Shown: one piece after another, positions 1 through 64,000 of the stretch
Numbering within the stretch: position 1 is the first letter of the stretch
Layout: each line of letters opens with the position of its first letter
Assembly: GCF_964194155.1 (NCBI RefSeq)
Contig: NC_135881.1
Span: 187,426,001 to 187,490,000 of the forward strand
From: Cetorhinus maximus
Lineage: Eukaryota
Reading direction: 5' to 3'
DNA length: 64,000 nucleotides
The notes under the pieces: generated by a model
Told to the model about the DNA's origin: nothing
Seen by the model: the letters and a program-made list of their open reading frames with translations, nothing else
Databases searched by the model: none
Translations under genes and position numbers: made by a program

Positions 1-1076
1 ATCTGCTGCCCCTGTCCTTCTAGATGATAGTGGTCGTGGGTTTGGAAGGTGCTGTCTAAGGAGCCTTGGTGAATTCCTGCAGTGCATCTTGTAGATGGTA
101 CACACTGCTGCTACTGTGCGTCAGTGGTGGAGGGAGTGAATGTGGATGTGGTGCCAATCAAGCGGGCTGCTTTGTCCTGGATGGTGTCAAGCTTCATGAG
201 TGTTGTGGGAGCTGCACTCATCCAGGAAAGTGGGGAGTATTCCATCACATTCCTGACTTGTGCCTTGTAGATGGTGGACAGGATTTGGGGAGTCAGGAGG
301 TGGGTTACTCGTCACACGATTCTTAGCCTCTGACCTGCTCTTGCGGCCATAGTATTTATATGGCTAGTCCAGTTCAGTTTCTGGTCAATGGTAACCGCCA
401 GGATGTTGTCAGTGGGAGATTCAGCGATGATAATGCCATTGAACATCAAGGGGTGATGGTTGGATCCTCTCTTGTTGGAGATGGTCATTACCTGACACTT
501 GTGTGGCGCAAATGTTACTTGCCACTTGTCAGCCCAAGCCTAGGTATTGTCCAGGTCTTGCTGCATTTGAACATGGACTACTTCAGTATCTGAGGTGTCG
601 CGAATGGTGAACATTGTGCGATCATCAGCGAACATCCCCACTTCTGACCTTATGATGGAAGGAAAGTCATTGATGAAGCAGCTGGAGATGGTTGGGCCGA
701 GGACACTACCCTGAGGAACTCCTGCAGTGTTGTCCAGGCGCTGAGGTGACTAGCTTCCAACAACCACAACCATCTTCCTTTCTGCTAGGTATGACTCCAA
801 CCAGCAGAGAGTTTTCCCCCTGATTCCTATTGACTCCAGTTTTGCTAGGGCTCCTTGATGCCACACTCTGTCAAATGCAGCCTTGATGTTAAGGGCAGTC
901 ACTCTCACCTCACCTCAGGACTTCAGCTGTTTTGTCCATGTTTGAACCAAGGCTTTAATGAGGTCAGAAGCTGAGTGGCCCTGGCAGAACCCAAACCGGG
1001 CATCACTGACCAGGTTATTGCTAAGCAAGTGCCATTTGATTGCACTGTTGATGACCCCTTCCATTACTTTACTGAT

Positions 1077-1210
1077 ACTCTTTCGAGTTATCAACAGTCA
1101 CAGATTGCAACTCTTTTTGAGTACAATCACAGTTCTTGGTTTCCGGGAGTGGGACATGAACCCACAACCCTCTGATTCAAAGGCGAGGGTGCTATGAACT
1201 GAGCCACAGC
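1077..1210 (-). mobile_element. tRNA-derived SINE head inserted in the LINE
   Basis: Reverse complement GCTGTGGCTCAGTTCATAGCACCCTCGCC...GGGTTCATGTCCCACTCC with A/B-box-like motifs; resembles the head of the SINE at 32895. Confidence 0.6.
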
Positions 1211-1922
1211 GGAGAGTAGACTGATGGGCGGTAATTGGCCGGGTTGGATTTGTCCTGCTTTGTGTGTACAGGACATACCTAGACAATTTTCCACATAGCC
1301 GGATAGATGCCAGTGTTGTAGCTGTACTGGAACAGCTTGGCTAGGGGCATGGCAAGTTCTGGAGTATAAGTCTTCAGTACTATTGCCGGAATATTGTCAA
1401 GGCCCATAGCCTTTGCAGTATCCAGTGCCTTCAGCCATTTCTTGATATCACATGGAGTGAAAAGAATTGGCTGAAGACTGGCATCTGTGATGCTGGGGGT
1501 CTCCAGAGGAGGCCAAGATGAATCATCCACTCGGCACTTCTGGCTGAAGATTGTAGCAAATGCTTCAGCCTCATCTTTTACACTTATGCTGGGCTCCTCC
1601 ATCATTGAGGATGGGGATATATTTGTGGAGCCTCCTCCTCCAGTGAGTTGTTTTATTGTCCACCACCATTCATGACTTGATGTGGCAGGGTTGCAGAGTT
1701 TAGACCTGATCCGTTGGTTGTGGGATCACTTAGTTCTGTCTACCACTTGCTGCTTATGCTGTTTCGCACACAAGCAGTCCTGTGTTGACACCTTATTTTT
1801 AGCTATGCCTGGTGCTGCTCCTGGCATGCCCTCCTGCATTCTTCACTGAACCAGGGTTGATCCCCTGGCTTGAGGGTAATGGCAAATCGGGGGATATGCT
1901 GGGCCATGAGGTTACAGATTGT

Positions 1923-2140
1923 AGCATAATACTGCGGATGCTGGAAATCTGGAACAAAAACAAAAATACCCGGAAAAATTCAGCAGGTCTGACTGCATCT
2001 GTGGAGAGGAATACAGTTGACGTTTCGAGTCCGAATGACTTCTGATGGAGAGTCATTCGGACTCGAAACGTCAACTGTATTCCTCTCCGCAGATACTGTC
2101 AGACCTGCTGAGTTTTTCCAGGTATTTTTGTTTTTGTTTC
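1923..2140. mobile_element. Short Penelope-derived element, inverted pair of hammerhead-bearing terminal repeats
   Basis: About 90-bp inverted arms. TSD aggttacagattgt (1909-1922) / aggttatagattgt (2141-2154). Confidence 0.85.
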
Positions 2141-5070
2141 AGGTTATAGATTGTGTTTGAGTACAATTCTGCTGCTGATGGCCCACAGCCCTCATAGATG
2201 CCCAGTCTTGAGTTGCTAGATCTGTTCAAAATATATCCCATTTAGCACAGTGGTAGTGCCACACAACACGATGGAGGGTATGCTCAATGTGAAGGCGGAA
2301 TGAGGATAAGGTCAAGTATGTTTTTCCCTCTTGTTGGTTCCCTCAACTCGTGCCGCAGACCCAGTCTTGCAGCTATGTCATTTAGGACTCGGCCAGCTCG
2401 GTCAGTAGTGGTGCTACCGAGCCACTCTTGGTGATGGACATTGAAGTCCCCTACCCAGGGTACATTCTGCACCCTTGTCACCCTCAGTGCTTCCTCCAAG
2501 TGGTGTTCAACATGTAGGAATACTGATTCATCAGCTGAGGGAAGGTGGTACATGGTAATTAGCAGGAGGTTTCCTTGTCCATGTTTGACCTGACGCCATG
2601 AGACTTCATGGGGTCCAGAGTCAATGTTGAGGACTCCTAGGGCAACTCCCTCCCGACTGTATACCACTGTGCCGCCACCTCTGCTGGGCCTGTCCTTCCG
2701 GTGGGACAGGACATACCCAGGGATGGTGATGGTGGTGTCTGGGACATGATCTGTAAGGTACTATTCTGTAAGTAAGACTATGTCAGGCAGTTGCTTGACT
2801 AGTCTGTGAGATAGCTCTCCCACTAGTCCCCAGATGTAAGGAGGACTTTGCAGGATCGACAGGGCTGGAACATGAGAATTTCTTGATGAACAAAGACCAA
2901 GGTCAGTTGCCTAATCTTGGCAAACAATCTCCATCAATTAGTCTACAACAGACCCAGTCATGATAAGCGGAAAATTACAATAGAGAGAGCTTTGGGAATC
3001 ATAAGTCCAAGGTCATCTGTTCCTCCCAAGCATGCTGCAGTTACCGAACATCATGTCACAAATTCAGATACAAGATATTGCTTTCTGAAAAAAAAAATCC
3101 ATTTTATTTGCACTTGAATGAATCAATCAATATGAACTGCTTCCATCTTGGGGGAATCCTATTGCACAGATTGACCACTTACTCACTGAAACATGGGCTA
3201 GCCTTTCTCGGAGGCCAGCAGCCGGGGAGGGGGCAAACCCCCTTTGCTGGGACCCGGGGCACCATTTTATAGGATGCTGCCCAAGCTGCTGTTGAATTAA
3301 AGTTGATCGCTCACCCTCAGGAGCTACCATCCAAATTGGAGGGCTGGCAGCTCAGCAGCATCATCGGGAATGGTAGCCACCACTGGGGTGACACCTACAG
3401 GACAAGGGCACATGGATGGACATGTGCCTTCAAAGTAAGGTAAGTGGAATATTGGGGGTGCCGGACAGGCCCTAGTGAAGTGGGAAGGGGGTTGCTGAAG
3501 ATAGGTGGCGCCAATAGCGCGGGTTTGGCCGTTGCTGCTGGGGTGCCCCTTCCTGGCCCAAATAGTGCCCAAAAAAAGGAGACCCCCCACTCGCTGGAGC
3601 CCACTGGGAAGGCAGCAGGTATCACCGGTCCACATGTGGTGAAGGTAACCCCCCCCCCCCACCCCTCTACCCCACTGCTGTTAAAATTCCAGAAGAGGTG
3701 GGAAGAGGCTCTTAACTGGCCACTTACATGGCTCAACTGGGCTCTGGGACAGATGATTTTGGTCTCTGCCCCCCTTTCCCCCCTGGCAAAATCATACAGC
3801 TCCATAAGGCACAGGCGCTCCAACCGATGCCTTCCCACGCCATTTTGCCAGCCTTCCCATTTTGGCTATTGTTTCCGCAGTGTAGTTTTGAATTTGCTGC
3901 ACTTCAGGCAACAGCCATGTTATCTGGTGCTACTGTTATGGAAAGGGTGAGATAGCTTGTCAGGGTCGACATGCGAGGTGTGGAGAAGTCACATTACAAA
4001 AGCAGACTGAAGAGGCATTTGGCCTGTGATTCACCTAGAAGTTTTGGATTCTGACACCTGACTTAAGATGTGAAAGGTTTTCCATTTCTCAGCAGGCTTC
4101 CATATGATGAATCTGCTGAAACCCCACCTGTCAAAAAAAAAGCCTTGTGGTAATTTAATGGAAACTTAATTGAATTAAGATAATGATCAGCCATGATTGA
4201 ATTGAATGGTGGAATAGGCTTGAGGGGTTGAATGGCCTTCTCCTATACCTCTGATTCTTCCTCCTGTTCCTTTCCCTTGGGGGGTTAGAAAAAACATTCT
4301 AATCTAAAACATTTAAGTCAGATTTTATAAGAGTGAATAACCACAAAATGAATGAACCTTCAATAAACACGAAAGGATAATCATCTCTAGCTCGATTCTT
4401 GTAGATAATCCATGTTGGAAAAGTTGGAAAAGATCGCTTAACTATCTGAGCATGAGAACAAATCCATTGTATCCTGCCTTATCTGAATAAGATTCTGTCT
4501 GTCATAGAATTATATGAACTGATTTAGCACAGAGGCTGCCATTCGGCTGATCATGCCTCAGCTGGATTTGAATAAGCTATCCAATTAATTCCATGCTCCC
4601 TGCTCTTTCCCCATAACCCTGTAATGTTTTTTCCTTCTGAGGCATTTATCCAATTTCCTTTTGAAAGTTTTTATTGAATCTGCTTCTATCACCCTTTCAG
4701 GCAGTGCATTCCAGATCATAACACCTCTCATCTCCCCCTCTGACTGTTTTGCCAATTGCCTTAAATCTGTCCTCTCTGGATACTGGCTCATCTAGAAAAC
4801 TGCTATTGAACACTTTCCTTGAAAGACATTTTACTGGACTGAAGAACAAAAGAAATAAATATACATCAAATAGAAAACGGATTAAATTCAATAATCTAGA
4901 TGGTTTGATAATTCTTTTCAAGGAAATGTTTTAAAATATTTTCCCAGTTGAAGTGTGAATCATTTGTTACTAATAGTCGTTGGCAGTGGGCAGTATTAAT
5001 TGATCTAGAAATTACCTAACCATTTATTTACAACTCAGTTTTGAAAGTATTTATTTCTTTCTGTCGACAG

Positions 5071-5181
5071 ATAGGCAACAGTTCTCGATCTCTGCCCGTT
5101 ATGGTCTATTTTCACCACGGTTCCCTCCAGTCAGGGGCGGCTGGGGCACATGACATGAAGAATCTTGCAGCATATGGACAG
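5071..5181 (+). CDS. Cholinesterase-like (neuroligin-like) membrane protein, first exon visible in the window; upstream exons not found in the window
   Basis: ag|ATA...CAG|gt, 111 nt, phase 0/0. Translates IGNSSRSLPVMVYFHHGSLQSGAAGAHDMKNLAAYGQ, matching the type-B carboxylesterase LPVMVWIHGG segment. Confidence 0.9.
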
Positions 5182-6143
5182 GTAAAAAGGGAATGCAGAT
5201 AATGTCCATCATTTCTTGAAGGCATGGTAGAGGGGCATGAGCTGAAAATTTGCAAATCAACAGGCTCAGGGAAATAGCTATTTCCTTGGACCAGTCTAGT
5301 GTGGAAATATTTCACCAATTTTAGTATTGTAGTTGCTTTTTTCTGTCATTTCATACTGCACATTATTCATGCCACATTATTAATGTTTACTATCATCATT
5401 GGAAGAATTTTCAGTCTAATTAACAGTCTGACAGGGTGGTGTTATCATTATTCTTGTATCTTCACACATTTCTCATGGAGAATAACGTGAATTAGTATAA
5501 ATATTTATGGACTGATTAACAGGCCACATTGCTCCTTCGATGACCATAACTGCCTTTATTTTATAACCTCCAGCAATAGGGTGGTAAGTGCTATCACATA
5601 CATTGGGGTGGGTGGGTGGGGGGGAGGGGGAAGAAGGTGGTGGGTAAGTTTATGGCCTCTCACAACCCGTACAATTGGTGGGACAACGGGCACATCCACT
5701 GGACACAAGTATTCCTCTGGATGCCAACACTGAATTCAGAGCCGCAGCTTTGGTCTCCACTCGGAGACTGTCCGGAGTGGCACTGGAAAGCTGCACATTC
5801 TGACTCAGAAGGAGGAACGCTACCACTGAGCTAAAGACCCCATTCTGTCTAAAGACTCACTTCATTCGGTCTAGGTGGTTGTCCATTTGAGAAATCTGTG
5901 AGCAGCTCTCCCTACAATGAAGTATCGTTATTGTAAAACAAAGAAAAACATACTCGAAGTTTTCTTTTTGTTGGAGCGAGAGACAGCATAGTTGAGATTC
6001 AGTCAACTAAATAAAACATATTAAATGTTAACGGAAAATTAAGTAAAAAGCAATTCATATGAAATGCATTCTATATAAAGATGTCATGGGAGGCTGGTGC
6101 TGGAATTATATAGCAAAGTATTAAAATACTTCAATTTAGTCAC

Positions 6144-6288
6144 AAAAATAAAAGCAAAATACTGCAGGTGCTGGAGATCAGAGTTTTTCTCTGAAGAAGA
6201 GTCACATTGGAATAAAACGTTAACTCTGTTTCTCTCTCCACAGATGCTGCCAGACCTATGAGTTTTTCTAGCGCTTTTTGTTTTTTAT
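6144..6288 (+). mobile_element. Short Penelope-derived element (degenerate hammerhead)
   Basis: CTGAAGA agagtc...AAACGTTAAC plus the family tail. TSD ttcaatttagtcac (6130-6143) / ttcaatttattcac (6289-6302). Confidence 0.8.
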
Positions 6289-6412
6289 TTCAATTTATTC
6301 ACTTCCCTCTTATTTAAGCGCCATGGGACATTTGGGGTGTTAGTAAATGCCTGTTGCTTGTGGGTTTGAGCAGAATGTGGTGTGCTATGATATAATTAAT
6401 TGGACTTTGCAG

Positions 6413-7068
6413 GTCGTAGTGGTGGAATTCAACTACCGTCTTGGGCTTCTTGGCTTTCTCAGCACTCTGGATGTAAACGCTCCCGGCAACCTTGGTTTCT
6501 TGGACATGATCAAAGGCCTTCAGTGGATAAAACACAACATCCAGAACTTTGGGGGAGATCCCAGCTCCATCACAGTGTTTGGCCATGGGGCTGGAGGGTT
6601 AGCAGTGGGTTATCTTCTGTTGTCGCCCCTAACCAAAGGCCTCTTCCACAGAGCCATTTCCAGTAGCGGCAATGCTTTGGTACCTGATTTCATCACAAAG
6701 CCTGGCAACTATTACTCTGACCCTCTTGTTGCTAGCCGAGAACTGGCCAAAGCACTAGACTGTCCAACTGATAATAATGTAAAGATGGTGGAATGTCTCC
6801 GAACAAAACCAGTGGAATCTCTTCTCAATGCCCCAGTGCCCAAGCCAAAATATGGGCCAAAGTTCCTTCCTGTTGTCGATGGTGTTTTCTTACAGGAGCT
6901 GCCTCAGGAGTCGCTTTTCAAAGGAAACTATATGAAAGTTCCTTACATTATAGGACTTACCAACGATGAGGCAGGGGATCAGCTTGTTGATCTTTTGGGT
7001 AATGGTGATGGAATTACCACAGAGACTTATCATAAGTTGGTGCTGGACTATGCCTACAGTCATTTCCG
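6413..7068 (+). CDS. Cholinesterase-like protein, large central exon with the nucleophile elbow (GHGAG)
   Basis: ttgcag|GTC...CG|gtatgt, 656 nt, phase 0/2. Contains NYRLGLLGFLS, GNLGFLD, FGGDPSSITVFGHGAGG, GLFHRAISSSG, the Cys loop CPTDNNVKMVECLR, PVVDG and GLTNDEAG. Confidence 0.95.
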
Positions 7069-9030
7069 GTATGTATAAGTTTTGTCTTTTTTTTGTTATT
7101 TTTCCACTCTGATTTTTTTTGCACTTACATTCTTGCTGAGGGACAGGTGAATTTGGACCTATGGGCCTCAAAGCTCTTCACCGCTAATTGCTATGATTAG
7201 TGAACAAACCCATTATTGTTGATCACACAACTACCAGGATGGTAGAAGGCAAACCAGATGGACCATTAACAATTGCTATATGAAGAATTGCCTATGTTTC
7301 TTGAAGGTGGTACAGAACACCCATGGAGTTCCTCTCAACACCCTTCCACAGGTCTCCTATAAAACCCTTTCAGTAAATTGTTTTATTCTGCTTCTGGTTT
7401 TGAAGATTCCAAATGCAGTGCAGTTTCCATGCAAAGTGAAAGTCTGTCTGGTCGCTAGATGCTACAGTTCCACAAGAGCCAAGCTATCTTCTCAAACTAC
7501 GTTCAAGTGATTATATTTCATGCGGGACCCGAAGATAGTCTATACTGCAGGAAGTTTGAGTGGGGCTGGTGAGAAAGAGAGATGGTAAAGTAAGAAAGGG
7601 AATCACAGCCAAGTTTGATTCTGTCTGAACTCAATGTGCCCACGTATGACGCTACCAGCAGGGATGGGAATCAGGATAAGAAAACTTGTCTGATTTTTGT
7701 GTCTCTGCCTAACCCCTGACATTAAAACTAATGTTATTGCCTTTTCTGTGGCCCTGATTGAAATCAGCAAACTCGGGGATCAATTCTGTGACCTTCAGGG
7801 CTCAGGTCTACACCTTGGAATTGGAGCGTTTTTTTTTTTAAACGGACTGTAGCAATAACATCCGAAAGTGCAATATTCCATGTGTGTGTATTTGAATTGT
7901 TGATCCGCATTATGCTCGCTATGTGTCAATTGACATTTACTTAATCAATTAAAAGGCAGGAACTTACTCAAGTGTTCTTCCAATCAACTTTTCCTTAGTT
8001 TATGCCGAATCGATAGAGGTCAAGGAGGAGAGCCTCCTCCACTCTCTGCCCTCAAGAAAATTCCTAGTGAGAATCTTCAGATGTAATCAAGTAGTCATGG
8101 TACAGATTGTACTAACCAATTGAAAAGCACAAATTTCCATGCTATATCTCAGAATATTTCAAAAAGTCCTGATCAACTTCCAAACTTCCTCAGCTGTCTA
8201 GAGTAGTGAAAGTGAAAGGCACACTACCAAAAGGTTCTGGGCACACTTGAGGACTATCAATACAAGTCGATTGCAAGCCATTGATTCCTGAATTCGTTGA
8301 ATTTCTGCTGCCTCTAACCAAAGATCAGCAGAATCAAGTTCCTATTGTTGATAGACACCACTCATCTCCCGGATTAAATGATTTATTATTTGTTTTAACT
8401 AAATCCCCTACTTTCCTCCCCTTCGATCATGACTTCCATTTTCTAATGTTAGATTTTTAAATGTTATTTACAGTACTTAATTATCTTTATTACCTCCTCC
8501 TTTGTTACCATGAAGATTCTGTAACACCCCTCCAGGCTTCTTTCAAAAAATAACATTTTGCGATATAGTTTGAGTAATTTGAGACATGACATGGTAAGTG
8601 CAGCATGCTAGGGAGGAACAGGTGAATTATGAGCCCCAAAGCTCTCCATTACTGAGGTTTTTTTCAAGTCATGTCTAGGTCTGTTGTAGTTTAATCGACA
8701 AAGACTAATCGCTATGATCAATGAACAAACCCATTTTTGTTGATCACGTGAATACCGGGATGGTAGTAAGCAAACTAGATGGACCATTAGCAATTGCTAA
8801 ATGAAGAGCAGCCTATGTTTCTTTAAGGTGGTAAAGAACACCCATGGCGTCCTAACAACACCCATCCACTGATCTCCTATAAAATCCTTTCACAGACCCA
8901 AAGGTGGATCTCAAATTGTTATATTCTGCTTCTAGTTTTGAAGATTTCAAATGCATCCATGCAAAGTGAAAGTCTCTCTGGTCACCAAGTAAGTAAAATA
9001 CAAAATAACTTCCAATGTTATTTCCTACAG

Positions 9031-9216
9031 ATTCAATCCATCCCAGATTGCAGATGTTATCAGCTTTTTTTACAGAGACTTCACATGCCCAAATGATCCG
9101 GCTGCCCTTAGAGAAGGCTTCAGAGACCTAGTTCAGGACTGCAAGTGGTTGACACCAAGTTACCAATTAGCAGACCAACACTCAAGCAGGGCAGAAACCT
9201 TTCTGTATATTTACAG
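9031..9216 (+). CDS. Cholinesterase-like protein, internal exon
   Basis: ctacag|A...AG|gtaaag, 186 nt, phase 2/2. FNPSQIADVISFFYRDFTCPNDPAALREGFRDLVQDCKWLTPSYQLADQHSSRAETFLYIY resembles AChE YTDW..PEDPARLREAL and neuroligin DHQWVAP..ADLHS. Confidence 0.9.
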
Positions 9217-9289
9217 GTAAAGTACCTCTAAAGTTGTAGAATTGACTTGATCAATTCCATATATTAGTAGGGTTTTTTTGCCTGATATT

Positions 9290-9636
9290 GGTTGATTTCT
9301 CATAGCTCTGCTTCTCAGAGACCCAGGGTAATGCTCTAGGGAATCCAGGTTCAAATCCCATAACTGTAGATGGTGAAATTAAAATTCAGTAAAAAAAAAT
9401 CTGAAATTAAAAATTCTGATGATGACCATGAAACCATTGCTAATTGTTGTAAAAACCCATCTGGTTCACTAATGTCCTTTAGGGAAGCAAATCTACCATC
9501 TGGCCTACATGTGACTCCAAAGCCACAGCAATGTGGTTGACTCATAAATGCCCTCTGAACAAGGGCAATTAGGGATGAGCAATAAATGCTGGCCGAGCCA
9601 GCGACACCCACCTCCCATGAACGAATAAAGAAAAAA
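9290..9636 (+). mobile_element. SINE whose 3' tail matches the LINE family at 17335 and 34797
   Basis: B-box-like GGTTCAAATCC; tail aagggcaattagggatgagcaataaatgctggcc...cccatgaacgaataaag followed by an A-run. Confidence 0.75.
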
Positions 9637-10901
9637 CTAGCTGAGACTCCAGTGAGATGAGTCAGCCACTGTTGGGTCGGGAACCAATTTTAACTAATTA
9701 CCTAACTGACTACCCTACAGATGCCTCTAAGCAGGGGCTTTGTTTGTTTATCACTGATACAAACTGAAAGTAAGCATAATTTACCGTTATGGTTAAGTTA
9801 AATGCTAAACGCAAACTTGACTTGATAATAGAAAGAGATTAACTCTTAAAACTCCCTTACTTACCAAATTCCCAGATTTAAGTACAGCGTTCAGGCTCAA
9901 GCTGCCACCTTTATGCAACTTACTTTTCATATTTTTGTCTGTCTCTCCCTCTCACACTCCTATTGCTGTTTATCCTGTACTTTCTTGTCTTGAGTTGAGG
10001 CTGAAGTTGATACAAAAACTGGGACTGAAGATGCCTCAGAGAATGCAATCTGGAAATTCCTATAGAATGCACGCACAGCATTCATTTTATCTATCCAATC
10101 CATCACCTTTTCAAAAGAACTCATTAAGTTTATCAGATTAACATACCTTTACCAAATCTATGCCTGTAATTAACTCATGTATTTCAAAATGCTCAGTATC
10201 TCAAATCATGGATTCTCAGACAACTTGTTGTACTCATTGGTGTATCTTTCTGTTAAAAGATGGCAGAGAAGTCACAATAGTAATCTTGAGCCTAATGAAT
10301 CTTTGCAAAACTTTCAGTATTCTCCCCAGAAGTTTTGAGACCGTAAGAGGGTTAAATGGACAGCATAGGGTTACAAAAAAAAGTTAGTTCACTATTCATG
10401 AGAGTCATGTGCAGCTCTAGTTCAGTTTGATTGGACAGACATTTGATAAACTAGAGAGAGTGATTTATCTGTTGTTGTGATGAGAATTGGACTGAAGTTA
10501 TTTACTTTCAAATCTTTATTCTTTAATGATGTAAAATACTCACTCAAGGAGTTCGCTGCAGATTTCCAAAATTGACTTTTCAGTTCTTAGACTATCATGG
10601 CTCCTCTGTTAATGAAGGCCACTGCTAAGGGCCAATCAGCTGTTTACTTTTGGGTTGGGATTATGACTCCAATAAAAAAAGGCTTAAAATTAATATCCAG
10701 GGACTTCTGGCTTAGTTCAATTTTATTTTGAAGTAGGCTTTGAAGGAAAAAAAACACATGCTGCAACTAGCCAAAGCCCCAGTCATTATTTTTTTTAAAA
10801 ATCAGTCCCATCCCATGGGTTATTAGAATCAGTTGAAGTGATTATAACTAACATTTTGTTGCATTTTGATTATATTTTTTAAAGATATCTGTATAATTGT
10901 A

Positions 10902-11121
10902 TAATAAAAGCAAAATACTGCAAATGCTGGAAATCTGAAATAAAAACAAAGTGCTGGAAAGACTCAGCAGTTCTGGCAGCATCCACAGTGGGAGAAACAG
11001 AATTAACGTTTGGAGTTCAATATGAGTTCCAAAGAAGAGTCATATTAGACTCAAAATGTTAACTGTTTCTCTCTCCACAGATACTGCCAGACTTGCTAAG
11101 TCTCCAGCACTCTGTTTTTAC
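10902..11121. mobile_element. Short Penelope-derived element, inverted pair, degenerate
   Basis: Inverted family repeats. TSD ctgtataattgta (10889-10901) / ctgtataatggta (11122-11134). Confidence 0.8.
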
Positions 11122-11479
11122 CTGTATAATGGTAATCTTATGTCTTTGTGCTCAAGTAAGGTGCAAGTGAGCCTATTCCCTTTTTCTGGCCACCAAGGGT
11201 TAAACATCACTCTCTGGTCAAGCTCACCAATTAGATGTGGGGTAAAGCTCTGTCAAAAGAAAAAAAAAGCCTCAATCCCAAACTCACAAGAATGTCCTTA
11301 CTGGTGCAGTGAGACAAGTTGCCCAATTTGTCAATAAACTATCCTTTGGCCACATTTAGTCAATTCATATTAGGGGTGGTTCTGTGGCAGTAACAGCGCT
11401 CATTAGGAATTAGGTGGCAATTTTATTTTAATTCTTGTGTATTTAGAAAAAATAAATCAAGTGCTGATTTTCTTTCCAG

Positions 11480-11653
11480 CCATCGTTCCTCCTTTTCCCA
11501 GAATCCTCCATGGACTGGAGCTTCTCACTTGGATGATTTACTTTATCTGCTTGGGGACCCTGTTGCCAAAAGTCCAGCCCACCAGTATAATGAAGCAGAG
11601 AAACAACTATCTCTCAGTCTCATGGCTTACTGGACAAATTTCGCACACAGCGG
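11480..11653 (+). CDS. Cholinesterase-like protein, exon with the triad-His region
   Basis: ttccag|C...GG|gtaagg, 174 nt, phase 2/2. HRSSFSQNPPWTGASHLDDLLYLLGDP...LSLSLMAYWTNFAHSG. Confidence 0.92.
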
Positions 11654-11917
11654 GTAAGGCAATATTTCCAGTGGCATTATTATTTTAAAATAAAGTTATT
11701 ATTTCATTTTTCTCTTGCCATCATCCAGCAGCTTTTGCCCTCCCCACCTTTCCCCTTCAAAGGTCAAGTGGTCCTGCTGTCAGGTCTCTGCCAATGCTGT
11801 TCTTATACTGACTACGAGGAAGAGCAACAGGAGAGCAGCCATGGGATCTTGGCTCCTAATGCGCACCTTTCCAGTTTAGTTATCTGAAGCAAACATTTTC
11901 TTTGCCATAACATACTC

Positions 11918-12857
11918 CAGGGGTGGTCAAACTTCCTGAATCTTAGAGCAGCAAACGATAATCTTCAGACATTCAGGAGCCACAAGACGTAGACAACCTT
12001 TACAGACACATTTTTATGACTTTTGCACACACTTTGAGGAAATATATTCAACAGAAATGTAAGTGCAAATAGGATAAAAAGTATAAGCATGCAAGAATGT
12101 TCACTACGTATGCATTTATTTATCTTTAAGTTTTCTCTTAACTTCAATCATAAAGTACACATACCACAGATTGTAAATCCGAATTGTTATACTTTACCTG
12201 TATTCAATTCAAATGTTTGCTTACATTAAGTTCCACCTTACAAAACGATTATAATAGTTTCACCTTAATTAAGGGATATTACTTAGTTATCAGGGCTAAT
12301 CACTGCTAGAGGTAGAGGCCTTATGAGTCTCCATCCTGGATACAAGTCTTTGAAAATCCGGCTGATAAGTTGTCAAGGTGGTAAGAAGAAGCTCCGTCAC
12401 GTATTGATTTGTAAGAGCTGCACGGTGTATTGATTTTACTAACTTCATTGTAGACGATTCACAGCAATATGTTGTGCCAAAAATTGAAAAAAAGTTGGAG
12501 AGGCTGCTCCAAAATAGCACTGATTGGTGCATGCAGTCCTACATCACACTTCAGGAAACTATAATAGGAATCTCGCAATGGTGCTAGGATGGACACCAAA
12601 TCAATAATGGACTCGCTAAGCAGTGAGACAAATTTGAGATAAGCTGAAATAAATTCTGGATTTTGTTTGTAACCCTCCTCACGCTGCTGCCTACTCTCCA
12701 GTTCTCTCCCTCTATGAGGCTGTCCGTGGCTGAGGCTGCACCCGGCTGTTTATCTCCTTCTACAGTGCGATGTAACAGTTTCACGGCACAAGGAATGAGC
12801 TGCACTCTGTGTAAAAGAGCTGCATGTGGCTCGTGAGCTGCGCTTTGACCATCCTGG
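11918..12857 (-). mobile_element. Internally deleted hAT transposon
   Basis: TIRs CAGGGGTGGTCAA / TTGACCATCCTG, TSD-like acatactc / acatattc. Retains the transposase C-terminus FGTTYCCES...MKLVKS, homologous to 40200-40400. Confidence 0.85.
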
Positions 12858-13419
12858 ACATATTCTCAAACCAGAATGGAGCACAGTTTCATATCTTCAC
12901 AAGAACCAGCATGATTTCACAGCAAGTTGGCACTGGGTTCTAAATGAGATTTTGTACAGTCAGCCCAAACACATTTGGAACTTGGTTTTTGAAATCATCT
13001 AATTCATTTCACTTTGGCTACTTATTGCTAATGCAGTGAAGAATTTTGCTTATGAAAGTATGAAATTCTAGCCAATGTTAGGGCATGTAGTTTTAGAAAA
13101 GAGCTTCCAGGCTTCCCTTTGGAATATATTGTTGGCACAATCTTGCAGTCAGAGCTAGATCATTGTGCAGTCAGGAAGCACATTCTGCACGTTAAGAACA
13201 GTGACAATCTGGAACTCACTCCCCATAAACGCTATGGATACTGTGTCAATTGGAACTTTTTCAACAGAGATTGATAAACTGTTGGGAGGCAAGTGTATCA
13301 AGGGACAAGGGGCAAAGGCAGATAAATGGAGTGGGAGTGCAGATCAGCCATGACTGACCGAAAGTAGCTTGAGGGTTGAATAGCCTATTCTTGTTCCTAA
13401 TATTTCTTTAATTTTACAG

Positions 13420-13894
13420 TAACCCAAACAGAGGACCTCACAGGATATTAAGCTGGCCCAACTACACAGCCACGGGCACAGAATTCATGAACTTCACTGC
13501 AGACAGATCAGGTTGGATAGGCAGATCTTACCGCAGACAGCAAACAGCTTTTTGGAGCAAAACTGTCCTCAAGATGCAATCTGAGGAATGGTGTAATTCA
13601 TCTGTGAACAACATGACTACTGCCCGACCCACCACCACCCAGTCTACGGTACAATGTAATGGAGGAACCCATGATATTCTGTCAATGAAGCTGACTCCTG
13701 AAGAAATAATCACTGGATTCTATGTTAGTTTTGCACTCTTATTCGTTGAAGCATTTATTATTTTGGCGCTGGTGTACAAATTGTACATGCAATGGAAAAA
13801 GGCGAAGAAATTACAAGATCCACTTGAACTGTCCAAAGTGTTTGAAGTACCTTTCAAGGAAGTTACTGATGAAAACTCTCTCGCTAAATTTTGA
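13420..13894 (+). CDS. Cholinesterase-like protein, terminal exon: end of esterase domain, Ser/Thr stalk, transmembrane helix, short cytoplasmic tail
   Basis: ttacag|T AAC CCA AAC completes GNPN..WPNY. Then FW, TTARPTTTQST, the hydrophobic stretch IITGFYVSFALLFVEAFIILALVY, basic KKAKK, and ends SLAKF-TGA. Confidence 0.9.
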
Positions 13895-16752
13895 AAAACC
13901 ACTTTTATTTCAAACTTGAAAAGACCAAGTGTTCTGTATTTTTTTTTAAAGTTAATCCTTTTTGAAAAAGTAAAATGTGCAACACGAAGGTCTGATCCAA
14001 AGGTAGTCATATCGCAAGGAAATGTAGAATCTAATCATGAGCAGCAAGGTAATGGGTTAGGCAGCTAGGTGGCTGTGAATAAACAGAAAACCTATTCTGT
14101 TCATTGAGAATATTGTTTACTGTCATATTGGAAGGAGCACCAGGAATAAAGATGGAGGCCTAACCAAACAGATCTACGTCTGTATTTTTTTAAAAACTGA
14201 TAATCTGGAGTTATTTATCAAAAATTAATACATTCGGGTCAAAAAATGGAAAGCACACAATTACCGGTACAAATATGCAAAACACATTTTTTTCAACACC
14301 AGTTAACATTCAGTGACAACATACTACTCAATATCTTGAAATCTAGAGAGTGCTAACGCCATTCAAATAAGACACATCCTGTGGATGGAAGTTAATTCCT
14401 TCAACATTGCACATGCAAAATCACAAGTTAACTTGTTAAACAAGCATTGCTCCCCCTCCATACTACAATGTTGGGAAATATCTTAAACCTTCAAAACAAA
14501 TTTCATAAAAGCACTTCCAAGTTGTTTTAAACTTGAATGAATTTTGTGAATGTTATGTTTAAGTTTCCAACATAAGATTGTAAAGATAAAGGCAGGCAAC
14601 ATCATTTAGTTCAATAATTAAAACATTTGCTTGCTCCAAAATCAAGATAACAAATCACTATTTTTAAAAAATATAGAACTACTGCTTTTGACAACAATTT
14701 AGCAGCAAACAGTAAGAAAGGGTGGCATGTAAACAAAACTTTGGGACAGCCTGACTGTCAAGAAACTTTAGCTTCTTTTTTCTGTTGCCTCTTCCATCAT
14801 AAGTAAATTATAACTGCATTAATCCACAATGTGGGAGATGAAATAGTGATCTGTAGACTATGCAGATTTATATAGTACAAAGATTGTGACAGCCTTACTT
14901 AAACCCCCTATAAATTACACAAAGACGGCGATTAACATATTTATTTAGGCTTTAAACCTTCTAAAATAAAAAAAATCACCACCTCACAAAGCTGCACCAT
15001 TTAATTCTTAGGTCTATATAAAGTCATTAAGGTAAGCATTCACCAAATTCATGTTGACTTGGTCATAAAACTTCACATCATCCCTTTCTAAATACTTTGG
15101 AATTTTCTTGTGTAAACATATCCCCAGCTTGCCCCTCAAAACTGTAACATAATACTTTTAATCAAAGTGTTTTACAATATCTAGATTTTGTTCAAGAGTA
15201 TGAGTATAATAGATTTTAGTAAACTCAGCTGGATTTTTACAAAGAACTGCTTATTCAGATGCCATTGTCTCAATTCACTCAGTGCTGCAGTTACAATAAG
15301 ATCACTACTCATTTATAAGAGCAAAGGACTGCATGTCTCAATTCATTACAAACTCAAGTTCTTGAAAGCATCTTTTAAGTTGAAGTACAAAAATTGGTCT
15401 TGGGATTTTCTTTGTGGTGCGAATGTGTCAGTAATGTCAAATCAGTGAGCTCCTGACACATGCTAAAGATGATCTTTCTGTTTGTGGGAAGACCAAAGCT
15501 AGGGGCCAATCCAACAGGGAATTCAGGAGAAATTTCTTTACCCAACAGTGGTTGGAGTGTGCAGCTCCCAACCACAAGGAGTAATTAAGGTGAATAGCAT
15601 TGACACATTTAAAGAGAAGCAAGAGGGAGAAAGAAATAGAAGGATAGTCTGATGGGGTTAGATAAAGAGGTGGAGGTGCCTCTTTTAGAGCATTAACACC
15701 AGCCTAGGCCATTTGCGCCAAGTAGCCTGTTTCTGTGCTAATGCACTACAACATGCTTTAAAAAATATCTTCAACAAAATTTAGTCTTAACATTAATGTC
15801 TTGGATCAGCTGTGATGTCTAATAAATAACTCCACAAGTGTGACTCAACAAATAATTTTTGAATGAAAGAACTATAAGTCATGCTCCCTCACATAGGACA
15901 AATTTATCACATATTGATGGCTGTGCCAATGTAAAAGCTAGATATTAAATGATTGCTCATGAGGTTTTTGGTCCCTCAAAAATTAATTTAAATTGCTTTA
16001 ATGTTCTGTCCTCACTGTAGAATGTGATTTTAATTTACACTGATATTCTTCTACCCAGCTGCTATAAGTAGGACCAGATCTTGCCACAAGAAAGGACAGA
16101 GGTGTTGCACAGAAGTATCTATTGCATTACAGTCACACAAGTAACAGAACATTTTTAATTTTTTGATGAATTTTAATGTGAATTAGGTATTTGTGAAGTA
16201 AACCAGCCACAATATGTCTCTTTAATAGCAGGAATTATTTCCAATGAACTGACAGATCTTTAATGATTTAGTGAGATAGATACATTTAAGGAAAGCTAGA
16301 TAAGCACTTGAGAGAGAGAAAGGAGTAGAAGCATATGCTGACAGGGTTAGATAAAGAAATGAGAAAGAGGCTCATGTGGAACAAACACTGGCATATACTA
16401 GTCAGGCTGAATGATCTGTCTCTGTGCTGTAAATTCTATTTAATTTTGCCAAGCATGGCAGGCAAAACAGTATGGTTTTTGGAAAGTTTTGAATATTGGC
16501 TGGGTATCTGTAATGTGGGTCTACCTTGTCTAGATTGAAGAGTCATCCTACTGTAACTTGCCAGGAACAATGTTTACCAACTTGGAAAGAAAAAAATATA
16601 TCCAAAGTATTAGCTACCTCAATTATCACCTCCAGTATCAAAATATCATGCAGTTTACTGAGGCCAATGTTACCAACTATGAAAGAATTCACCTTGGCTT
16701 AACAGCATGCCACACAAATATGTTTGTATAACAGCATGGTTGATGGGTGGCG

Positions 16753-16857
16753 CTATACCCTGCTGTTGATAGAGTTTAGTTTCTTCCCTTCTTCAAACTG
16801 CCTGTCCACCACCATGGATAGAGCTTCAAGAAATTTCTCTACTGTTACAGACGGTGA
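16753..16857 (-). CDS. TRIP13: TRIP13 coding exon 13 (last)
   Basis: SPSVTVEKFLEALSMVVDRQFEEGKKLNSINSRV*, AG acceptor; compare human APTVTIEGFLQALSLAVDKQFEE. Confidence 0.93.
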   Translation of the reverse strand, partial: SPSVTVEKFLEALSMVVDRQFEEGKKLNSINSRV

Positions 16858-17334
16858 CTAGAAAGACAGTGGGGGAGAAAAAAAAAGCAACTCAAACACT
16901 TCTCAATACTCTAGGCCAGATCAATGACCCAAATACAAATAAAATTCAATTGGAAAAAACAATTTGAGGATGCTGGAAACAAAATATAATTTTCTTGTAA
17001 GGAAGGGTTAATTTAGACGGACTTGAAGAATGCTAATGTAACATTGCAATATGGCTTTATAATGTAATGTTGCAATCTTTTAGACTTTGTTTGCTAAGTA
17101 AGAAGTACGATTCCCAAGTTGCAATAGGTGCACCAAGATGTCAACCTCTGAACCTTTGAAATGAACTCTCCACCACTGGCAGTATGTAATCTGCAGTAAC
17201 CACCTGTTTAACAAGGGAAGTTAACTGGAGACGTGCCATTGCATGTTAGCTCCCAATTTTTTAAAAGCCAGTATGCAATAGCACAATGCCAGTTTGCAAC
17301 AGCACAATGCCAGTTTCCTTCTTAATCAATTATT

Positions 17335-18485
17335 TTAATTCATTCACAGGATGTAGGCATCACTGGTAAGGCCAGCATTTATTGCCTATCCCTAAATGCC
17401 CTTGAGAAGGTGAGCCATCATCTTGAACCGCTGCAGTCCATGTGGGGAAAGTGCTTCCATCGTGCTGTTATGTAGGTTCCAGAATTTTGACTTAGCAGGG
17501 TGATAAAGGAATAGTGATAAATTTAAGTGAGGACGGTGTGCGACTTGGAGGGGAACTTTCAGGCGGTGCGGTTTCCTTGCATCTGTTGCCTTTGCCCTTT
17601 AGGTGATTAGAGGTCACAGGTTTGGGAGGTGTTGTTGAAGAAGTCTTGGCAAGTTTCCACAGTACATCTTGAGGACAATGTACACTGCATCAGTGGAAGA
17701 GGGAGTGAATGTTTATGGTGGTGGATGGGGTGGGGGGTGCTTATCAGGCAGGCTTGCTTTGTTCTGGATGGTGTCAAGTTTTGAGCGTAATTTGAACTGC
17801 AACATCCAGGTAAGTGGAGAGTATTCCATCATCACATTCCTGACTTGTATCTTATAGGTTGTGCAAGTAGGCACTGGGAAGTCAGGAGTCACTCACCACA
17901 GAATCCCCTTTGATCTGATCTTATAGCCACAGTATTTACATGGCTGGCCCAATTAAGTTTCTGGTTAGGTTCCAGGATATTAATGGTGAGGCATTCACCA
18001 AGATAATGCCATTGAATGTCATGGGGAGATGGTCAAAGACTCTCTCTTGTTGAAAATGGTTATTGCCTGGTGCTTGTATGGTACGAATGCTAATTGCCAT
18101 TTATCAGCGCAAGCCTGAAAGGTGTCCAGGTCTTGCTGCACGTGGGGGATGATAGCTTCTTTAGCTGAGGATTTGCGAATAAAACTGAAAATTGTGCAAT
18201 CATCAGCGAACATTCCCACTTCTGACCTTATGATGGAGAGGTCATTGATAAAGCAGCTAAAGATGATTGGGCCTAAGACACTGCCCAGAGGAACTCCTGT
18301 AGTGCCAAGTGACTCTAGCCACTGAAGGCATTTCCCCCTGGTCTTCATTGACTTGAATTTTATTTGGCTCCTTGTTGCTGCCAAATGCTGCCTTCATGTC
18401 AAGAGCAATCACTGTCACCTCACCTCAGACAAGAGGGTTGGCTTGCAATGTTTGGACCACAGCTGTAATGAAGTCTGGAGTTACA
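17335..18485 (-). mobile_element. 5'-truncated LINE (CR1/L2 group)
   Basis: RT motifs GVPLGSVLGPIIFSCFIND and MFADD; same family as 1-2866. Confidence 0.88.
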
Positions 18486-18864
18486 TGATCAGACAGAACT
18501 AACTCTCATCAGGACAAACATAACCCAGACTGCTTTGGACTAGAGAACAATTCTTTTCAGCAGGGGAATAATATGGAGAAATTGCTACCCAAACCATTAA
18601 AATATGAAGAAGCAGCTGCAATCCCCTGAAAAACAGGGAATAGGAAATGGAAACTGCACATGGATTGCATTGAACTAACTAGAATTGTGAATTTTAAAAG
18701 CTTCTGTTCTATTCAAAATTCCAGGCAGGATTCCCCAAATAACAGGTTCACTGCAAGGTCATAAGATTCCAAAGCAAAAGAGCTAACTTGCATTTACATA
18801 GCATTTTTCATGACCTCAGGGTGTCCCAAAGGACTTTACAGTTAATTAAGTGCTTTTTGAAGTC

Positions 18865-19210
18865 TTCTTTGCAGGCAGAAAGAACATGTACACACATTGT
18901 GCCTGTTTCAACTAAATAAAACAGGCAACAGCCATTCTCTGCTTCACTTCCCAGGGAAATGCCTTGACTAGTCAGAGTCAAGGTTTGAATTTAAACAAAA
19001 TTTGGCAGTTAACTGTCAGTCATCAGTAAATTCTCTATGGCAACACCTCTAACAATCAGAGTCCACTCGCCAACCAATCAGCACACACTTCTCATGAAGT
19101 ATAAATTATTGTTCCCTTCACATTTGGTATTCTTGCTAATTGTCCTCATGGGTGCAATACAAAAAGCTTCAACAACATGTGGCTTTTTTCAGCAATACTC
19201 AAGTTCTTGT
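18865..19210 (+). mobile_element. Penelope-like element 3' fragment, second family
   Basis: LCRQKEHVHTLCLF resembles a PLE ORF C-terminus; followed by a degenerate hammerhead at 19140-19175; homologous to 21160-21447. Confidence 0.6.
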
Positions 19211-19618
19211 GATCAATTGGAGCACCCTATGGAGTTGGCTAAGGTGGATAAATTTGTGACCTACTCATCAATAATATTTTTGGTCAGTTATTCCAGTCAA
19301 CCTAATTCAAGTTCAACTAAGGTAATACTCTCAGAAAATGCTGGAAAAACTTTGCAGGTCAGCCTCAGAGGAGAAAGGAACAGAATTAATGTTTCAGGTT
19401 GATGATTTTTTGTGAATTTTGTGATGCTGCCTAATACGCCAAGTATTCCCAGCATTCTGTTCTTCTCTCAGACTTCCAGCATCTGGGTATTTTGCTTTGC
19501 TAATCGTAATAATTAATGGAATTACTCCCTGGCCATCCATCATTCTACAGTCATCTGAACCTAACAATACCAGCCATTGAAGTGAACATACTTACAAATT
19601 GATTGTGAAGGAACCTAC

Positions 19619-19688
19619 CTGAATGTACAGCGCATGAGCTAGGAAAGGTAGCTTTCGCAAAACTCGTCCACTAAGTCCTTCACTTTTC
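19619..19688 (-). CDS. TRIP13: TRIP13 coding exon 12
   Basis: KSEGLSGRVLRKLPFLAHALYIQ, 70 nt, AG/GT. Confidence 0.96.
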
Positions 19689-20528
19689 CTGCATTTCACA
19701 AAAACAGGAAAAGGTTTTCACAATCAAAACTTAGATAACAGAAAATGTCAGCGTTTACATAAGGCAATTAACAGCATTCAACCATAAAGCCTAAAACTCA
19801 TTAGCAAAGAGAGCGAGGGATTCAGATCATAATAGCAGCATCTGTTTGTCACACTTTACAGTTAGAGGGCAGCAGCTATAAAATAGCTTTCAAACTCACA
19901 GCCAACTTGATTGTAAACATTTATCGGAGAATCTACACTAGTATGAAACACAGCGTGCTATGCTGATGTGCCATTGTTGTGCACAATAGAGAAATAGGAC
20001 GATGAGTTTTGTCCTCAGTTTATCCACTGGCTGAGTAAAGGACCCAACCCTGCCAGCATAGGGAAATACTGAGCAGATGATAGGCATTTCCACGGTTGAA
20101 GGGGCAGGGGGGTAATCAGGGGACAAATACAGGGGTTACTTCAGTGCACCCTCCTAAGCTTCACAGCACAGAGCATCTGTCTGCTTGCCCCCTCCTCCAC
20201 AAATGATGCCTGAAAACCAAAGCCAAGGGAGCAAAATGATACCATACACACCATCCACTTGACAGCAGTTAGAAGCTACTGAACAAGATCCATCAACTAG
20301 TTTCTGATTATCCTGTTAATACAGCTACCTTGCAATATTTGATTTTTATTCTGTACAACCCCAAATATATCTAGTGAAAATAAAAATGTACTTAATTGAA
20401 AATGTACAAGCGGTACACAGTCAGTCCTCCTCGTACATCCATCTTATGCTAACTCAGTAGTGATAAGTACACATGAACAAGTTGCAAGGAGGTGCCAGTA
20501 CCGCTCACACATAGCAAAAGAAACTTAC

Positions 20529-20641
20529 GCTGCAATATTCTTAAGTGCCAAACTTAGCCTGGACACATCATTTTCCAAGAAGCTGATCATCTGCAGTTCT
20601 CTCAGCGTTAGCAGTTGTTGTCTAGGGTAGATGATCTGGCA
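20529..20641 (-). CDS. TRIP13: TRIP13 coding exon 11
   Basis: CQIIYPRQQLLTLRELQMISFLENDVSRLSLALKNIA, 113 nt, AG/GT. Confidence 0.96.
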
Positions 20642-20782
20642 CTAAAAATCAAAATAGAGGTAATAACTCCACAGACACTTCATCTTGTTCTCTTGCTCGC
20701 CCTTCCGAAAAAGAATTTCATTTAGCAATCTCAGCCCAACTGCTCAAGTTTCGTCCAGCAAACAGAGGAAATGATACCATAC

Positions 20783-20936
20783 CTTCATCAGTTCCTCCAG
20801 GCAAGAGAGATAGATCTTAAAAATGGCTGTAGCAGATGGCGGTCCAACGTACTGCTTGATATCTGCTCGGTCCACAAAAGCCAAGTCTATTTTTTCTGTG
20901 ATGTTTGATGTAGTCAGAATTACAACATTGGGAAAT
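20783..20936 (-). CDS. TRIP13: TRIP13 coding exon 10
   Basis: [51 protein letters not shown] (sensor 1 / Arg finger region), 154 nt. Confidence 0.97.
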
Positions 20937-21159
20937 CTAGGGTGGAGGTCAGAGAAAGGAATCGTGTACATTACAAAGAGCTTGAAATGCAGAAACTTCA
21001 TTACTGTCAGTGTAGTATAGCATCCTATAGTTAGAACCCAGTCAGAACTAAACTACATTTCAAGAATTTTTCAACAATTGCAAGAGCTTTGGTCACAAAA
21101 TTCACCAGTCAGTACAATTTTCGGTTTGAAACTGCTATCATTTCTCCTCAAGTCAGGAA

Positions 21160-21447
21160 ATAGTAGACACGGAGGTTGAAGTCCACTCAATGAGTCAGAT
21201 TGTGCCAAAATTATACATTTTTAAAACCGGGTATGGAGATATGCTGTGGATTTTGTTGCTATTCAGTCAATAAACTTCATTTTCAAGTTTCATATTGCTG
21301 TCACCATGCCACGCCTCAGCCAGAGTTGGCATGCCAACCAACCAGCAGCCTTTTCTCCTGCAGTATAAATTGTTGCAATCATTTGAAACTTGTCTTGATG
21401 AGTGCAAGACGAAAAGCTTCGGCAACATGTCTCCCTTTTCAGCAATA
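21160..21447 (+). mobile_element. Penelope-like terminal fragment, second family, with a near-intact hammerhead motif
   Basis: ttgtc tTGATGA gt gcaag ac GAAA agct TC ggcaa at 21390-21425. Confidence 0.6.
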
Positions 21448-22639
21448 AACTTCACTTTGTTCTCATACCCCTCTTCACTGTAACAGGACTTTTTCAGCTA
21501 CTTAATTAAAGAGCCCTAATGTGCCCAAAAGCACTTCTTAAAATCAGTTTCATTAAACAAAGAATTTCATAGCAAATAATGAAAGGTAGCCCTGTTCTGT
21601 TCATCTACAGATACATTCAAAAATATATTCACACTTAAACATTCCTATACACTCAATCAAGCATTCACATAAATAAAACATCTGCCAAAGCAAATGGCAA
21701 ACATTAAAATGTCTTGTTCATTCTTTTCTTAAAAAAAGTATCTTTTCACCCAGTTTTACTTGTTACATTGAAACTCCCTCACCTGTACTATCCTATATTG
21801 TACCAAAATTTATTAATACTCCTGTTCAGATTAAATTTTTTTTCAGCAGAAAGAGAACCGTTTTATGTCACTAAAGTAAGGTCACCCAGAGCAGCAGTAC
21901 AAAAGGTTGTTAGGCAAGGGTTACAGAACCAAGGGGTGATAAATGAAGTTAAGATACAGCTCTGCCAAGATTGACTGAATGGCAGAGCAAGCTAGAGGGC
22001 CTGAATAGCCTACTCCTGTTCTTATGTTCCTATAATGGCACAGCAATTACCCCCCATACAGTATGTTGTAATGTATGTTCACGGTGCAATTTTACAGTTT
22101 CAGCTATGGTACTGTGGGGAGAGGCGAGGTACTGCTGTAGAGGACAGAAAGGTAAAAATTAAGAACTTACTGCTCTTCACCTTCTAGCTATAAAGAGATT
22201 TATTTGCAAGCATTTGCTTGCCAACCTTCTCTATTGGGGCAGGAAGCACTGTGCCATGAGATGCATGGTACAGGGAGGCTGACAGAAGGGAAAAATACAT
22301 CAAAACAAGCATTTTTATCTCCTCTATTTGCACTCTATAAATCCCACTTGCCTTCTGTTCCAAAGTTTGTTTCACATTTCATTTTTCCAAAAAACGTTCT
22401 CTCCACAAAAACACTCACTCAAAGGCTAATCAAACATTAAATTTAAATCGACTTGCTCTGTTGTTCAATGAGAAATCACTCAGTTGTGATATAATCAGTT
22501 ATTAATATAGACATTTTATCACATCTCCTACTAAAATGGGCATGCTCAGGATAATATTCACTTTAAAATCATGAAAGAATAGAAATAGTTTCAGCAAATG
22601 CAAGAGCAACACCTCTGAAGTTCATCCAAGTACCAACAC

Positions 22640-24440
22640 TTACCAGTCTCTCACCATTTAAAATATTCTGCTTTTCTATTTCTCTTACCAAAGTGGATAA
22701 CTTCGCACATCAACACATTATTCTATCTGCCCTGATCTTGCCCACTCATATAACCCATGTATAACCTTCTGCAGTTTCTTTGGTGCTTCCTATACTGAGC
22801 TTACTTTACCACCTAACTTATCGTTAGCAAACTTGGATACATTACACTAGGCCCTCATCTAAGCCATTGATATAGATTGTAAATAGCTGAGGTCCAAGTC
22901 CTGATTCTTGCGATACCTCACTAGTTAAAGCCTGCCAAACCAAAAATTACCCTCTTATTCCTAATTTTTGTTCGATGCCCATTAACCAATCCTCAATTCA
23001 TGCTAGTGGTGTCCTTCTACATGAATCACAGAGTTACCATAGGCGCAGCAAACAATAATGAAAGCAAATGGTATTTAGTTTATTACAAAGGAATTGGAGT
23101 ATAAGTAAAGAAGTTATAATGCAATTGGATAGGGCCTTGGTGAAACCACACCTGGAGCACTGTACATAGTTTTGATTTCCTTACCTAAGATGGATATAGG
23201 TGCCTTAGAGGGGATGCAATGACGGTTCGTGGGATTGATTCCTGGGATGAGGGGAATGTCCTCTGAAAAGAGATTGAGGAGACCATGCATATATTGTCTG
23301 GAGTTTAGAAGAATGAGAGGTGTTCTAATCAAAGTATATAAAATTCTTAAGGAGCACAGTGAAGCTGGGGAAAACGTTTCGCCTAAATGATCAGTCTAGA
23401 ATTAGGAGGTAGTCTTAGAATAAGACGTTGCCCATTTAGAACTGAGAAAAGGAGCAATTTATTTTCTCAAAGGATTGTGAGCCTTTGGAAATCTTTACCC
23501 AAGACAGCAGTAGATGCTCAGTCGTTGAGCATATTCAAGAGGAAGATTGACAGATTTTCAGATAAGGGAATCGAGGGATATGGGGATAGTGCAAGAAGTT
23601 GTAGTTGAGGTAGATGATCATGGAATCATAGAATGGTTACAGCACAGAAAGAGGCCATTTGACTCAGTGTTCTTGTCATTCTCAGCAAGAGCAAATCAGC
23701 TAGTCCCACTTCCCACCCTTCACCCTGGAGTGCTACTTCTTTTTGGGTGCTTTTCCAATTCCCGTTTGAAAGCCACAATTGAATATGCCTCTAACACACT
23801 CTTGGGTAGTGCATTCCAGAGCCTAACCACTCACTGCATTAAAGAAGTTTTTTTTGCCTTTGATTCTTTTGCTATTCATCTTATATTGGTGTCCTCTGGT
23901 TCTTGACTCTTCGGCTAATGAGAACAGTTTCTCTCTATCCACTCTGTCTAGATTTTGAGCATATCTATCAAATTTCATCTCAACCTTCTTAAGGTCAACA
24001 GCCAAAGTTTCTCCAATCTATCCACATAGTTGAAACCCCTCATCTTTGGAACTATTTTCAATCTTATCTGCACCCTCTCTAAAACCTTCACATCTTTCCT
24101 AAAGTGAATTAGACACAGTACTCCAGTTGAGGCCAAACCAGTGTTTTATAATGGTTCATCATAGCTTCCTTGCTTTTGTATTCCAAGTCTCTATTTATAA
24201 AACCCAGGATCCTATATGCCTTTTTAAATGTTTTCTCAAACTGCCCTGCCAACTTCAACAATTTGTGCACATATATCTCAGGTCTGTGTTCCTCCACCCC
24301 TTTTAGAATTGCACTCTATTTTTTATTGCTTCTTCTCGTTCTTCCCAACAAAATATATAACTTCATACTTCCTTGCATTAAATGTCATCTGCCACATATC
24401 CACCCATTCCATCAGCCTGTCCATGACCTCTTGAAGTCCA
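22640..24440. mobile_element. Cluster of CR1 LINE fragments in both orientations
   Basis: ORF2 C-terminal motifs PQLEYCV, RTRGH, FFSQRIV.LW.SLP. Confidence 0.85.
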
Positions 24441-25280
24441 TCACTTTTATAAAGTCATGCTTTATATTGAAAATTACTTTATGCATTATTGGGCTGAAAA
24501 CTGCTGGTTGAGTTATAAAAAGACTGAACTGCAGCATTCTTTTAAAACAAGTGACTTAAGACAGTAGCTAAGATGGCAGAACATTTACATCATTGTACCT
24601 TACAAACTCTGAGGCCATTAAAATGGTGTCAGCCCATCTAGAAAACCCCATCAGAGGCGATCATCTTGAAGGAGTGTGAATGTACCATCTCCTGACCCAT
24701 TCACAAAATATTCAGACAGTCACCTGTGGACTCAACTGGGTGGGGTCGAAGCATTAGATGTAATCATTTTGGACAATGGACTTTGGCTGAGAAAGGAACT
24801 TGCCCACCCATAATCTAATCATGTAAACCATGGACCTGGAATCAACTAGTTATGATCATGTTTAGATACCTGGTCAGTTGGAGAGAGGGGATAATGTGAT
24901 GAGCCAACTAACCCCATCTTCTGTGTTTAAGAAACTGCTTTCCTCCAGGCCACAAATAAAAGCAAAAGAGACACAGAAGACCACCCAGACCCCAAATGGG
25001 CACTGTCCCCCCCTCTCTCTCTCCATCCATCCTGTAAGCCAGAGCCCTGCCTGCTGTTTGACCATTCATACGCTGCAGGCAGTGCTTTAAGAATCAACCC
25101 AGCAACTGCTGACTCCATTTGAAAAGATAAACGGTCTCAACGCCGAATCCTCAGGGACCATTGAGCCCAGCCTGAAACCTCCAAGTCAATCTATTGGACT
25201 TTAAAAAACTGTTTAATCCATCCTTCCACTTTGTGCCTTACCAGCGTGTGTGTGTCTGTGAGTGAACCTTTGAATGTGTA

Positions 25281-25316
25281 TGAGAGAGAGAGAGAGAGCG
25301 AGAGAGAGAGAGAGAG
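25281..25316. repeat. (GA)n microsatellite
   Basis: Direct reading of the sequence. Confidence 0.9.
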
Positions 25317-25454
25317 TGCGTGTGTGTCGGAGCATTTTTATTTCGACTGGGTATTAAGTACAATAAAAACTGTTCTCTTTTCTTTTTAAAGAACTTACAA
25401 GGAATCCTGTGTGTGTGTCTTTTACAGTCACAGCATTTAAACAGTTAAACACTC

Positions 25455-27050
25455 AGAGACTAGGAGCTGGAGTAGGCCATTTGGCCCTTCGAGCGTGTTC
25501 CGCCATTCAATATAATCATGGCTGATCCTCTATCTCAATGCCAAATTCCCACTTTCTCTCCATACCCCTTGATGCCCCAATATCCAAAAATTTATCAATT
25601 TCTTTCTTGAATATACCCAGTGACCCAGCCTCCACAGCCTTCTGTGGTAGAGAATTCCACAGGTTGACCACCCTCTCAGCGAAGAAATTTTTCCTTATCT
25701 CAGTCCTAAATGACCTGCCCCGTATCCTGAGACTGTGTCCCCTGGTTCTAGACTCCTCAACCAGGGTAAACATCCTCCCTGCATCCAGTCTGTCTAGCCC
25801 TGTTAGAATTTTATACATTTCAATCAGATCCCTTCTCATTCTTCTAAACTCTAGTGAATACAGGCCCCGTCGAACCAATCTCTCCTCATGTGACAGTCCT
25901 GCCACCCCCGGTATCAGCCTAGTGAACCTTCAGTGCACTGCCTCTATGGCAAGTATATCCTTTCTTTGGTAGGGAGACCAAAACTGCACACAATACTCCA
26001 GGTGTGGTCTCACCATGGCCCTGTATAACTGCAGTAAGACACCCCTACTTCTGAACTCAAATCCTCTTGCAATGAAGGTCAACATACCATTTGCCTTCCT
26101 AATTGCTTGCTGCACCTGCCTATTTACTTTCATTGGCTGGTGTACATGGGCACCCATTTCCCAATATAATCACCATTTAAATAATATCCTGCCTTTCTGT
26201 TCTTCATTCACTGAACTGGCAACTATATCCTTTTTAAAAATCTGTTGTGGTCAAACAAGCAATGGGAAAAGAGGGGAGCCATTCTACCTTTCCTCATCTG
26301 ATCGCAACAATCACTATCATCCTCTGTTCACAATATTTCCAAGTTTTGTGTCATGTGTAAATTTTGAAATTGTGCCCTGTACACCCAAGTCTAGGACATT
26401 AATGTATATCAAGAATAGCAGTGGTCCTAGTGCCAATCCCTTGGGAACCCTGCTGTATACCTTCCTCCAATCCAACAAGCAACCGTTCACCACTACTTTG
26501 GTTTCATGTCCCTCAGCCCACTTCGCATCCATGCTGCTACTATCCTTTTTATTTTATATGAGCTTCAACATCACTGACAAGCCTATTAAGTGGCACTTTA
26601 TCAAAGGTCTTTTGGAAGTCCATGTACATCACATCAACTCTCCCTGTTACCTCATCAAAAAAACTCAATCAAGTTAATTAACTAAGATTTGCCTTTAACA
26701 AGTCCATGTTGGCTTTCCTTAATTAATCCACAATTGTCCAAGAGTCTGTTAGTTTAGGCCCAGATTATCGTTTCTTAAAGCTTTCCCACTACCAAAGCTA
26801 AACTGACTGGCCTATAGTTGTAGGGTTTATCTTTGCACCCTTTTTTGAACAAAGGTTTATCATCAATTCTCCAGGATTGGAAGATTATGGCCAGTGCCTC
26901 CACAATTTCCTTCCTTATTTTCCTCAGTATCCTCAAATGCATCCCATCCAGTCCTGGTGACTTATCAACTTTAAGTACAGCCAGCCTTTCTAATACCTCT
27001 TCTTTAACAATTTTTAGCCCATCCAGTGTCTTAACTACTTTATTGATCAC
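25455..27050 (-). mobile_element. CR1 LINE fragments
   Basis: VRPHLEYCVQFWSP, GLYSLEFRRMRRDLIE, RTRGHSL, KSPGLDGMH, NYRPVSL. Confidence 0.9.
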
Positions 27051-27689
27051 CATGATCATACTGAATAACAGAGCAGGTTACTCCTGCTCCTATTCATACT
27101 CTTATTTGAGCAGCACAAAACACTTCAAAGGTTTTCAGCACAAGGGTGCTTCATTGTCCTAGGCAAAGCTGTGATCATCACATTTTCCACCCAAATTGAC
27201 AGTTACTGCATTTACAAGGATGTTACTAGAGTTGAAAGGATGCAATTATCAGGAAAAATCAAGTCCAGTGGGATTCTTTTCTCTAAAAAGCAAAGACTAA
27301 GAGGAGACTTGATAGAGGTCTTTAAAATTTTGAAGACTCACAATAGGGTAGATGTGGAGAAACTTTTTCCATTTGTGATAGGTCCAGAATAAAAGGGCAT
27401 AAATACAAGTCAGACAAGGCAGGTTTCATGGTCCACAGAACCACTGCCACTTCCCCAGTACAGCGCCTCAACAATCCTAGTAATCTGAGACACGACAGAT
27501 TGCTGGGCTGCTGTGTCACCCTGCAAGCCCCATTTGAGCACTGGTATCCACAACCATGATGGCAGCAGTCTGAGCTTACATGGCAACAAGCAGAACTTCC
27601 ACTGCATCACTCAAATGTTGTGTGGTTTCTGCCTGTGCTGCAACAGAAGATGAGATATTGGCCATCAGGTGGTGAACCATGATGAACCA

Positions 27690-27828
27690 GAGCTCTGAAG
27701 AAGGGTCATACAGACTCAAAACATCAACTCTGTCTCTCTCTCCACAGATGCTGTCAGATCTACTGAGTTTTTTTCAGCATTTTGTTTTTATTTCAGATTT
27801 TCAGCATCCACAGTATTTTGCTTTTATC
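27690..27828 (+). mobile_element. Short Penelope-derived element (degenerate hammerhead)
   Basis: CTGAAGA agggtc ataca gactc AAAACATCaact plus the family tail. Confidence 0.75.
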
Positions 27829-27884
27829 AAGCATGTGAAGGTAGTGGTTCATTTGTAAAGATATGGTATTTGAAGGTGCTTCAC

Positions 27885-28110
27885 AGACCTTGACCACTCA
27901 CGTGAGGTCATTAAATATCATCCTGTATTGCACTTAGGTCCTCAGGGCTAGACTGCTTTAATCAACAGCAATGACCATCTTCTCAGTGTCTGTCTGGAGG
28001 GCCTCATGTAAATAGAGAACCTCCCTTTTCCTGTCCATCTCCTGCACCAAGGCCTCAAGAGTGCTGCATCAGAGATCCTTGGAGGCACCCTCTGCCCTGT
28101 TGCACCATTT
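27885..28110 (-). mobile_element. Remnant of a PIF/Harbinger Myb/SANT-like accessory ORF
   Basis: Frameshifted RVPPRISDAAL/EALVQEMDRKREVLY...FNDLT.VVK. Confidence 0.55.
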
Positions 28111-28194
28111 GTACTATTCTTCCTGCTCAGACACTTTCTCAGCCACTTTCACTCAGCAGCTTCTGCAGTTAGAATGCACCTCCCCTTTAAGACA

Positions 28195-29397
28195 TGTTAT
28201 AAATACCTAGTTCATGGTTCAAAGCAATATTCTGGCTGATTTTTAGTTCTGGGAAGATTAAAGTTAACTGTAGAAAATAGGATAAAGGCAACTAAAGCAA
28301 CTTGAAAGGTTATGGCCTTGTTGACTTAAGGTGTTAACAGCTAGAAATTGTAAGATCATAAAACAACGCATGGGCTTACTTAGTGGGAGAATTGGAGATG
28401 GGGTGTCTACACTGCTTGCAAGAAATGCAGCCAGAGAGCTGTTTTGTTTTGGGAGTTAAAGCTACAATTAAATTTAAAGCATTCAGTCAGCCCTGGAAGG
28501 CCATGTCGTCATGGAGATGGGTGGAGCCTAAAAAAGTTCTGGGTTTCAATTCATCCATGTGTTTGCTGGGGAAGTGAGTGTTTGGCAGCAGGGGAAAAGA
28601 CCATACCGAGAAAGTGGTGCTGTTAGCAGGGTTTAGGCAGCAAAAATGTAGCTGTTAGCTGAGTCTGTGTAGTTAGGGCTCAGGAAAAGTCCTGGGGAGC
28701 TGAGAAGGTGGCAGGAAGTCAATGGCTCTATGCTGGAAAGGGTTAGGCTCAGAAGCAGCCCTGGAAGCCATTTACAGATTGGTGTAGCTGGGGAGATTGG
28801 ATCTTGGTGAAATCCAGGGGCAGTGCTAGCCCAGTGAAACTAGCTGATTAAAGAGCTGCAAATTGCACCAGTAAGCAGAGGCTGGAGTGCAGACTCAGAA
28901 ATCCAGGGGAACAGAGTCTCAGAAGATAAGACTGAAATCCTGGCGTTGAGGCAGACCGAGTTGGAGTGACTTTGAGGGAATTCGGAGGCTTGATCTTTGA
29001 AAGGGGAAAAATTTGAAGTCCCCTATGAGGGAGACAGAGTTTCAATGAGATTAGCTGACAGTGTTTACTGACATCTGAGTGGGTTGTCGAGAAATCTGTG
29101 GAATCTGTCTTGAGCACATCTGCCATTTAATGTGCAGTGCAGTGTGTTCGACCAAAGTTTGCCTATTAATTCACAGACACCCCATATTATCCCCGAATGT
29201 TAAGAGTACAAGATAGTTATTGTAAATTCTTTGATATCTTTCTGTCTGTGTAAAGTTTATTTTTGTTTATTCAAAGCCTGTGGAATCTTGTCACTTTAAT
29301 CTCTTGAATCTCAAAATTTGTCCATTTTAAACAAAACACTATTGGTCCCTAATTGGATTTTACCAAAAACCTGGGTGTCTGGTCTAGGATCGTAACA
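28195..29397 (+). repeat. Solo-LTR-like interspersed repeat; related copy at about 47250-48645
   Basis: TGTTAT...GTAACA termini. Shares ttaacag.tagaaa...gatcataaaaca...gggcttactta...tggaga and tgtc.tcatggagatgggtgg with 47420-47750. No TSD found. Confidence 0.5.
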
Positions 29398-29977
29398 TGT
29401 GCAGGCTGGTTTTAAGTGGTTACGGCTAGGTTGAAGTGGTGCCAGCTTTACATGAACTTGGGGGCCCCCTGCTGAGGGGGTCTTCTCCTGTACCCCACTC
29501 TGCTGCATGCTACAAACATTATAATAAACAGACGGCACAAAGTTTGTGTGCTGCCTGCATCCTAATGAACAGGCATGGATTAATCACATTTTCCAACTTT
29601 CCCCTCCAGATAGCACAGATATGAAAACCTATAAACAAAAAAAGGGTAAAATAAAAGTACTTTTCTTTCCATTCCATTACCTGTTTCGCAAGCAGAGCAA
29701 AACATGGGATATTAATAGATTTCAGGAAAAGGCTGTAGTGAGGTTGCAAAGCAATGATGGCTATCATGTTGCAAAGCAGATTGCTATTAGGGTAAAAACA
29801 GAAAATTAATGGCTCAAACCTAGTTAATATTAGAATCTGCAGAACTATACAAAAGATCCAGAAGGCGATCAGCCCTGATAAAGCAACAACTAATTTCAGC
29901 TATTCTAAATGTGGCTCATTAACTAGTTAAGTTGTCAATGTGCTATATAGAAACAGCTGTAACAATTAAAAGCTTAC

Positions 29978-30084
29978 CTTTTGATCTGGTCTAATTGTGT
30001 CAACACAGCATTAACTACTCGAATGGCATCAGATGGCTCTGTGCCAGCCTTTGAAGCATTCCTGGCTGCTGTCAAACTTTCAAC
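29978..30084 (-). CDS. TRIP13: TRIP13 coding exon 9
   Basis: [35 protein letters not shown], 107 nt. Confidence 0.97.
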
Positions 30085-30369
30085 CTGTAGCACAAGGGAC
30101 AGGAGTTAACCTTGTAAAGCAGATCATGGTCTAAGTCCAGCCTTCAGGATAAACAACTAGCTTCTCCTTTCAAAAGGAAGTTTGCTAGTCAAATTCCTCC
30201 AAAATCAGTTTATTATTGAACATGTAATGTTTCTTTGTCACTTAAAATAAAAACTTACCTCTTGAGTTTCTACACAAGTGTGTTTAAACAGATTACATTC
30301 ATTTTAACAATGCATTAATGGGTTCAAAGTCTTTGATATAGGACTCCTAAAAATAGTGACACTCCCAGA

Positions 30370-31095
30370 CGAAGAAAAACAGTGCCACGGATGCAGCATT
30401 TTTAGCAAAGGGAATCCAGTTACATAGATCATTAAAATGTCATAGCCAAGTACAGAAAATAATCAAAAAGGCTAATGGAATGTTGACCTCTAGGGGACTA
30501 CAATACAAGGTGATAAAAGTCATACAAAAAAGGCCAGATTAGACTACATCTGGAGTACTGTGAGCAGTTTTGAGCAGCGCACCTCAGGAAGAATATATTA
30601 ATCTTGGGAGGAATTGTAGTGTAGGTTTATCAGAATGATAGCTGGACTCCAAGGGTCAAATTACCAGGATGGATTATTCAAACTACGGTTGTATGCTGAA
30701 ACTTGAAAAGTTAAAAGTTAAAGTTTATTTGATCAAGGTTTTCAAGATTTTAAGGGGAACATTAAGGGTAGAGAGAGAGAGAGAGAAATTATTTCCACTA
30801 GTTGGAAAGTCTAGGATCAGGGAGCATAACCTAAAAAATAGAGCCAGACTTTTCAAAATAAGAAACATGTCTACACACAAAAGCTGGTAGATATTTGGAA
30901 CTCTACAAAGAACAATTGATGCCAAATCAATTGTTAAATTTAAGGCTTACATCGATATCTTTGGTTAACAAAAATTTGGGATATATTGGGCAATGGTGGG
31001 CATATGGAGTTAGGTCACAGATCAGCCATAATCTCATTGAATATTGGAAAAGGCTCGAGGAGCTAAATGGCCGAATTCCTATTTTTATGTTCCAG
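30370..31095 (+). mobile_element. CR1 LINE 3' fragment
   Basis: LIKVFKILRG..REKLFPLVG.SRIREHNL and CR1-type 3' end. Confidence 0.8.
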
Positions 31096-31394
31096 AAATA
31101 ACACATGAGCAAACCAACTAACAGAAGTTAGATGACCCTTTTAGGTCCCTTTACAGATTCTGAGGGCATGATTTTAACTCTGTGAAAGTGGGAGTGTTTT
31201 GAATAGGTTAAATCAAACCCCTAAGATCTGGGGATTCCAGTTTAAACAATTAAGACCAAGAATATTGGATATCCAAGGTTGACTAGAAGGACTTGCTCTA
31301 GTTTGAAATGTTCCAAATAATACCAAACAGCAAAAGCCAAGATTTAGCAATACAAGCGCATGAAAATGGAAAGCAAACAGGCGGTGCTTATTGC

Positions 31395-32534
31395 CTCTCA
31401 GAACCATGATAGCCTCGTCATCACTTATCACCCCACCAGCCTCCGCATTCAAAGGATCATCCTCCGTCAACTCCAGCATGATACCACCACCAAACACATC
31501 TTCCCTTCACCACCCCCCGTCGTCATTCTGTAGGGACCGTTCCCTCCGAGACACCCTGGTCCACTCCTCCATCACCCCCTACACCTCAACCTCCTCCCAC
31601 GGCACCTTCCCATGCAACTGCAGAAGGTGCAACACCTGCCCCTTTACTTCCCCCCTCCTCACCGTCCAAGGGCCCAAACACTCCTTTTCAAGTGAAGCAG
31701 CACTTCACTTGCACGTCTCTCAATTTAGTCTACTGCATTCGCTGCTCCCAATGCAGTCTCCTCTACATTGGAGACACCAAACACAGAGTGGGTGACCGCT
31801 TTGCAGAACACCTTCGGTCTGTCCGCAAGCATGACCCAGGCCTTCCTGTCGCTTGCCATTTCAACACACCGCCCTGCTCTCATGCCCACATGTCCGTTCT
31901 TGGCCTGCTACAATGTTCCAGTGAAGCTCAGCGCAAACTAGAGGAACAGCACCTCATCTTCCGATTAGGCACTTTACAGCCTTCTGGACTGAATATTGAG
32001 TTCAACAACTTCAGATCATGAACTCTCTCCTCCATCCTCACCCCCTTTTTGATCCCCCTTTTTTCTAATAATTATTCTATATTTTTTTAGATATATATTT
32101 TTCTTTTCCCACCTATTTCTATTATTATTTTTAAAGTGTATTTCCACCCATTGTTTCATCTCCACCTTTTAGCCTATTTTGATCCCTTCCTCCCACCCCA
32201 CCCTCACTAGGGCCATCCGTCACTTGCTCATCCTGCTTTGTACCCTTAATGTCACCATTAGCACATCCTTTAGCTAATATCACTACAGTCAACACCCCTT
32301 TGTCCTTTTGTTTATGACATCTTTGGCAATCTCTCCTTTGCCTCCAACTACCTCTGGCCCTCTATCCAGCTCCACCTGTCCCACCCTCCTTAAACAGCTT
32401 ATATTTCACCACGTTTCTTATTCCTCTTTAGTTCTGATGAAGAGTCATCCAGACTCGAAACGTTAACTCGGTCTTCCTTTTCACAGATGCGGTCAGACCT
32501 GCTGAGTTTTTCCAGCAATTTTTGTTTTTGTTTG
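31395..32534 (+). mobile_element. 5'-truncated Penelope-like retroelement with GIY-YIG endonuclease and terminal hammerhead
   Basis: CNCRRCNTC; FTCTSLNLVYCIRCSQCSLLYIGDTK...RFAEH...HFN...EQHLIFRLGTLQPSGLN. TSD aggcggtgcttattgc (31379-31394) / aggcagtacttattgc (32535-32550). Confidence 0.92.
32430..32468 (+). ncRNA. Minimal type I hammerhead ribozyme motif
   Basis: AGTT-CTGATGA-a-GAGTC atcca GACTC-GAAAC-GTT-AACT: both core boxes intact, stems I and II pair, palindromic ACGT stem III. Confidence 0.75.
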
Positions 32535-32894
32535 AGGCAGTACTTATTGCACATTAGATAGTAAAGTCTTCAGAATCATCCCCTACAATGACCGATAAGT
32601 AATTCCAGGGAGGCAAAATAAAAACAAAAGACAAAAAAGCTTTGAGCAAGTCCTCCCAAATTCTATAAGGCAATGAAGCATGCTCTAGCTCATGGTTCTG
32701 AACATAAGTATTTACTTAACCTCCTCCTCCTGTGTGTTCAAATTTCCTTAGAAGGTGATTGTACATAGGAACAGGAGTAGGCCACTCAATTCCTTGAATC
32801 ACTCCACCATTCAAATCTATTTCTATTCATTGATCCTGTCCCAGATGTCAGCCTTCCAACTGCACTTTATCTCTCAAAGTCTCATATGGTGTCA

Positions 32895-33295
32895 GCCATA
32901 GTAGTGCTCTCACCTCCAAGTCAGAAGGTTGTGGGTTCAAGCTCCACTCCAGCACTTGAACACCAAAAATCTAGGCTGACAGTCCAGTGCAGTACTGGGG
33001 GAGTACTGCACTGAGGTGCCATCTTTCGAATGAGACATTAAACTGAGACTTTATCGGCCCTCTCAGATGGGCATAAAATATCCCTTGACACTATTTCAAA
33101 GATCTGGGGAGTTTGTCCTCCCCAATATTTAGCCCTCAATCATCACAAAAAACAGATTATCTGGTCATTATCATATTGTTGTTTGTGGAAGCTTGTTGTA
33201 CACAAATTGGCTGCCATATTGTATTACGCTGCAACAGCAGCTGCATTTCAGAAGAAATGAGATTGTGAAAGACACTATATAATTGCAAGTCTTAC
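32895..33295 (+). mobile_element. tRNA-derived Deu-domain SINE (SacSINE1-like)
   Basis: tRNA-like head GGGTTCAAGCTCCACTCC, Deu-like ctttcgaatgagacattaaactgag...aaaatatcccttgacactattt and L2-like tail. Other fragments near 33780, 54010/56290-56570 and 58390. Confidence 0.7.
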
Positions 33296-34381
33296 TTTTT
33301 TTGATAACATAAAATTCTCTGTCAAAAACACATCCAACAATCTTTCAAAAGTTTCATGTCCCTCATTGGCACTATCTATTTCATAGATGCACCAGCTGTT
33401 ACCTTGAAGTTATACTTCAGCTGTGTCTATATATTTTCTAAACTTGAATCCCTGTCCTCTGGTCCTTGAACCTGTGTTGATATTGAACTTTACTTGGGAA
33501 TCCAGTTTCCTTTAGGTACTCAAATACTTCAATGAAGTTACCTCTAAGCCAGCACTTTTTCCAATGTATACACCCCCAAAATCCATAAACACAAGATACA
33601 TTGTTCCGTTTAGTCGCACTTTCTCACTTCTTCCAAGATGAGAATCAACTTATGGGACTGTGCCTAGAACTGATGCACAATAGGCACAGCAGTGAACATT
33701 AGGGTTAAACACCTGTCCTGAAGTGAAGACAGGGTATGTTTTTTCTATGCCATTATTATGCTAATATAGCTATTTGAAGAAGAGCACGGAAGTTCTCTAT
33801 CGTCATCCCTCTAACCAACACCACCAAAAACAGAATAACCAATCATTTATTTCATTGCTGTTTGCAGGATCTTGCTGTGCACAAATTGGCTGCTGTGCTT
33901 GTTTACACAACATTGACTGCACTTCATTGGTCACAAAGTCTTTTGGATGTCCGGACATTGAAGATTCTACATCAATGAGATTTCTACCCAAATATTAATA
34001 GTACCATGTACTAAAATAAATTTTAAACTTATGCAGATAATAAAACATGGAATTTAGTCACTAACTTCCCCACCAAATTTCCGCCAGTTAGCATAACATT
34101 GTAAAGCAGTCCAGTGACATCTAGTGGCAGACAACCATGTTTGAGCTGAAATTCCATAAATACTGTAGGCATTGCATAAAACCACAGAGTTTACAGCACA
34201 GAAATGGGCCACTCTGGTCTCTGCCAGCGTTTCTGCTCCACACGAACCTCCTCTCACCTCACTTCATCTCATAATACTCAAAATAAAATAACTTGGAAAG
34301 CATTTATCACATGAACTGATTTAAACTTGTCTCAGTGGTGCTGGTTTTAGATGTTCTTTATGACAGAATTCACCATCTTAC

Positions 34382-34468
34382 CTCATCAATTAAAACAAAT
34401 ACAAGGGATTCTGTGTCCATAATTAAGTCCCGAATGGTTTGAAACATCTTTGTAACAAGTTTTCCACT
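34382..34468 (-). CDS. TRIP13: TRIP13 coding exon 8 (Walker B)
   Basis: SGKLVTKMFQTIRDLIMDTESLVFVLIDE, 87 nt. Confidence 0.96.
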
Positions 34469-34796
34469 CTGTTTAATAAGATATTATTAAAATTAAAATT
34501 TAGTTAGTATTAACATGCTTTACTGTTGCTCTAAAGTTCATTCTCTATATAAACATCAAATGCTTGTAAATTCTAACTTAATGGTGACACAACATTTTTA
34601 TCCTTATTTTCATTTTTGCAACAGAAATTAGTAACTATGGCAGGTATCAGTTTGCCAATCTCATCTGCTCACAAATCCAAAGGTTTGTATTACCGACCTT
34701 GTGTTCATTCATTACTGAAAACTGAAGAAGTGGTTAAATAGCAAACCTTTTGGATAAATATGACTGGTTTTCCAAGTTTACTTAGAATGATGCTCT

Positions 34797-35920
34797 TATT
34801 TTTTATTTGTTCATGGGATGTGGGCATCACTGGATAGACCAGCATTTATTGCTGATCCCTAATTGCCCTTGAGAAGGTGGTGAGCCGCCTCCTTGCAGTC
34901 CACGCACTGTTGGAACACCCACAGTGCCGTTGGGAAGGGAGTTCCAGGATTTTGACCCAGCAACAGTGAAGGAATGGCAATATAGTTCCATGTCAGGATG
35001 GTGTGTGGCTTGGAGGGAACTTCCAGGTGTTGGTGTTCCATACATCTGCTGCCCTTCTAGGTGGCAGAGGTCACAGGTTTGGAAGGTGTTGTCAAAGGAG
35101 CCTTGGTGCATCTTGTAGGTGGTACTGCTGCTGCTACTGTGCGTCGGTGGTGTTGTAGCTGGTGGATGGAGTGTCAATCATTGGGCTGCTTTGTCCTGGA
35201 TGGTGTCAGGCTTGAGTGTTGTTGGAGCTGCACTCATCCAGGCAAATGGAGAGTATTCCATCACGCTCCTGACTTCTGCCTTGTAGATGGTGGACAGGCT
35301 TCGGGGAGAAAGGAGGCGAGTTACTCCTTGTAGAATTCCCAGCCTCCGACCTGCTCTTATAGCTATAATATTTATATGGCTGATCCAGTTCAGTTTCTCA
35401 TCAATGGTAACCCCCAGGATATTGATAGTGGGGGATTCAGTGATAGCGATGCCATTGATTGTCAAGGGGCGATAGTTAGATTCTCTCTTGTTGGAGATGG
35501 TCTTTGCCTGGCACTTGTGTGGCATAAATGTTGCTTGCCACTTATCAGCCTAAGCCTGAATATTGTCCAGGTCTTGCTGCATGTGGACACAGACTGCTTC
35601 AGCATCTGAGTCGTGAATGGTGCTAAACTTTGTGCAATCATCAGCAAACATCCCACTTCTGGCCTTATAATGGAAGGAAGGTCATTGATGAAGCAGCTGA
35701 AGCCTAAGACACTACCCTAAGGAACTCCTGCAGCGATGTCCCAGGACTGAGATGACTGACCTCCAACAACCACAACCCATCTTCCTTTTAGCTAGGAATG
35801 ACTCCAACCAGTCACTTCCCACTAATTCCCACTGTCTTCAGTTTTTCTAGGGCTCCTTGATCCCACAGTCAGTCAAATGCAGTCTTGATGCCAAGGGCAG
35901 TCATTCTCACCTCACTTCTT
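34797..35920 (-). mobile_element. 5'-truncated LINE (CR1/L2 group)
   Basis: ILGVTIDEKLNWISHI...LSTIYKAEVRSVMEYS; intact 3' tail at about 34800. Confidence 0.88.
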
Positions 35921-36213
35921 ATGAAAACACAATGTACGCGAAGATTTACTCATGGTATATTAAAGAAAAATCAATAATTATCAACTCAAAATTCATAATC
36001 TAGGCTGTAGGCAAGAGTGTTATAGGAAATGTTGGTCATTAAATAAATCAACTTTTTTGTGCCTGAGAAAAACAGCATTTAACAATATGATTTAAATAAA
36101 ACAAGTTATTTAGCAAAGAGATTCTGGCTTGAAAAGGTGAAGCTTTAAAGATTACAAAATCATCTTGTCACAAGAAAGTAATCTTAACGTGAATATGTAT
36201 GGAATATATTTAC

Positions 36214-36277
36214 CTCAGAAAACCACTTAGAGAAGAGACTGTGGCTGTTGATTTCTATCAGCTGTCCATACCGGTAC
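36214..36277 (-). CDS. TRIP13: TRIP13 coding exon 7 (pore loop)
   Basis: YRYGQLIEINSHSLFSKWFSE, 64 nt. Confidence 0.97.
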
Positions 36278-38589
36278 CTGAAACACACAGGAATAACTGT
36301 CCCTTGAAGACCCGAAAATAAAATTTAAGTTTATTGGCAATCTAATCCTGACAACAATTAATGAACACTATATGCTTTCATAAAAATATGAAGAAATGAG
36401 GTGAGAATTGTTTCTTTCTACGAGTTATTTACTATTTTGCATTCCCAACTACAGGATAATTTCAGTCAGACATAAAAGTGACTCAATAAAAGTCTTGATA
36501 CAAGTTATACTCAATGATCGGATGTCGTGAGAGCATAGGTTAAAGCATGGTAAAAGCTGTGATCACTGAACACACCCACAGTCGTAACATGCAAGAAAGA
36601 GACACGCTGATAAATAGCAGGTAGCATAGCTTTTCACATTTTATTTAATGCAAAGCAAGTGAGCTGAATTGTGAAAGCAAACAAAATTTTTATTTGAAGA
36701 AAATAGATAAGAAGGGAGAACAGAAAGATTTAGGATGAACATAAGTGGACATCTGTCACCTGCCCTCAGGGTGAGCAGGTAAGAGTAAAGTGGTATTGTT
36801 GGGAGGTTAAAAGTGAAGCAACTGACAACAGCGCAAGGAGAGATATACTCAAAACACTCGGAAGGGCTTTAAATTAATGTCCCGAGTCTGTGTAAAGGCT
36901 AAATGAGATACATTGTGGCCATTTGAATTCAGTTTACTAAGGATCTGAGGGGAGGAGTGGAGGATTTCTCTCTGTCTATCTCCCTTCAGTTTGCTCTCTC
37001 TAACATAAGAAATACAGCAATTTGACAGAAATATTTGACAGTACATTTATGAAGAGTACACCCAGGATCGAGAAAAAGAGACAGAGATACACAAAGATGC
37101 AATTGAGATAGGAATGGTGAGAATGTGAAAGAACAAGGGAGATAGGGACTGAGAGACAGGATACAGACCAAGAGAGAGAGATAAAGAAACATAGATTACA
37201 CAAAGGTGGAGGTAACTGTGCCTCGATATTTTAAAACTCCAGTTTATAACTGCTTTTTTTCCCCCCTATTGATATGTTGTGAAGAGAATGTCTGCAATTG
37301 AGAGCATGTATCTTGGGCTTTTACTGTGCCATTCTGTTTAAGACAGAGGGGGAGAGAAAGAGAGTGAGACAGAGGCAACTGCTAGAAGTGGAAGGTTTAT
37401 TGTCAATATTTAATGTACAAACAGTTCCAATCCTGGATTGAGTGGGTACAGGGAGTGGACAGAGAGGAATCATCAGTTTAAGGCAGTCTGTGGAATTTTT
37501 TTTTTTTTTTTTTTTTACAAGTGGCTGGGTCTGGGGGATTCTTGGGAAGTAAAAATGTTGAGACCCGCAGCTCCAGAAAGCTCAATGTATTTTCAGAGAT
37601 TTCAATCTCTCTATCTCTTCCTCCAACTCTATCTCTGCACCACTCTCCATGTTCCTAGCTGTTTCATCGCATCTTCTGGACAGTCGATTCACAAAGCACC
37701 CGGTTTGTACAACTGCACAAAATCAAAGTCTAGCCCAGCATCTGTTCACGAGAAGTGGGTATTTAGACAGGGCTCCATTCACGGGGAGGGGGTATTTAGA
37801 CATCGAGGGCAGAATTAGATAGGGGGAGCAATTTTCTTGCAGCGGTCGGTGGAGGGGGGTTTTTGCAGGCAAAGGAGGGGGATTAGATGGGGCATGTTCG
37901 CAGGGAGTGAATGTTTGAAGGTTAAAATTGGGATGGGTGTTTTGACTGCATTGAAAATGGAAATGTTTCCCCCTGCTCTGTTGTCAGTCGCTTACCGTTT
38001 AACCTTCCGTCTGTTCCACCTTACTCTTACCTCTCATGTCGAGGGGCCAGATTAATAATTGTATCTCTGGTTTTCTGCTTTTATTGCCCCTGACAATATC
38101 AAAGAAAGGAGGAATCCAAATTTGATGAGAAATTTCATTTAAAACAAATGCCTCCACGCGCTTTTCACTGCTGCTGGTTTCCAATTTAATATCAAACAAA
38201 AAATTTCCCGATTCAGTTCAGCCAAAGGTGCGGCTGAAGATGAGTCTGAATAGATGAGTACGAACAAGATGAGTCCGAATGGAAGGGGAAAAACAACATC
38301 CTTCGTTGAAATATACTCATATCTCACAGTCTCGCACGGCCCTATGTAGGATCAATGGGAAACTGCAAAAGAAATCTCGTGATAAGTGCTGGAATGAATC
38401 ATTTATCCTCTTAACCCTCCTATTTACCAATTTGTTCCAGCACTGTCATGAGATTTCTTTTGCAGTTTTCCCACATAGGGCCACGTGGCTCTTAGTGGCC
38501 ATTTTCTCAAGCGTAGCAGATTGAGGAGGAAAAGAAACGGAAGATTTCAGTGCTAAACCTGTGTGAACTTGGTGAACAAAAATTACATC

Positions 38590-40493
38590 ATTAAATTGCA
38601 AGAAACGAAAGTATGAAGATAAAAACAGGAGTTTTAAGCCTGAAGGGGAGGAAGATTCTACATTCACTGTTAAAAGTTGGGAAACCTATTTGCCTTATCT
38701 GCAAAGCAACACCCACTCACTACAAAGCCAGTGACTTGAAACATCACTACGAAACGAATCACCGAAAAATTTTCATTTATCCTCTTAAATAAGAATTGCG
38801 GAAAAACAAGTTAACCATGTTAAAATCATCCCTAAATAACCAGCAGACACTACTTTCAACGTTTAATAAGGAAGCTGACAAAACAACCAAAGCTAGCTTT
38901 GTTATGGCATGGAATCTTGCTCATGCTAAACATCATAGTCTAATGGAGAATTTGTTAAGAAGAATATTACTGGATCTAAAACTGCAATAACTTCAAAGAA
39001 CACAAAACTTCAGCGACTAACAACAAATTCCAATTTCACTTCACAACATGGAAAGGCATATCTGCCAGATCAGTGCTTGTGTTGCAAGCAAGATGCAAAA
39101 TGATCTGAAGAATTCACTAGCATTCAGCTTAGCTCATACATACAAGACAACCCACAACTGGCGATATTAGTTCATTATGTTTCTTCAGATGTAATTGTAA
39201 AAGAAGAAATGTTGGATTTAGTGGCGCTAAAAGAAACAACTTGTGGTGTTGACATAAAAGATGCACTTGATGGAGCATTGACAAATGCCGATGTACCACG
39301 GGATAAACTCTTCAGATGGAGCACCTGCAATGGTGGGGAAACATGCAGGCCTAATCGTGCTCTTGAAAAGTTATCCCAAATTTCCAGAGTTTTTCCCTAT
39401 TCATTGCATCATTCATCATTAACACCTAGCAACCAATTACTTCAAGTACAAAAACGGTCCTTGAAATTGTCAATTTCATCCGCTCAAATGGGAACTCAAC
39501 AACAGTTCAAAAATTTTATTGAGCAGCTGGATCTCAAAGACAAGCCTGACAATGTCTCTTTCTACTGCAACGTAAGGTGGTTGTCAACCAGCAATGTCTT
39601 AAATGGGTTTGTGGAACAGTTGGAGCCTATCATTGCTTTCCTTGAAGATAAGGCCTTATCCACAGCTGGAAGATAATGAATTAATGAAGATCTGATGTTT
39701 CTCACTGATATTATGCTGCATCTACAAACTCTCAACTTGGCATTACAGGGGAAGGATAAGATTATTTCTGACCTTACTCAGACAGTTTTCATCTTCCAGA
39801 ATAAGTGAGGCTTTTGCAAAGAGACATACTGTCAAGAAACTTCAACCACTTTCCCCATCTCAAAAGGAGGATAAACACATTCCCTCATATTGAAGTAAAA
39901 TACCACAAACTCGAAGAATACAGGGATAAATTACAAGGACTGCTTGATAATTTTCAAGCCAGGTTTGATGACTTGCAGAAGTTGAGATCCTGCTTCCCCT
40001 TTCTTGTAAACCTATTCATGGTTGATGTGATCAACAATGGTTGTCTGATTCTCAAAACTCTGGTTTTGGAAACATCTGCTGTAGAAATGGAACTATTGGA
40101 CTTCCAGGAGGATCAGCGTCTAAAGATGATGCATAAATCACTGTCTACAATCGAGTTCTAGAAGCAAGTGCAAAAAACAAAATATCCTCAACTCAAGGGA
40201 AACTAGTGTACGACTCATTTCAATGTTTGGCACAACATACTGCTGTGAATCACTGTACTCCATAATGAAGTTTGTAAAGTCAAAATATTATGCTGTCCTT
40301 AACTGATGGAGCTCCTTCGCAAAACCTTGGCAACATATCAGTCAGATTTTCAAAGACTTACGATCAGGGTGGAGACCCACAAGATCTCTACTAACAGTAA
40401 TTAGCCTATGTAAAGATTGTTCATGTCTTGTGGCACTCGAACATCAAGATTATCATATGCGGCTCTTAAGTTCAGCAGGTCTGGCCACCCCTG
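38590..40493 (+). mobile_element. Decayed hAT transposon (SPIN/Charlie/GTF2IRD2-like transposase pseudogene)
   Basis: Frameshifted KKRKYE..RSFK, CLIC...LKHHYETNH, DGAPAMVG, IHCIIH, VRWLS, FGTTYCCES. Right TIR TGGCCACCCCTG at 40482-40493; left end not located. Confidence 0.9.
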
Positions 40494-40804
40494 GTGCATA
40501 TTAAACCACTATATAATGCAGATCCAGGATCTGGGAAATAGTTGAATTAATTGAAATGTTAAGGTTCCACATTATTATACACCTATTTGTGCAATAATAT
40601 TTTGGGTGCCAATTCTTCTTTCCCTTCCCCCTCCCATAACATCCATGAAAATAGCCATCAATTAAACATGGGCTAATAAAATACCAGTTCGCATGTGCTT
40701 TACTTCCAGCAAAAATACATTTTTTTTTTTTAAAAGTGAGTCATTAACAATGCAGAATATTTCCTAAAATGCTTAATTATATGTAACATTTTTGTGGAGC
40801 TTAC

Positions 40805-40877
40805 CGGTGAGAAAATCGAATGGTAAGTTTTTGAGCCAGTGCTTTACATAAAGATGTTTTACCCGTTCCTGGGGGAC
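40805..40877 (-). CDS. TRIP13: TRIP13 coding exon 6 (Walker A)
   Basis: [24 protein letters not shown], 73 nt. Confidence 0.97.
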
Positions 40878-41431
40878 CTATAAGTAGGGAAAACATAGAA
40901 GTCTCAACATTTATGTTATGATCTAGAATGGGCTGCCTAAGAGCAGTGGAAGCAGATTCAATAGTAACTTTCAAGGGGAATTGAATATATACTTAAAAAG
41001 ATAAGAAAAACACACGGCTATGTGGAGCGGGCAGGAACAGAGGGACTTAGTGGATAGCTCTATCAAAAAGCCAGACACAATGCATCAAATGGTCTCCAAT
41101 GCTGTAGGATTCTATTTGGGAAACTAGGTCTTGGCTGACTTTTCCTACCTCCCTTGCAGCCAGGCTGTGTCCACACAATGCCCACAGTAGTCCTGCCATA
41201 CTGCTAAATAAGCCATGTTTCATTACAGTATAGACACAGCCTTTGAAAGGCCCTTTAGCTATCACAATGAAATACAATCTTTCCTCATGCAATTTCCATA
41301 ACATGCACTTCACAGTGGCACTAATCACAAGTAGGAATTTGGCCCAATATTCATCTTTCCTCATCAGAGAATGCTGAAGTATTTTATTTAAGCTGGCTCT
41401 TATATATTGCTTTTCATGTAATCGTTTAACA

Positions 41432-42215
41432 CAAGCTTGTCCAACCAGCGGCCTGCGGGCGGGATTGTGGCCTCCTAAGCCACTCTATATGGCCCCTGGA
41501 ATCAGTTTTCATAACGTCAATCAGACAGATAAGAAGAGTGGAAAATTCCACAATAAGTTGCTCCTGCTGAGAGAGCAACAGTCAGTGATTCGAGGAGCAG
41601 CGAGTACCAGTGGCAGTGAGACCGCTGGGGAAAAAGGTTTTCTTTGTTGGGGGTGAGGGGGAAACCAGATCACCGGGGCCATGGGCTGGGGGTGGGGGGC
41701 AAGCGAGAGTGCCGGGGGAGGACAGGCTGGCTGCAAGTCCTGGGTGACACGCTGTGGAGCCTAAGGTCGGAGGAGAAGGCTGAGGAAGAAACTGGCTGGC
41801 GAGAGTGAGGATGGGTGAAAATGGGCAAGCATGAGAGTGAGTATGTGTCTGCCTTACTCCCAGGCTTAGGTTTCTCACTCACTCTTATCACCATACAGCA
41901 ACACATATACATACCCACTCACAATGGATGAGGGTGAGTGAGTGGGCACTCAGACTGGGACTGAGCCTGACACACACACTCTGACCTTCTCAGTCTGGTC
42001 AATTTTATTAATTTTTTTTTTAAAACTTAACAATCGATTGCTATGACATTGCTTTATTTTTGCTCAGCAATTGTTTCTTTACTTAATACTTGAACTCTTT
42101 TTTAAAAATTCAGTTTAACGTTGTGCCTTGCATCTTTCTGAAATTTGCTCATCAGCCCCTTGATTGAGAAAAAAATGGAAATGCGGCCCTCAATCAAAAA
42201 GGTTGGACCAGCCTG
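41432..42215. mobile_element. Non-autonomous hAT (Charlie-type) element
   Basis: 15-bp TIRs CAAGCTTGTCCAACC / GGTTGGACCAGCCTG; 8-bp TSD gtttaaca / ctttaaca. Confidence 0.85.
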
Positions 42216-43498
42216 CTTTAACAGATTGTGCCCAGCTTCTGTGGACTGAGTTCCAACGAGCAAAGAACACATTTGAATAGGTTACACCATTGTTTGCTCC
42301 TTACTTTTGAAAGATAGTCTTTTTATATTCTTCAAAACCCATAACTATCCAGATGGAAGAGTCGCTTGTTGTATCAGTCACTTGAACCTTAAGACATTTT
42401 TGATGCAGACAGTTCCAGCAGGAACTCTGCTTAGATGCTGGAAATATAATACCGTATAGAGACTCCAAGTACCACAATGACTTTGTGTCTTGCAAAATTT
42501 TCAACACCTTTCAAAAGCAATTGCTGAAGAGAATATTGTTCTGTCCAATTGGAATGCTATTTATGGAAAAAATTTCGAACAGCATGTATTAGGGCAAGTA
42601 AAGTGCAACACAGAATTTACTCTATAAATTATTCAGTTGTCTTTTATGTACTTGGCATTGTAATCCATAGTCACTCTCAACGATCTAACATACTCTACAA
42701 ATTACATTTCCCTCCAATTTTCTCCCCTCCTGTGCCATACCATCGATTCCATCTAATTTCCATGGTGCAGGCTGTCCTCTGGTTCCGCATTCATGTGGCC
42801 ATTCTTCACATATGATCCTAGACAGGATTCCTGCATGTCATTCCAGCACAGAGGGCATTACAATATCTCCCCTAGGCATCTAACTACACACATTTTCCAA
42901 GAGGAGTCACTGATAGAGGATCAGGCGCAAGAACCTGGCTGACCTTTCTCCTTCTTGACCCAGAGGGGCCCCCCGAAGGAAAATAGGATGATTAGCTTAC
43001 ACCAGTATCTTTCAGCCCCTTGAGCCTGTTCTACCATTCAATTGGATTGTGACTGATCTGTGCCTGGTGAAATACTTCTCCAAACACTGGGCATGCATCA
43101 AACTAAAATTGGCAGAATGTATTCTAACTTGTACTTGTGCTTACTTCAAAAATAATTGCTGTAGTATTATGTATTAGTGCGAAGTTCCATTACTTTAACC
43201 AAGAATTTTATCTTGTCATGTCACTGACAACAATAAAGAGGTTTGTGATGTTTGATCTCCTAACATGACTACAGGAAGTCTCCATGTGGAGTCTTGAAAA
43301 TTCCAAGCTTGGGCAAAACACATTTCCCAAATAGGTAATGAGATCTGGAGAGATTCAAGACATATCGTAGCAAATGTTAAGACAAACTGGGCTGGTCCCC
43401 AGGCAAATGGCAGGTACTGATATTAGGAAATAAAACACAGTGAATGGACTGAAACAAAACGAGAAGATGTAATTGATTGTAAAGGGGTCATGACTGAC

Positions 43499-43589
43499 CA
43501 TGAAGTAGCACCACTCGATTCCAAGTAATCAGATTGCTATCAACATTTCTGTCAGAAAACAGCAAGGTGGTTGAGACGTAGTCAAGTAA
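43499..43589 (-). CDS. TRIP13: TRIP13 coding exon 5
   Basis: LLDYVSTTLLFSDRNVDSNLITWNRVVLLH, 91 nt. Confidence 0.96.
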
Positions 43590-44215
43590 CTGTAAGAAAT
43601 AAAAAGTTAATATAGGTTATCATTTACAAAATATCAAAATTTAATTTAAATATATCAAAGTGCAGAAATAATAGAATCTTCAGGATATATAAAACTGTTT
43701 TTTGAGGATATGCTAATATTCAATGTTTCAATCTAACAATCTAAATACAGTCTGAGGGTACTTGCTGTTGTGTAACCTTAAAACACTGATGGCTGGCTGG
43801 TTATTCCATAAAAAAAAGGGTAAGACAATATCAAAAAGGCAAGTTATGACTCTAATTTCTCTCAATGCATTTACACTGTACACATTTGTTTCAAATGCGA
43901 CTCCTTTTGCAGCTTTATTTATAGCAGAGCTGGCACCACTAAAACAGAATATTTTGTAGGGGGGCATTCCGTGATGGATCACTTTGAAAAATCAAAGACA
44001 TTTTTAAAGGAGCTGTGGTACATGGATACAGACATGAAGAGTTGATTTTGAAAAAGTTAATCAGGTAACAGGCCCATGTTAAATGATTAAACTATTTTCA
44101 GTTACGTCAACAAATCTTGATAGATTAAATGTTCTTTAACATGAATAGTGAAAAACAATTAATCATAAGCACTTCTAGCAATTTTTCTATCATAGCCAGG
44201 ATATCAGGCACTTAC

Positions 44216-44271
44216 TTGTGATTTAACCTCACTATCATATACCAAGCTCTCCCAGAGTCCATGGAATTCAC
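44216..44271 (-). CDS. TRIP13: TRIP13 coding exon 4
   Basis: EFHGLWESLVYDSEVKSQ, 56 nt. Confidence 0.95.
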
Positions 44272-45415
44272 CTATGAAAAAGGGAATCAAAAATTATACT
44301 TAGTGAAGAACATAAAGTGCATTATATTTGGAGTATGCTGACAACTTTAGCTCAAGATTTATAGTTCTTTTTCTACAAGAATTCCCATACTTAATAGAAA
44401 ATGCAGTCTATACATTCTTAAGGACAATAAACAGCCAACCCACCGTTACACTGGCTATGATTTTTATAACAAATTATACAAATTAACATTGAATAATGTA
44501 TATGGCCAATGTACACCTGCTAACAAGACCAGTCAACATAACATACACCATTAGATGCTAAAATGGTTTGTAAATTCAGTACTGTACATTATCCAATTGA
44601 AGTAGAGATTTTTAAGGGCATTTTGCTAAATTATTTGTGCAGGTTTATTAATGGTTGCAAAACAATCTCTAACCCAAAGAGCACTAAAGAGGAGCTTGAA
44701 CATATGTTGAAATCCTTATTCCAAGGATACAAAGAAAGAAATGTTCTAATTTTGTTGGTGATGCAACTATTTTATTTGTCCTAGGAATGTGGGCAGAACC
44801 CGCAGCCATAAACTGAAACACTATTGCTAAGTTACAGAACCATAAAGCACAGGAAGACTATTTTACCCACTGTGCCTTCGCTGGAGCTTTCTCATTTGTC
44901 TCACTTCCCTACTTTTTCCCTATAGCCCTGCATTTTTTTTCCTTTTCAAGTAAATATCCAATTACTTATTGAAATAAACTATTGAAACAGCTTCCATTGC
45001 CCTTTGAGGCTGTGCATTCACAATCCTCTAAGAAGCAAGAGCACGAGCACTACCACTGAGTCATGGTTGACATTGAAGATGTTTTAACATCTAATGCAAG
45101 GTAATCAACCTGAAATGCTAACTCCATTTCTCTCTCCACAGATGCAACCAAAGCTGCTAAATGCTTCCAGCATTGGAAATCTGAAATTAAAATAGACAAC
45201 GTAAACTGAAGTTTCCATGTAGATGCAATAGATCCATTACATAACATGGCAACTGCTTCAATATTTAATGGGAATTCGTCAGCCTGGATCCCCTTAACAC
45301 TAACAAAAGAAACTTGCAATCTGCTGGGATTTCCCAGTCAGGTCGTGGGGCAGTGCACCTAGTTAACAAGTTTCGCAATACCGCAGCAGATTGCAATAGG
45401 GTTTTGTGTACAAAC

Positions 45416-45545
45416 CAGCAGGCAGGAGCCAGTTATTTGATGCTGTCATGTTCTCCTCTTCCCCCTCCAAAATATCAGAGGATGGACCTTCCTCATTCAG
45501 GCGAAATATATAAATTGAAATGTTGGATTTTGTCAGGTCAATAGG
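45416..45545 (-). CDS. TRIP13: TRIP13 coding exon 3
   Basis: PIDLTKSNISIYIFRLNEEGPSSDILEGEEENMTASNNWLLPA, 130 nt. Confidence 0.95.
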
Positions 45546-45748
45546 CTGTAACAGAGAATGAAGAGGATGGTTTAATAGCAGCAAGCACATTTGATGAATC
45601 TGAAAAGTTACAAATCTTGCAGTTTTTGGGTTTTGTATGCACTAGGTAGAAATAACTAGATAAAGCAAATATGTCTTTTGAAAGGTATTAAAGTGGAATG
45701 AAGACAAAATTGATGCTATTTTTTCCCCCAACATCTAGTTACCTTCTA

Positions 45749-45852
45749 CAACAAAAACAGAAAATGCTGGAAAAATTCAGCAGGTCTAGCAGGATCTGTG
45801 GAGAGAGAAACAGAGTTAACGTTTCGAGTCCGTATAACCCTTCTTCATAACC
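45749..45852 (-). mobile_element. 104-bp Penelope-derived hammerhead mini-element
   Basis: Perfect 14-bp TSD ctagttaccttcta (45735-45748 and 45853-45866). Minus strand aTGAAGA agggtt atacg gactc GAAACGTTAAC. Confidence 0.85.
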
Positions 45853-45909
45853 CTAGTTACCTTCTAACCCACATACACAGAGAAGGCCCCTAGAAGATCA
45901 ATATTCTAT

Positions 45910-46520
45910 TTGCAATACTGGGCATTAAGTCACAGTTGTATAGGACGAAGGAGAGACCACATCTGGAGTACAGTACAGTTTTGGTCTCCTTACTTGAGAA
46001 AGGATTCCATTAGAAGCAGTTTAGAGAAGGTTCACTCGACTGATTCCTGGGGTGGAAGGGGTTGGGGGAGGGGGTTATCTTATGAAGAAAGGTTGGACCT
46101 GTATCCATTGGGGTTTTAAAGAATGAGAGGTGATCTTATTGAAGCATACAAGATCCTGAGGAGAATTGAGAGTGGATGCAGAGATGATGTTTCCCCTTCT
46201 GGGAGAGACTAGAATTAGGGGGACAGTTTGAAAATAAGGTGTTTCCCTTTTAAGATGGAGATGAAGAGAATTCTTCTCTTTCAGAGGGTCGTTGGTCTGT
46301 GGAATTCTCTTCCCCAGACAGCAGTGGAGGCAGGGTCATTGAATATTTTTAAGGCGGAGTTAGATAGATTCTTGATTGACAAAAGGGTCAAAGGTTATAG
46401 GGGGTAGACAGGAAAGTGGAATTGCAGTCACAATCAGATCGGCCATGATCTTATCAAATGGCAAAGCAAGATTGAGGGGCCAAATGATCTATTCCTGCTC
46501 CCAATTCATATGTTCATATG
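45910..46520 (+). mobile_element. CR1 LINE 3' fragment
   Basis: VQFWSPYLRKD, LSYEERL and CR1 3' UTR. Confidence 0.85.
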
Positions 46521-46917
46521 TCTGTACTTATCTTTTGTTTCTTTTCTTGTCTCATTACTACCTCCTTTCAGCTTGCACTATCATTCCTTTTGTCATTTAA
46601 TCTCTCTTGCTCTCCTCCCTATCCTTTTCTCCCAGCCTTTCCTTGCCCCTGTACTTGCTTAAAAGCTATTACATTGCTAAACTTTTCCAGTTCTGATGAA
46701 AGGTTAACTTGAACCATATTAACTGTTTCTCTTTCCACAAAATGGCAATCAAGCAGCAGTACGAGCTTATCTTCCTTATATACTGAGCTGGAAAGTAAAG
46801 AGAAGCACTATTACATTATGTAATACATTCCAGATCACTTGCAAATACAATTTTAGAGAATTATTGCAAAAATTTAAGGCTCGTAACTTTTAACCTTTCC
46901 TTCCTTCTACCTCTTAC

Positions 46918-47083
46918 CTGTCTCTCCTTAAATGCAAGATCCGTGTCTACGATGCACACAGAGTTTACATGCTTTGCCAGAAATTCGTCATCAAATTCCT
47001 CCCAGACATAATCTCCGAAAACCACTCTGTGCCTGCTTAGCAGCTGCAGCACACTCAGCCTCACATCTTCTTGTTTCACAGTA
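46918..47083 (-). CDS. TRIP13: TRIP13 coding exon 2
   Basis: TVKQEDVRLSVLQLLSRHRVVFGDYVWEEFDDEFLAKHVNSVCIVDTDLAFKERQ, 166 nt. Confidence 0.95.
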
Positions 47084-47819
47084 CTATCAAAACAGAACTT
47101 AAACCATGTAAAAACCATCACCTGTATTAATAGTTGTTGCAAGTGTGTAGATTTTCTTGCTGCCTTTTAATTGAACAGCAACGTCATAATAAAAGGTTTC
47201 TGCCTTGTTTCATATATTAATTTATTGCTGGTGGTGCAAATATCTAGTTCTGCGATTCATAGTTCATGTGTTTTAAAATATTACTTTTAGGTTTAGGTAA
47301 AAAGGTTAGATGTAGATAAATGGGCACATCTAGCTAAGAAACTGATAAACAATCCTGGGGTGAATGCAATTCAAAGAAGTTTGGAGATAATTACGCTTTA
47401 AAGGTTCAGTTCATGTTTACTTAAGAAATTAACAGTTAGAAAGGTAGATCATAAAACAGCAGGTGGGCTTACTTAGGTAAAGAACTGGAGACATGACACC
47501 TGCAGCCCTAGTTGTCCAGAGGGATGTTTTTGTTTTGGGAATTAGGGTTAAATTAGCTTAAAAGTATTTGGTAAACTCTGAAGGCTTGCAAAATCCACTT
47601 CTTTCTTCAGATCAAAGAAGCAATTTTAAATGAGGAATACTTAACCTAAAGATCTGTTCAAGGACATCCCAGAGCATGCCATATTGTCATGGAGATGGGT
47701 GGCACTTAGGAAGGTTCTCTGGTTTCAATATATCTGCATGTTTGATGTGTCTTATAAGGAAAAGGCTTGGGGTAAGTCAGCAGTAAAACGGAGTGCATAA
47801 CATGCATAGTTATAACTTA

Positions 47820-48496
47820 GGGCAGAATTTTCTGCCTGTCGGGTGGGCAGGCCCGACCCGACCCAATCTCCGGCGGGCGGAGAGCTGATCCCTGCCAGCG
47901 AAGCAGCCCGCCCAGCGTGACATCCGGCGGGAAGCGCTATGCACTCCCTGTGCGGTCGGGGGTGGGGATTCCCTAAAAGCAAGAGTGCGCTCTTTCGCGC
48001 ATGTGCACGAAAGAGCGCACATCTCCCTGAGACTAAGTGCAGCCTCAGGGAGATCGCCTGCACTTTAAAAAAATATTAAAAATAGAAAAAAAAATCCCTT
48101 ACATGTCCCCCTCATGTGACAATGTCACATGAGTTGGGACATGTTCATAATGTACAGAATAGCTTTACTAAAATTTTCAAAACCCTGCATGAAACCTCAT
48201 CCCGCCGTTGGATGAGGTTTCATGTTTTCTCTATTTGCTGCCGGGGCTCCTGGCCTGCCTGCCAACCTTAAGGTTGGACGGGCAGGTCCTTCAATTGGTT
48301 AAATGATCCTGTCAATGGTCTCAATTGGTCATTAACTGGTCGGCGGGCCCGCAGCTGATTTTGCTGCACCCCCGTCTTCCTGAAAATTTAAATGGGGCAG
48401 GATGACGTCGGGGGTTCCGCCCGACATCATCCCACGTCATTTTACACGTTGGTGAGTGGGCCCTGCCCCCAGCTCGCCAATGGCAAAATTCTGCCC
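47820..48496. mobile_element. PIF/Harbinger-type MITE
   Basis: TIRs GGGCAGAATTTT / AAAATTCTGCCC, 3-bp TTA TSD, CpG-rich, internal hairpin catgaaacctcatcc..ggatgaggtttcatg. Confidence 0.85.
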
Positions 48497-50789
48497 TTAG
48501 TTTTAAGACCACTTGTTTTGTTTAATTTTTTCATATGCGATAATATTTTTGTTTAAAAATGTTAAATCCTGTAGCATAGTTCCATTGGTTAAAAGGTGTT
48601 CGAATTTCCCTTTAAATGTTAATGGTCCCTAACAGGATCATAATACTATTGCTAACTGTGCTTGCATTTTCATAGACAGAAATGTATTTATTTGTTATGT
48701 AGTGTTAATCTGGTCTAATTACTCATTTGAATACGCTTATTTGAATGTAATATTTTATTTGTACATTTAAATGTAACTAGTCGATGTTCCCTTATCCGAG
48801 GAGTCTGTTACCAGGTAGCATAGATTTAAGGTGATTGGTAGAAGGATTAGAGGGAACATGAAGAAAAGTTTTTTTACCCAGAGGGTGGTGGGCATTGTTG
48901 AGCTGGTGAAGGTTATAGAGATAGGGAGGGGCAAAATCATGGAGGGATTTGAAAACAAGGATGAGAATTTTAAAGTGGAGGTGTTCTTTAACCAAGAGAA
49001 CAAGGTTAGTGAGCACCAAGGTGATAGGTGAACAGGACTTGGTGTGATTAAGGATGCGTGCAGCAGAGTTTTGGATGACCTCAAGTTAGAACCATAGAAA
49101 AGTTAGTGAAAAAAGAGGCCATTCAGCCCATCATGTCTGCACCGGTCAAGAGAAAATAGAAACTAGCCACTCATTTTAATCCCACTTTCCAGCACCTGGT
49201 CCGTAGCCTTGCAAGTTACAGCATTTCAGATGCAGATCCAGGTATCTTTTTAAATGAATTGAGCATTTCGGCCCCAACCACCAACTTAGGCAGTAAATTG
49301 GTGAAAGGGTGCACAACAATCTGAAAGGGGACTCTCGCCAGTCATTGCCTACAGGGAGAATGGGTTTATTGAGGAGAGCGAAAAAAAAGTTTATCCATGA
49401 CCAGCCTGACCTGCAAGTTAACACTGAATAATGGTCTAGACTGGGAACTCTGCTCACTCGAGCTTGAGGACACTGAACCCAGCTGACATCATATAGTTGA
49501 GTAGTGTCCATAAATTGAACTTGGGACCCTCTTGATCTGCAAAATTTGCTCAGAGAAATGTTGGGCCACGGAGATTATTAGTTGAGCATTGCTTTAAGAT
49601 TTTTGAATTAATTTGTTAATCCTAATTGAAATGCACAGAGTTGGGAAGATGATGAATTTTCCAAATAAAATTTTATTAAAGATACTCAAAGAATCAGAAA
49701 AAACAATTTTATGGATAAGTTATGTTGTATTATTATTAAATATATAACTTTAAAATATTTTAATGCATTGGTGATCTTAAAAGGAGGGAATTGGCAGGGG
49801 GAAAAGGGGAAATAAAAGCTGCACAGTTAGACCCCTGCACAGTGCTTCCCTCCCTCCTTACCCGGCAGCTCGTGTTCCGGTACCATGTTGGACACACATT
49901 AATATTGCACAGGCAGCCATGGGCTGACACGCTGCACTCACATATCCCCCTCTGCCAGAATCAATATCAAGTCTGTTCCCTTTCTGTTGTTGCATTTGGA
50001 AACCCAGACTCACTTTTTAAAATTTAGTTTAAAGTGCAATACATTTCAAAATACACCTCTGTGGAGGAACAGGTCGGAAAAAAAATTAAAAGGGCGGAAA
50101 ATCCCAAAGTCAGAATTCCACAAAATATGTCAGAAATTTCTCATCCCTGCATTCACTTACTCAGCAGCCCCTCTCCCACAGGCCCTCTCATGGCCAGGCC
50201 ATCATGACTGAAGGTTGGCAATAAATATTGCTGAAACTCCACAGACTTTTGACCCTAGCACATGTTGTGTGTGATTGTTTCTGCAATTCTTTTTGCCAAT
50301 ACCTCCTTATGGTTATTGTTGTTTGCTGTTGTAATTCAACAAGCTGGGAACAAAGTGGTGGCATTTAGAAAACCGGCACCAATTCACTACAACCCCCAAC
50401 TGCTGTTCCCTCCTTACCCCTCCCCCTCAAAACCTGCAGGGACCCACTCCACTACTTTCCGACCCTCCACTGCCTGCCAAACCCTGCAACTCCACCAAGC
50501 AGCCAGCAGCAGAGCACGTCCTCCCAGTGGGATGTGTACGACAGCCAGGTCGGGGCTGGTGTGAGGCTGAGCGGCAGAACACCCAGGCCTGCTCCTCGTC
50601 TCGTTATTGGCAGAGATCTTCCAGAATTTGTGAGACTCCTCTCAGTTTTAGCTATGTTGGAGGCAGAGAAGGTCGAGGGGAGGCGGAGGTCAGAAAAAAA
50701 TTAAAAGGGCAGAATTCCACTATCCAAAAGTTAGAATTCTGCCAAGCGGCAGAGATTTCTCACCCCTGTCTGGGTTTCAAGAGGTCTTC

Positions 50790-53225
50790 AATAAAGTGCC
50801 CCATAATAGACTAATGAATAAGGTCAGAGAATGTGGAGTCAAGGGACTCATGGCAGAATGGATTACTAGCTGGCTTCAAGATAGAAAGCAGAGAGTGGGA
50901 GTAAAATACAGTTATTCAGAGTTATAGAGGGTGAGAAGTGGTGTTCCACAAGGATTCGTGCTGGATCCACTGATGTTCCCAATTTCCATTCATGATTTGG
51001 ACTTTGGAATCAAGAACATTTTCTAAATTTGTTGATGACACCAAATTTGGAAAAAAAAAGGGGGGGGGGGGGTGGCGGTGGCAGGGAGTGGAAATAATTA
51101 ATACTGAGGAGAACTGCAACAAATTACAGGGGGACATTAATAAACTTGCAGATTGGGCAAATAATTGGCAAATTAAGTTCAACACACATAACAGAGGTAG
51201 TACATTTTGGTAGGAAGAAGGGAGGTCACTTATTACTTGGAAGGTACAAGTCTAGGTGAGGTAGAGGAACAAAGGGATCTTGGGAGTGTAGATACATCAA
51301 TTCCTAAAAAGTTGCACCACAAGTTAGCAAGGTCATAAAAGAAAGCAAACCAAGCACTAGGCTTTATTTCCAGAGGGATAGAATTGAAAAATAGGGAAGT
51401 CATTCTAAACTTGCATTGAACTTTGGTTAGACTGCACTTAAGAGAACTGCATGCAGCTCTGGTTGCCATAATAGAAAAGGATGTAGTGGACCTGGAGAGA
51501 GTGCGGAGAGCATTTACAAGGATGATACCAGAAATGCATGGATATTCATAGAAGCTAGGAGCAGGAGTAGGCCATTCAGCCCTTCAAGCCTGCTCCACCA
51601 TTCATTATGATCATGGCTGATCATCCAACTCAATAGCCTGCTCCCGCTTTCTCCCCATACCTTTTGATCCCTTTCGCTCCAAGAGCTATATCTAACTCCT
51701 TCTTGAAAGCATACAATGTTTTGGTCTCAATTACTTTCTGTGGTAACGAATTCGACAGGCTCACCACTCTCTGGGTGAAGAAATTTCTCCTCATCTCAGT
51801 CTTAAATGGTCTATCCCGTATCCTCAGACTGTGACCCCTGGTTCTGGACTCCCCCACCATCGGGAACATCCTTCCTGCATCTACCCTGTCTAGTACTGCT
51901 AGAATTTTATAGGTTTCTATGAGATCCCCCCTCATTCTTCTGAACTCCAGCGATTATAATCCTAATCAACTCAATCTCTCCTCGTATGTCAGTCCCACCA
52001 TCCCAGGAATCAGTCAGGTAAACCTTCGCTGTACTCCCTCTATAGCAAGTACATCCTTCCTCAGATAGGGAGACCAAAACTGCACACAATATTCCAGGTG
52101 TGGTCTCACCAAGGCCCTGTACAATTGCAGCAAGACATCCCTGCTCCTGTACTTGAATCCGCTGGCTATGAAGGCCAACATACGATTTGCCTTCTTTACC
52201 GCCTGCTGCACCTTCATGCTTACCTTCAGCAACTGGTGTACAAGGACACCCAGGTCTCCTTGCACATTCCCCTCTCTCAATTTATAGCCATTCAGATAAT
52301 AATCTGCCTTCCTGTTTTTGCTACCAAAATGGATAACCTCACATTTATCCACATTATACTGCATCTGCCATGCATTTGCCCACTCACTCAGCTTGTCCAA
52401 ATCACACTGAAGCATCTCTGCATCCTCCTCACAGCTCACCCTCCCACCCAGCTTTGTGTCGTCTGCAAATTTGGAGATATTACATTTAATTCCCTCATCT
52501 AAATCATTAATATGTATTGTGAATATCTGGGGTCCCAGCACCGATCCCTGCGGTACCCCACTAAGTCACTGCCTGCCATTCGGAAAAAGACCCATTTATT
52601 CCTACTCTTCGTTTCCTGTCTGCCAACCAGTTTTCTATCCATCTCAATACACTACCCCCAATCCCATGTGCTTTAATTTTACATGCCAATCTCTTATGTG
52701 GGACTTTGTCAAAAGCCTTCTGAAAGTCCAAATAAACGACATCCACTGGCTCCCCCTCTTCAACTCTAATTATTACATCCTTGAAAAATTCCAGTAGATT
52801 TGTCATATCAGGAAAGGATTGACAGACGTGGTGTCTCTATCTCCCAAGAAAAATAAATAAAGCTGAGAGGTGGCCCAATAAAATTGAAAGGTTTTGATAG
52901 AGTGAATACAGCGAAACTGTCTCCTCCTGTGGGGAAAAGTATAACTTGAGGCCATCAATATAAGATAATTACCAAGAAATCCAATAGGAACTTAAGAAGA
53001 AATTGCTTTATTCAAAGAGTGGTGAGAACATGGAACTCCTTACCACAGGGCGTTGTTGAAATTAATAATATAGATGCATGTAAGGAGAAGCTAGATAAGC
53101 ATTTAAGCAGGGAAGGGAATAGATGGTTACAATGATAGATTTAGCTGAGTGAAGATGGGAGGAAGCTGGAATGAAGCATAAATACCAGCATCAGCTGAAT
53201 GGCCTGTTTCTGTGCTATATACTCA
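50790..53225. mobile_element. Older plus-strand CR1 interrupted by a younger minus-strand CR1 (about 51548-52805)
   Basis: Inner copy encodes YLDFQKAFDKVPH, SKFADDTKLGG and VRPHLEYCVQFWSP nearly intact; the host resumes after 52805. Confidence 0.9.
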
Positions 53226-53611
53226 ACATAATGCATTGATATTTCTTAATGAGAGATTAAAACCTTGTTTCAAACAATTTAGGAGTTATTTTGGAAATGT
53301 ATTACATGATCAAAGAACGCAATTTGATGTTCTGCTTGAATCATTATATTATTGAGAAGCAATGGGATACAATACACCAATGGTTGAAGTGGGAAGCAAC
53401 CCTACTGTCTTACCAGTAACAAAGATTTAGTGTAATGGTTCATTAAAATATCTTCCAAAAGAATTATAACAGTTTTTGGAGAGCAATTAACACAGGCTTT
53501 TCCATTCCAGCACTGGCAGTATTTTGCTTTTGTGTCCGTTCCAAGTAGGATCAGCACTTATTTTCAAGTAGCTCATAACTCAGTTCCACGGCATGAAACA
53601 AAATGGCTTAC

Positions 53612-53700
53612 CTGTTCTGTTTTACACAGACCTCCACGTGTATTTGCATGGATTCGAAAGATGGCAAAGCTTGTTTTAATTCTCCAGCTGCTGCATCCAT
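53612..53700 (-). CDS. TRIP13: TRIP13 first coding exon (ATG)
   Basis: MDAAAGELKQALPSFESMQIHVEVCVKQN, compare human MDEAVGDLKQALP...VHVEV. In-frame TAA directly before the ATG; splice acceptor 9 nt upstream. The 13 exons total 1305 nt = 434 aa plus stop. Confidence 0.93.
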
Positions 53701-54056
53701 TTATAGCTACTGAAACAGAATTTAAAACAAATTGAACAATCTATGCCACTGTTGTGCCATTATGACAGAAGCAACTCCTATCTTCATTTTCAGTGGGATT
53801 CAGTCTATCAATGATAGACTATGCATTCAGAAACAAACATTAGGTTACAACCCAACTATACACGTGTAAATAAATGTAGCACCATTTGAGAAGGTTGTAC
53901 ATTTAAATCAAATAAAAAGAATTATGGATGTTCCCTTCACAAATTTCAGTCAGTCAACAAATCCAAACAATGACTGTATCAGGAGGAAGATGAATAACTG
54001 GGGGTGACGTACTTCACAGCCAATGAAGTACACTTGAAATGTCATCACTGTTATAA

Positions 54057-56284
54057 AGGCACAGACCTACACCTTGGAGAGGACACTCCAGCTTTGTGAT
54101 TTACATCAGCACAACACAGGAAGAAACAGTTACCAGTTATAAAGCTTTTATTATTTTGTACCATTGACCCAGAAAGGACCCAGAAGCTCCTCAAAATCCT
54201 CAATTAGGCTCTTTAGGACGACGCCCAAAGCCAGGGTGCAGTGTCAAAGAGGGATCAACTGCGCAACACTATCTAAAGCTCCGCAGTCACTGTGGACAGT
54301 AAAAGAGATCAGAGGAATACTGACTGCTTTGAGGCTTATTAGGCTGATATGGAGCTAGTTACTGCAACAAAAAGGAGAGCCCTCATGAACTACAAGCTAG
54401 TCCCCAGCACACAAAACCTAAATGTTCAGAACTGCCAGAATCAAGTCTCAGATAGCTCAGCACTGCACCGATCAATACTGGTTGAAACTTTGCAACAGCA
54501 TACAAGCTGCTGCTGAATCCAGGGATGCTAGTGGGATGTAAGAAGGAATCAAGAAAGCAACAGGCCTAGCAACAACCGAATCATTCCCCTTGAAGACAAA
54601 GACAGGGTTGATCATCAATGAACCTGGCAAGCAGATGGAAAGATGAGTGGAGCACTCTTTCGAACACTACGCAAGGAAGAACATTGTCACTGAAGAAAAC
54701 TCTCAGTGCCATTCGACTTTCCTGTCATGAAGGAGCTGGACAATGAGCCCGCCATAGTAGAGCTTAACAAGGCCATTGACCATCTTGACAGTGGTCAAAA
54801 GATATTATTCCACCTGAAATCATCAAAAATATAAAACCAGCACTGCTGCAGCATCTCATGAACTTATGTGTCTCTGCTGGAAGGAAAGATTTGTGCCTCT
54901 AGACATGTGTGATGCAAAAATGGTTACCTTGTAGAAAAACAAAGGGGATCGCAATGACAGTAGCAATTACTGAAGTATCTCCTTGTTAATTACTGTGGGG
55001 AAGATTTTTGCTCACATTACACTGACCGGATTGCATTACACATCTACTGAGTGTCAATGTAGCTTCAGAGCTGGGAGCGTGACCATCGATACGACTGTCA
55101 CACTTCGGTAGTTACAGGGGAAATGCTGCGAACAGTGCAGACCACTCTATATTGCCATCATAGACCTCACTGAGGCCTTTAACCTTGTCAGCTGAGACAG
55201 ACTCCTCAAGCTGCTGCAGAAAATAGGCTGCCCACCTGGACTCCTGGCGCTATTTCTTCTTTCCACAAGAACTTGCAGTTTCTTCAGTTACAATGGAGCA
55301 TCATTGGAGGCTTTCCAGATCCAGTAAAACAGGGCTGCATCCTGTCACCAACTCTTTGGTATATTTTTCTCCATGCTGCTATTGTACACTCTTGTCTACC
55401 TGTATGCCAGAGCTGACTGCAAACTGTTCAACAAGGCAAGACTATGCACTTTGATTTGTCCTAGTCTGCGAGTTGCTGTTTGCTGATGATCCCATGTTAG
55501 CATCCCATAATGAAGTTCACTTACAACAGCTTTTAGATCGGTTTTACCTGGTGTGCAAGGAGTTTGGACTGACAATCAGCATCTGGAAGACCAAAGTTAT
55601 GGGCCAGGACATAGAGACGCCACCTTCCATCAAAATTGGCAATCTTACTCTAGAGGTGATCGACAGCGTCACATACTTTGGATCAACAATTACCAGCATT
55701 CTGTCGCTTGACGTTGAAATTAACACTAGGATTGCCAAGGCTGAAGCTGTTATGTTAAAGTTAAGAAGTCGAGCGTGGACCAACAGCAAACTAACCAAAA
55801 ATACAAAGCTCAATGTGTACCAGGCTTGTGTTCTCAACACCCTCCTTTACAGTAGCGAGACACAGACAACTTATGCAAGCCAATGAGTAGCTGAACAGCT
55901 TCCACCTCCGCTACCTCAGATGAACATTGGGCACCTCCTGGCAATGCAGTGTGCTGAGTATGGGTGCACACCAGTGTGCAGGGATCCCCAGCACGTTTGC
56001 CCTCTTGAGTCGGTGGCAACTCCGCTGGCTGGGTCACATGAGCCGAATGGATGACAGCCTCATCCCCAAGGACACATTGGAGCTTGTTCAGTACAGAAGT
56101 AACATACACTTCGGGCGCAGCCCAACATCTTCCGAGATGTTCTGTTTAGTTCTGCTGAAGGGTCATGAGGACTCGAAACGTCAACTCTTTTCTTCTCCGC
56201 CGATGCTGCCAAACCTGCTGAGTTTTTCCAGGTAATTCTGTTTTTGTTTTGGATCTTCCAAGATGGACGGATCCCGAACTAACT
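54057..56284 (+). mobile_element. RTE-clade LINE, 5'-truncated and decayed
   Basis: LLFADD..LASH, FGLTISIWKTKVM, INTRIAKA, VYQACVLNTLLYSSET; aact-type tail. 12-bp TSD tcactgttataa (54045-54056 and 56285-56296). Confidence 0.88.
56140..56252 (+). mobile_element. Penelope-derived hammerhead mini-element nested in the RTE
   Basis: agtt CTGCTGA agggtc atgag gactc GAAACGTC aact. TSD atcttccgagatg (56127-56139) / atcttccaagatg (56253-56265). Confidence 0.82.
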
Positions 56285-56694
56285 TCACTGTTATAATGCA
56301 GAAAACACACCAGGATTCCATAAACAGTAACGTAATGAGAATATCTCAGTGATGTTGGTTAAGGGATAAATATTGACCAAGATTCCCGGGAGAATTTCCT
56401 GACCACCCCGCTTTCCCCCCCCCCCCCCAAGAATACATTGGTAGACTGACCCTCAGTTTAAACTCTCATCCAAATAAAACGGCACCCCCGGCAATGCAAC
56501 ACTCCCTGAGCATTACCCTGGGGCCTGAACACAATCTCAAGACTCTAGGGTGAGGTGAGGGAGGGAGGGCAACTACTAAATCACGGCTGACACTCGAAGA
56601 AAGAAGTAGTTTCCTCACGCCCATTCTCTTTCTCTCTCTTTCTCTCTCTCTAGGGAACCAGACGCGCGATCCCCCGGGGCCGCTTCTCACTCAC

Positions 56695-56730
56695 GATTCC
56701 TTCAGCTCCCTCACTCTCAGCGGCTGCAAT
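56695..56730 (-). other. TRIP13: Putative non-coding first exon of TRIP13 (5' end approximate)
   Basis: Donor C|GTGAGT (plus-strand actcac 56689-56694) just downstream of a CDE/CHR in the CpG island. An upstream exon is implied by the acceptor at 53710-53711. Confidence 0.55.
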
Positions 56731-57337
56731 TCAAATCCTCCGCCCGCCACACCACAGATTCAGGCCGCGCACAGCGTCACACAAGTGGAAGCGGTGGTGG
56801 GGGGGGGCGGAGCGGTGGGGGGGGGGGTTGGGGCGGGCGGAGCAGTGGGTGGGGAGGGGGGTTGGAACCAATGCCCGGCAGGCCTTCCCTATTGGCGGGA
56901 ATTATCCCAATCCCATAATATCATTGGTTAGCTGCGACGTCAATTATTACAAAGGGCTGCCTGTTTCCCGGCGGGTCCCTTCTGATTGGCTGAATCTTTC
57001 TGTCACTCACTAACTCGCAGCCGGATTGGCTGCTGCCTGGCCGGCCGCCGAGCGGAGGGGGACCTCCCAACAGAAAGGGGGCGGGGGGGGAAGCTTGCAA
57101 ATTTGGAACGCCCGACAGATTGAATGATCTGGAATCGTTAAATAATATTTCATTAAAAAAAAAGAAAATCGGTGCCCACAGGAAGTTTTCCCTGGAGGAA
57201 ACAGACCCCAAACATCTCTTGCTGTCAGTCAGGGCACCGTTGGGCGCGCGCGGGGGAGGGAGGCTCTGCGCAGAATTGGCTGCGCGAGGGCGAGGGGCGC
57301 GCGGCGATTGCGCTTGCGCGCTGACGAAGGCCCGGAG

Positions 57338-57386
57338 ATGGGGAAGAAGCACAAGAAACACAAGTGCGAGTGGCACTCGTATGATG
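57338..57386 (+). CDS. BRD9: BRD9 coding exon 1
   Basis: MGKKHKKHKCEWHSYD then G|gtgagt; human BRD9 begins MGKKHKKHKAEW. Head-to-head with TRIP13 as in human. Confidence 0.95.
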
Positions 57387-58934
57387 GTGAGTAAGCCAGC
57401 CAGCCAGCTGAGTGGGCTCTCTTTCAGTGTGATGGCATGGAGGCAAGGGAAGAAAACATTACTCAGGGAGAGACGGGCGGTAAACGTCCAACCAGAGAGC
57501 TCGACCCCGGCTGGTGAGGTTGGGGGAGGGGCCCCTGTTTACACTCAAGTATAGAAAGTGTTGCAGCGTCTGCAATAGACTCATCTGCCTGCCTGTTGAC
57601 TTTTTTCGTTTTCAACCTTTGCTTCCTCCTTTTCGTTTGAAATCCTCAAGCCTAGTAATTGGTGCTGTGGACAGTAGCAATTGTTGGTCATAGCACGGAA
57701 CTGACTTTTGCCATTTTCTGCATTATCCGAGCCTCCTAATCTAATCATCATATCCTTCTCTTCCCCCCTCACGTATATATCTGGCTTCCCCTTAAAAACA
57801 TCTATTTGAGAACACAATTGCTCCATGTTTCAGCCTCATCACTGAGTAAGTTTCTCCTGAATTCTTCATTGGGTTTAGTAGTGACAATCTAGATCGGAGT
57901 CCCTTTATATTTTTGTTTTGCCCCCCCCGTTCTTGTTTGGCTTAAAATACTTACCAAATGCAATATAATCATTAAAACTGCGGTGAGGTACATTCAAATT
58001 AACTTCTAAAGTGTTTCCTAAGTGCAGCTGTAGAGCAACTTGACATTAAAAATTATTTGGGGAGAAAAAGAATACATTAAGTTTACAATAAGAAAATTGG
58101 GATTGGAAGGATTGATAGGCCACCAACTCTGTTCCATTTTAGTGAAGTGAAATTGTTTTAAGCAGCAGCTTTGATTATAGTTGGAAACATTTTAGTCTTG
58201 ATTGATCTGCAATGAAAATCTGCCAAAACACTCCACATGTTTTTCAAGTTGTGCCATAGATTCTGTTTCAATAAACTGGATCTTGTGTTTGGATAAGCAC
58301 AGAATGCTGATGTAAGGTCACTGATTTGACAATTGATGAGAGGTTGAGGGGCAAAGTCACATTACTTGGGCTTTAGAGCAATTTGGCGCAATGCACTCTT
58401 GCCTCTGAGTCAGAAGATTTTGGGTTCAGTAGAATACTTAGATGGCCTTTCTCACAATGGAGCACTTGCTTTCAGATGAGACTTAAACAGAGACACAATC
58501 TACTTGTCAAGTGGGAAAGACTCCAATGGCATAAGTCAAGGAAAAGAAGGGTTGGCATCCTTGTGCCCTGGCCAATGATTATCAAACCATCAAGATCTCA
58601 TTGCTGTTTGTGGGAGCTTGCTGTGTGTGGACTGGCTGCTATAAAAGCCTGCAAAACAACAGTAATTAAAGTTCAAGTAATTAATTGATTATGACATGTT
58701 ATGGTAAAAAATGCATCCTCTTTTGTCACGAAGAAGGGCAAACTAAAAAGGGAAGGAGGGGAAAAATACAAAATAACTTGTATAAAGCTAAAATTAGATT
58801 TTTGAGGAACAACTAATCCTTGATTATTAATGACAACCCGTTTTTACTGTCTCTCAATTTAGAGCAAATTCTTGCATAAATATTGCAGAATTTTTTTTTC
58901 ATGTATGTGTGAATTGTTTTCCTTTTCATCCCAG

Positions 58935-59149
58935 GCTTTATCGATAAACCCCCTGAAAAGCCACTTAAGCTGGTACTGAAGGTGGGAGGAAGTGAAGTTA
59001 CTGAGCTCTCTGGTTCAGGCCACGATTCCAGCTATTATGATGACCGGTCTGATCATGAGCGAGAACGACATAAAGACAAGAAAAAGAAGAAGAAGAAGAA
59101 GTCGGAGAAAGATAAGCATATTTCAGATGAAGAACGTAGGAGGAGGAAG
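58935..59149 (+). CDS. BRD9: BRD9 coding exon 2 (gene continues beyond the window)
   Basis: FIDKPPEKPLKLVLKVGGSEVTELSGSGHDSSYYDDRSDHERERHKDKKKKKKKKSEKDKHISDEERRRRK, 215 nt, ends AAG|gcaagt (GC donor). Confidence 0.93.
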
Positions 59150-59914
59150 GCAAGTTGACAAACTTGGTTCAATCAAGGACAGTTTGTATTTATGTACTCC
59201 CTTTAATGTTTAAAATAACAGGCCCAACACTCCAGAAATACAATTAGGTAAGAGAACAGGCATCTAAGTAACGTGGAGGGAGATTGGGATGGATGACTGA
59301 GATGTAGCTTGAAAAGGTTTTAAAAGATGGTGAGAAAAAATGGTGGGATCGAAGCTTTTAGCAATAGAGTTCCACAGTGTTGAGTCAAGATGGCTGAAGG
59401 CTTTGCCAATGATTTTGAGACAAAGGTATCGGGGATACATGAGAGACAAGAGGACTGATGGGCATTAGAAGGTAACAGGCTGGAGAAGCCTGTTTGAAGG
59501 GTTATGGGGTGGTGGTAGCGAGGTAAGAGATGGTGATGTTGAATTTGTTGCAGTGAGAGAGGGAGTTGCTGTAGGTCTGGTGAGGTGACAGATGAACTGG
59601 AATTTTTGCAGATCAAGATGCAATTTGCTGAATTTTGCACAGGCCAGAGTCTGGAAATTGGAAAGCAAGGTGGGCATTGGCATAATCAAATCAAGAAGTG
59701 GCAAAATTGGATAAGAATTTCAGCTATGAAGGGGTTGGGGTATAGGAACAGAGGTCTGATATACTTGGATTTGCAAACTGAAGAGATTGTGCTTGAGAAA
59801 AATACATTTTTTTTTTAGCAAAGTCAGCGCGAGAACTAGAAGAGAAATAGGAATATTAGGAGCTGATTGGGGAAGGCAACAAAGGAACAGAAGTTCAGTC
59901 TTGTAGAAGCAATA

Positions 59915-62400
59915 TAAGAACATCAGAAATAGGAACAGGAATAGACCACGTGCCATTGAGCCTGCCCCACCATTCAGTATGATTATGGCTGATCTTGGGC
60001 TTCAACTCCATTTTCCTGGCTGCTCCCCATATTCCTTAATTCCCTGAGACCAAAAATCTGTCTATCACAGCCTTAAATGTATTCAGCAATGGAGTATCCA
60101 TAACCCTCTGGGGTAGAGAATTCCAACAATTCACAACCCTTTGAGTGAAGTAATTTCACTGCACCTCAGTCCTAAATGACTGGCTCCTTATCCTGAGACT
60201 GTGTCCGACCCCCACTGTTTTAGATTTCTTGACCAATGAAAACAATCTCTCAGTGCCCACACTATCAAGCCCCTTTGGGACTTTGTACGTTTCAATAAAA
60301 TTGCTTCTCATTCTTCTAAACTCCGGAGAATGCAAGCCCAGTTTATTCAGCTTCTCATCATAGGACATCCCAGGTACCAATTTAGTGAACATTCATTGTA
60401 TAACCTCAAATGCAAGTATATCCTTTCTTAAAAGTGGAGACCAAAACTGCGCACACTACTCCACTTGCAGTCTCACTGAAACCCTGTACAACTGTAGCAA
60501 GACTTCTTTATTCTTGTACTCCAATACCCTTGCAATAAAGGCCAATATGCCATTTGCCTACCTAATTGCTTGCTGAACCTGCATGCTAACTTTCTGCATT
60601 CCTTGTACAAGCACACCCAGGTCTCTCTGAACACTTACAAGTTTCTCACCTTTTAAAAAATAGTGTTTTTATTCTTATGACCAAAGTGAATAACTTCACA
60701 TTTCCCTATATTATACTTCATCTTGTTTCCCAATCACCTAACCTGCCTATATCTCTTTGCAGCCTCTGTGTTCTTCCCACTGCTTACCTTTCCACCTAGC
60801 TGGGCATCAAACTTAGGTACATTACACTCTGTCTCTTTATTTAAGCCATTAACATAGATTGTAAATAACCGCGCCCCCTGCACTGATCCTTGCTGCATTC
60901 CACTATTCGCTACCTGCCAACTTGACAAAGCCCCGTTTATGCCCACTCCGTTTTGTCAAACATTTGCCAACTTCCAGTCGAGTGGGACTGTTAGTCGGAT
61001 TTTTGAATTCCTTTGTTTCCCTTAAGTTTCTCCAATACCTTATCCCTGCTGATATTAATTTCCCTAATTTCCTCACTATTTAGTCCCTAGGTTATTGTCT
61101 ATTTCTGATACGGAACTTGTGCCTGTGTTCCCAGTAGAAGACAAAATATTTGTTCAATACCTCTGCCATTTCCTCATTCCCCATTAAAAATTTTTCAGCC
61201 TCTGCTTCTAAGGGATCAACGTTTACTTTAGCTACTCTCTCTGTAGTTATAAAAGCTCTTACAATCCGTTTTTATATTCCCAACTAGTTTACTGTCATAT
61301 TTTATTATTTCCCCTTTTTAATCAACTTCCTGGTGGCCCTTTGCTGGTTTTTAAAACACGCCCAATCCTCAGACATTGTAAGCCTCTTTTTTTAATCTAA
61401 TACTATCCTTAAGATGAGTTTTTGTTCTTCAGTGGAATGTATTTTTGGTGAACATTTTGAATTGTTTCTTTAAATGTTTCCCATTGTTCATTTATCTTTT
61501 AATCTGTTTACCTAATTAACTGTAGCCAGTTCTCCCCTCATACCTATGTAATTGGCTGTGTTTAAGATTTTTGTTTGCAATTGGAATATGTCATTTTCAA
61601 ACTTAGCGTGGAATTGAATGGTATGGTCACTATTTCCCAGTGGATCTTTTACTATGACATTACTAATTAACTCTGCTTTATTGCACAATACTAAATCTAA
61701 GATAGCTTTATTCTTAGTTGGTTCCACTACATGCTAGTCCAAGAAACTCTCAAAAACATTCTACAAACTCATCTTCTAGACGATCTCACCAATTTGATTG
61801 TCCCAGTCTGTATGAAGATTAAAGCCCCCCACAATTATTACATTCCTTTGTTACAGGCTCCAATGATTTCATGTTTAATGCTCTGCCCAAAGGCACAACT
61901 ATTATTAGGAGGCCTATAAACTATTCCCACCTGTGTTTTCTGATTCTTACTGTTCCTAATTTCCACCCAAACTGATTCTATTTCATGGTCTTCAGAGGAC
62001 ATATCCTTTCTCACTAATGTCCTGAAGTCATCTCTTACTATAAGGGCTGCTCCACTTCCTTTGCTATTCTGTCTGTCTTTCCGAAATATTGTGTACCCTG
62101 GAATTTTAATTTCTCAACTCTGATCACCTTGTAACCATGTTTCTGTAATGGTGATGAGATCTAAATCACTTGCCTCTTAGTGCCACTAATTCCTCTATCT
62201 TATTGCAGATGCTTCCTGCATTCAGATAAAGAACCTTTAATTTCATTTTTTTACTTCTGTTCCCTGCAATGACCTTTTTGCAGATGTACATTTTTTGATA
62301 AACTCTGTCCCTTCTTGTCCCCTCTGCTTATCTTTACCCATATCACTATACTGTTCTGATGCCTCGACCTTTCTCTTTGGATTTTGTTTCACCCCAACCC
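59915..62400 (-). mobile_element. Decayed CR1 LINE in BRD9 intron 2
   Basis: EPTKNKAILDLVL...LGNSDH (endonuclease), RT remnants and CR1 3' end near 59920. Confidence 0.85.
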
Positions 62401-64000
62401 TCCCCCCACCTGACCCCCTTTCCTCGTGTTTTTAAATGTACAACAATTATTACTCTACAGCTTTTACAGATCTATCTATCCTGTTTTACTAAAATAGTGA
62501 ATAAGCTGCATGGCATTGGATCTAATGGTGGCTAAGCTTCATACGCTGGCGTCAGAATTTGGTAATTTGCCGGCCCCTTTGTGCATTTTATCATTTACAT
62601 TTGGCATTTTTTGTATTGAGGTTTTAGTCTCGCAAACACAAACTTATACATTGTGTTTCACGCAAAATTAAATAGAGCTTATTCTTAAGTTGAACAAGCA
62701 AAATTTAAATGTCCAACTTCAAATGATTGATTAGTTAATTTAATTTAGTTCAATAATTGTCAGGAGTAGGCTGTCCTCAGGTTTTGTTACCCTTTGTGAA
62801 AGGGAGCTATTGAACAAGCAGAGAGCTATGGAGCTCTGGTAGTTTGCATAACAACCACAGAATTAATTTATTTTTGCAGTTATATCAGTAGATGTTGGTA
62901 ATGTTACCGAAGGATGAAAGTGTGTGTGTGTCTGTCTGTCTCCCCATTCCCCACCATGGTAGATTTTAGGATGCTTGTGTTTTTCTTTGGGAGTAGTACT
63001 GACAGCCAACTGCTCTTAGAAATATGCAGAAGTTACAAGAAACAGGCTGTTTGGCCCAAACAGTCCGTGACTCATTTGGCTCTCTTTGCAAGCAGACATT
63101 CTAAATCTTATTTACTTGCCCTATACCCTTTTCCTTATTCAAATATTGAGTCTAATCTCTAATATAGATATTTCAGTATTAATATCTGCCTCTACCAATA
63201 GCTTTGAATGTAAATGCCACCGCCTTCCAACTCCAGGTAAAGAAATTTTTTCCTGTCCCCTGTTCTGAATCTCTGGATTTAATCTTCTATCTGTGGCTCC
63301 TCATCCTGGGCCCCTCAGCTAGTGGAAGCAGTTGGTTTCTATCTTCCTTGCCTTATCCTTTCATAATTTTAAACACATCTATCATATTCCCCTGTAATCT
63401 CTGTTCTAACGAAAAAATACTTCAGCTGCCGTCGCAGCTGTATTTCCTCATACCAGATAGCATCCTAGTGTGTCTGCATTATACCATCTCTAAAGTCTAA
63501 TTCACCTGAGAGTACAGTGTGCAGTATTGGACGCCACTCTAATTGAGATCTTATGGGTTTTTTTAATGACCTCTTGTGATGAAAACTGGAATAGCATGTT
63601 GGAGAGGTGGTGAATCTTAAGTTGTGAAAGGGAGATGATGGACAATAAGATATTTGAGTCTGTGTATGTGCTAGAGTACTGGCAAATGTGTGGAGAATTA
63701 CAGGCCAGTAAGAGTAACATATGTGGTGAGGAAAAGCTTCAGAACTTTTAATTCAGGATAAAACCACCAAGTGCCTCAATAGAGAGAAAATTTTAACATG
63801 AAGCAAATTTCAAAATGAACAATATTTGACAACAGTGAATATTTTGAAGAGGTAAACATATATGGTAGATAGGAACTTTATAAGTAAACAGAATAATTGG
63901 GCAAAACTCTTGAGTTTGCCCCCTCAAACTCTTACACCAAAACTGCTCCATCTTCCTGATGTGTCAGATTGTCTCCATCTCCTCAAATTCTGAAATATGG

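What the first reader, a model, noticed from the sequence alone, without database searches (positions are those of the whole stretch)
1909..56265. Dispersed family of 100-220 bp hammerhead-ribozyme mini-retroelements with 13-16 bp TSDs
Seen: the unit agttCTGANGA-aGAGTC(n5)GACTC-GAAACGT(C/T)aact...cacagatgctg.cagacctgctgagtttttccag recurs at about 2040, 6190, 11030, 27695, 32434, 45840 (-) and 56152, with more diverged relatives near 19400, 45110 and 46692. Six insertions have readable TSDs of 13-16 bp. The same unit ends the GIY-YIG Penelope element at 31395-32534, the likely mobilising partner. Several solo copies begin within about 12 nt of the ribozyme core. Known: Penelope-like elements carry minimal type I hammerheads thought to cleave as dimers through a palindromic stem III. 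Inference: a very high-copy (about 1 per 6-7 kb here) non-autonomous, retrozyme-like family, or heavily truncated PLE insertions.
Basis: partly seen in the sequence, partly recalled or inferred. Interest (0 to 1): 0.72.

Follow-up and report, generated by a model that had tools for sequence, protein, structure and literature searches.

The report
Penelope retroelement stubs starting at hammerhead
These 100-250 bp repeats are pieces of the leader of a Penelope-like jumping gene that still has intact copies in this genome, a known kind of element; many of them start sharply at the first bases of its small hammerhead ribozyme motif and not at the ribozyme's cut site, which suggests they are dead-end copies that likely run off the start of the element's RNA and are likely not a self-propagating family.

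Summary
In detail: all listed copies and six 13-16 bp TSDs are present. The unit is the hammerhead-plus-leader of a Penelope-like element (PLE) with intact 917-aa RT/GIY-YIG ORFs in this 4.0 Gb genome. A systematic sample gave 123 arms in 1.2 Mb, about one insertion per 11.5 kb. The motif is the published PLE minimal hammerhead. It is not a retrozyme family: no short tandem arrays were seen, and junctions differ between copies. 3' ends fall at two sites (the known 'tail'). 48 of 48 classifiable TSD-supported head-to-head insertions have one arm ending at each site, and the TSD mode is 14 bp. In young subfamilies, 26 of 100 copies start at the hammerhead's first bases, against 1 of 100 at the cut site. 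A TATA-like box lies 28-31 nt upstream of that point. Likely mechanism: internally primed reverse transcription running off the mRNA's 5' end, often from both nicked strands. The RNA start is inferred; no usable RNA data were found. The lineage with intact ORFs has replaced core base A6 with C (99 of 100). This scan has noted the same pattern in other genomes. Verdict: known kind with useful mechanistic detail.

The parts
1909..2154 (.). Head-to-head fold-back insertion: minus arm 1923-2040 ends at site B (with tail), plus arm 2040-2140 ends at site A; TSD 1909-1922/2141-2154; A9 changed to G
6127..6302 (.). Inverted tail-only arm (6149-6181, -) plus forward unit (6190-6290, site A); TSD 14-17 bp; hammerhead stem II and GAAA decayed
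10886..11134 (.). Head-to-head fold-back: minus arm 10905-11025 (site B), plus arm 11025-11119 (site A); TSD 13-16 bp; core decayed
19332..19498 (.). Old, diverged fold-back of a related subfamily; no readable TSD
27691..27826 (+). Solo unit starting at stem I and ending at site B (tail); G12 changed to A; no readable TSD
31379..32550 (+). 5'-truncated PLE (31395-32534): Cys linker, GIY-YIG (frame 31482-32021), 3' UTR with TATA-like box about 30 nt before the unit, intact hammerhead at 32430-32469, 3' end at site A; TSD 31379-31394/32535-32550
32430..32469 (+). Minimal type I hammerhead: 4-bp stem I, CUGAUGA, extra A, 5-bp stem II, GAAA, palindromic loopless stem III, GUU triplet
45108..45192 (+). 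Old diverged fragment with a short inverted piece; no TSD
45735..45866 (-). Solo unit 45749-45852 starting at stem I and ending at site A; perfect 14-bp TSD; C3 changed to A
46688..46739 (+). Old related copy with an upstream UTR-like stretch; GAAA and stem III decayed
53505..53531 (-). 27-bp fragment matching the tail only
56127..56265 (+). Young solo unit 56140-56252 starting 12 nt before C3 and ending at site A; A6C core, GUC triplet; 13-bp TSD; lies just after an old RT-like fragment

Best explanation
The short repeats are leader fragments of an endonuclease-bearing Penelope-like retrotransposon, likely made when its reverse transcriptase primes at one of two internal sites 100-150 nt into the element's RNA and runs off the RNA's 5' end, which is inferred to be a transcription start at the first base of hammerhead stem I. 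SHOWN: the unit is the first ~100-150 nt of the 3291-bp repeat unit, which runs hammerhead, tail, ATG at +189, 917-aa ORF, 3' UTR. 3' ends sit at two sites. 5' ends peak at the stem I edge and avoid the cut site. A TATA-like box lies 28-31 nt upstream. Head-to-head insertions have one arm at each site and TSDs of about 14 bp. INFERRED: (1) the TATA-like box and Inr-like YYAGTT start a Pol II transcript at that A; (2) priming at the 5'-proximal sites gives 100-150 nt cDNAs, while priming at the same sites in the downstream repeat of a tandem array gives longer, variably truncated or full-length copies; (3) the enzyme nicks both strands about 14 nt apart and extends each nick, one from site A and one from site B, and the two cDNAs are joined head to head; (4) stubs lack the TATA box and the RNA downstream of the priming sites, so they are dead ends; (5) hammerhead cleavage does not define either end.
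For: Continuity of the unit into the ORF and tandem period 3291 bp. 3' ends in the systematic sample: 54 at site A, 53 at site B, 16 elsewhere, of 123 arms. Head-to-head insertions: 60 of 85 candidates had TSD score >=9; 48 of the 60 had both ends classifiable and all 48 were A+B (binomial p 7e-15 against 0.5); 59 of 60 had exactly one B arm; TSD length 12-16 in 56 of 60, mode 14. Hand counts of breaks in 13-nt segments, first 100 listed matches each: at most 5 upstream of the cut site, 1 exactly at it; 9 across stem II; 29 upstream of TTCTG, 26 of them within 0-4 nt; at most 3 further up in the UTR. Systematic sample: 45 arms start at the hammerhead edge and 26 run on into the UTR (about 42 and 29 after by-eye correction of five rows). 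TATA-like motif starts at -28 to -31 (87 motif starts; 78 of 98 distinct upstream sequences have one at -32 to -29). Copies with TSD or partner arm abutting the stem I edge carry no foreign exon. Published support: internal RT initiation at two sites that explain the tail, extension of both strands, a predicted protein dimer, and ribozyme cleavage dispensable in vitro (PMC11167929); tail often at one end only and inverted 5' copies (PMC3846280; PMC8557442).
Against: No RNA 5'-end data. An untemplated G, expected from a capped template, is not consistently enriched: G:A before AG was 15:10 and 11:8 but 0:4 and 6:13. The same spot is also a pyrimidine tract plus YAG, and in D. virilis an intron ends at the 5' end of helix I (PMC4209133). 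The D. virilis promoter is internal and TATA-less (PMC2377424 passages), so an internal promoter in the stubs is not excluded. 31 of 123 sampled arms align only from inside the core or stem II, and 19 from further down (partly decay). The four break counts use overlapping but not identical subfamilies, come mostly from contig C1, and drop broken rows with T at the first place. Whether the two arms come from one RNA or two is unresolved.
Confidence: 0.68

Rival explanations
1. They are PLE by-products as above, but the sharp 5' edge comes from something other than a transcription start: RNA processing at the YAG (splicing or aborted splicing), or RT release or template switching at the edge of a protein-bound or dimerised hammerhead.
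For: A pyrimidine tract and YAG precede TTCTG in the UTR-linked copies. An intron abuts helix I in D. virilis (PMC4209133). There is no consistent cap-G signal. Stem II also has a raised break rate, 9 of 100.
Against: Most copies keep G, AG, CAG or TCAG, which a splice would remove, and no shared or host exon lies between the TSD or partner arm and the unit. Copies pass through stem I instead of stopping at its 3' edge. TATA spacing is held at 28-31 nt while the intervening bases diverge.
Confidence: 0.2
2. A non-autonomous, retrozyme- or SINE-like family propagates from short masters, using the PLE enzyme and hammerhead processing.
For: Short copies are the majority class. Non-LTR retrozymes derive from pLTRs and include monomers, and were found in the one chondrichthyan sampled (bioRxiv 10.64898/2026.07.22.740005). 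pLTR sequences can act in trans (PMC3846280).
Against: No short head-to-tail arrays in the 1.2 Mb sample: 8 same-strand neighbours within 1.2 kb by coordinates, no run of equal-length units, and the closest pair (L033) has ORF sequence between the units. Ends avoid the cut site. Junctions are unique per copy, and variants track ORF-linked subfamilies. Long insertions follow the same A/B and TSD rule.
Confidence: 0.07
3. Ordinary random 5' truncation of PLE insertions; the apparent clustering reflects a general excess of very short cDNAs and detection bias.
For: PLE insertions are known to be heavily 5'-truncated (PMC8557442). A substantial share of arms do run into the UTR or ORF.
Against: Random truncation predicts a smooth decline. 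Instead breaks are rare downstream (at most 5 of 100 and 9 of 100 per 13 nt), peak at 26 of 100 within 5 positions, and fall to at most 3 of 100 upstream.
Confidence: 0.05

Closest known systems
Canonical EN+ Penelope-like elements (Neptune-type linker): pLTR, inverted 5'-truncated copy, 30-40 bp tail (PMC3846280, PMC8557442)
   Same: Single RT plus C-terminal GIY-YIG ORF, tandem and head-to-head arrays, tail at one end only, TSDs, hammerhead in the pLTR, TATA and Inr-like motifs in the pLTR (noted for Pen2a_Av).
   Different: Both 3' sites lie in the 5' UTR before the first ATG of the long frame; TSDs are tightly 12-16 bp (8-10 bp in the rotifer examples read); stubs that start at the hammerhead edge are the commonest class; about 350,000 insertions by extrapolation.
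PLE minimal hammerheads, min-HHR (Cervera and de la Pena 2014, PMC4209133)
   Same: Type I, short helix I, extra base between 9 and 10.1, G10.1-C11.1, palindromic 15.2-16.2 without a loop, mostly single dispersed motifs attributed to truncated PLEs, some pairs on opposite strands.
   Different: Helix II has 5 bp (7-8 in Schistosoma); position 6 is A, U, C or G by subfamily and is C in the lineage with intact ORFs; counts far exceed the 4,000-9,000 reported for coelacanth and Xenopus, though by a different method.
Poseidon_Ac in vitro mechanism (Frangieh et al. 2024, PMC11167929)
   Same: Two internal RT start sites bounding the tail, close downstream of the hammerhead; both strands cut and extended; no ends at the ribozyme cut site.
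   Different: There the sites lie inside the ORF. In the parts read (1-2 of 4) the paper does not describe run-off stubs or a strict one-A-one-B rule for inverted arms.
Non-LTR retrozymes (PMC7229834; bioRxiv 10.64898/2026.07.22.740005)
   Same: Small, non-coding, type I hammerhead, related to PLE pLTRs, many dispersed monomers.
   Different: Defined by 150-450 bp tandem repeats, canonical hammerheads and circular RNAs; none is shown here and the tandem criterion fails in the sample.
L1 twin priming (recalled, not checked in a paper here)
   Same: Both nicked target strands prime, giving an inverted 5' part within one TSD; the 6149-6290 insertion has exactly this non-overlapping form.
   Different: Most arms here overlap in template coordinates, start at fixed internal sites and meet at the hammerhead.

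Membership tests
EN+ Penelope-like element | Single ORF with RT and C-terminal GIY-YIG | tested here: met
   917-aa ORF in L192: RVT_1 E=8e-07 and GIY-YIG E=4e-04, both just under Pfam's curated cut-offs; many 924-925 aa open frames
EN+ Penelope-like element | pLTRs from (partial) tandem copies; adjoining inverted 5'-truncated copy | tested here: met
   3291-bp tandem period and head-to-head arrays in L191-L210 and L141-L160
EN+ Penelope-like element | Optional 30-40 bp tail, often at one end only | tested here: met
   Two 3' end peaks about 32 nt apart, about 45 nt in the intact-ORF family; exactly one tail in 59 of 60 TSD-supported pairs
EN+ Penelope-like element | RT groups with PLE/telomerase RTs in a tree | not tested
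   No named reference sequences were fetched
EN+ Penelope-like element | Retained spliceosomal intron (some PLEs) | tested here: inconclusive
   No GT..AG joint among the listed contig joints; contigs of guessed RNA runs cannot show absence
Neptune clade | CX2-5CxxC zinc-finger-like linker between RT and EN | tested here: met
   CX4CxxC in P0001, P0002 and window frame 31364-31795; Nematis has such a motif too (PMC8557442), so the clade is not settled
PLE minimal hammerhead | Helices I and II pair, with compensatory changes | tested here: met
   94.1% of 323 cells paired against 91.1% shuffled (0 of 500); 4 pairs with two-sided change, the clearest U-A to C-G in stem II (rows chosen by me and related by descent); A-U/G-C interchange at 10.1-11.1 in the unselected sample
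PLE minimal hammerhead | Extra base between 9 and 10.1; G10.1-C11.1; palindromic loopless stem III | tested here: met
   Extra A in 83 of 86 rows; G-C 46, G-U 12, A-U 17 of 84; the CG of ACGT shows CpG decay, 41 of 104 intact
PLE minimal hammerhead | Full CUGANGA...GAAA core including A6 | tested here: not met
   Other core bases 83-98% conserved, but A6 is A in 48 of 75 sampled rows (labels there are shifted by one column); 99 of 100 listed copies of the intact-ORF lineage have C6, 1 has U6, none has A6
PLE minimal hammerhead | Self-cleavage as a dimer | not testable with these tools
   The catalytic dimer fold scores -12.1 and -11.1 kcal/mol against dimer minima of -19.0 and -19.2; needs an assay
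Non-LTR retrozyme | Short head-to-tail tandem repeats, each with a hammerhead | tested here: not met
   None seen in 120 x 10 kb; the tandems found are full 3.3-kb coding units; rare arrays elsewhere are not excluded
Non-LTR retrozyme | Unit bounded by the cleavage site | tested here: not met
   1 of 100 copies starts at the site; 3' ends lie 65-115 nt downstream of it
Non-LTR retrozyme | Abundant monomeric linear or circular RNA | not testable with these tools
   No listed holder is on record as RNA; contigs only
Non-autonomous SINE/MITE-like family | Copies descend from short masters with shared ends and junctions | tested here: not met
   Fold-back junctions and arm lengths differ among copies; no tree was built

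The most novel reading that the evidence does not exclude
These stubs are a genome-wide fossil record of the PLE reaction itself. The mRNA begins on the hammerhead's first base. A dimeric RT-endonuclease cuts both strands about 14 nt apart and always copies one strand from site A and the other from site B, possibly from two RNAs held together by the palindromic hammerhead. In the lineage with intact ORFs the ribozyme has lost A6 while its stems are kept by compensatory change, so it has become an RNA-pairing or packaging device and no longer mainly a cutter.
Probability: 0.3. Interest if true: 0.68.

Novelty: new member of a known kind. Interest (0 to 1): 0.38.

Why it matters
How PLEs integrate and what their hammerhead does are open questions; the papers read say so (PMC11167929, PMC8557442). 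This family gives three sharp, cheap predictions: an RNA start on the first base of stem I, an obligatory A+B pairing with a 14-nt stagger, and little cleavage by the C6 ribozyme in Mg2+. It also has many intact ORFs suited to an in vitro assay. For genome annotation, such 100-250 bp repeats should be called PLE stubs, not SINEs, MITEs or retrozymes. They are about 1% of the sampled DNA, with tens of thousands of fold-backs that would form double-stranded RNA when transcribed (extrapolated, untested).

Tried and rejected
Rfam scan of the window: no hammerhead match. Cap-G test: mixed across four subfamily lists, not supported. One RNA or two: arms of a pair differ at 178 of 3633 non-CpG positions (4.9%), random arm pairs at 18.2% and TSD pairs at 18 of 731 (2.5%, biased low); 43 of the 178 differences are common alleles, several being alignment noise at site A; inconclusive (52 of the 60 TSD-supported pairs were entered). 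Sequencing runs: no RNA holder listed; contigs of four guessed RNA runs gave no start, end or splice information. TSD search over 600 nt upstream of unpaired arms: 8 of 90 scored 10 or more, against 14 of 446 in the swapped null; too noisy to map ends by itself. First seed regex too tight, 3 seeds, replaced. Column labels and pairs were off by one; pairs were redone. Lunse et al. 2017 is not held, so A6 variants in PLE hammerheads may already be described there. One search fetched an unrelated paper. A look-up of earlier findings by sequence returned nothing. Rejected: the 31395 element as the mobiliser (no RT); a master hairpin element; ends at the ribozyme cut site.
Full report
Observation. 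A profile from 44 natural copies finds 13 arms in the window and 127 in a systematic sample of 120 stretches of 10 kb (123 at E<=0.01), with 0 in the reversed sample. 72 of the 120 stretches hold at least one arm. With 19 head-to-head pairs in the sample, this is about 104 insertions in 1.2 Mb, one per 11.5 kb, or roughly 350,000 in the 4.0 Gb assembly (extrapolation from large contigs only). One exact 35-mer of the young subfamilies occurs 40,498 times, with 0 control matches. Six TSDs of 13-16 bp core length are confirmed with coordinates. Four sites have none. Rfam has no matching hammerhead model.

What the unit is. The GIY-YIG fragment at 31668-32018 has 91,804 first-look candidates in the genome, of which 150 were scored. 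Twenty long-frame loci all show EN, 3' UTR and the unit, often with an inverted truncated copy upstream. An N-terminal query retrieved many open frames of 924-925 aa. In 18 of 30 such loci, by eye, the hammerhead, leader and tail run directly into that frame, and the rest are truncated or inverted nearer the ORF. In L192 the repeat unit is 3291 bp: stem I at +1, cut site after +35, site A near +103, site B near +150, first ATG at +189, then a 917-aa protein with RT, a CX4CxxC linker and GIY-YIG (both Pfam scores just under the curated cut-offs). The repeat is therefore the leader or pLTR end of an EN+ PLE with a Neptune-type linker (motif definition from PMC8557442; no tree was built). The window's own 31395-32534 copy lacks the RT and cannot be the mobiliser. 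The repeat landscape looks like a cartilaginous fish, which is recall and not a test.

The hammerhead. It matches the PLE minimal hammerhead of PMC4209133 (parts 1-2 of 4 read): type I, 4-5 bp helix I, an extra A after A9, G10.1-C11.1 and a loopless ACGU palindrome that can pair only between molecules. On 27 chosen variants, 94.1% of cells pair against 91.1% shuffled, and slid controls reach at most 42%. The rows are related, so this is supportive and not a probability. Position 6 is not conserved: A 48, U 13, C 12, G 2 of 75 sampled rows. The lineage with the compensatory C-G pair in stem II, to which the intact-ORF arrays belong, has 8,918 exact matches, and 99 of the 100 listed have C6 and none has A6. 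A6C is a known natural variant that strongly lowers cleavage in Mg2+ in two other hammerheads (PMC7151607 passages). The base before the cut is U in 85 of 106 rows. The catalytic dimer fold is 7-8 kcal/mol above the predicted minimum. In the window only 32434 and 56152 keep an unbroken core. My query selected the C6 lineage, so intact A6 lineages may also exist.

3' ends. Of 123 sampled arms, 54 end at site A, 53 at site B and 16 elsewhere. This is the known tail, explained in vitro by two internal RT start sites (PMC11167929 parts 1-2 of 4). Over all held loci, 85 head-to-head candidates were found and 60 had a TSD score of 9 or more. 48 of these had both ends classifiable and all were A+B; 11 were B+other and 1 was A+other. 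The 5 A/A and 2 B/B candidates all lacked a TSD and are probably separate insertions. TSD length was 12-16 in 56 of 60, mode 14, and the targets were 67% A+T. At least one TSD call (L009) looks element-derived, and these loci are enriched for young copies by my searches. The rule holds from 140 bp to over 7 kb. A tail at one end only is in print (PMC3846280 and PMC8557442 passages). I did not find the strict pairing quantified in the passages and sections read.

5' ends. Patterns that display 13 free bases upstream were counted by hand on the first 100 listed matches. Breaks number at most 5 across GAAA and stem III, with 1 at the cut site; 9 across stem II; 29 just upstream of TTCTG, 26 of them within 0-4 nt; and at most 3 in the next UTR segment tested. 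The subfamilies overlap but are not identical, and broken rows with T at the first place are dropped in all four. In the unbiased sample, 45 arms start at the hammerhead edge and 26 continue into the UTR (about 42 and 29 after by-eye correction), 31 align from inside the core or stem II, 19 from further down, and 2 lie at a stretch edge. Among 98 distinct UTR-linked upstream sequences, a TATA-like motif starts 28-31 nt before the A of AGTT (87 motif starts; 78 sequences at -32 to -29), and that A sits in an Inr-like YYAGTT (canonical spacing from established knowledge). Some full-length copies also begin within about 20 nt of this point (L163, L171, L179, L186). A cap-derived G is not consistently seen. 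RNA data were unusable.

Mechanism. Because priming is internal and close to the RNA's 5' end, an ordinary mRNA that starts at stem I would yield a 100-150 nt cDNA. Only priming in the downstream repeat of a tandem array would yield long copies. Priming from both nicked strands, one at A and one at B, gives the fold-backs, whose arms meet at the hammerhead edge with short variable junctions. The stubs lack the TATA box and the downstream RNA that the anole enzyme needs, so they are probably dead. The end positions and the A+B rule are shown; the transcription start, the dimeric enzyme and the dead-end status are inferred. The main rival is processing or RT release at the same spot, since it is also a pyrimidine tract plus YAG and the D. 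virilis promoter is TATA-less and internal. Whether one or two RNAs are used is unresolved. L033 holds two direct pieces with different subfamily bases inside one short TSD, a single hint at two templates.

Not a retrozyme. Non-LTR retrozymes are 150-450 bp tandem repeats with canonical hammerheads and circular RNAs (PMC7229834 passages; bioRxiv 10.64898/2026.07.22.740005 parts 1-3 of 5). No such arrays were seen in 1.2 Mb, ends avoid the cut site, and junctions are unique. Rare true retrozyme arrays elsewhere in the genome are not excluded.

Novelty. Dispersed single minimal hammerheads from truncated PLEs, and pairs on opposite strands, were reported in 2014. Eight paper searches (listings only unless cited above) showed no title or abstract start describing this family or the 5' clustering. 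Lunse et al. 2017 is not held, Repbase and Dfam were not available, and no supplementary files were read; any of these may cover the family or the A6 variants. Earlier AI notes of this scan report the same pattern in other genomes, which is not independent support. Verdict: real, a new member of a known kind, with quantitative detail that makes the PLE mechanism and the ribozyme's role testable. Interest 0.38.

Noticed in passing
window 6347-7078 (+) and 13412-13894 (+): Carboxylesterase-family exon (PF00135, E=2.5e-64); the later frame ends in a hydrophobic stretch and may be the last exon of the same membrane-anchored gene.
   Followed up: partly
window 20744-47166 (-): TRIP13-like exons (PF23563 E=3e-13 at 46864-47166; PF23242 weak at 20747-21052); several of the insertions lie between them, so probably in introns.
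   Followed up: partly
window 1279-2760, 17580-18428, 25455-27077, 35049-35920, 51550-52797, 55455-56145, 60050-60905: Repeated old LINE-like fragments, with RT or AP-endonuclease Pfam hits at 2287-2760, 52017-52565 and 55455-55883.
   Followed up: partly
window 39104-40161 (+): Broken frames that look like a hAT-type transposase remnant (recalled resemblance; no Pfam hit).
   Followed up: no
L033:4105-4563: One insertion that starts at the hammerhead core, runs through the tail about 220 nt towards and into the ORF, then jumps to a second unit with different subfamily bases ending at site A, within an 8-bp direct repeat.
   Followed up: partly
L191-L210; G000 C7:136.64-136.65 Mb, C8:28.09-28.10 Mb: Large arrays of near-identical intact elements in tandem and head-to-head order, suggesting recent activity.
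   Followed up: partly
L001, L003, L011, L026: A GC-rich repeat of about 150 bp or more is inserted at or next to the AACGTT palindrome of the unit in several independent copies, suggesting a second element that targets this site.
   Followed up: no
L143, L153, L156, L157: Long open frames of other elements (up to 1042 aa) lie beside PLE copies and were not identified.
   Followed up: no
window 56554-57554: GC-rich stretch resembling a promoter island, upstream of the minus-strand TRIP13-like exons.
   Followed up: no

Follow-up and report, generated by a model that had tools for sequence, protein, structure and literature searches.

The question raised by this locus, which lies in a 64,000-nucleotide stretch of Cetorhinus maximus DNA (the window), is whether a membrane-anchored, cholinesterase-like reading frame beside TRIP13 encodes a neuroligin-type adhesion molecule outside NLGN1–4, as proposed from the letters of the window alone.

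Gene structure and domain order

Splice-site and frame analysis of the window bore out the five predicted exons, which show AG/GT boundaries, agree in phase and together encode 533 residues followed by a stop, and TRIP13 was located as expected, downstream of the gene and on the minus strand. The assumption that this reading frame is a protein of its own had to be abandoned: it constitutes the last 533 residues of a product of 1,716 residues, specified by an 18-exon gene that begins 40 kb upstream of the window (Table 1), and corresponds to the third domain (D3) of a three-domain protein. All 17 introns of the gene model are of the GT-AG type and phase-compatible, and the 5,151 nt of coding sequence form a single open frame, with neither a stop nor a frameshift within it and closed by one stop. 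Along the protein, one predicted signal peptide is followed by D1, D2, the dead D3 and a membrane anchor.

Table 1. Features of the three-domain esterase gene. Plain numbers are positions in the window; numbers preceded by C3 refer to the contig.
Feature	Position	Strand	Content
Exon 1	G000:C3:187386026-187387449, upstream, outside window		ATG, predicted signal peptide, most of D1 (Ser203, Glu326, His435)
Exons 2-10	C3:187390070-187415978, outside window		End of D1, CEL-like D2 (Ser735, Asp861, His976)
Exon 11	C3:187416070-187416212, outside window		D2 end, linker, D3 start, one frame
Exons 12-13	C3:187420870-187420961 and 187423864-187424010, outside window		N-terminal part of D3
Intron 13, 3' part	1..5070	+	Entry of the gene into the window
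Exon 14	5071..5181	+	D3, altered oxyanion loop HHGS (His1198 at 5113)
Exon 15	6413..7068	+	D3 core: GHGAG elbow (Gly1279, 6587-6589), acid Glu1406 (TNDEAG, 6968-6970)
Exon 15 loop matching neuroligin neurexin-binding loop	6896-6937	+	D3
Exon 16	9031..9216	+	D3 helical subdomain
Exon 17	11480..11653	+	D3, His1517 (GASH, 11526-11528)
Exon 18	13420..13894	+	D3 end, stalk, TM, tail, stop
Cys-flanked Ser/Thr stalk	13592-13657	+	30% S/T
Juxtamembrane motif ILSMKLTPEE	from 13676	+	
Predicted TM helix	about 13718-13790	+	

The gene is split in the annotations of Pristis, Heptranchias, Amblyraja and Rhincodon, exon 1 alone appears as 475-aa database entries, and annotation often fuses tandem carboxylesterase genes, for which many TM-less two- or three-domain CES entries exist; all this would suit a D3-TM product made also, or only, as a separate protein, the long form being an annotation join of tandem genes. 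However, the end of D2 and the start of D3 share exon 11 with no stop between them, strong hydrophobic stretches occur only at residues 4–9 and in the TM helix so that no leader precedes an internal domain, the introns are phase-compatible, and the split Pristis model opens at an internal Met of the D2/D3 linker. We thus regard a separate D3 protein as highly unlikely. Database models that cross the domains were found in Stegostoma (1,716 aa), S. torazame (1,729 aa), Mustelus (1,686 aa), Leucoraja (1,505 aa), Chiloscyllium (1,381 aa) and S. canicula (1,242 aa).

A DNA run matched the exon 10–11 region with zero differences, although this run may be the assembly's own sample. For exons 10–13 no RNA data set was found, and three presumed-RNA contig sets contained repeats and intron pieces only, had no exon joints and left exons 10–11 uncovered; neither result is informative on expression.

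Two intact esterase domains and a dead third domain

The catalytic triads of D1 and D2 are intact (Table 1), both domains carry an HGG oxyanion loop and a GxSxG motif, and both are predicted to be enzymatically active. Activity of D1 is not universal, since Asn replaces the catalytic His in D1 of the chimaera. In the orthologue from Stegostoma, PF00135 matched three stretches with a score of 1,503 bits, which places the protein in the COesterase family. In the tree, D2 joined the vertebrate CEL clade (support 98/90) as the sister of CEL and was not nested inside it, and in the PDB the Stegostoma protein was matched best by six sequences of bile-salt-activated lipase over D2 (E 1e-135 to 1e-137), the AChE match being weaker (E 1e-105). 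The best PDB sequence matches of D1 were neuroligins. D2 and CEL have a Ser-Asp-His triad in common, and the CEL gene of C. maximus, located on C10, clearly shares three intron positions with D2 and a fourth approximately, whereas four other D2 introns are unmatched. Unlike D2, which is tethered and set between two domains, CEL is a single secreted domain with its own gene in this genome. An origin by internal triplication, with D1, D2 and D3 in one clade, was rejected (AU p 3.5e-42). Row P0261, initially labelled CEL, clustered with CES, and later trees omit it.

The label 'catalytically dead' in the original prediction is thus appropriate for D3, which has no Ser nucleophile, and does not extend to the whole protein, because the D1 and D2 triads are complete by sequence. 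Given the Ser triads of both upstream domains and the likeness of D2 to CEL, the protein is unlikely to be a purely non-catalytic adhesion molecule. Compared with active enzymes, D3 shows a Ser-to-Gly change at the nucleophile elbow and an HGG-to-HGS change in the oxyanion loop; these motifs, the acid Glu and the His were all located in D3 as described. The GGG codon of the elbow is at least two changes from every Ser codon, and Gly occupies this position in 9/9 of the shark and ray orthologous domains read, which rules out the sequencing error that had already been argued to be unlikely.

D3 has lost its nucleophile and sits on a long stem branch in the tree (0.92), which could point to a decaying relic, or to a pseudogene locus. 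Against this, the whole coding sequence is uninterrupted, D3 is 73–77% identical to that of skate and sawfish, and its identity among orthologues (73–88%, versus 80–85% for D2) amounts to conservation equal to that of the intact domains. Furthermore, the model of Pristis D3, predicted from a 114-row alignment, is a complete alpha/beta hydrolase of high confidence (pLDDT 89). A relic is therefore scarcely credible. Prediction of a D3 homodimer scored 0.13 against a mark of 0.32, and a value below the mark gives no answer either way.

In all nine shark and ray orthologues read, D3 retains the His of the triad and an acid close to where the triad acid would lie, so that selection may still act on the pocket. 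This retention would be expected if D3 were a non-catalytic module that binds lipid or bile salt, capturing substrate or passing product to the membrane. However, Glu and His are also kept by neuroligins, for which we know of no pocket ligand, and the His is gone from most of the dead domains of invertebrates; we consider such a module unlikely.

Relationship of D3 to neuroligins

In the tree, D3 did not nest with vertebrate NLGN1–4, and AU tests based on fast LG+F+G4 searches, one of which had 5,000 resamplings and a program warning, rejected D3 within vertebrate NLGN (p 0.0006 with 31 rows, 0.0007 with 42 rows), in line with the claim that the gene is not an NLGN1–4 orthologue. A clade of D3 with all neuroligins, including those of arthropods, was neither rejected nor preferred (AU p 0.17 and 0.25), and in one quick tree the dead-domain clade adjoined the neuroligins; the trees left out thyroglobulin ChEL. 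Four true NLGN genes, 78–91% identical to teleost NLGN4, were found on C7, C8, C20 and C35. Asp387, Glu397 and Asn400 of NL1 are neurexin-contact residues (PMC6160412), and when they were mapped onto D3 by counting along the motif, the corresponding residues were Glu, Asn and Lys, of which two of the three were scored as changed, whereas Glu397 and Asn400 are kept in 4/4 of the true NLGN loci of C. maximus.

The Ser/Thr stalk, the single TM helix and the tail were present as originally described, the tail being about 39 aa long, and the arrangement suggests type I membrane topology. An S/T-x-F/L ending was found in 6/7 shark and ray tails; the tail encoded in the window ends in LAKF, without Ser/Thr at −2. 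With its Ser-to-Gly dead COesterase domain, O-glycan-type stalk, single TM helix and PDZ-like end in most orthologues, the D3 module resembles neuroligins and gliotactin. Foldseek likewise placed solved neuroligin folds at ranks 1–17, slightly ahead of AChE (TM 0.75 versus 0.72). Together with the strong conservation of D3 and the unrejected grouping with all neuroligins, these features would fit a bifunctional adhesion molecule or receptor, in which D3 binds a cell or matrix partner and places two enzyme domains at the junction. Neuroligins, however, have one dead ChE-like ectodomain that immediately follows the signal peptide, whereas this protein has three domains and two intact triads. In addition, the neurexin loop is not kept in D3, the tail has 39 aa as against about 120 in NLGN, the juxtamembrane motif differs from that of NLGN, two bulky domains stand above D3, and the placement within vertebrate NLGN is rejected. 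We judge a junctional role of this kind rather improbable. What stands of the initial proposal is a conserved domain that lacks the nucleophile, has a predicted membrane anchor and is not an NLGN1–4 orthologue; neuroligin-type adhesion fits poorly with the altered neurexin-contact loop and the two active-type domains upstream, although D3 itself may bind a ligand or an adhesion partner.

Distribution, proposed function and significance

Orthologues of the three-domain gene were found in sharks and rays, and D1 also in chimaera and coelacanth, whereas our analysis did not find the three-domain layout in mammals or ray-finned fish. When the last exon was searched against 1.84 billion representatives, each of which can conceal relatives more than 50% identical to it, the invertebrate tails were not reached and four matches were obtained, namely Heptranchias, a skate-like fragment and two chance bacterial repeat proteins. 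The protein atlas search gave generic COesterase clusters only. The literature search yielded no paper on the gene or the architecture, and the invertebrate multi-domain forms may be included in Johnson and Moore 2012 (CCEs of invertebrate deuterostomes).

The suggestion of a lineage-restricted or independently evolved protein became doubtful, since proteins of tunicates, echinoderms, hemichordates and a brachiopod likewise combine active domains with a dead membrane-proximal domain, a TM and a short tail. These uncharacterised TM carboxylesterases of Styela (four domains), starfish and acorn worms (two) and Lingula (three) have intact distal and dead proximal domains and share the stalk, juxtamembrane motif, TM and short tail with the shark protein, from which they differ in domain number. 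Styela d1 and d3 grouped with D1 (100/95) and d2 with D2/CEL (97/99), the N-to-C order being that of the shark protein, and the mixture tree put d4 on a long branch together with the CEL group. D3 joined the ambulacrarian and Lingula dead domains with a support of only 88/89, and the ambulacrarian distal domains grouped with neither D1 nor D2. Among retrieved multi-domain proteins whose last domain is followed by a TM, the last-domain Ser is missing in 28/33 and the upstream domains keep it in 44/49, whereas in those without a TM it is missing in only 9/184, the rows in all three counts not being independent.

Several known proteins offer comparisons for D3. Like D3, the ChEL domain of thyroglobulin is a non-catalytic COesterase domain at the C-terminus, where it is described as an intramolecular chaperone of the preceding regions (PMC10578121). 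Thyroglobulin differs in being secreted and in having Tg repeats upstream, whereas the shark protein is tethered and has esterase domains there. Lactase-phlorizin hydrolase has a glycosidase fold, and PLB1 a GDSL lipase fold in a layout of four repeats, both folds differing from that of the shark domains. The former is presented as a four-domain protein with a chaperone profragment (PMC6412902), and the latter as a broad, membrane-bound lipid hydrolase (PMC12467236). Both resemble the shark protein, by analogy and not homology, in having tandem homologous domains, some non-catalytic, and one C-terminal TM anchor. In lactase-phlorizin hydrolase, however, the non-catalytic part lies at the N-terminus and is removed by cleavage, whereas the dead shark domain is membrane-proximal.

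From its domain content we consider that the protein, with three tandem carboxylesterase domains and one predicted anchor, is on balance probably a cell-surface lipid-ester hydrolase with D3 as a scaffold. D1 and D2 would hydrolyse esters (fats) at the cell surface, and the sister relation to CEL suggests lipase-like substrates for D2, such as triacylglycerol, cholesteryl, retinyl or wax esters. By analogy with thyroglobulin ChEL and the lactase profragment, D3 probably serves as a spacer and as a folding or assembly scaffold. Analogy with multi-domain brush-border hydrolases, and the S/T-x-L/F endings of most orthologues, suggest an apical and probably intestinal location.

More tentatively, the gene may be the last remnant among jawed vertebrates of an ancient bilaterian family of tethered multi-esterases with a dead anchor domain. 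Cartilaginous fish would have kept this family and the coelacanth at least part of it, whereas tetrapods and ray-finned fish would have lost it; CEL would then be a freed, secreted copy of one domain, and the anchor module may be the sister of neuroligins. The gene bears on the origin of CEL because the order of a D1-type followed by a CEL-like domain is shared with tunicates. The labels 'neuroligin-4-like', 'bile salt-activated lipase-like' and 'CES5A-like' given to its pieces in databases have kept it hidden.

To our knowledge, vertebrate carboxylesterase/cholinesterase proteins are either enzymes of one domain or lone dead adhesion domains, and two intact esterase domains, one of them the sister of CEL, joined to a dead membrane-proximal domain represent a new vertebrate architecture. 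The protein is also a candidate surface lipase for animals such as the catshark, in whose pancreas transcriptome no pancreatic lipase was found (PMC4362833), and it offers a natural test of the roles of dead esterase domains outside synapses.

Gene model and locus

The five exons that had been read as a stand-alone unit are present in the window with canonical splice sites and encode 533 aa followed by a stop, but they form part of an 18-exon gene reaching 40 kb upstream of the window. Using exon 15 as a query against proteins of 385-2,000 aa, 75-87% identity was found in six of the 120 matches listed (608 in total), every one a shark or ray protein. The three best matches (1,679-1,702 aa) each carried three esterase domains. 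Set against the window extended by 120 kb on its upstream side, the three-domain shark and ray proteins aligned exon by exon, starting 40 kb upstream. The gene model comprises 18 coding exons (5,151 nt, 1,716 aa) with a single terminal stop, all 17 introns being GT-AG and phase-compatible, and encodes three esterase domains (D1-D3, N- to C-terminal). As the end of D2 and the start of D3 share one frame in exon 11, the D2/D3 junction is independent of any splicing assumption. Strong hydrophobicity is confined to an N-terminal leader and the transmembrane (TM) helix. Annotated protein models spanning the domain boundaries exist in Stegostoma (1,716 aa), S. torazame (1,729), Mustelus (1,686), Leucoraja (1,505), Chiloscyllium (1,381) and S. 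canicula (1,242); other annotated models are split, e.g. P0227 of Cetorhinus maximus (475 aa, source label neuroligin-4-like), which corresponds exactly to exon 1. The genome has one copy of the last exon.

D1 lies almost wholly in one 1,424-bp exon, D2 and D3 being spread over many; one large exon also occurs in both cholinesterase genes of the genome. Read-through of the exon 2 donor meets a stop four codons on, and retention of this intron would give a complete, secreted D1. One annotated Stegostoma isoform (P0002 versus P0348) omits the equivalent of the HHGS exon, the skipping of which would take out a D3 core strand.

As first read, TRIP13 lies beside the gene. ORFs further along had no Pfam match and are presumably BRD9; this contig also bears SLC12-family exons ∼410 kb upstream, which would fit the human order BRD9-TRIP13-NKD2-SLC12A7.

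Features of the gene and related loci (bare positions, window coordinates; G000, source genome; C3 and C10, contigs bearing the window and CEL, respectively)
Feature	Position	Description
D1		HGG, GQSAG (S203), E326, H435
D2		HGG, GESAG (S735), D861, H976
D3	6587-6589 (elbow codon GGG), 6968 (Glu), 11526 (His)	HHGS, GHGAG, E1406, H1517
Large D1 exon	G000:C3:187386026-187387449
Exon 2	G000:C3:187390070-187390259
Exon 11	C3:187416070-187416212	D2 last helix, linker and D3 first strand in one frame
HHGS exon	5071-5181	111 nt, frame-preserving
Intron 15 element	~7184-7453, 8705-8983	270 bp, two copies ~85% alike, probably a dispersed repeat
Tail end	13883-13891	LAKF
TRIP13 exons	19577-19690, 46864-47166	Minus strand
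ORFs, presumed BRD9	57146-59155
L053/L052	G000:C3 ~187212400-187217600	Open frames of 571 aa, then 620 + 521 aa; by its motifs, looks like a nearly intact non-LTR retrotransposon
L037	G000:C10:15201314-15201448	Extra esterase exon, GQSAG elbow

Catalytic residues and domain relationships

The five window exons match PF00135, and the elbow, oxyanion loop and triad acid and His of D3 were as first read, the elbow Gly codon being at least two changes from every Ser codon. By sequence, the term 'catalytically dead' holds for D3 but not for the whole protein, in which D1 and D2 keep Ser, acid and His. Gly replaced the nucleophile in all nine orthologous D3 domains read (GHGAG or GYGAG). D3 is not decaying, since its identity to orthologues (73-88%) compares with that of D2 (80-85%) and D1 (66-86%). 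An AlphaFold2 model of a sawfish D3-TM protein had a mean pLDDT of 89, and the closest solved structures were neuroligins, with a narrow lead over AChE and CES. Callorhinchus D1 (P0232/P0361) carries Asn in place of the catalytic His (GAGNGDEL), and chimaera D1 may therefore be inactive.

From 664 parsed domains, 159 entered a quick tree and 59 a mixture-model tree with bootstraps. In the latter, proteins of chimaera and coelacanth grouped most closely with D1 (100/100), tunicate domains joining next (100/95), and D2 was sister to vertebrate CEL (98/90), followed by tunicate CEL-like domains (97/99). For D3 the partners were the dead domains next to the membrane in starfish, urchin, acorn worms and Lingula (88/89, under the star threshold), and this group had CES and amphioxus esterases as its neighbours (81/95). 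AU tests (31 and 42 rows; fast searches, long branches, own-genome neuroligin rows of ~330 aa, thyroglobulin ChEL absent) rejected D3 with vertebrate neuroligins (P = 0.0006 and 0.0007, respectively), so that D3 is not an NLGN1-4 orthologue; nor does D3, as the last of three domains, two with intact triads, stand alone as an adhesion molecule of the neuroligin type. D3 with all neuroligins (0.17, 0.25), with CES (0.09, 0.08) and with the invertebrate dead domains (0.41-0.70; best tree in both sets when Styela d4 was included) were all unrejected, so that more than one deep position of D3 is compatible with these tests. A single D1+D2+D3 group was rejected (3.5e-42, 31 rows).

Besides this gene, the genome has four true NLGN genes, two cholinesterase genes and CES genes, as well as a separate CEL, which has three clear and one approximate intron positions in common with D2, four D2 positions being unmatched. 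L037, 8 Mb from CEL and with a CEL-like intron boundary, belongs to a further esterase paralogue. At the neurexin contacts Asp387, Glu397 and Asn400 of NL1, named in PMC6160412, D3 reads Glu, Asn and Lys, whereas all four NLGN loci keep the motif. Tunicate-type two-domain proteins (P0130, P0145, P0150, P0159) have a CEL-like first and a Ser-to-Gly second domain, without TM; the second domain groups with shark D1 and looks like a separate nucleophile loss.

With D1 as query, 64-100% identity was found in six of the 120 matches listed, which came from sharks, chimaera, coelacanth and a skate-like record; the remainder reached at most 43%. The chimaera and coelacanth relatives recovered correspond to D1, no counterpart of D2 or D3 turning up for either in searches aimed at other targets. 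Protein searches scoring limited candidates and length ranges gave no tetrapod or ray-finned-fish orthologue, which suggests gene loss in these groups.

Dead domains and membrane anchors

Among the multi-domain proteins retrieved, which are related to one another and were picked by likeness to the query, 33 had a TM after the last domain, and this domain lacked Ser in 28 (9/9 shark and ray, 19/24 invertebrate rows); Ser was kept in 44/49 of their upstream domains and was absent from the last domain of 9/184 proteins without TM. In two TM-anchored members from sea urchins, P0096 and P0147, no domain has Ser, which makes them candidate fully non-catalytic versions.

With a juxtamembrane profile built from 20 invertebrate segments, scores were 1.7-8.7 bits for seven segments from sharks and rays, against −0.8 to 0.9 for three neuroligins; shuffles attained the real score in 2/300, 0/300 and 0/300 cases for three sharks. 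The motif is weak and extends beyond dead-domain proteins, since two control TM-anchored esterases reached 4.0 and 2.5. The tails of 6/7 sharks and rays and, by our reading, 11/20 invertebrates end in S/T-x-hydrophobic, the form of a class I PDZ ligand; the six sharks and rays besides Cetorhinus maximus have (T/S)K(F/L), and its own ending, LAKF, is a species-specific change in this predicted PDZ-binding end.

Proposed function

The most likely reading of these sequences is a type I surface enzyme with two intact esterase domains carried on a dead domain and stalk. D3 and a glycosylated stalk would hold D1 and D2 off the membrane. Like CEL, D2 would probably act on lipid esters, and a likely task of D3 is to aid folding, spacing or assembly; substrate, role and tissue of action are what we infer. 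Precedents for D3 are the thyroglobulin ChEL chaperone (PMC10578121) and the profragment among the four homologous domains of lactase (PMC6412902), and for a tethered hydrolase membrane-bound PLB1 (PMC12467236); a catshark study reports no pancreatic lipase transcript and ascribes lipase activity to CEL (PMC4362833). A search of openly accessible articles found no published description of the gene or its architecture, PMC12992692 and PMC3464141 dealing with thyroglobulin-like proteins different from the gene described here. The gene is a real, conserved multi-domain variant of the carboxylesterase/cholinesterase family, its three-domain form apparently undescribed to date.
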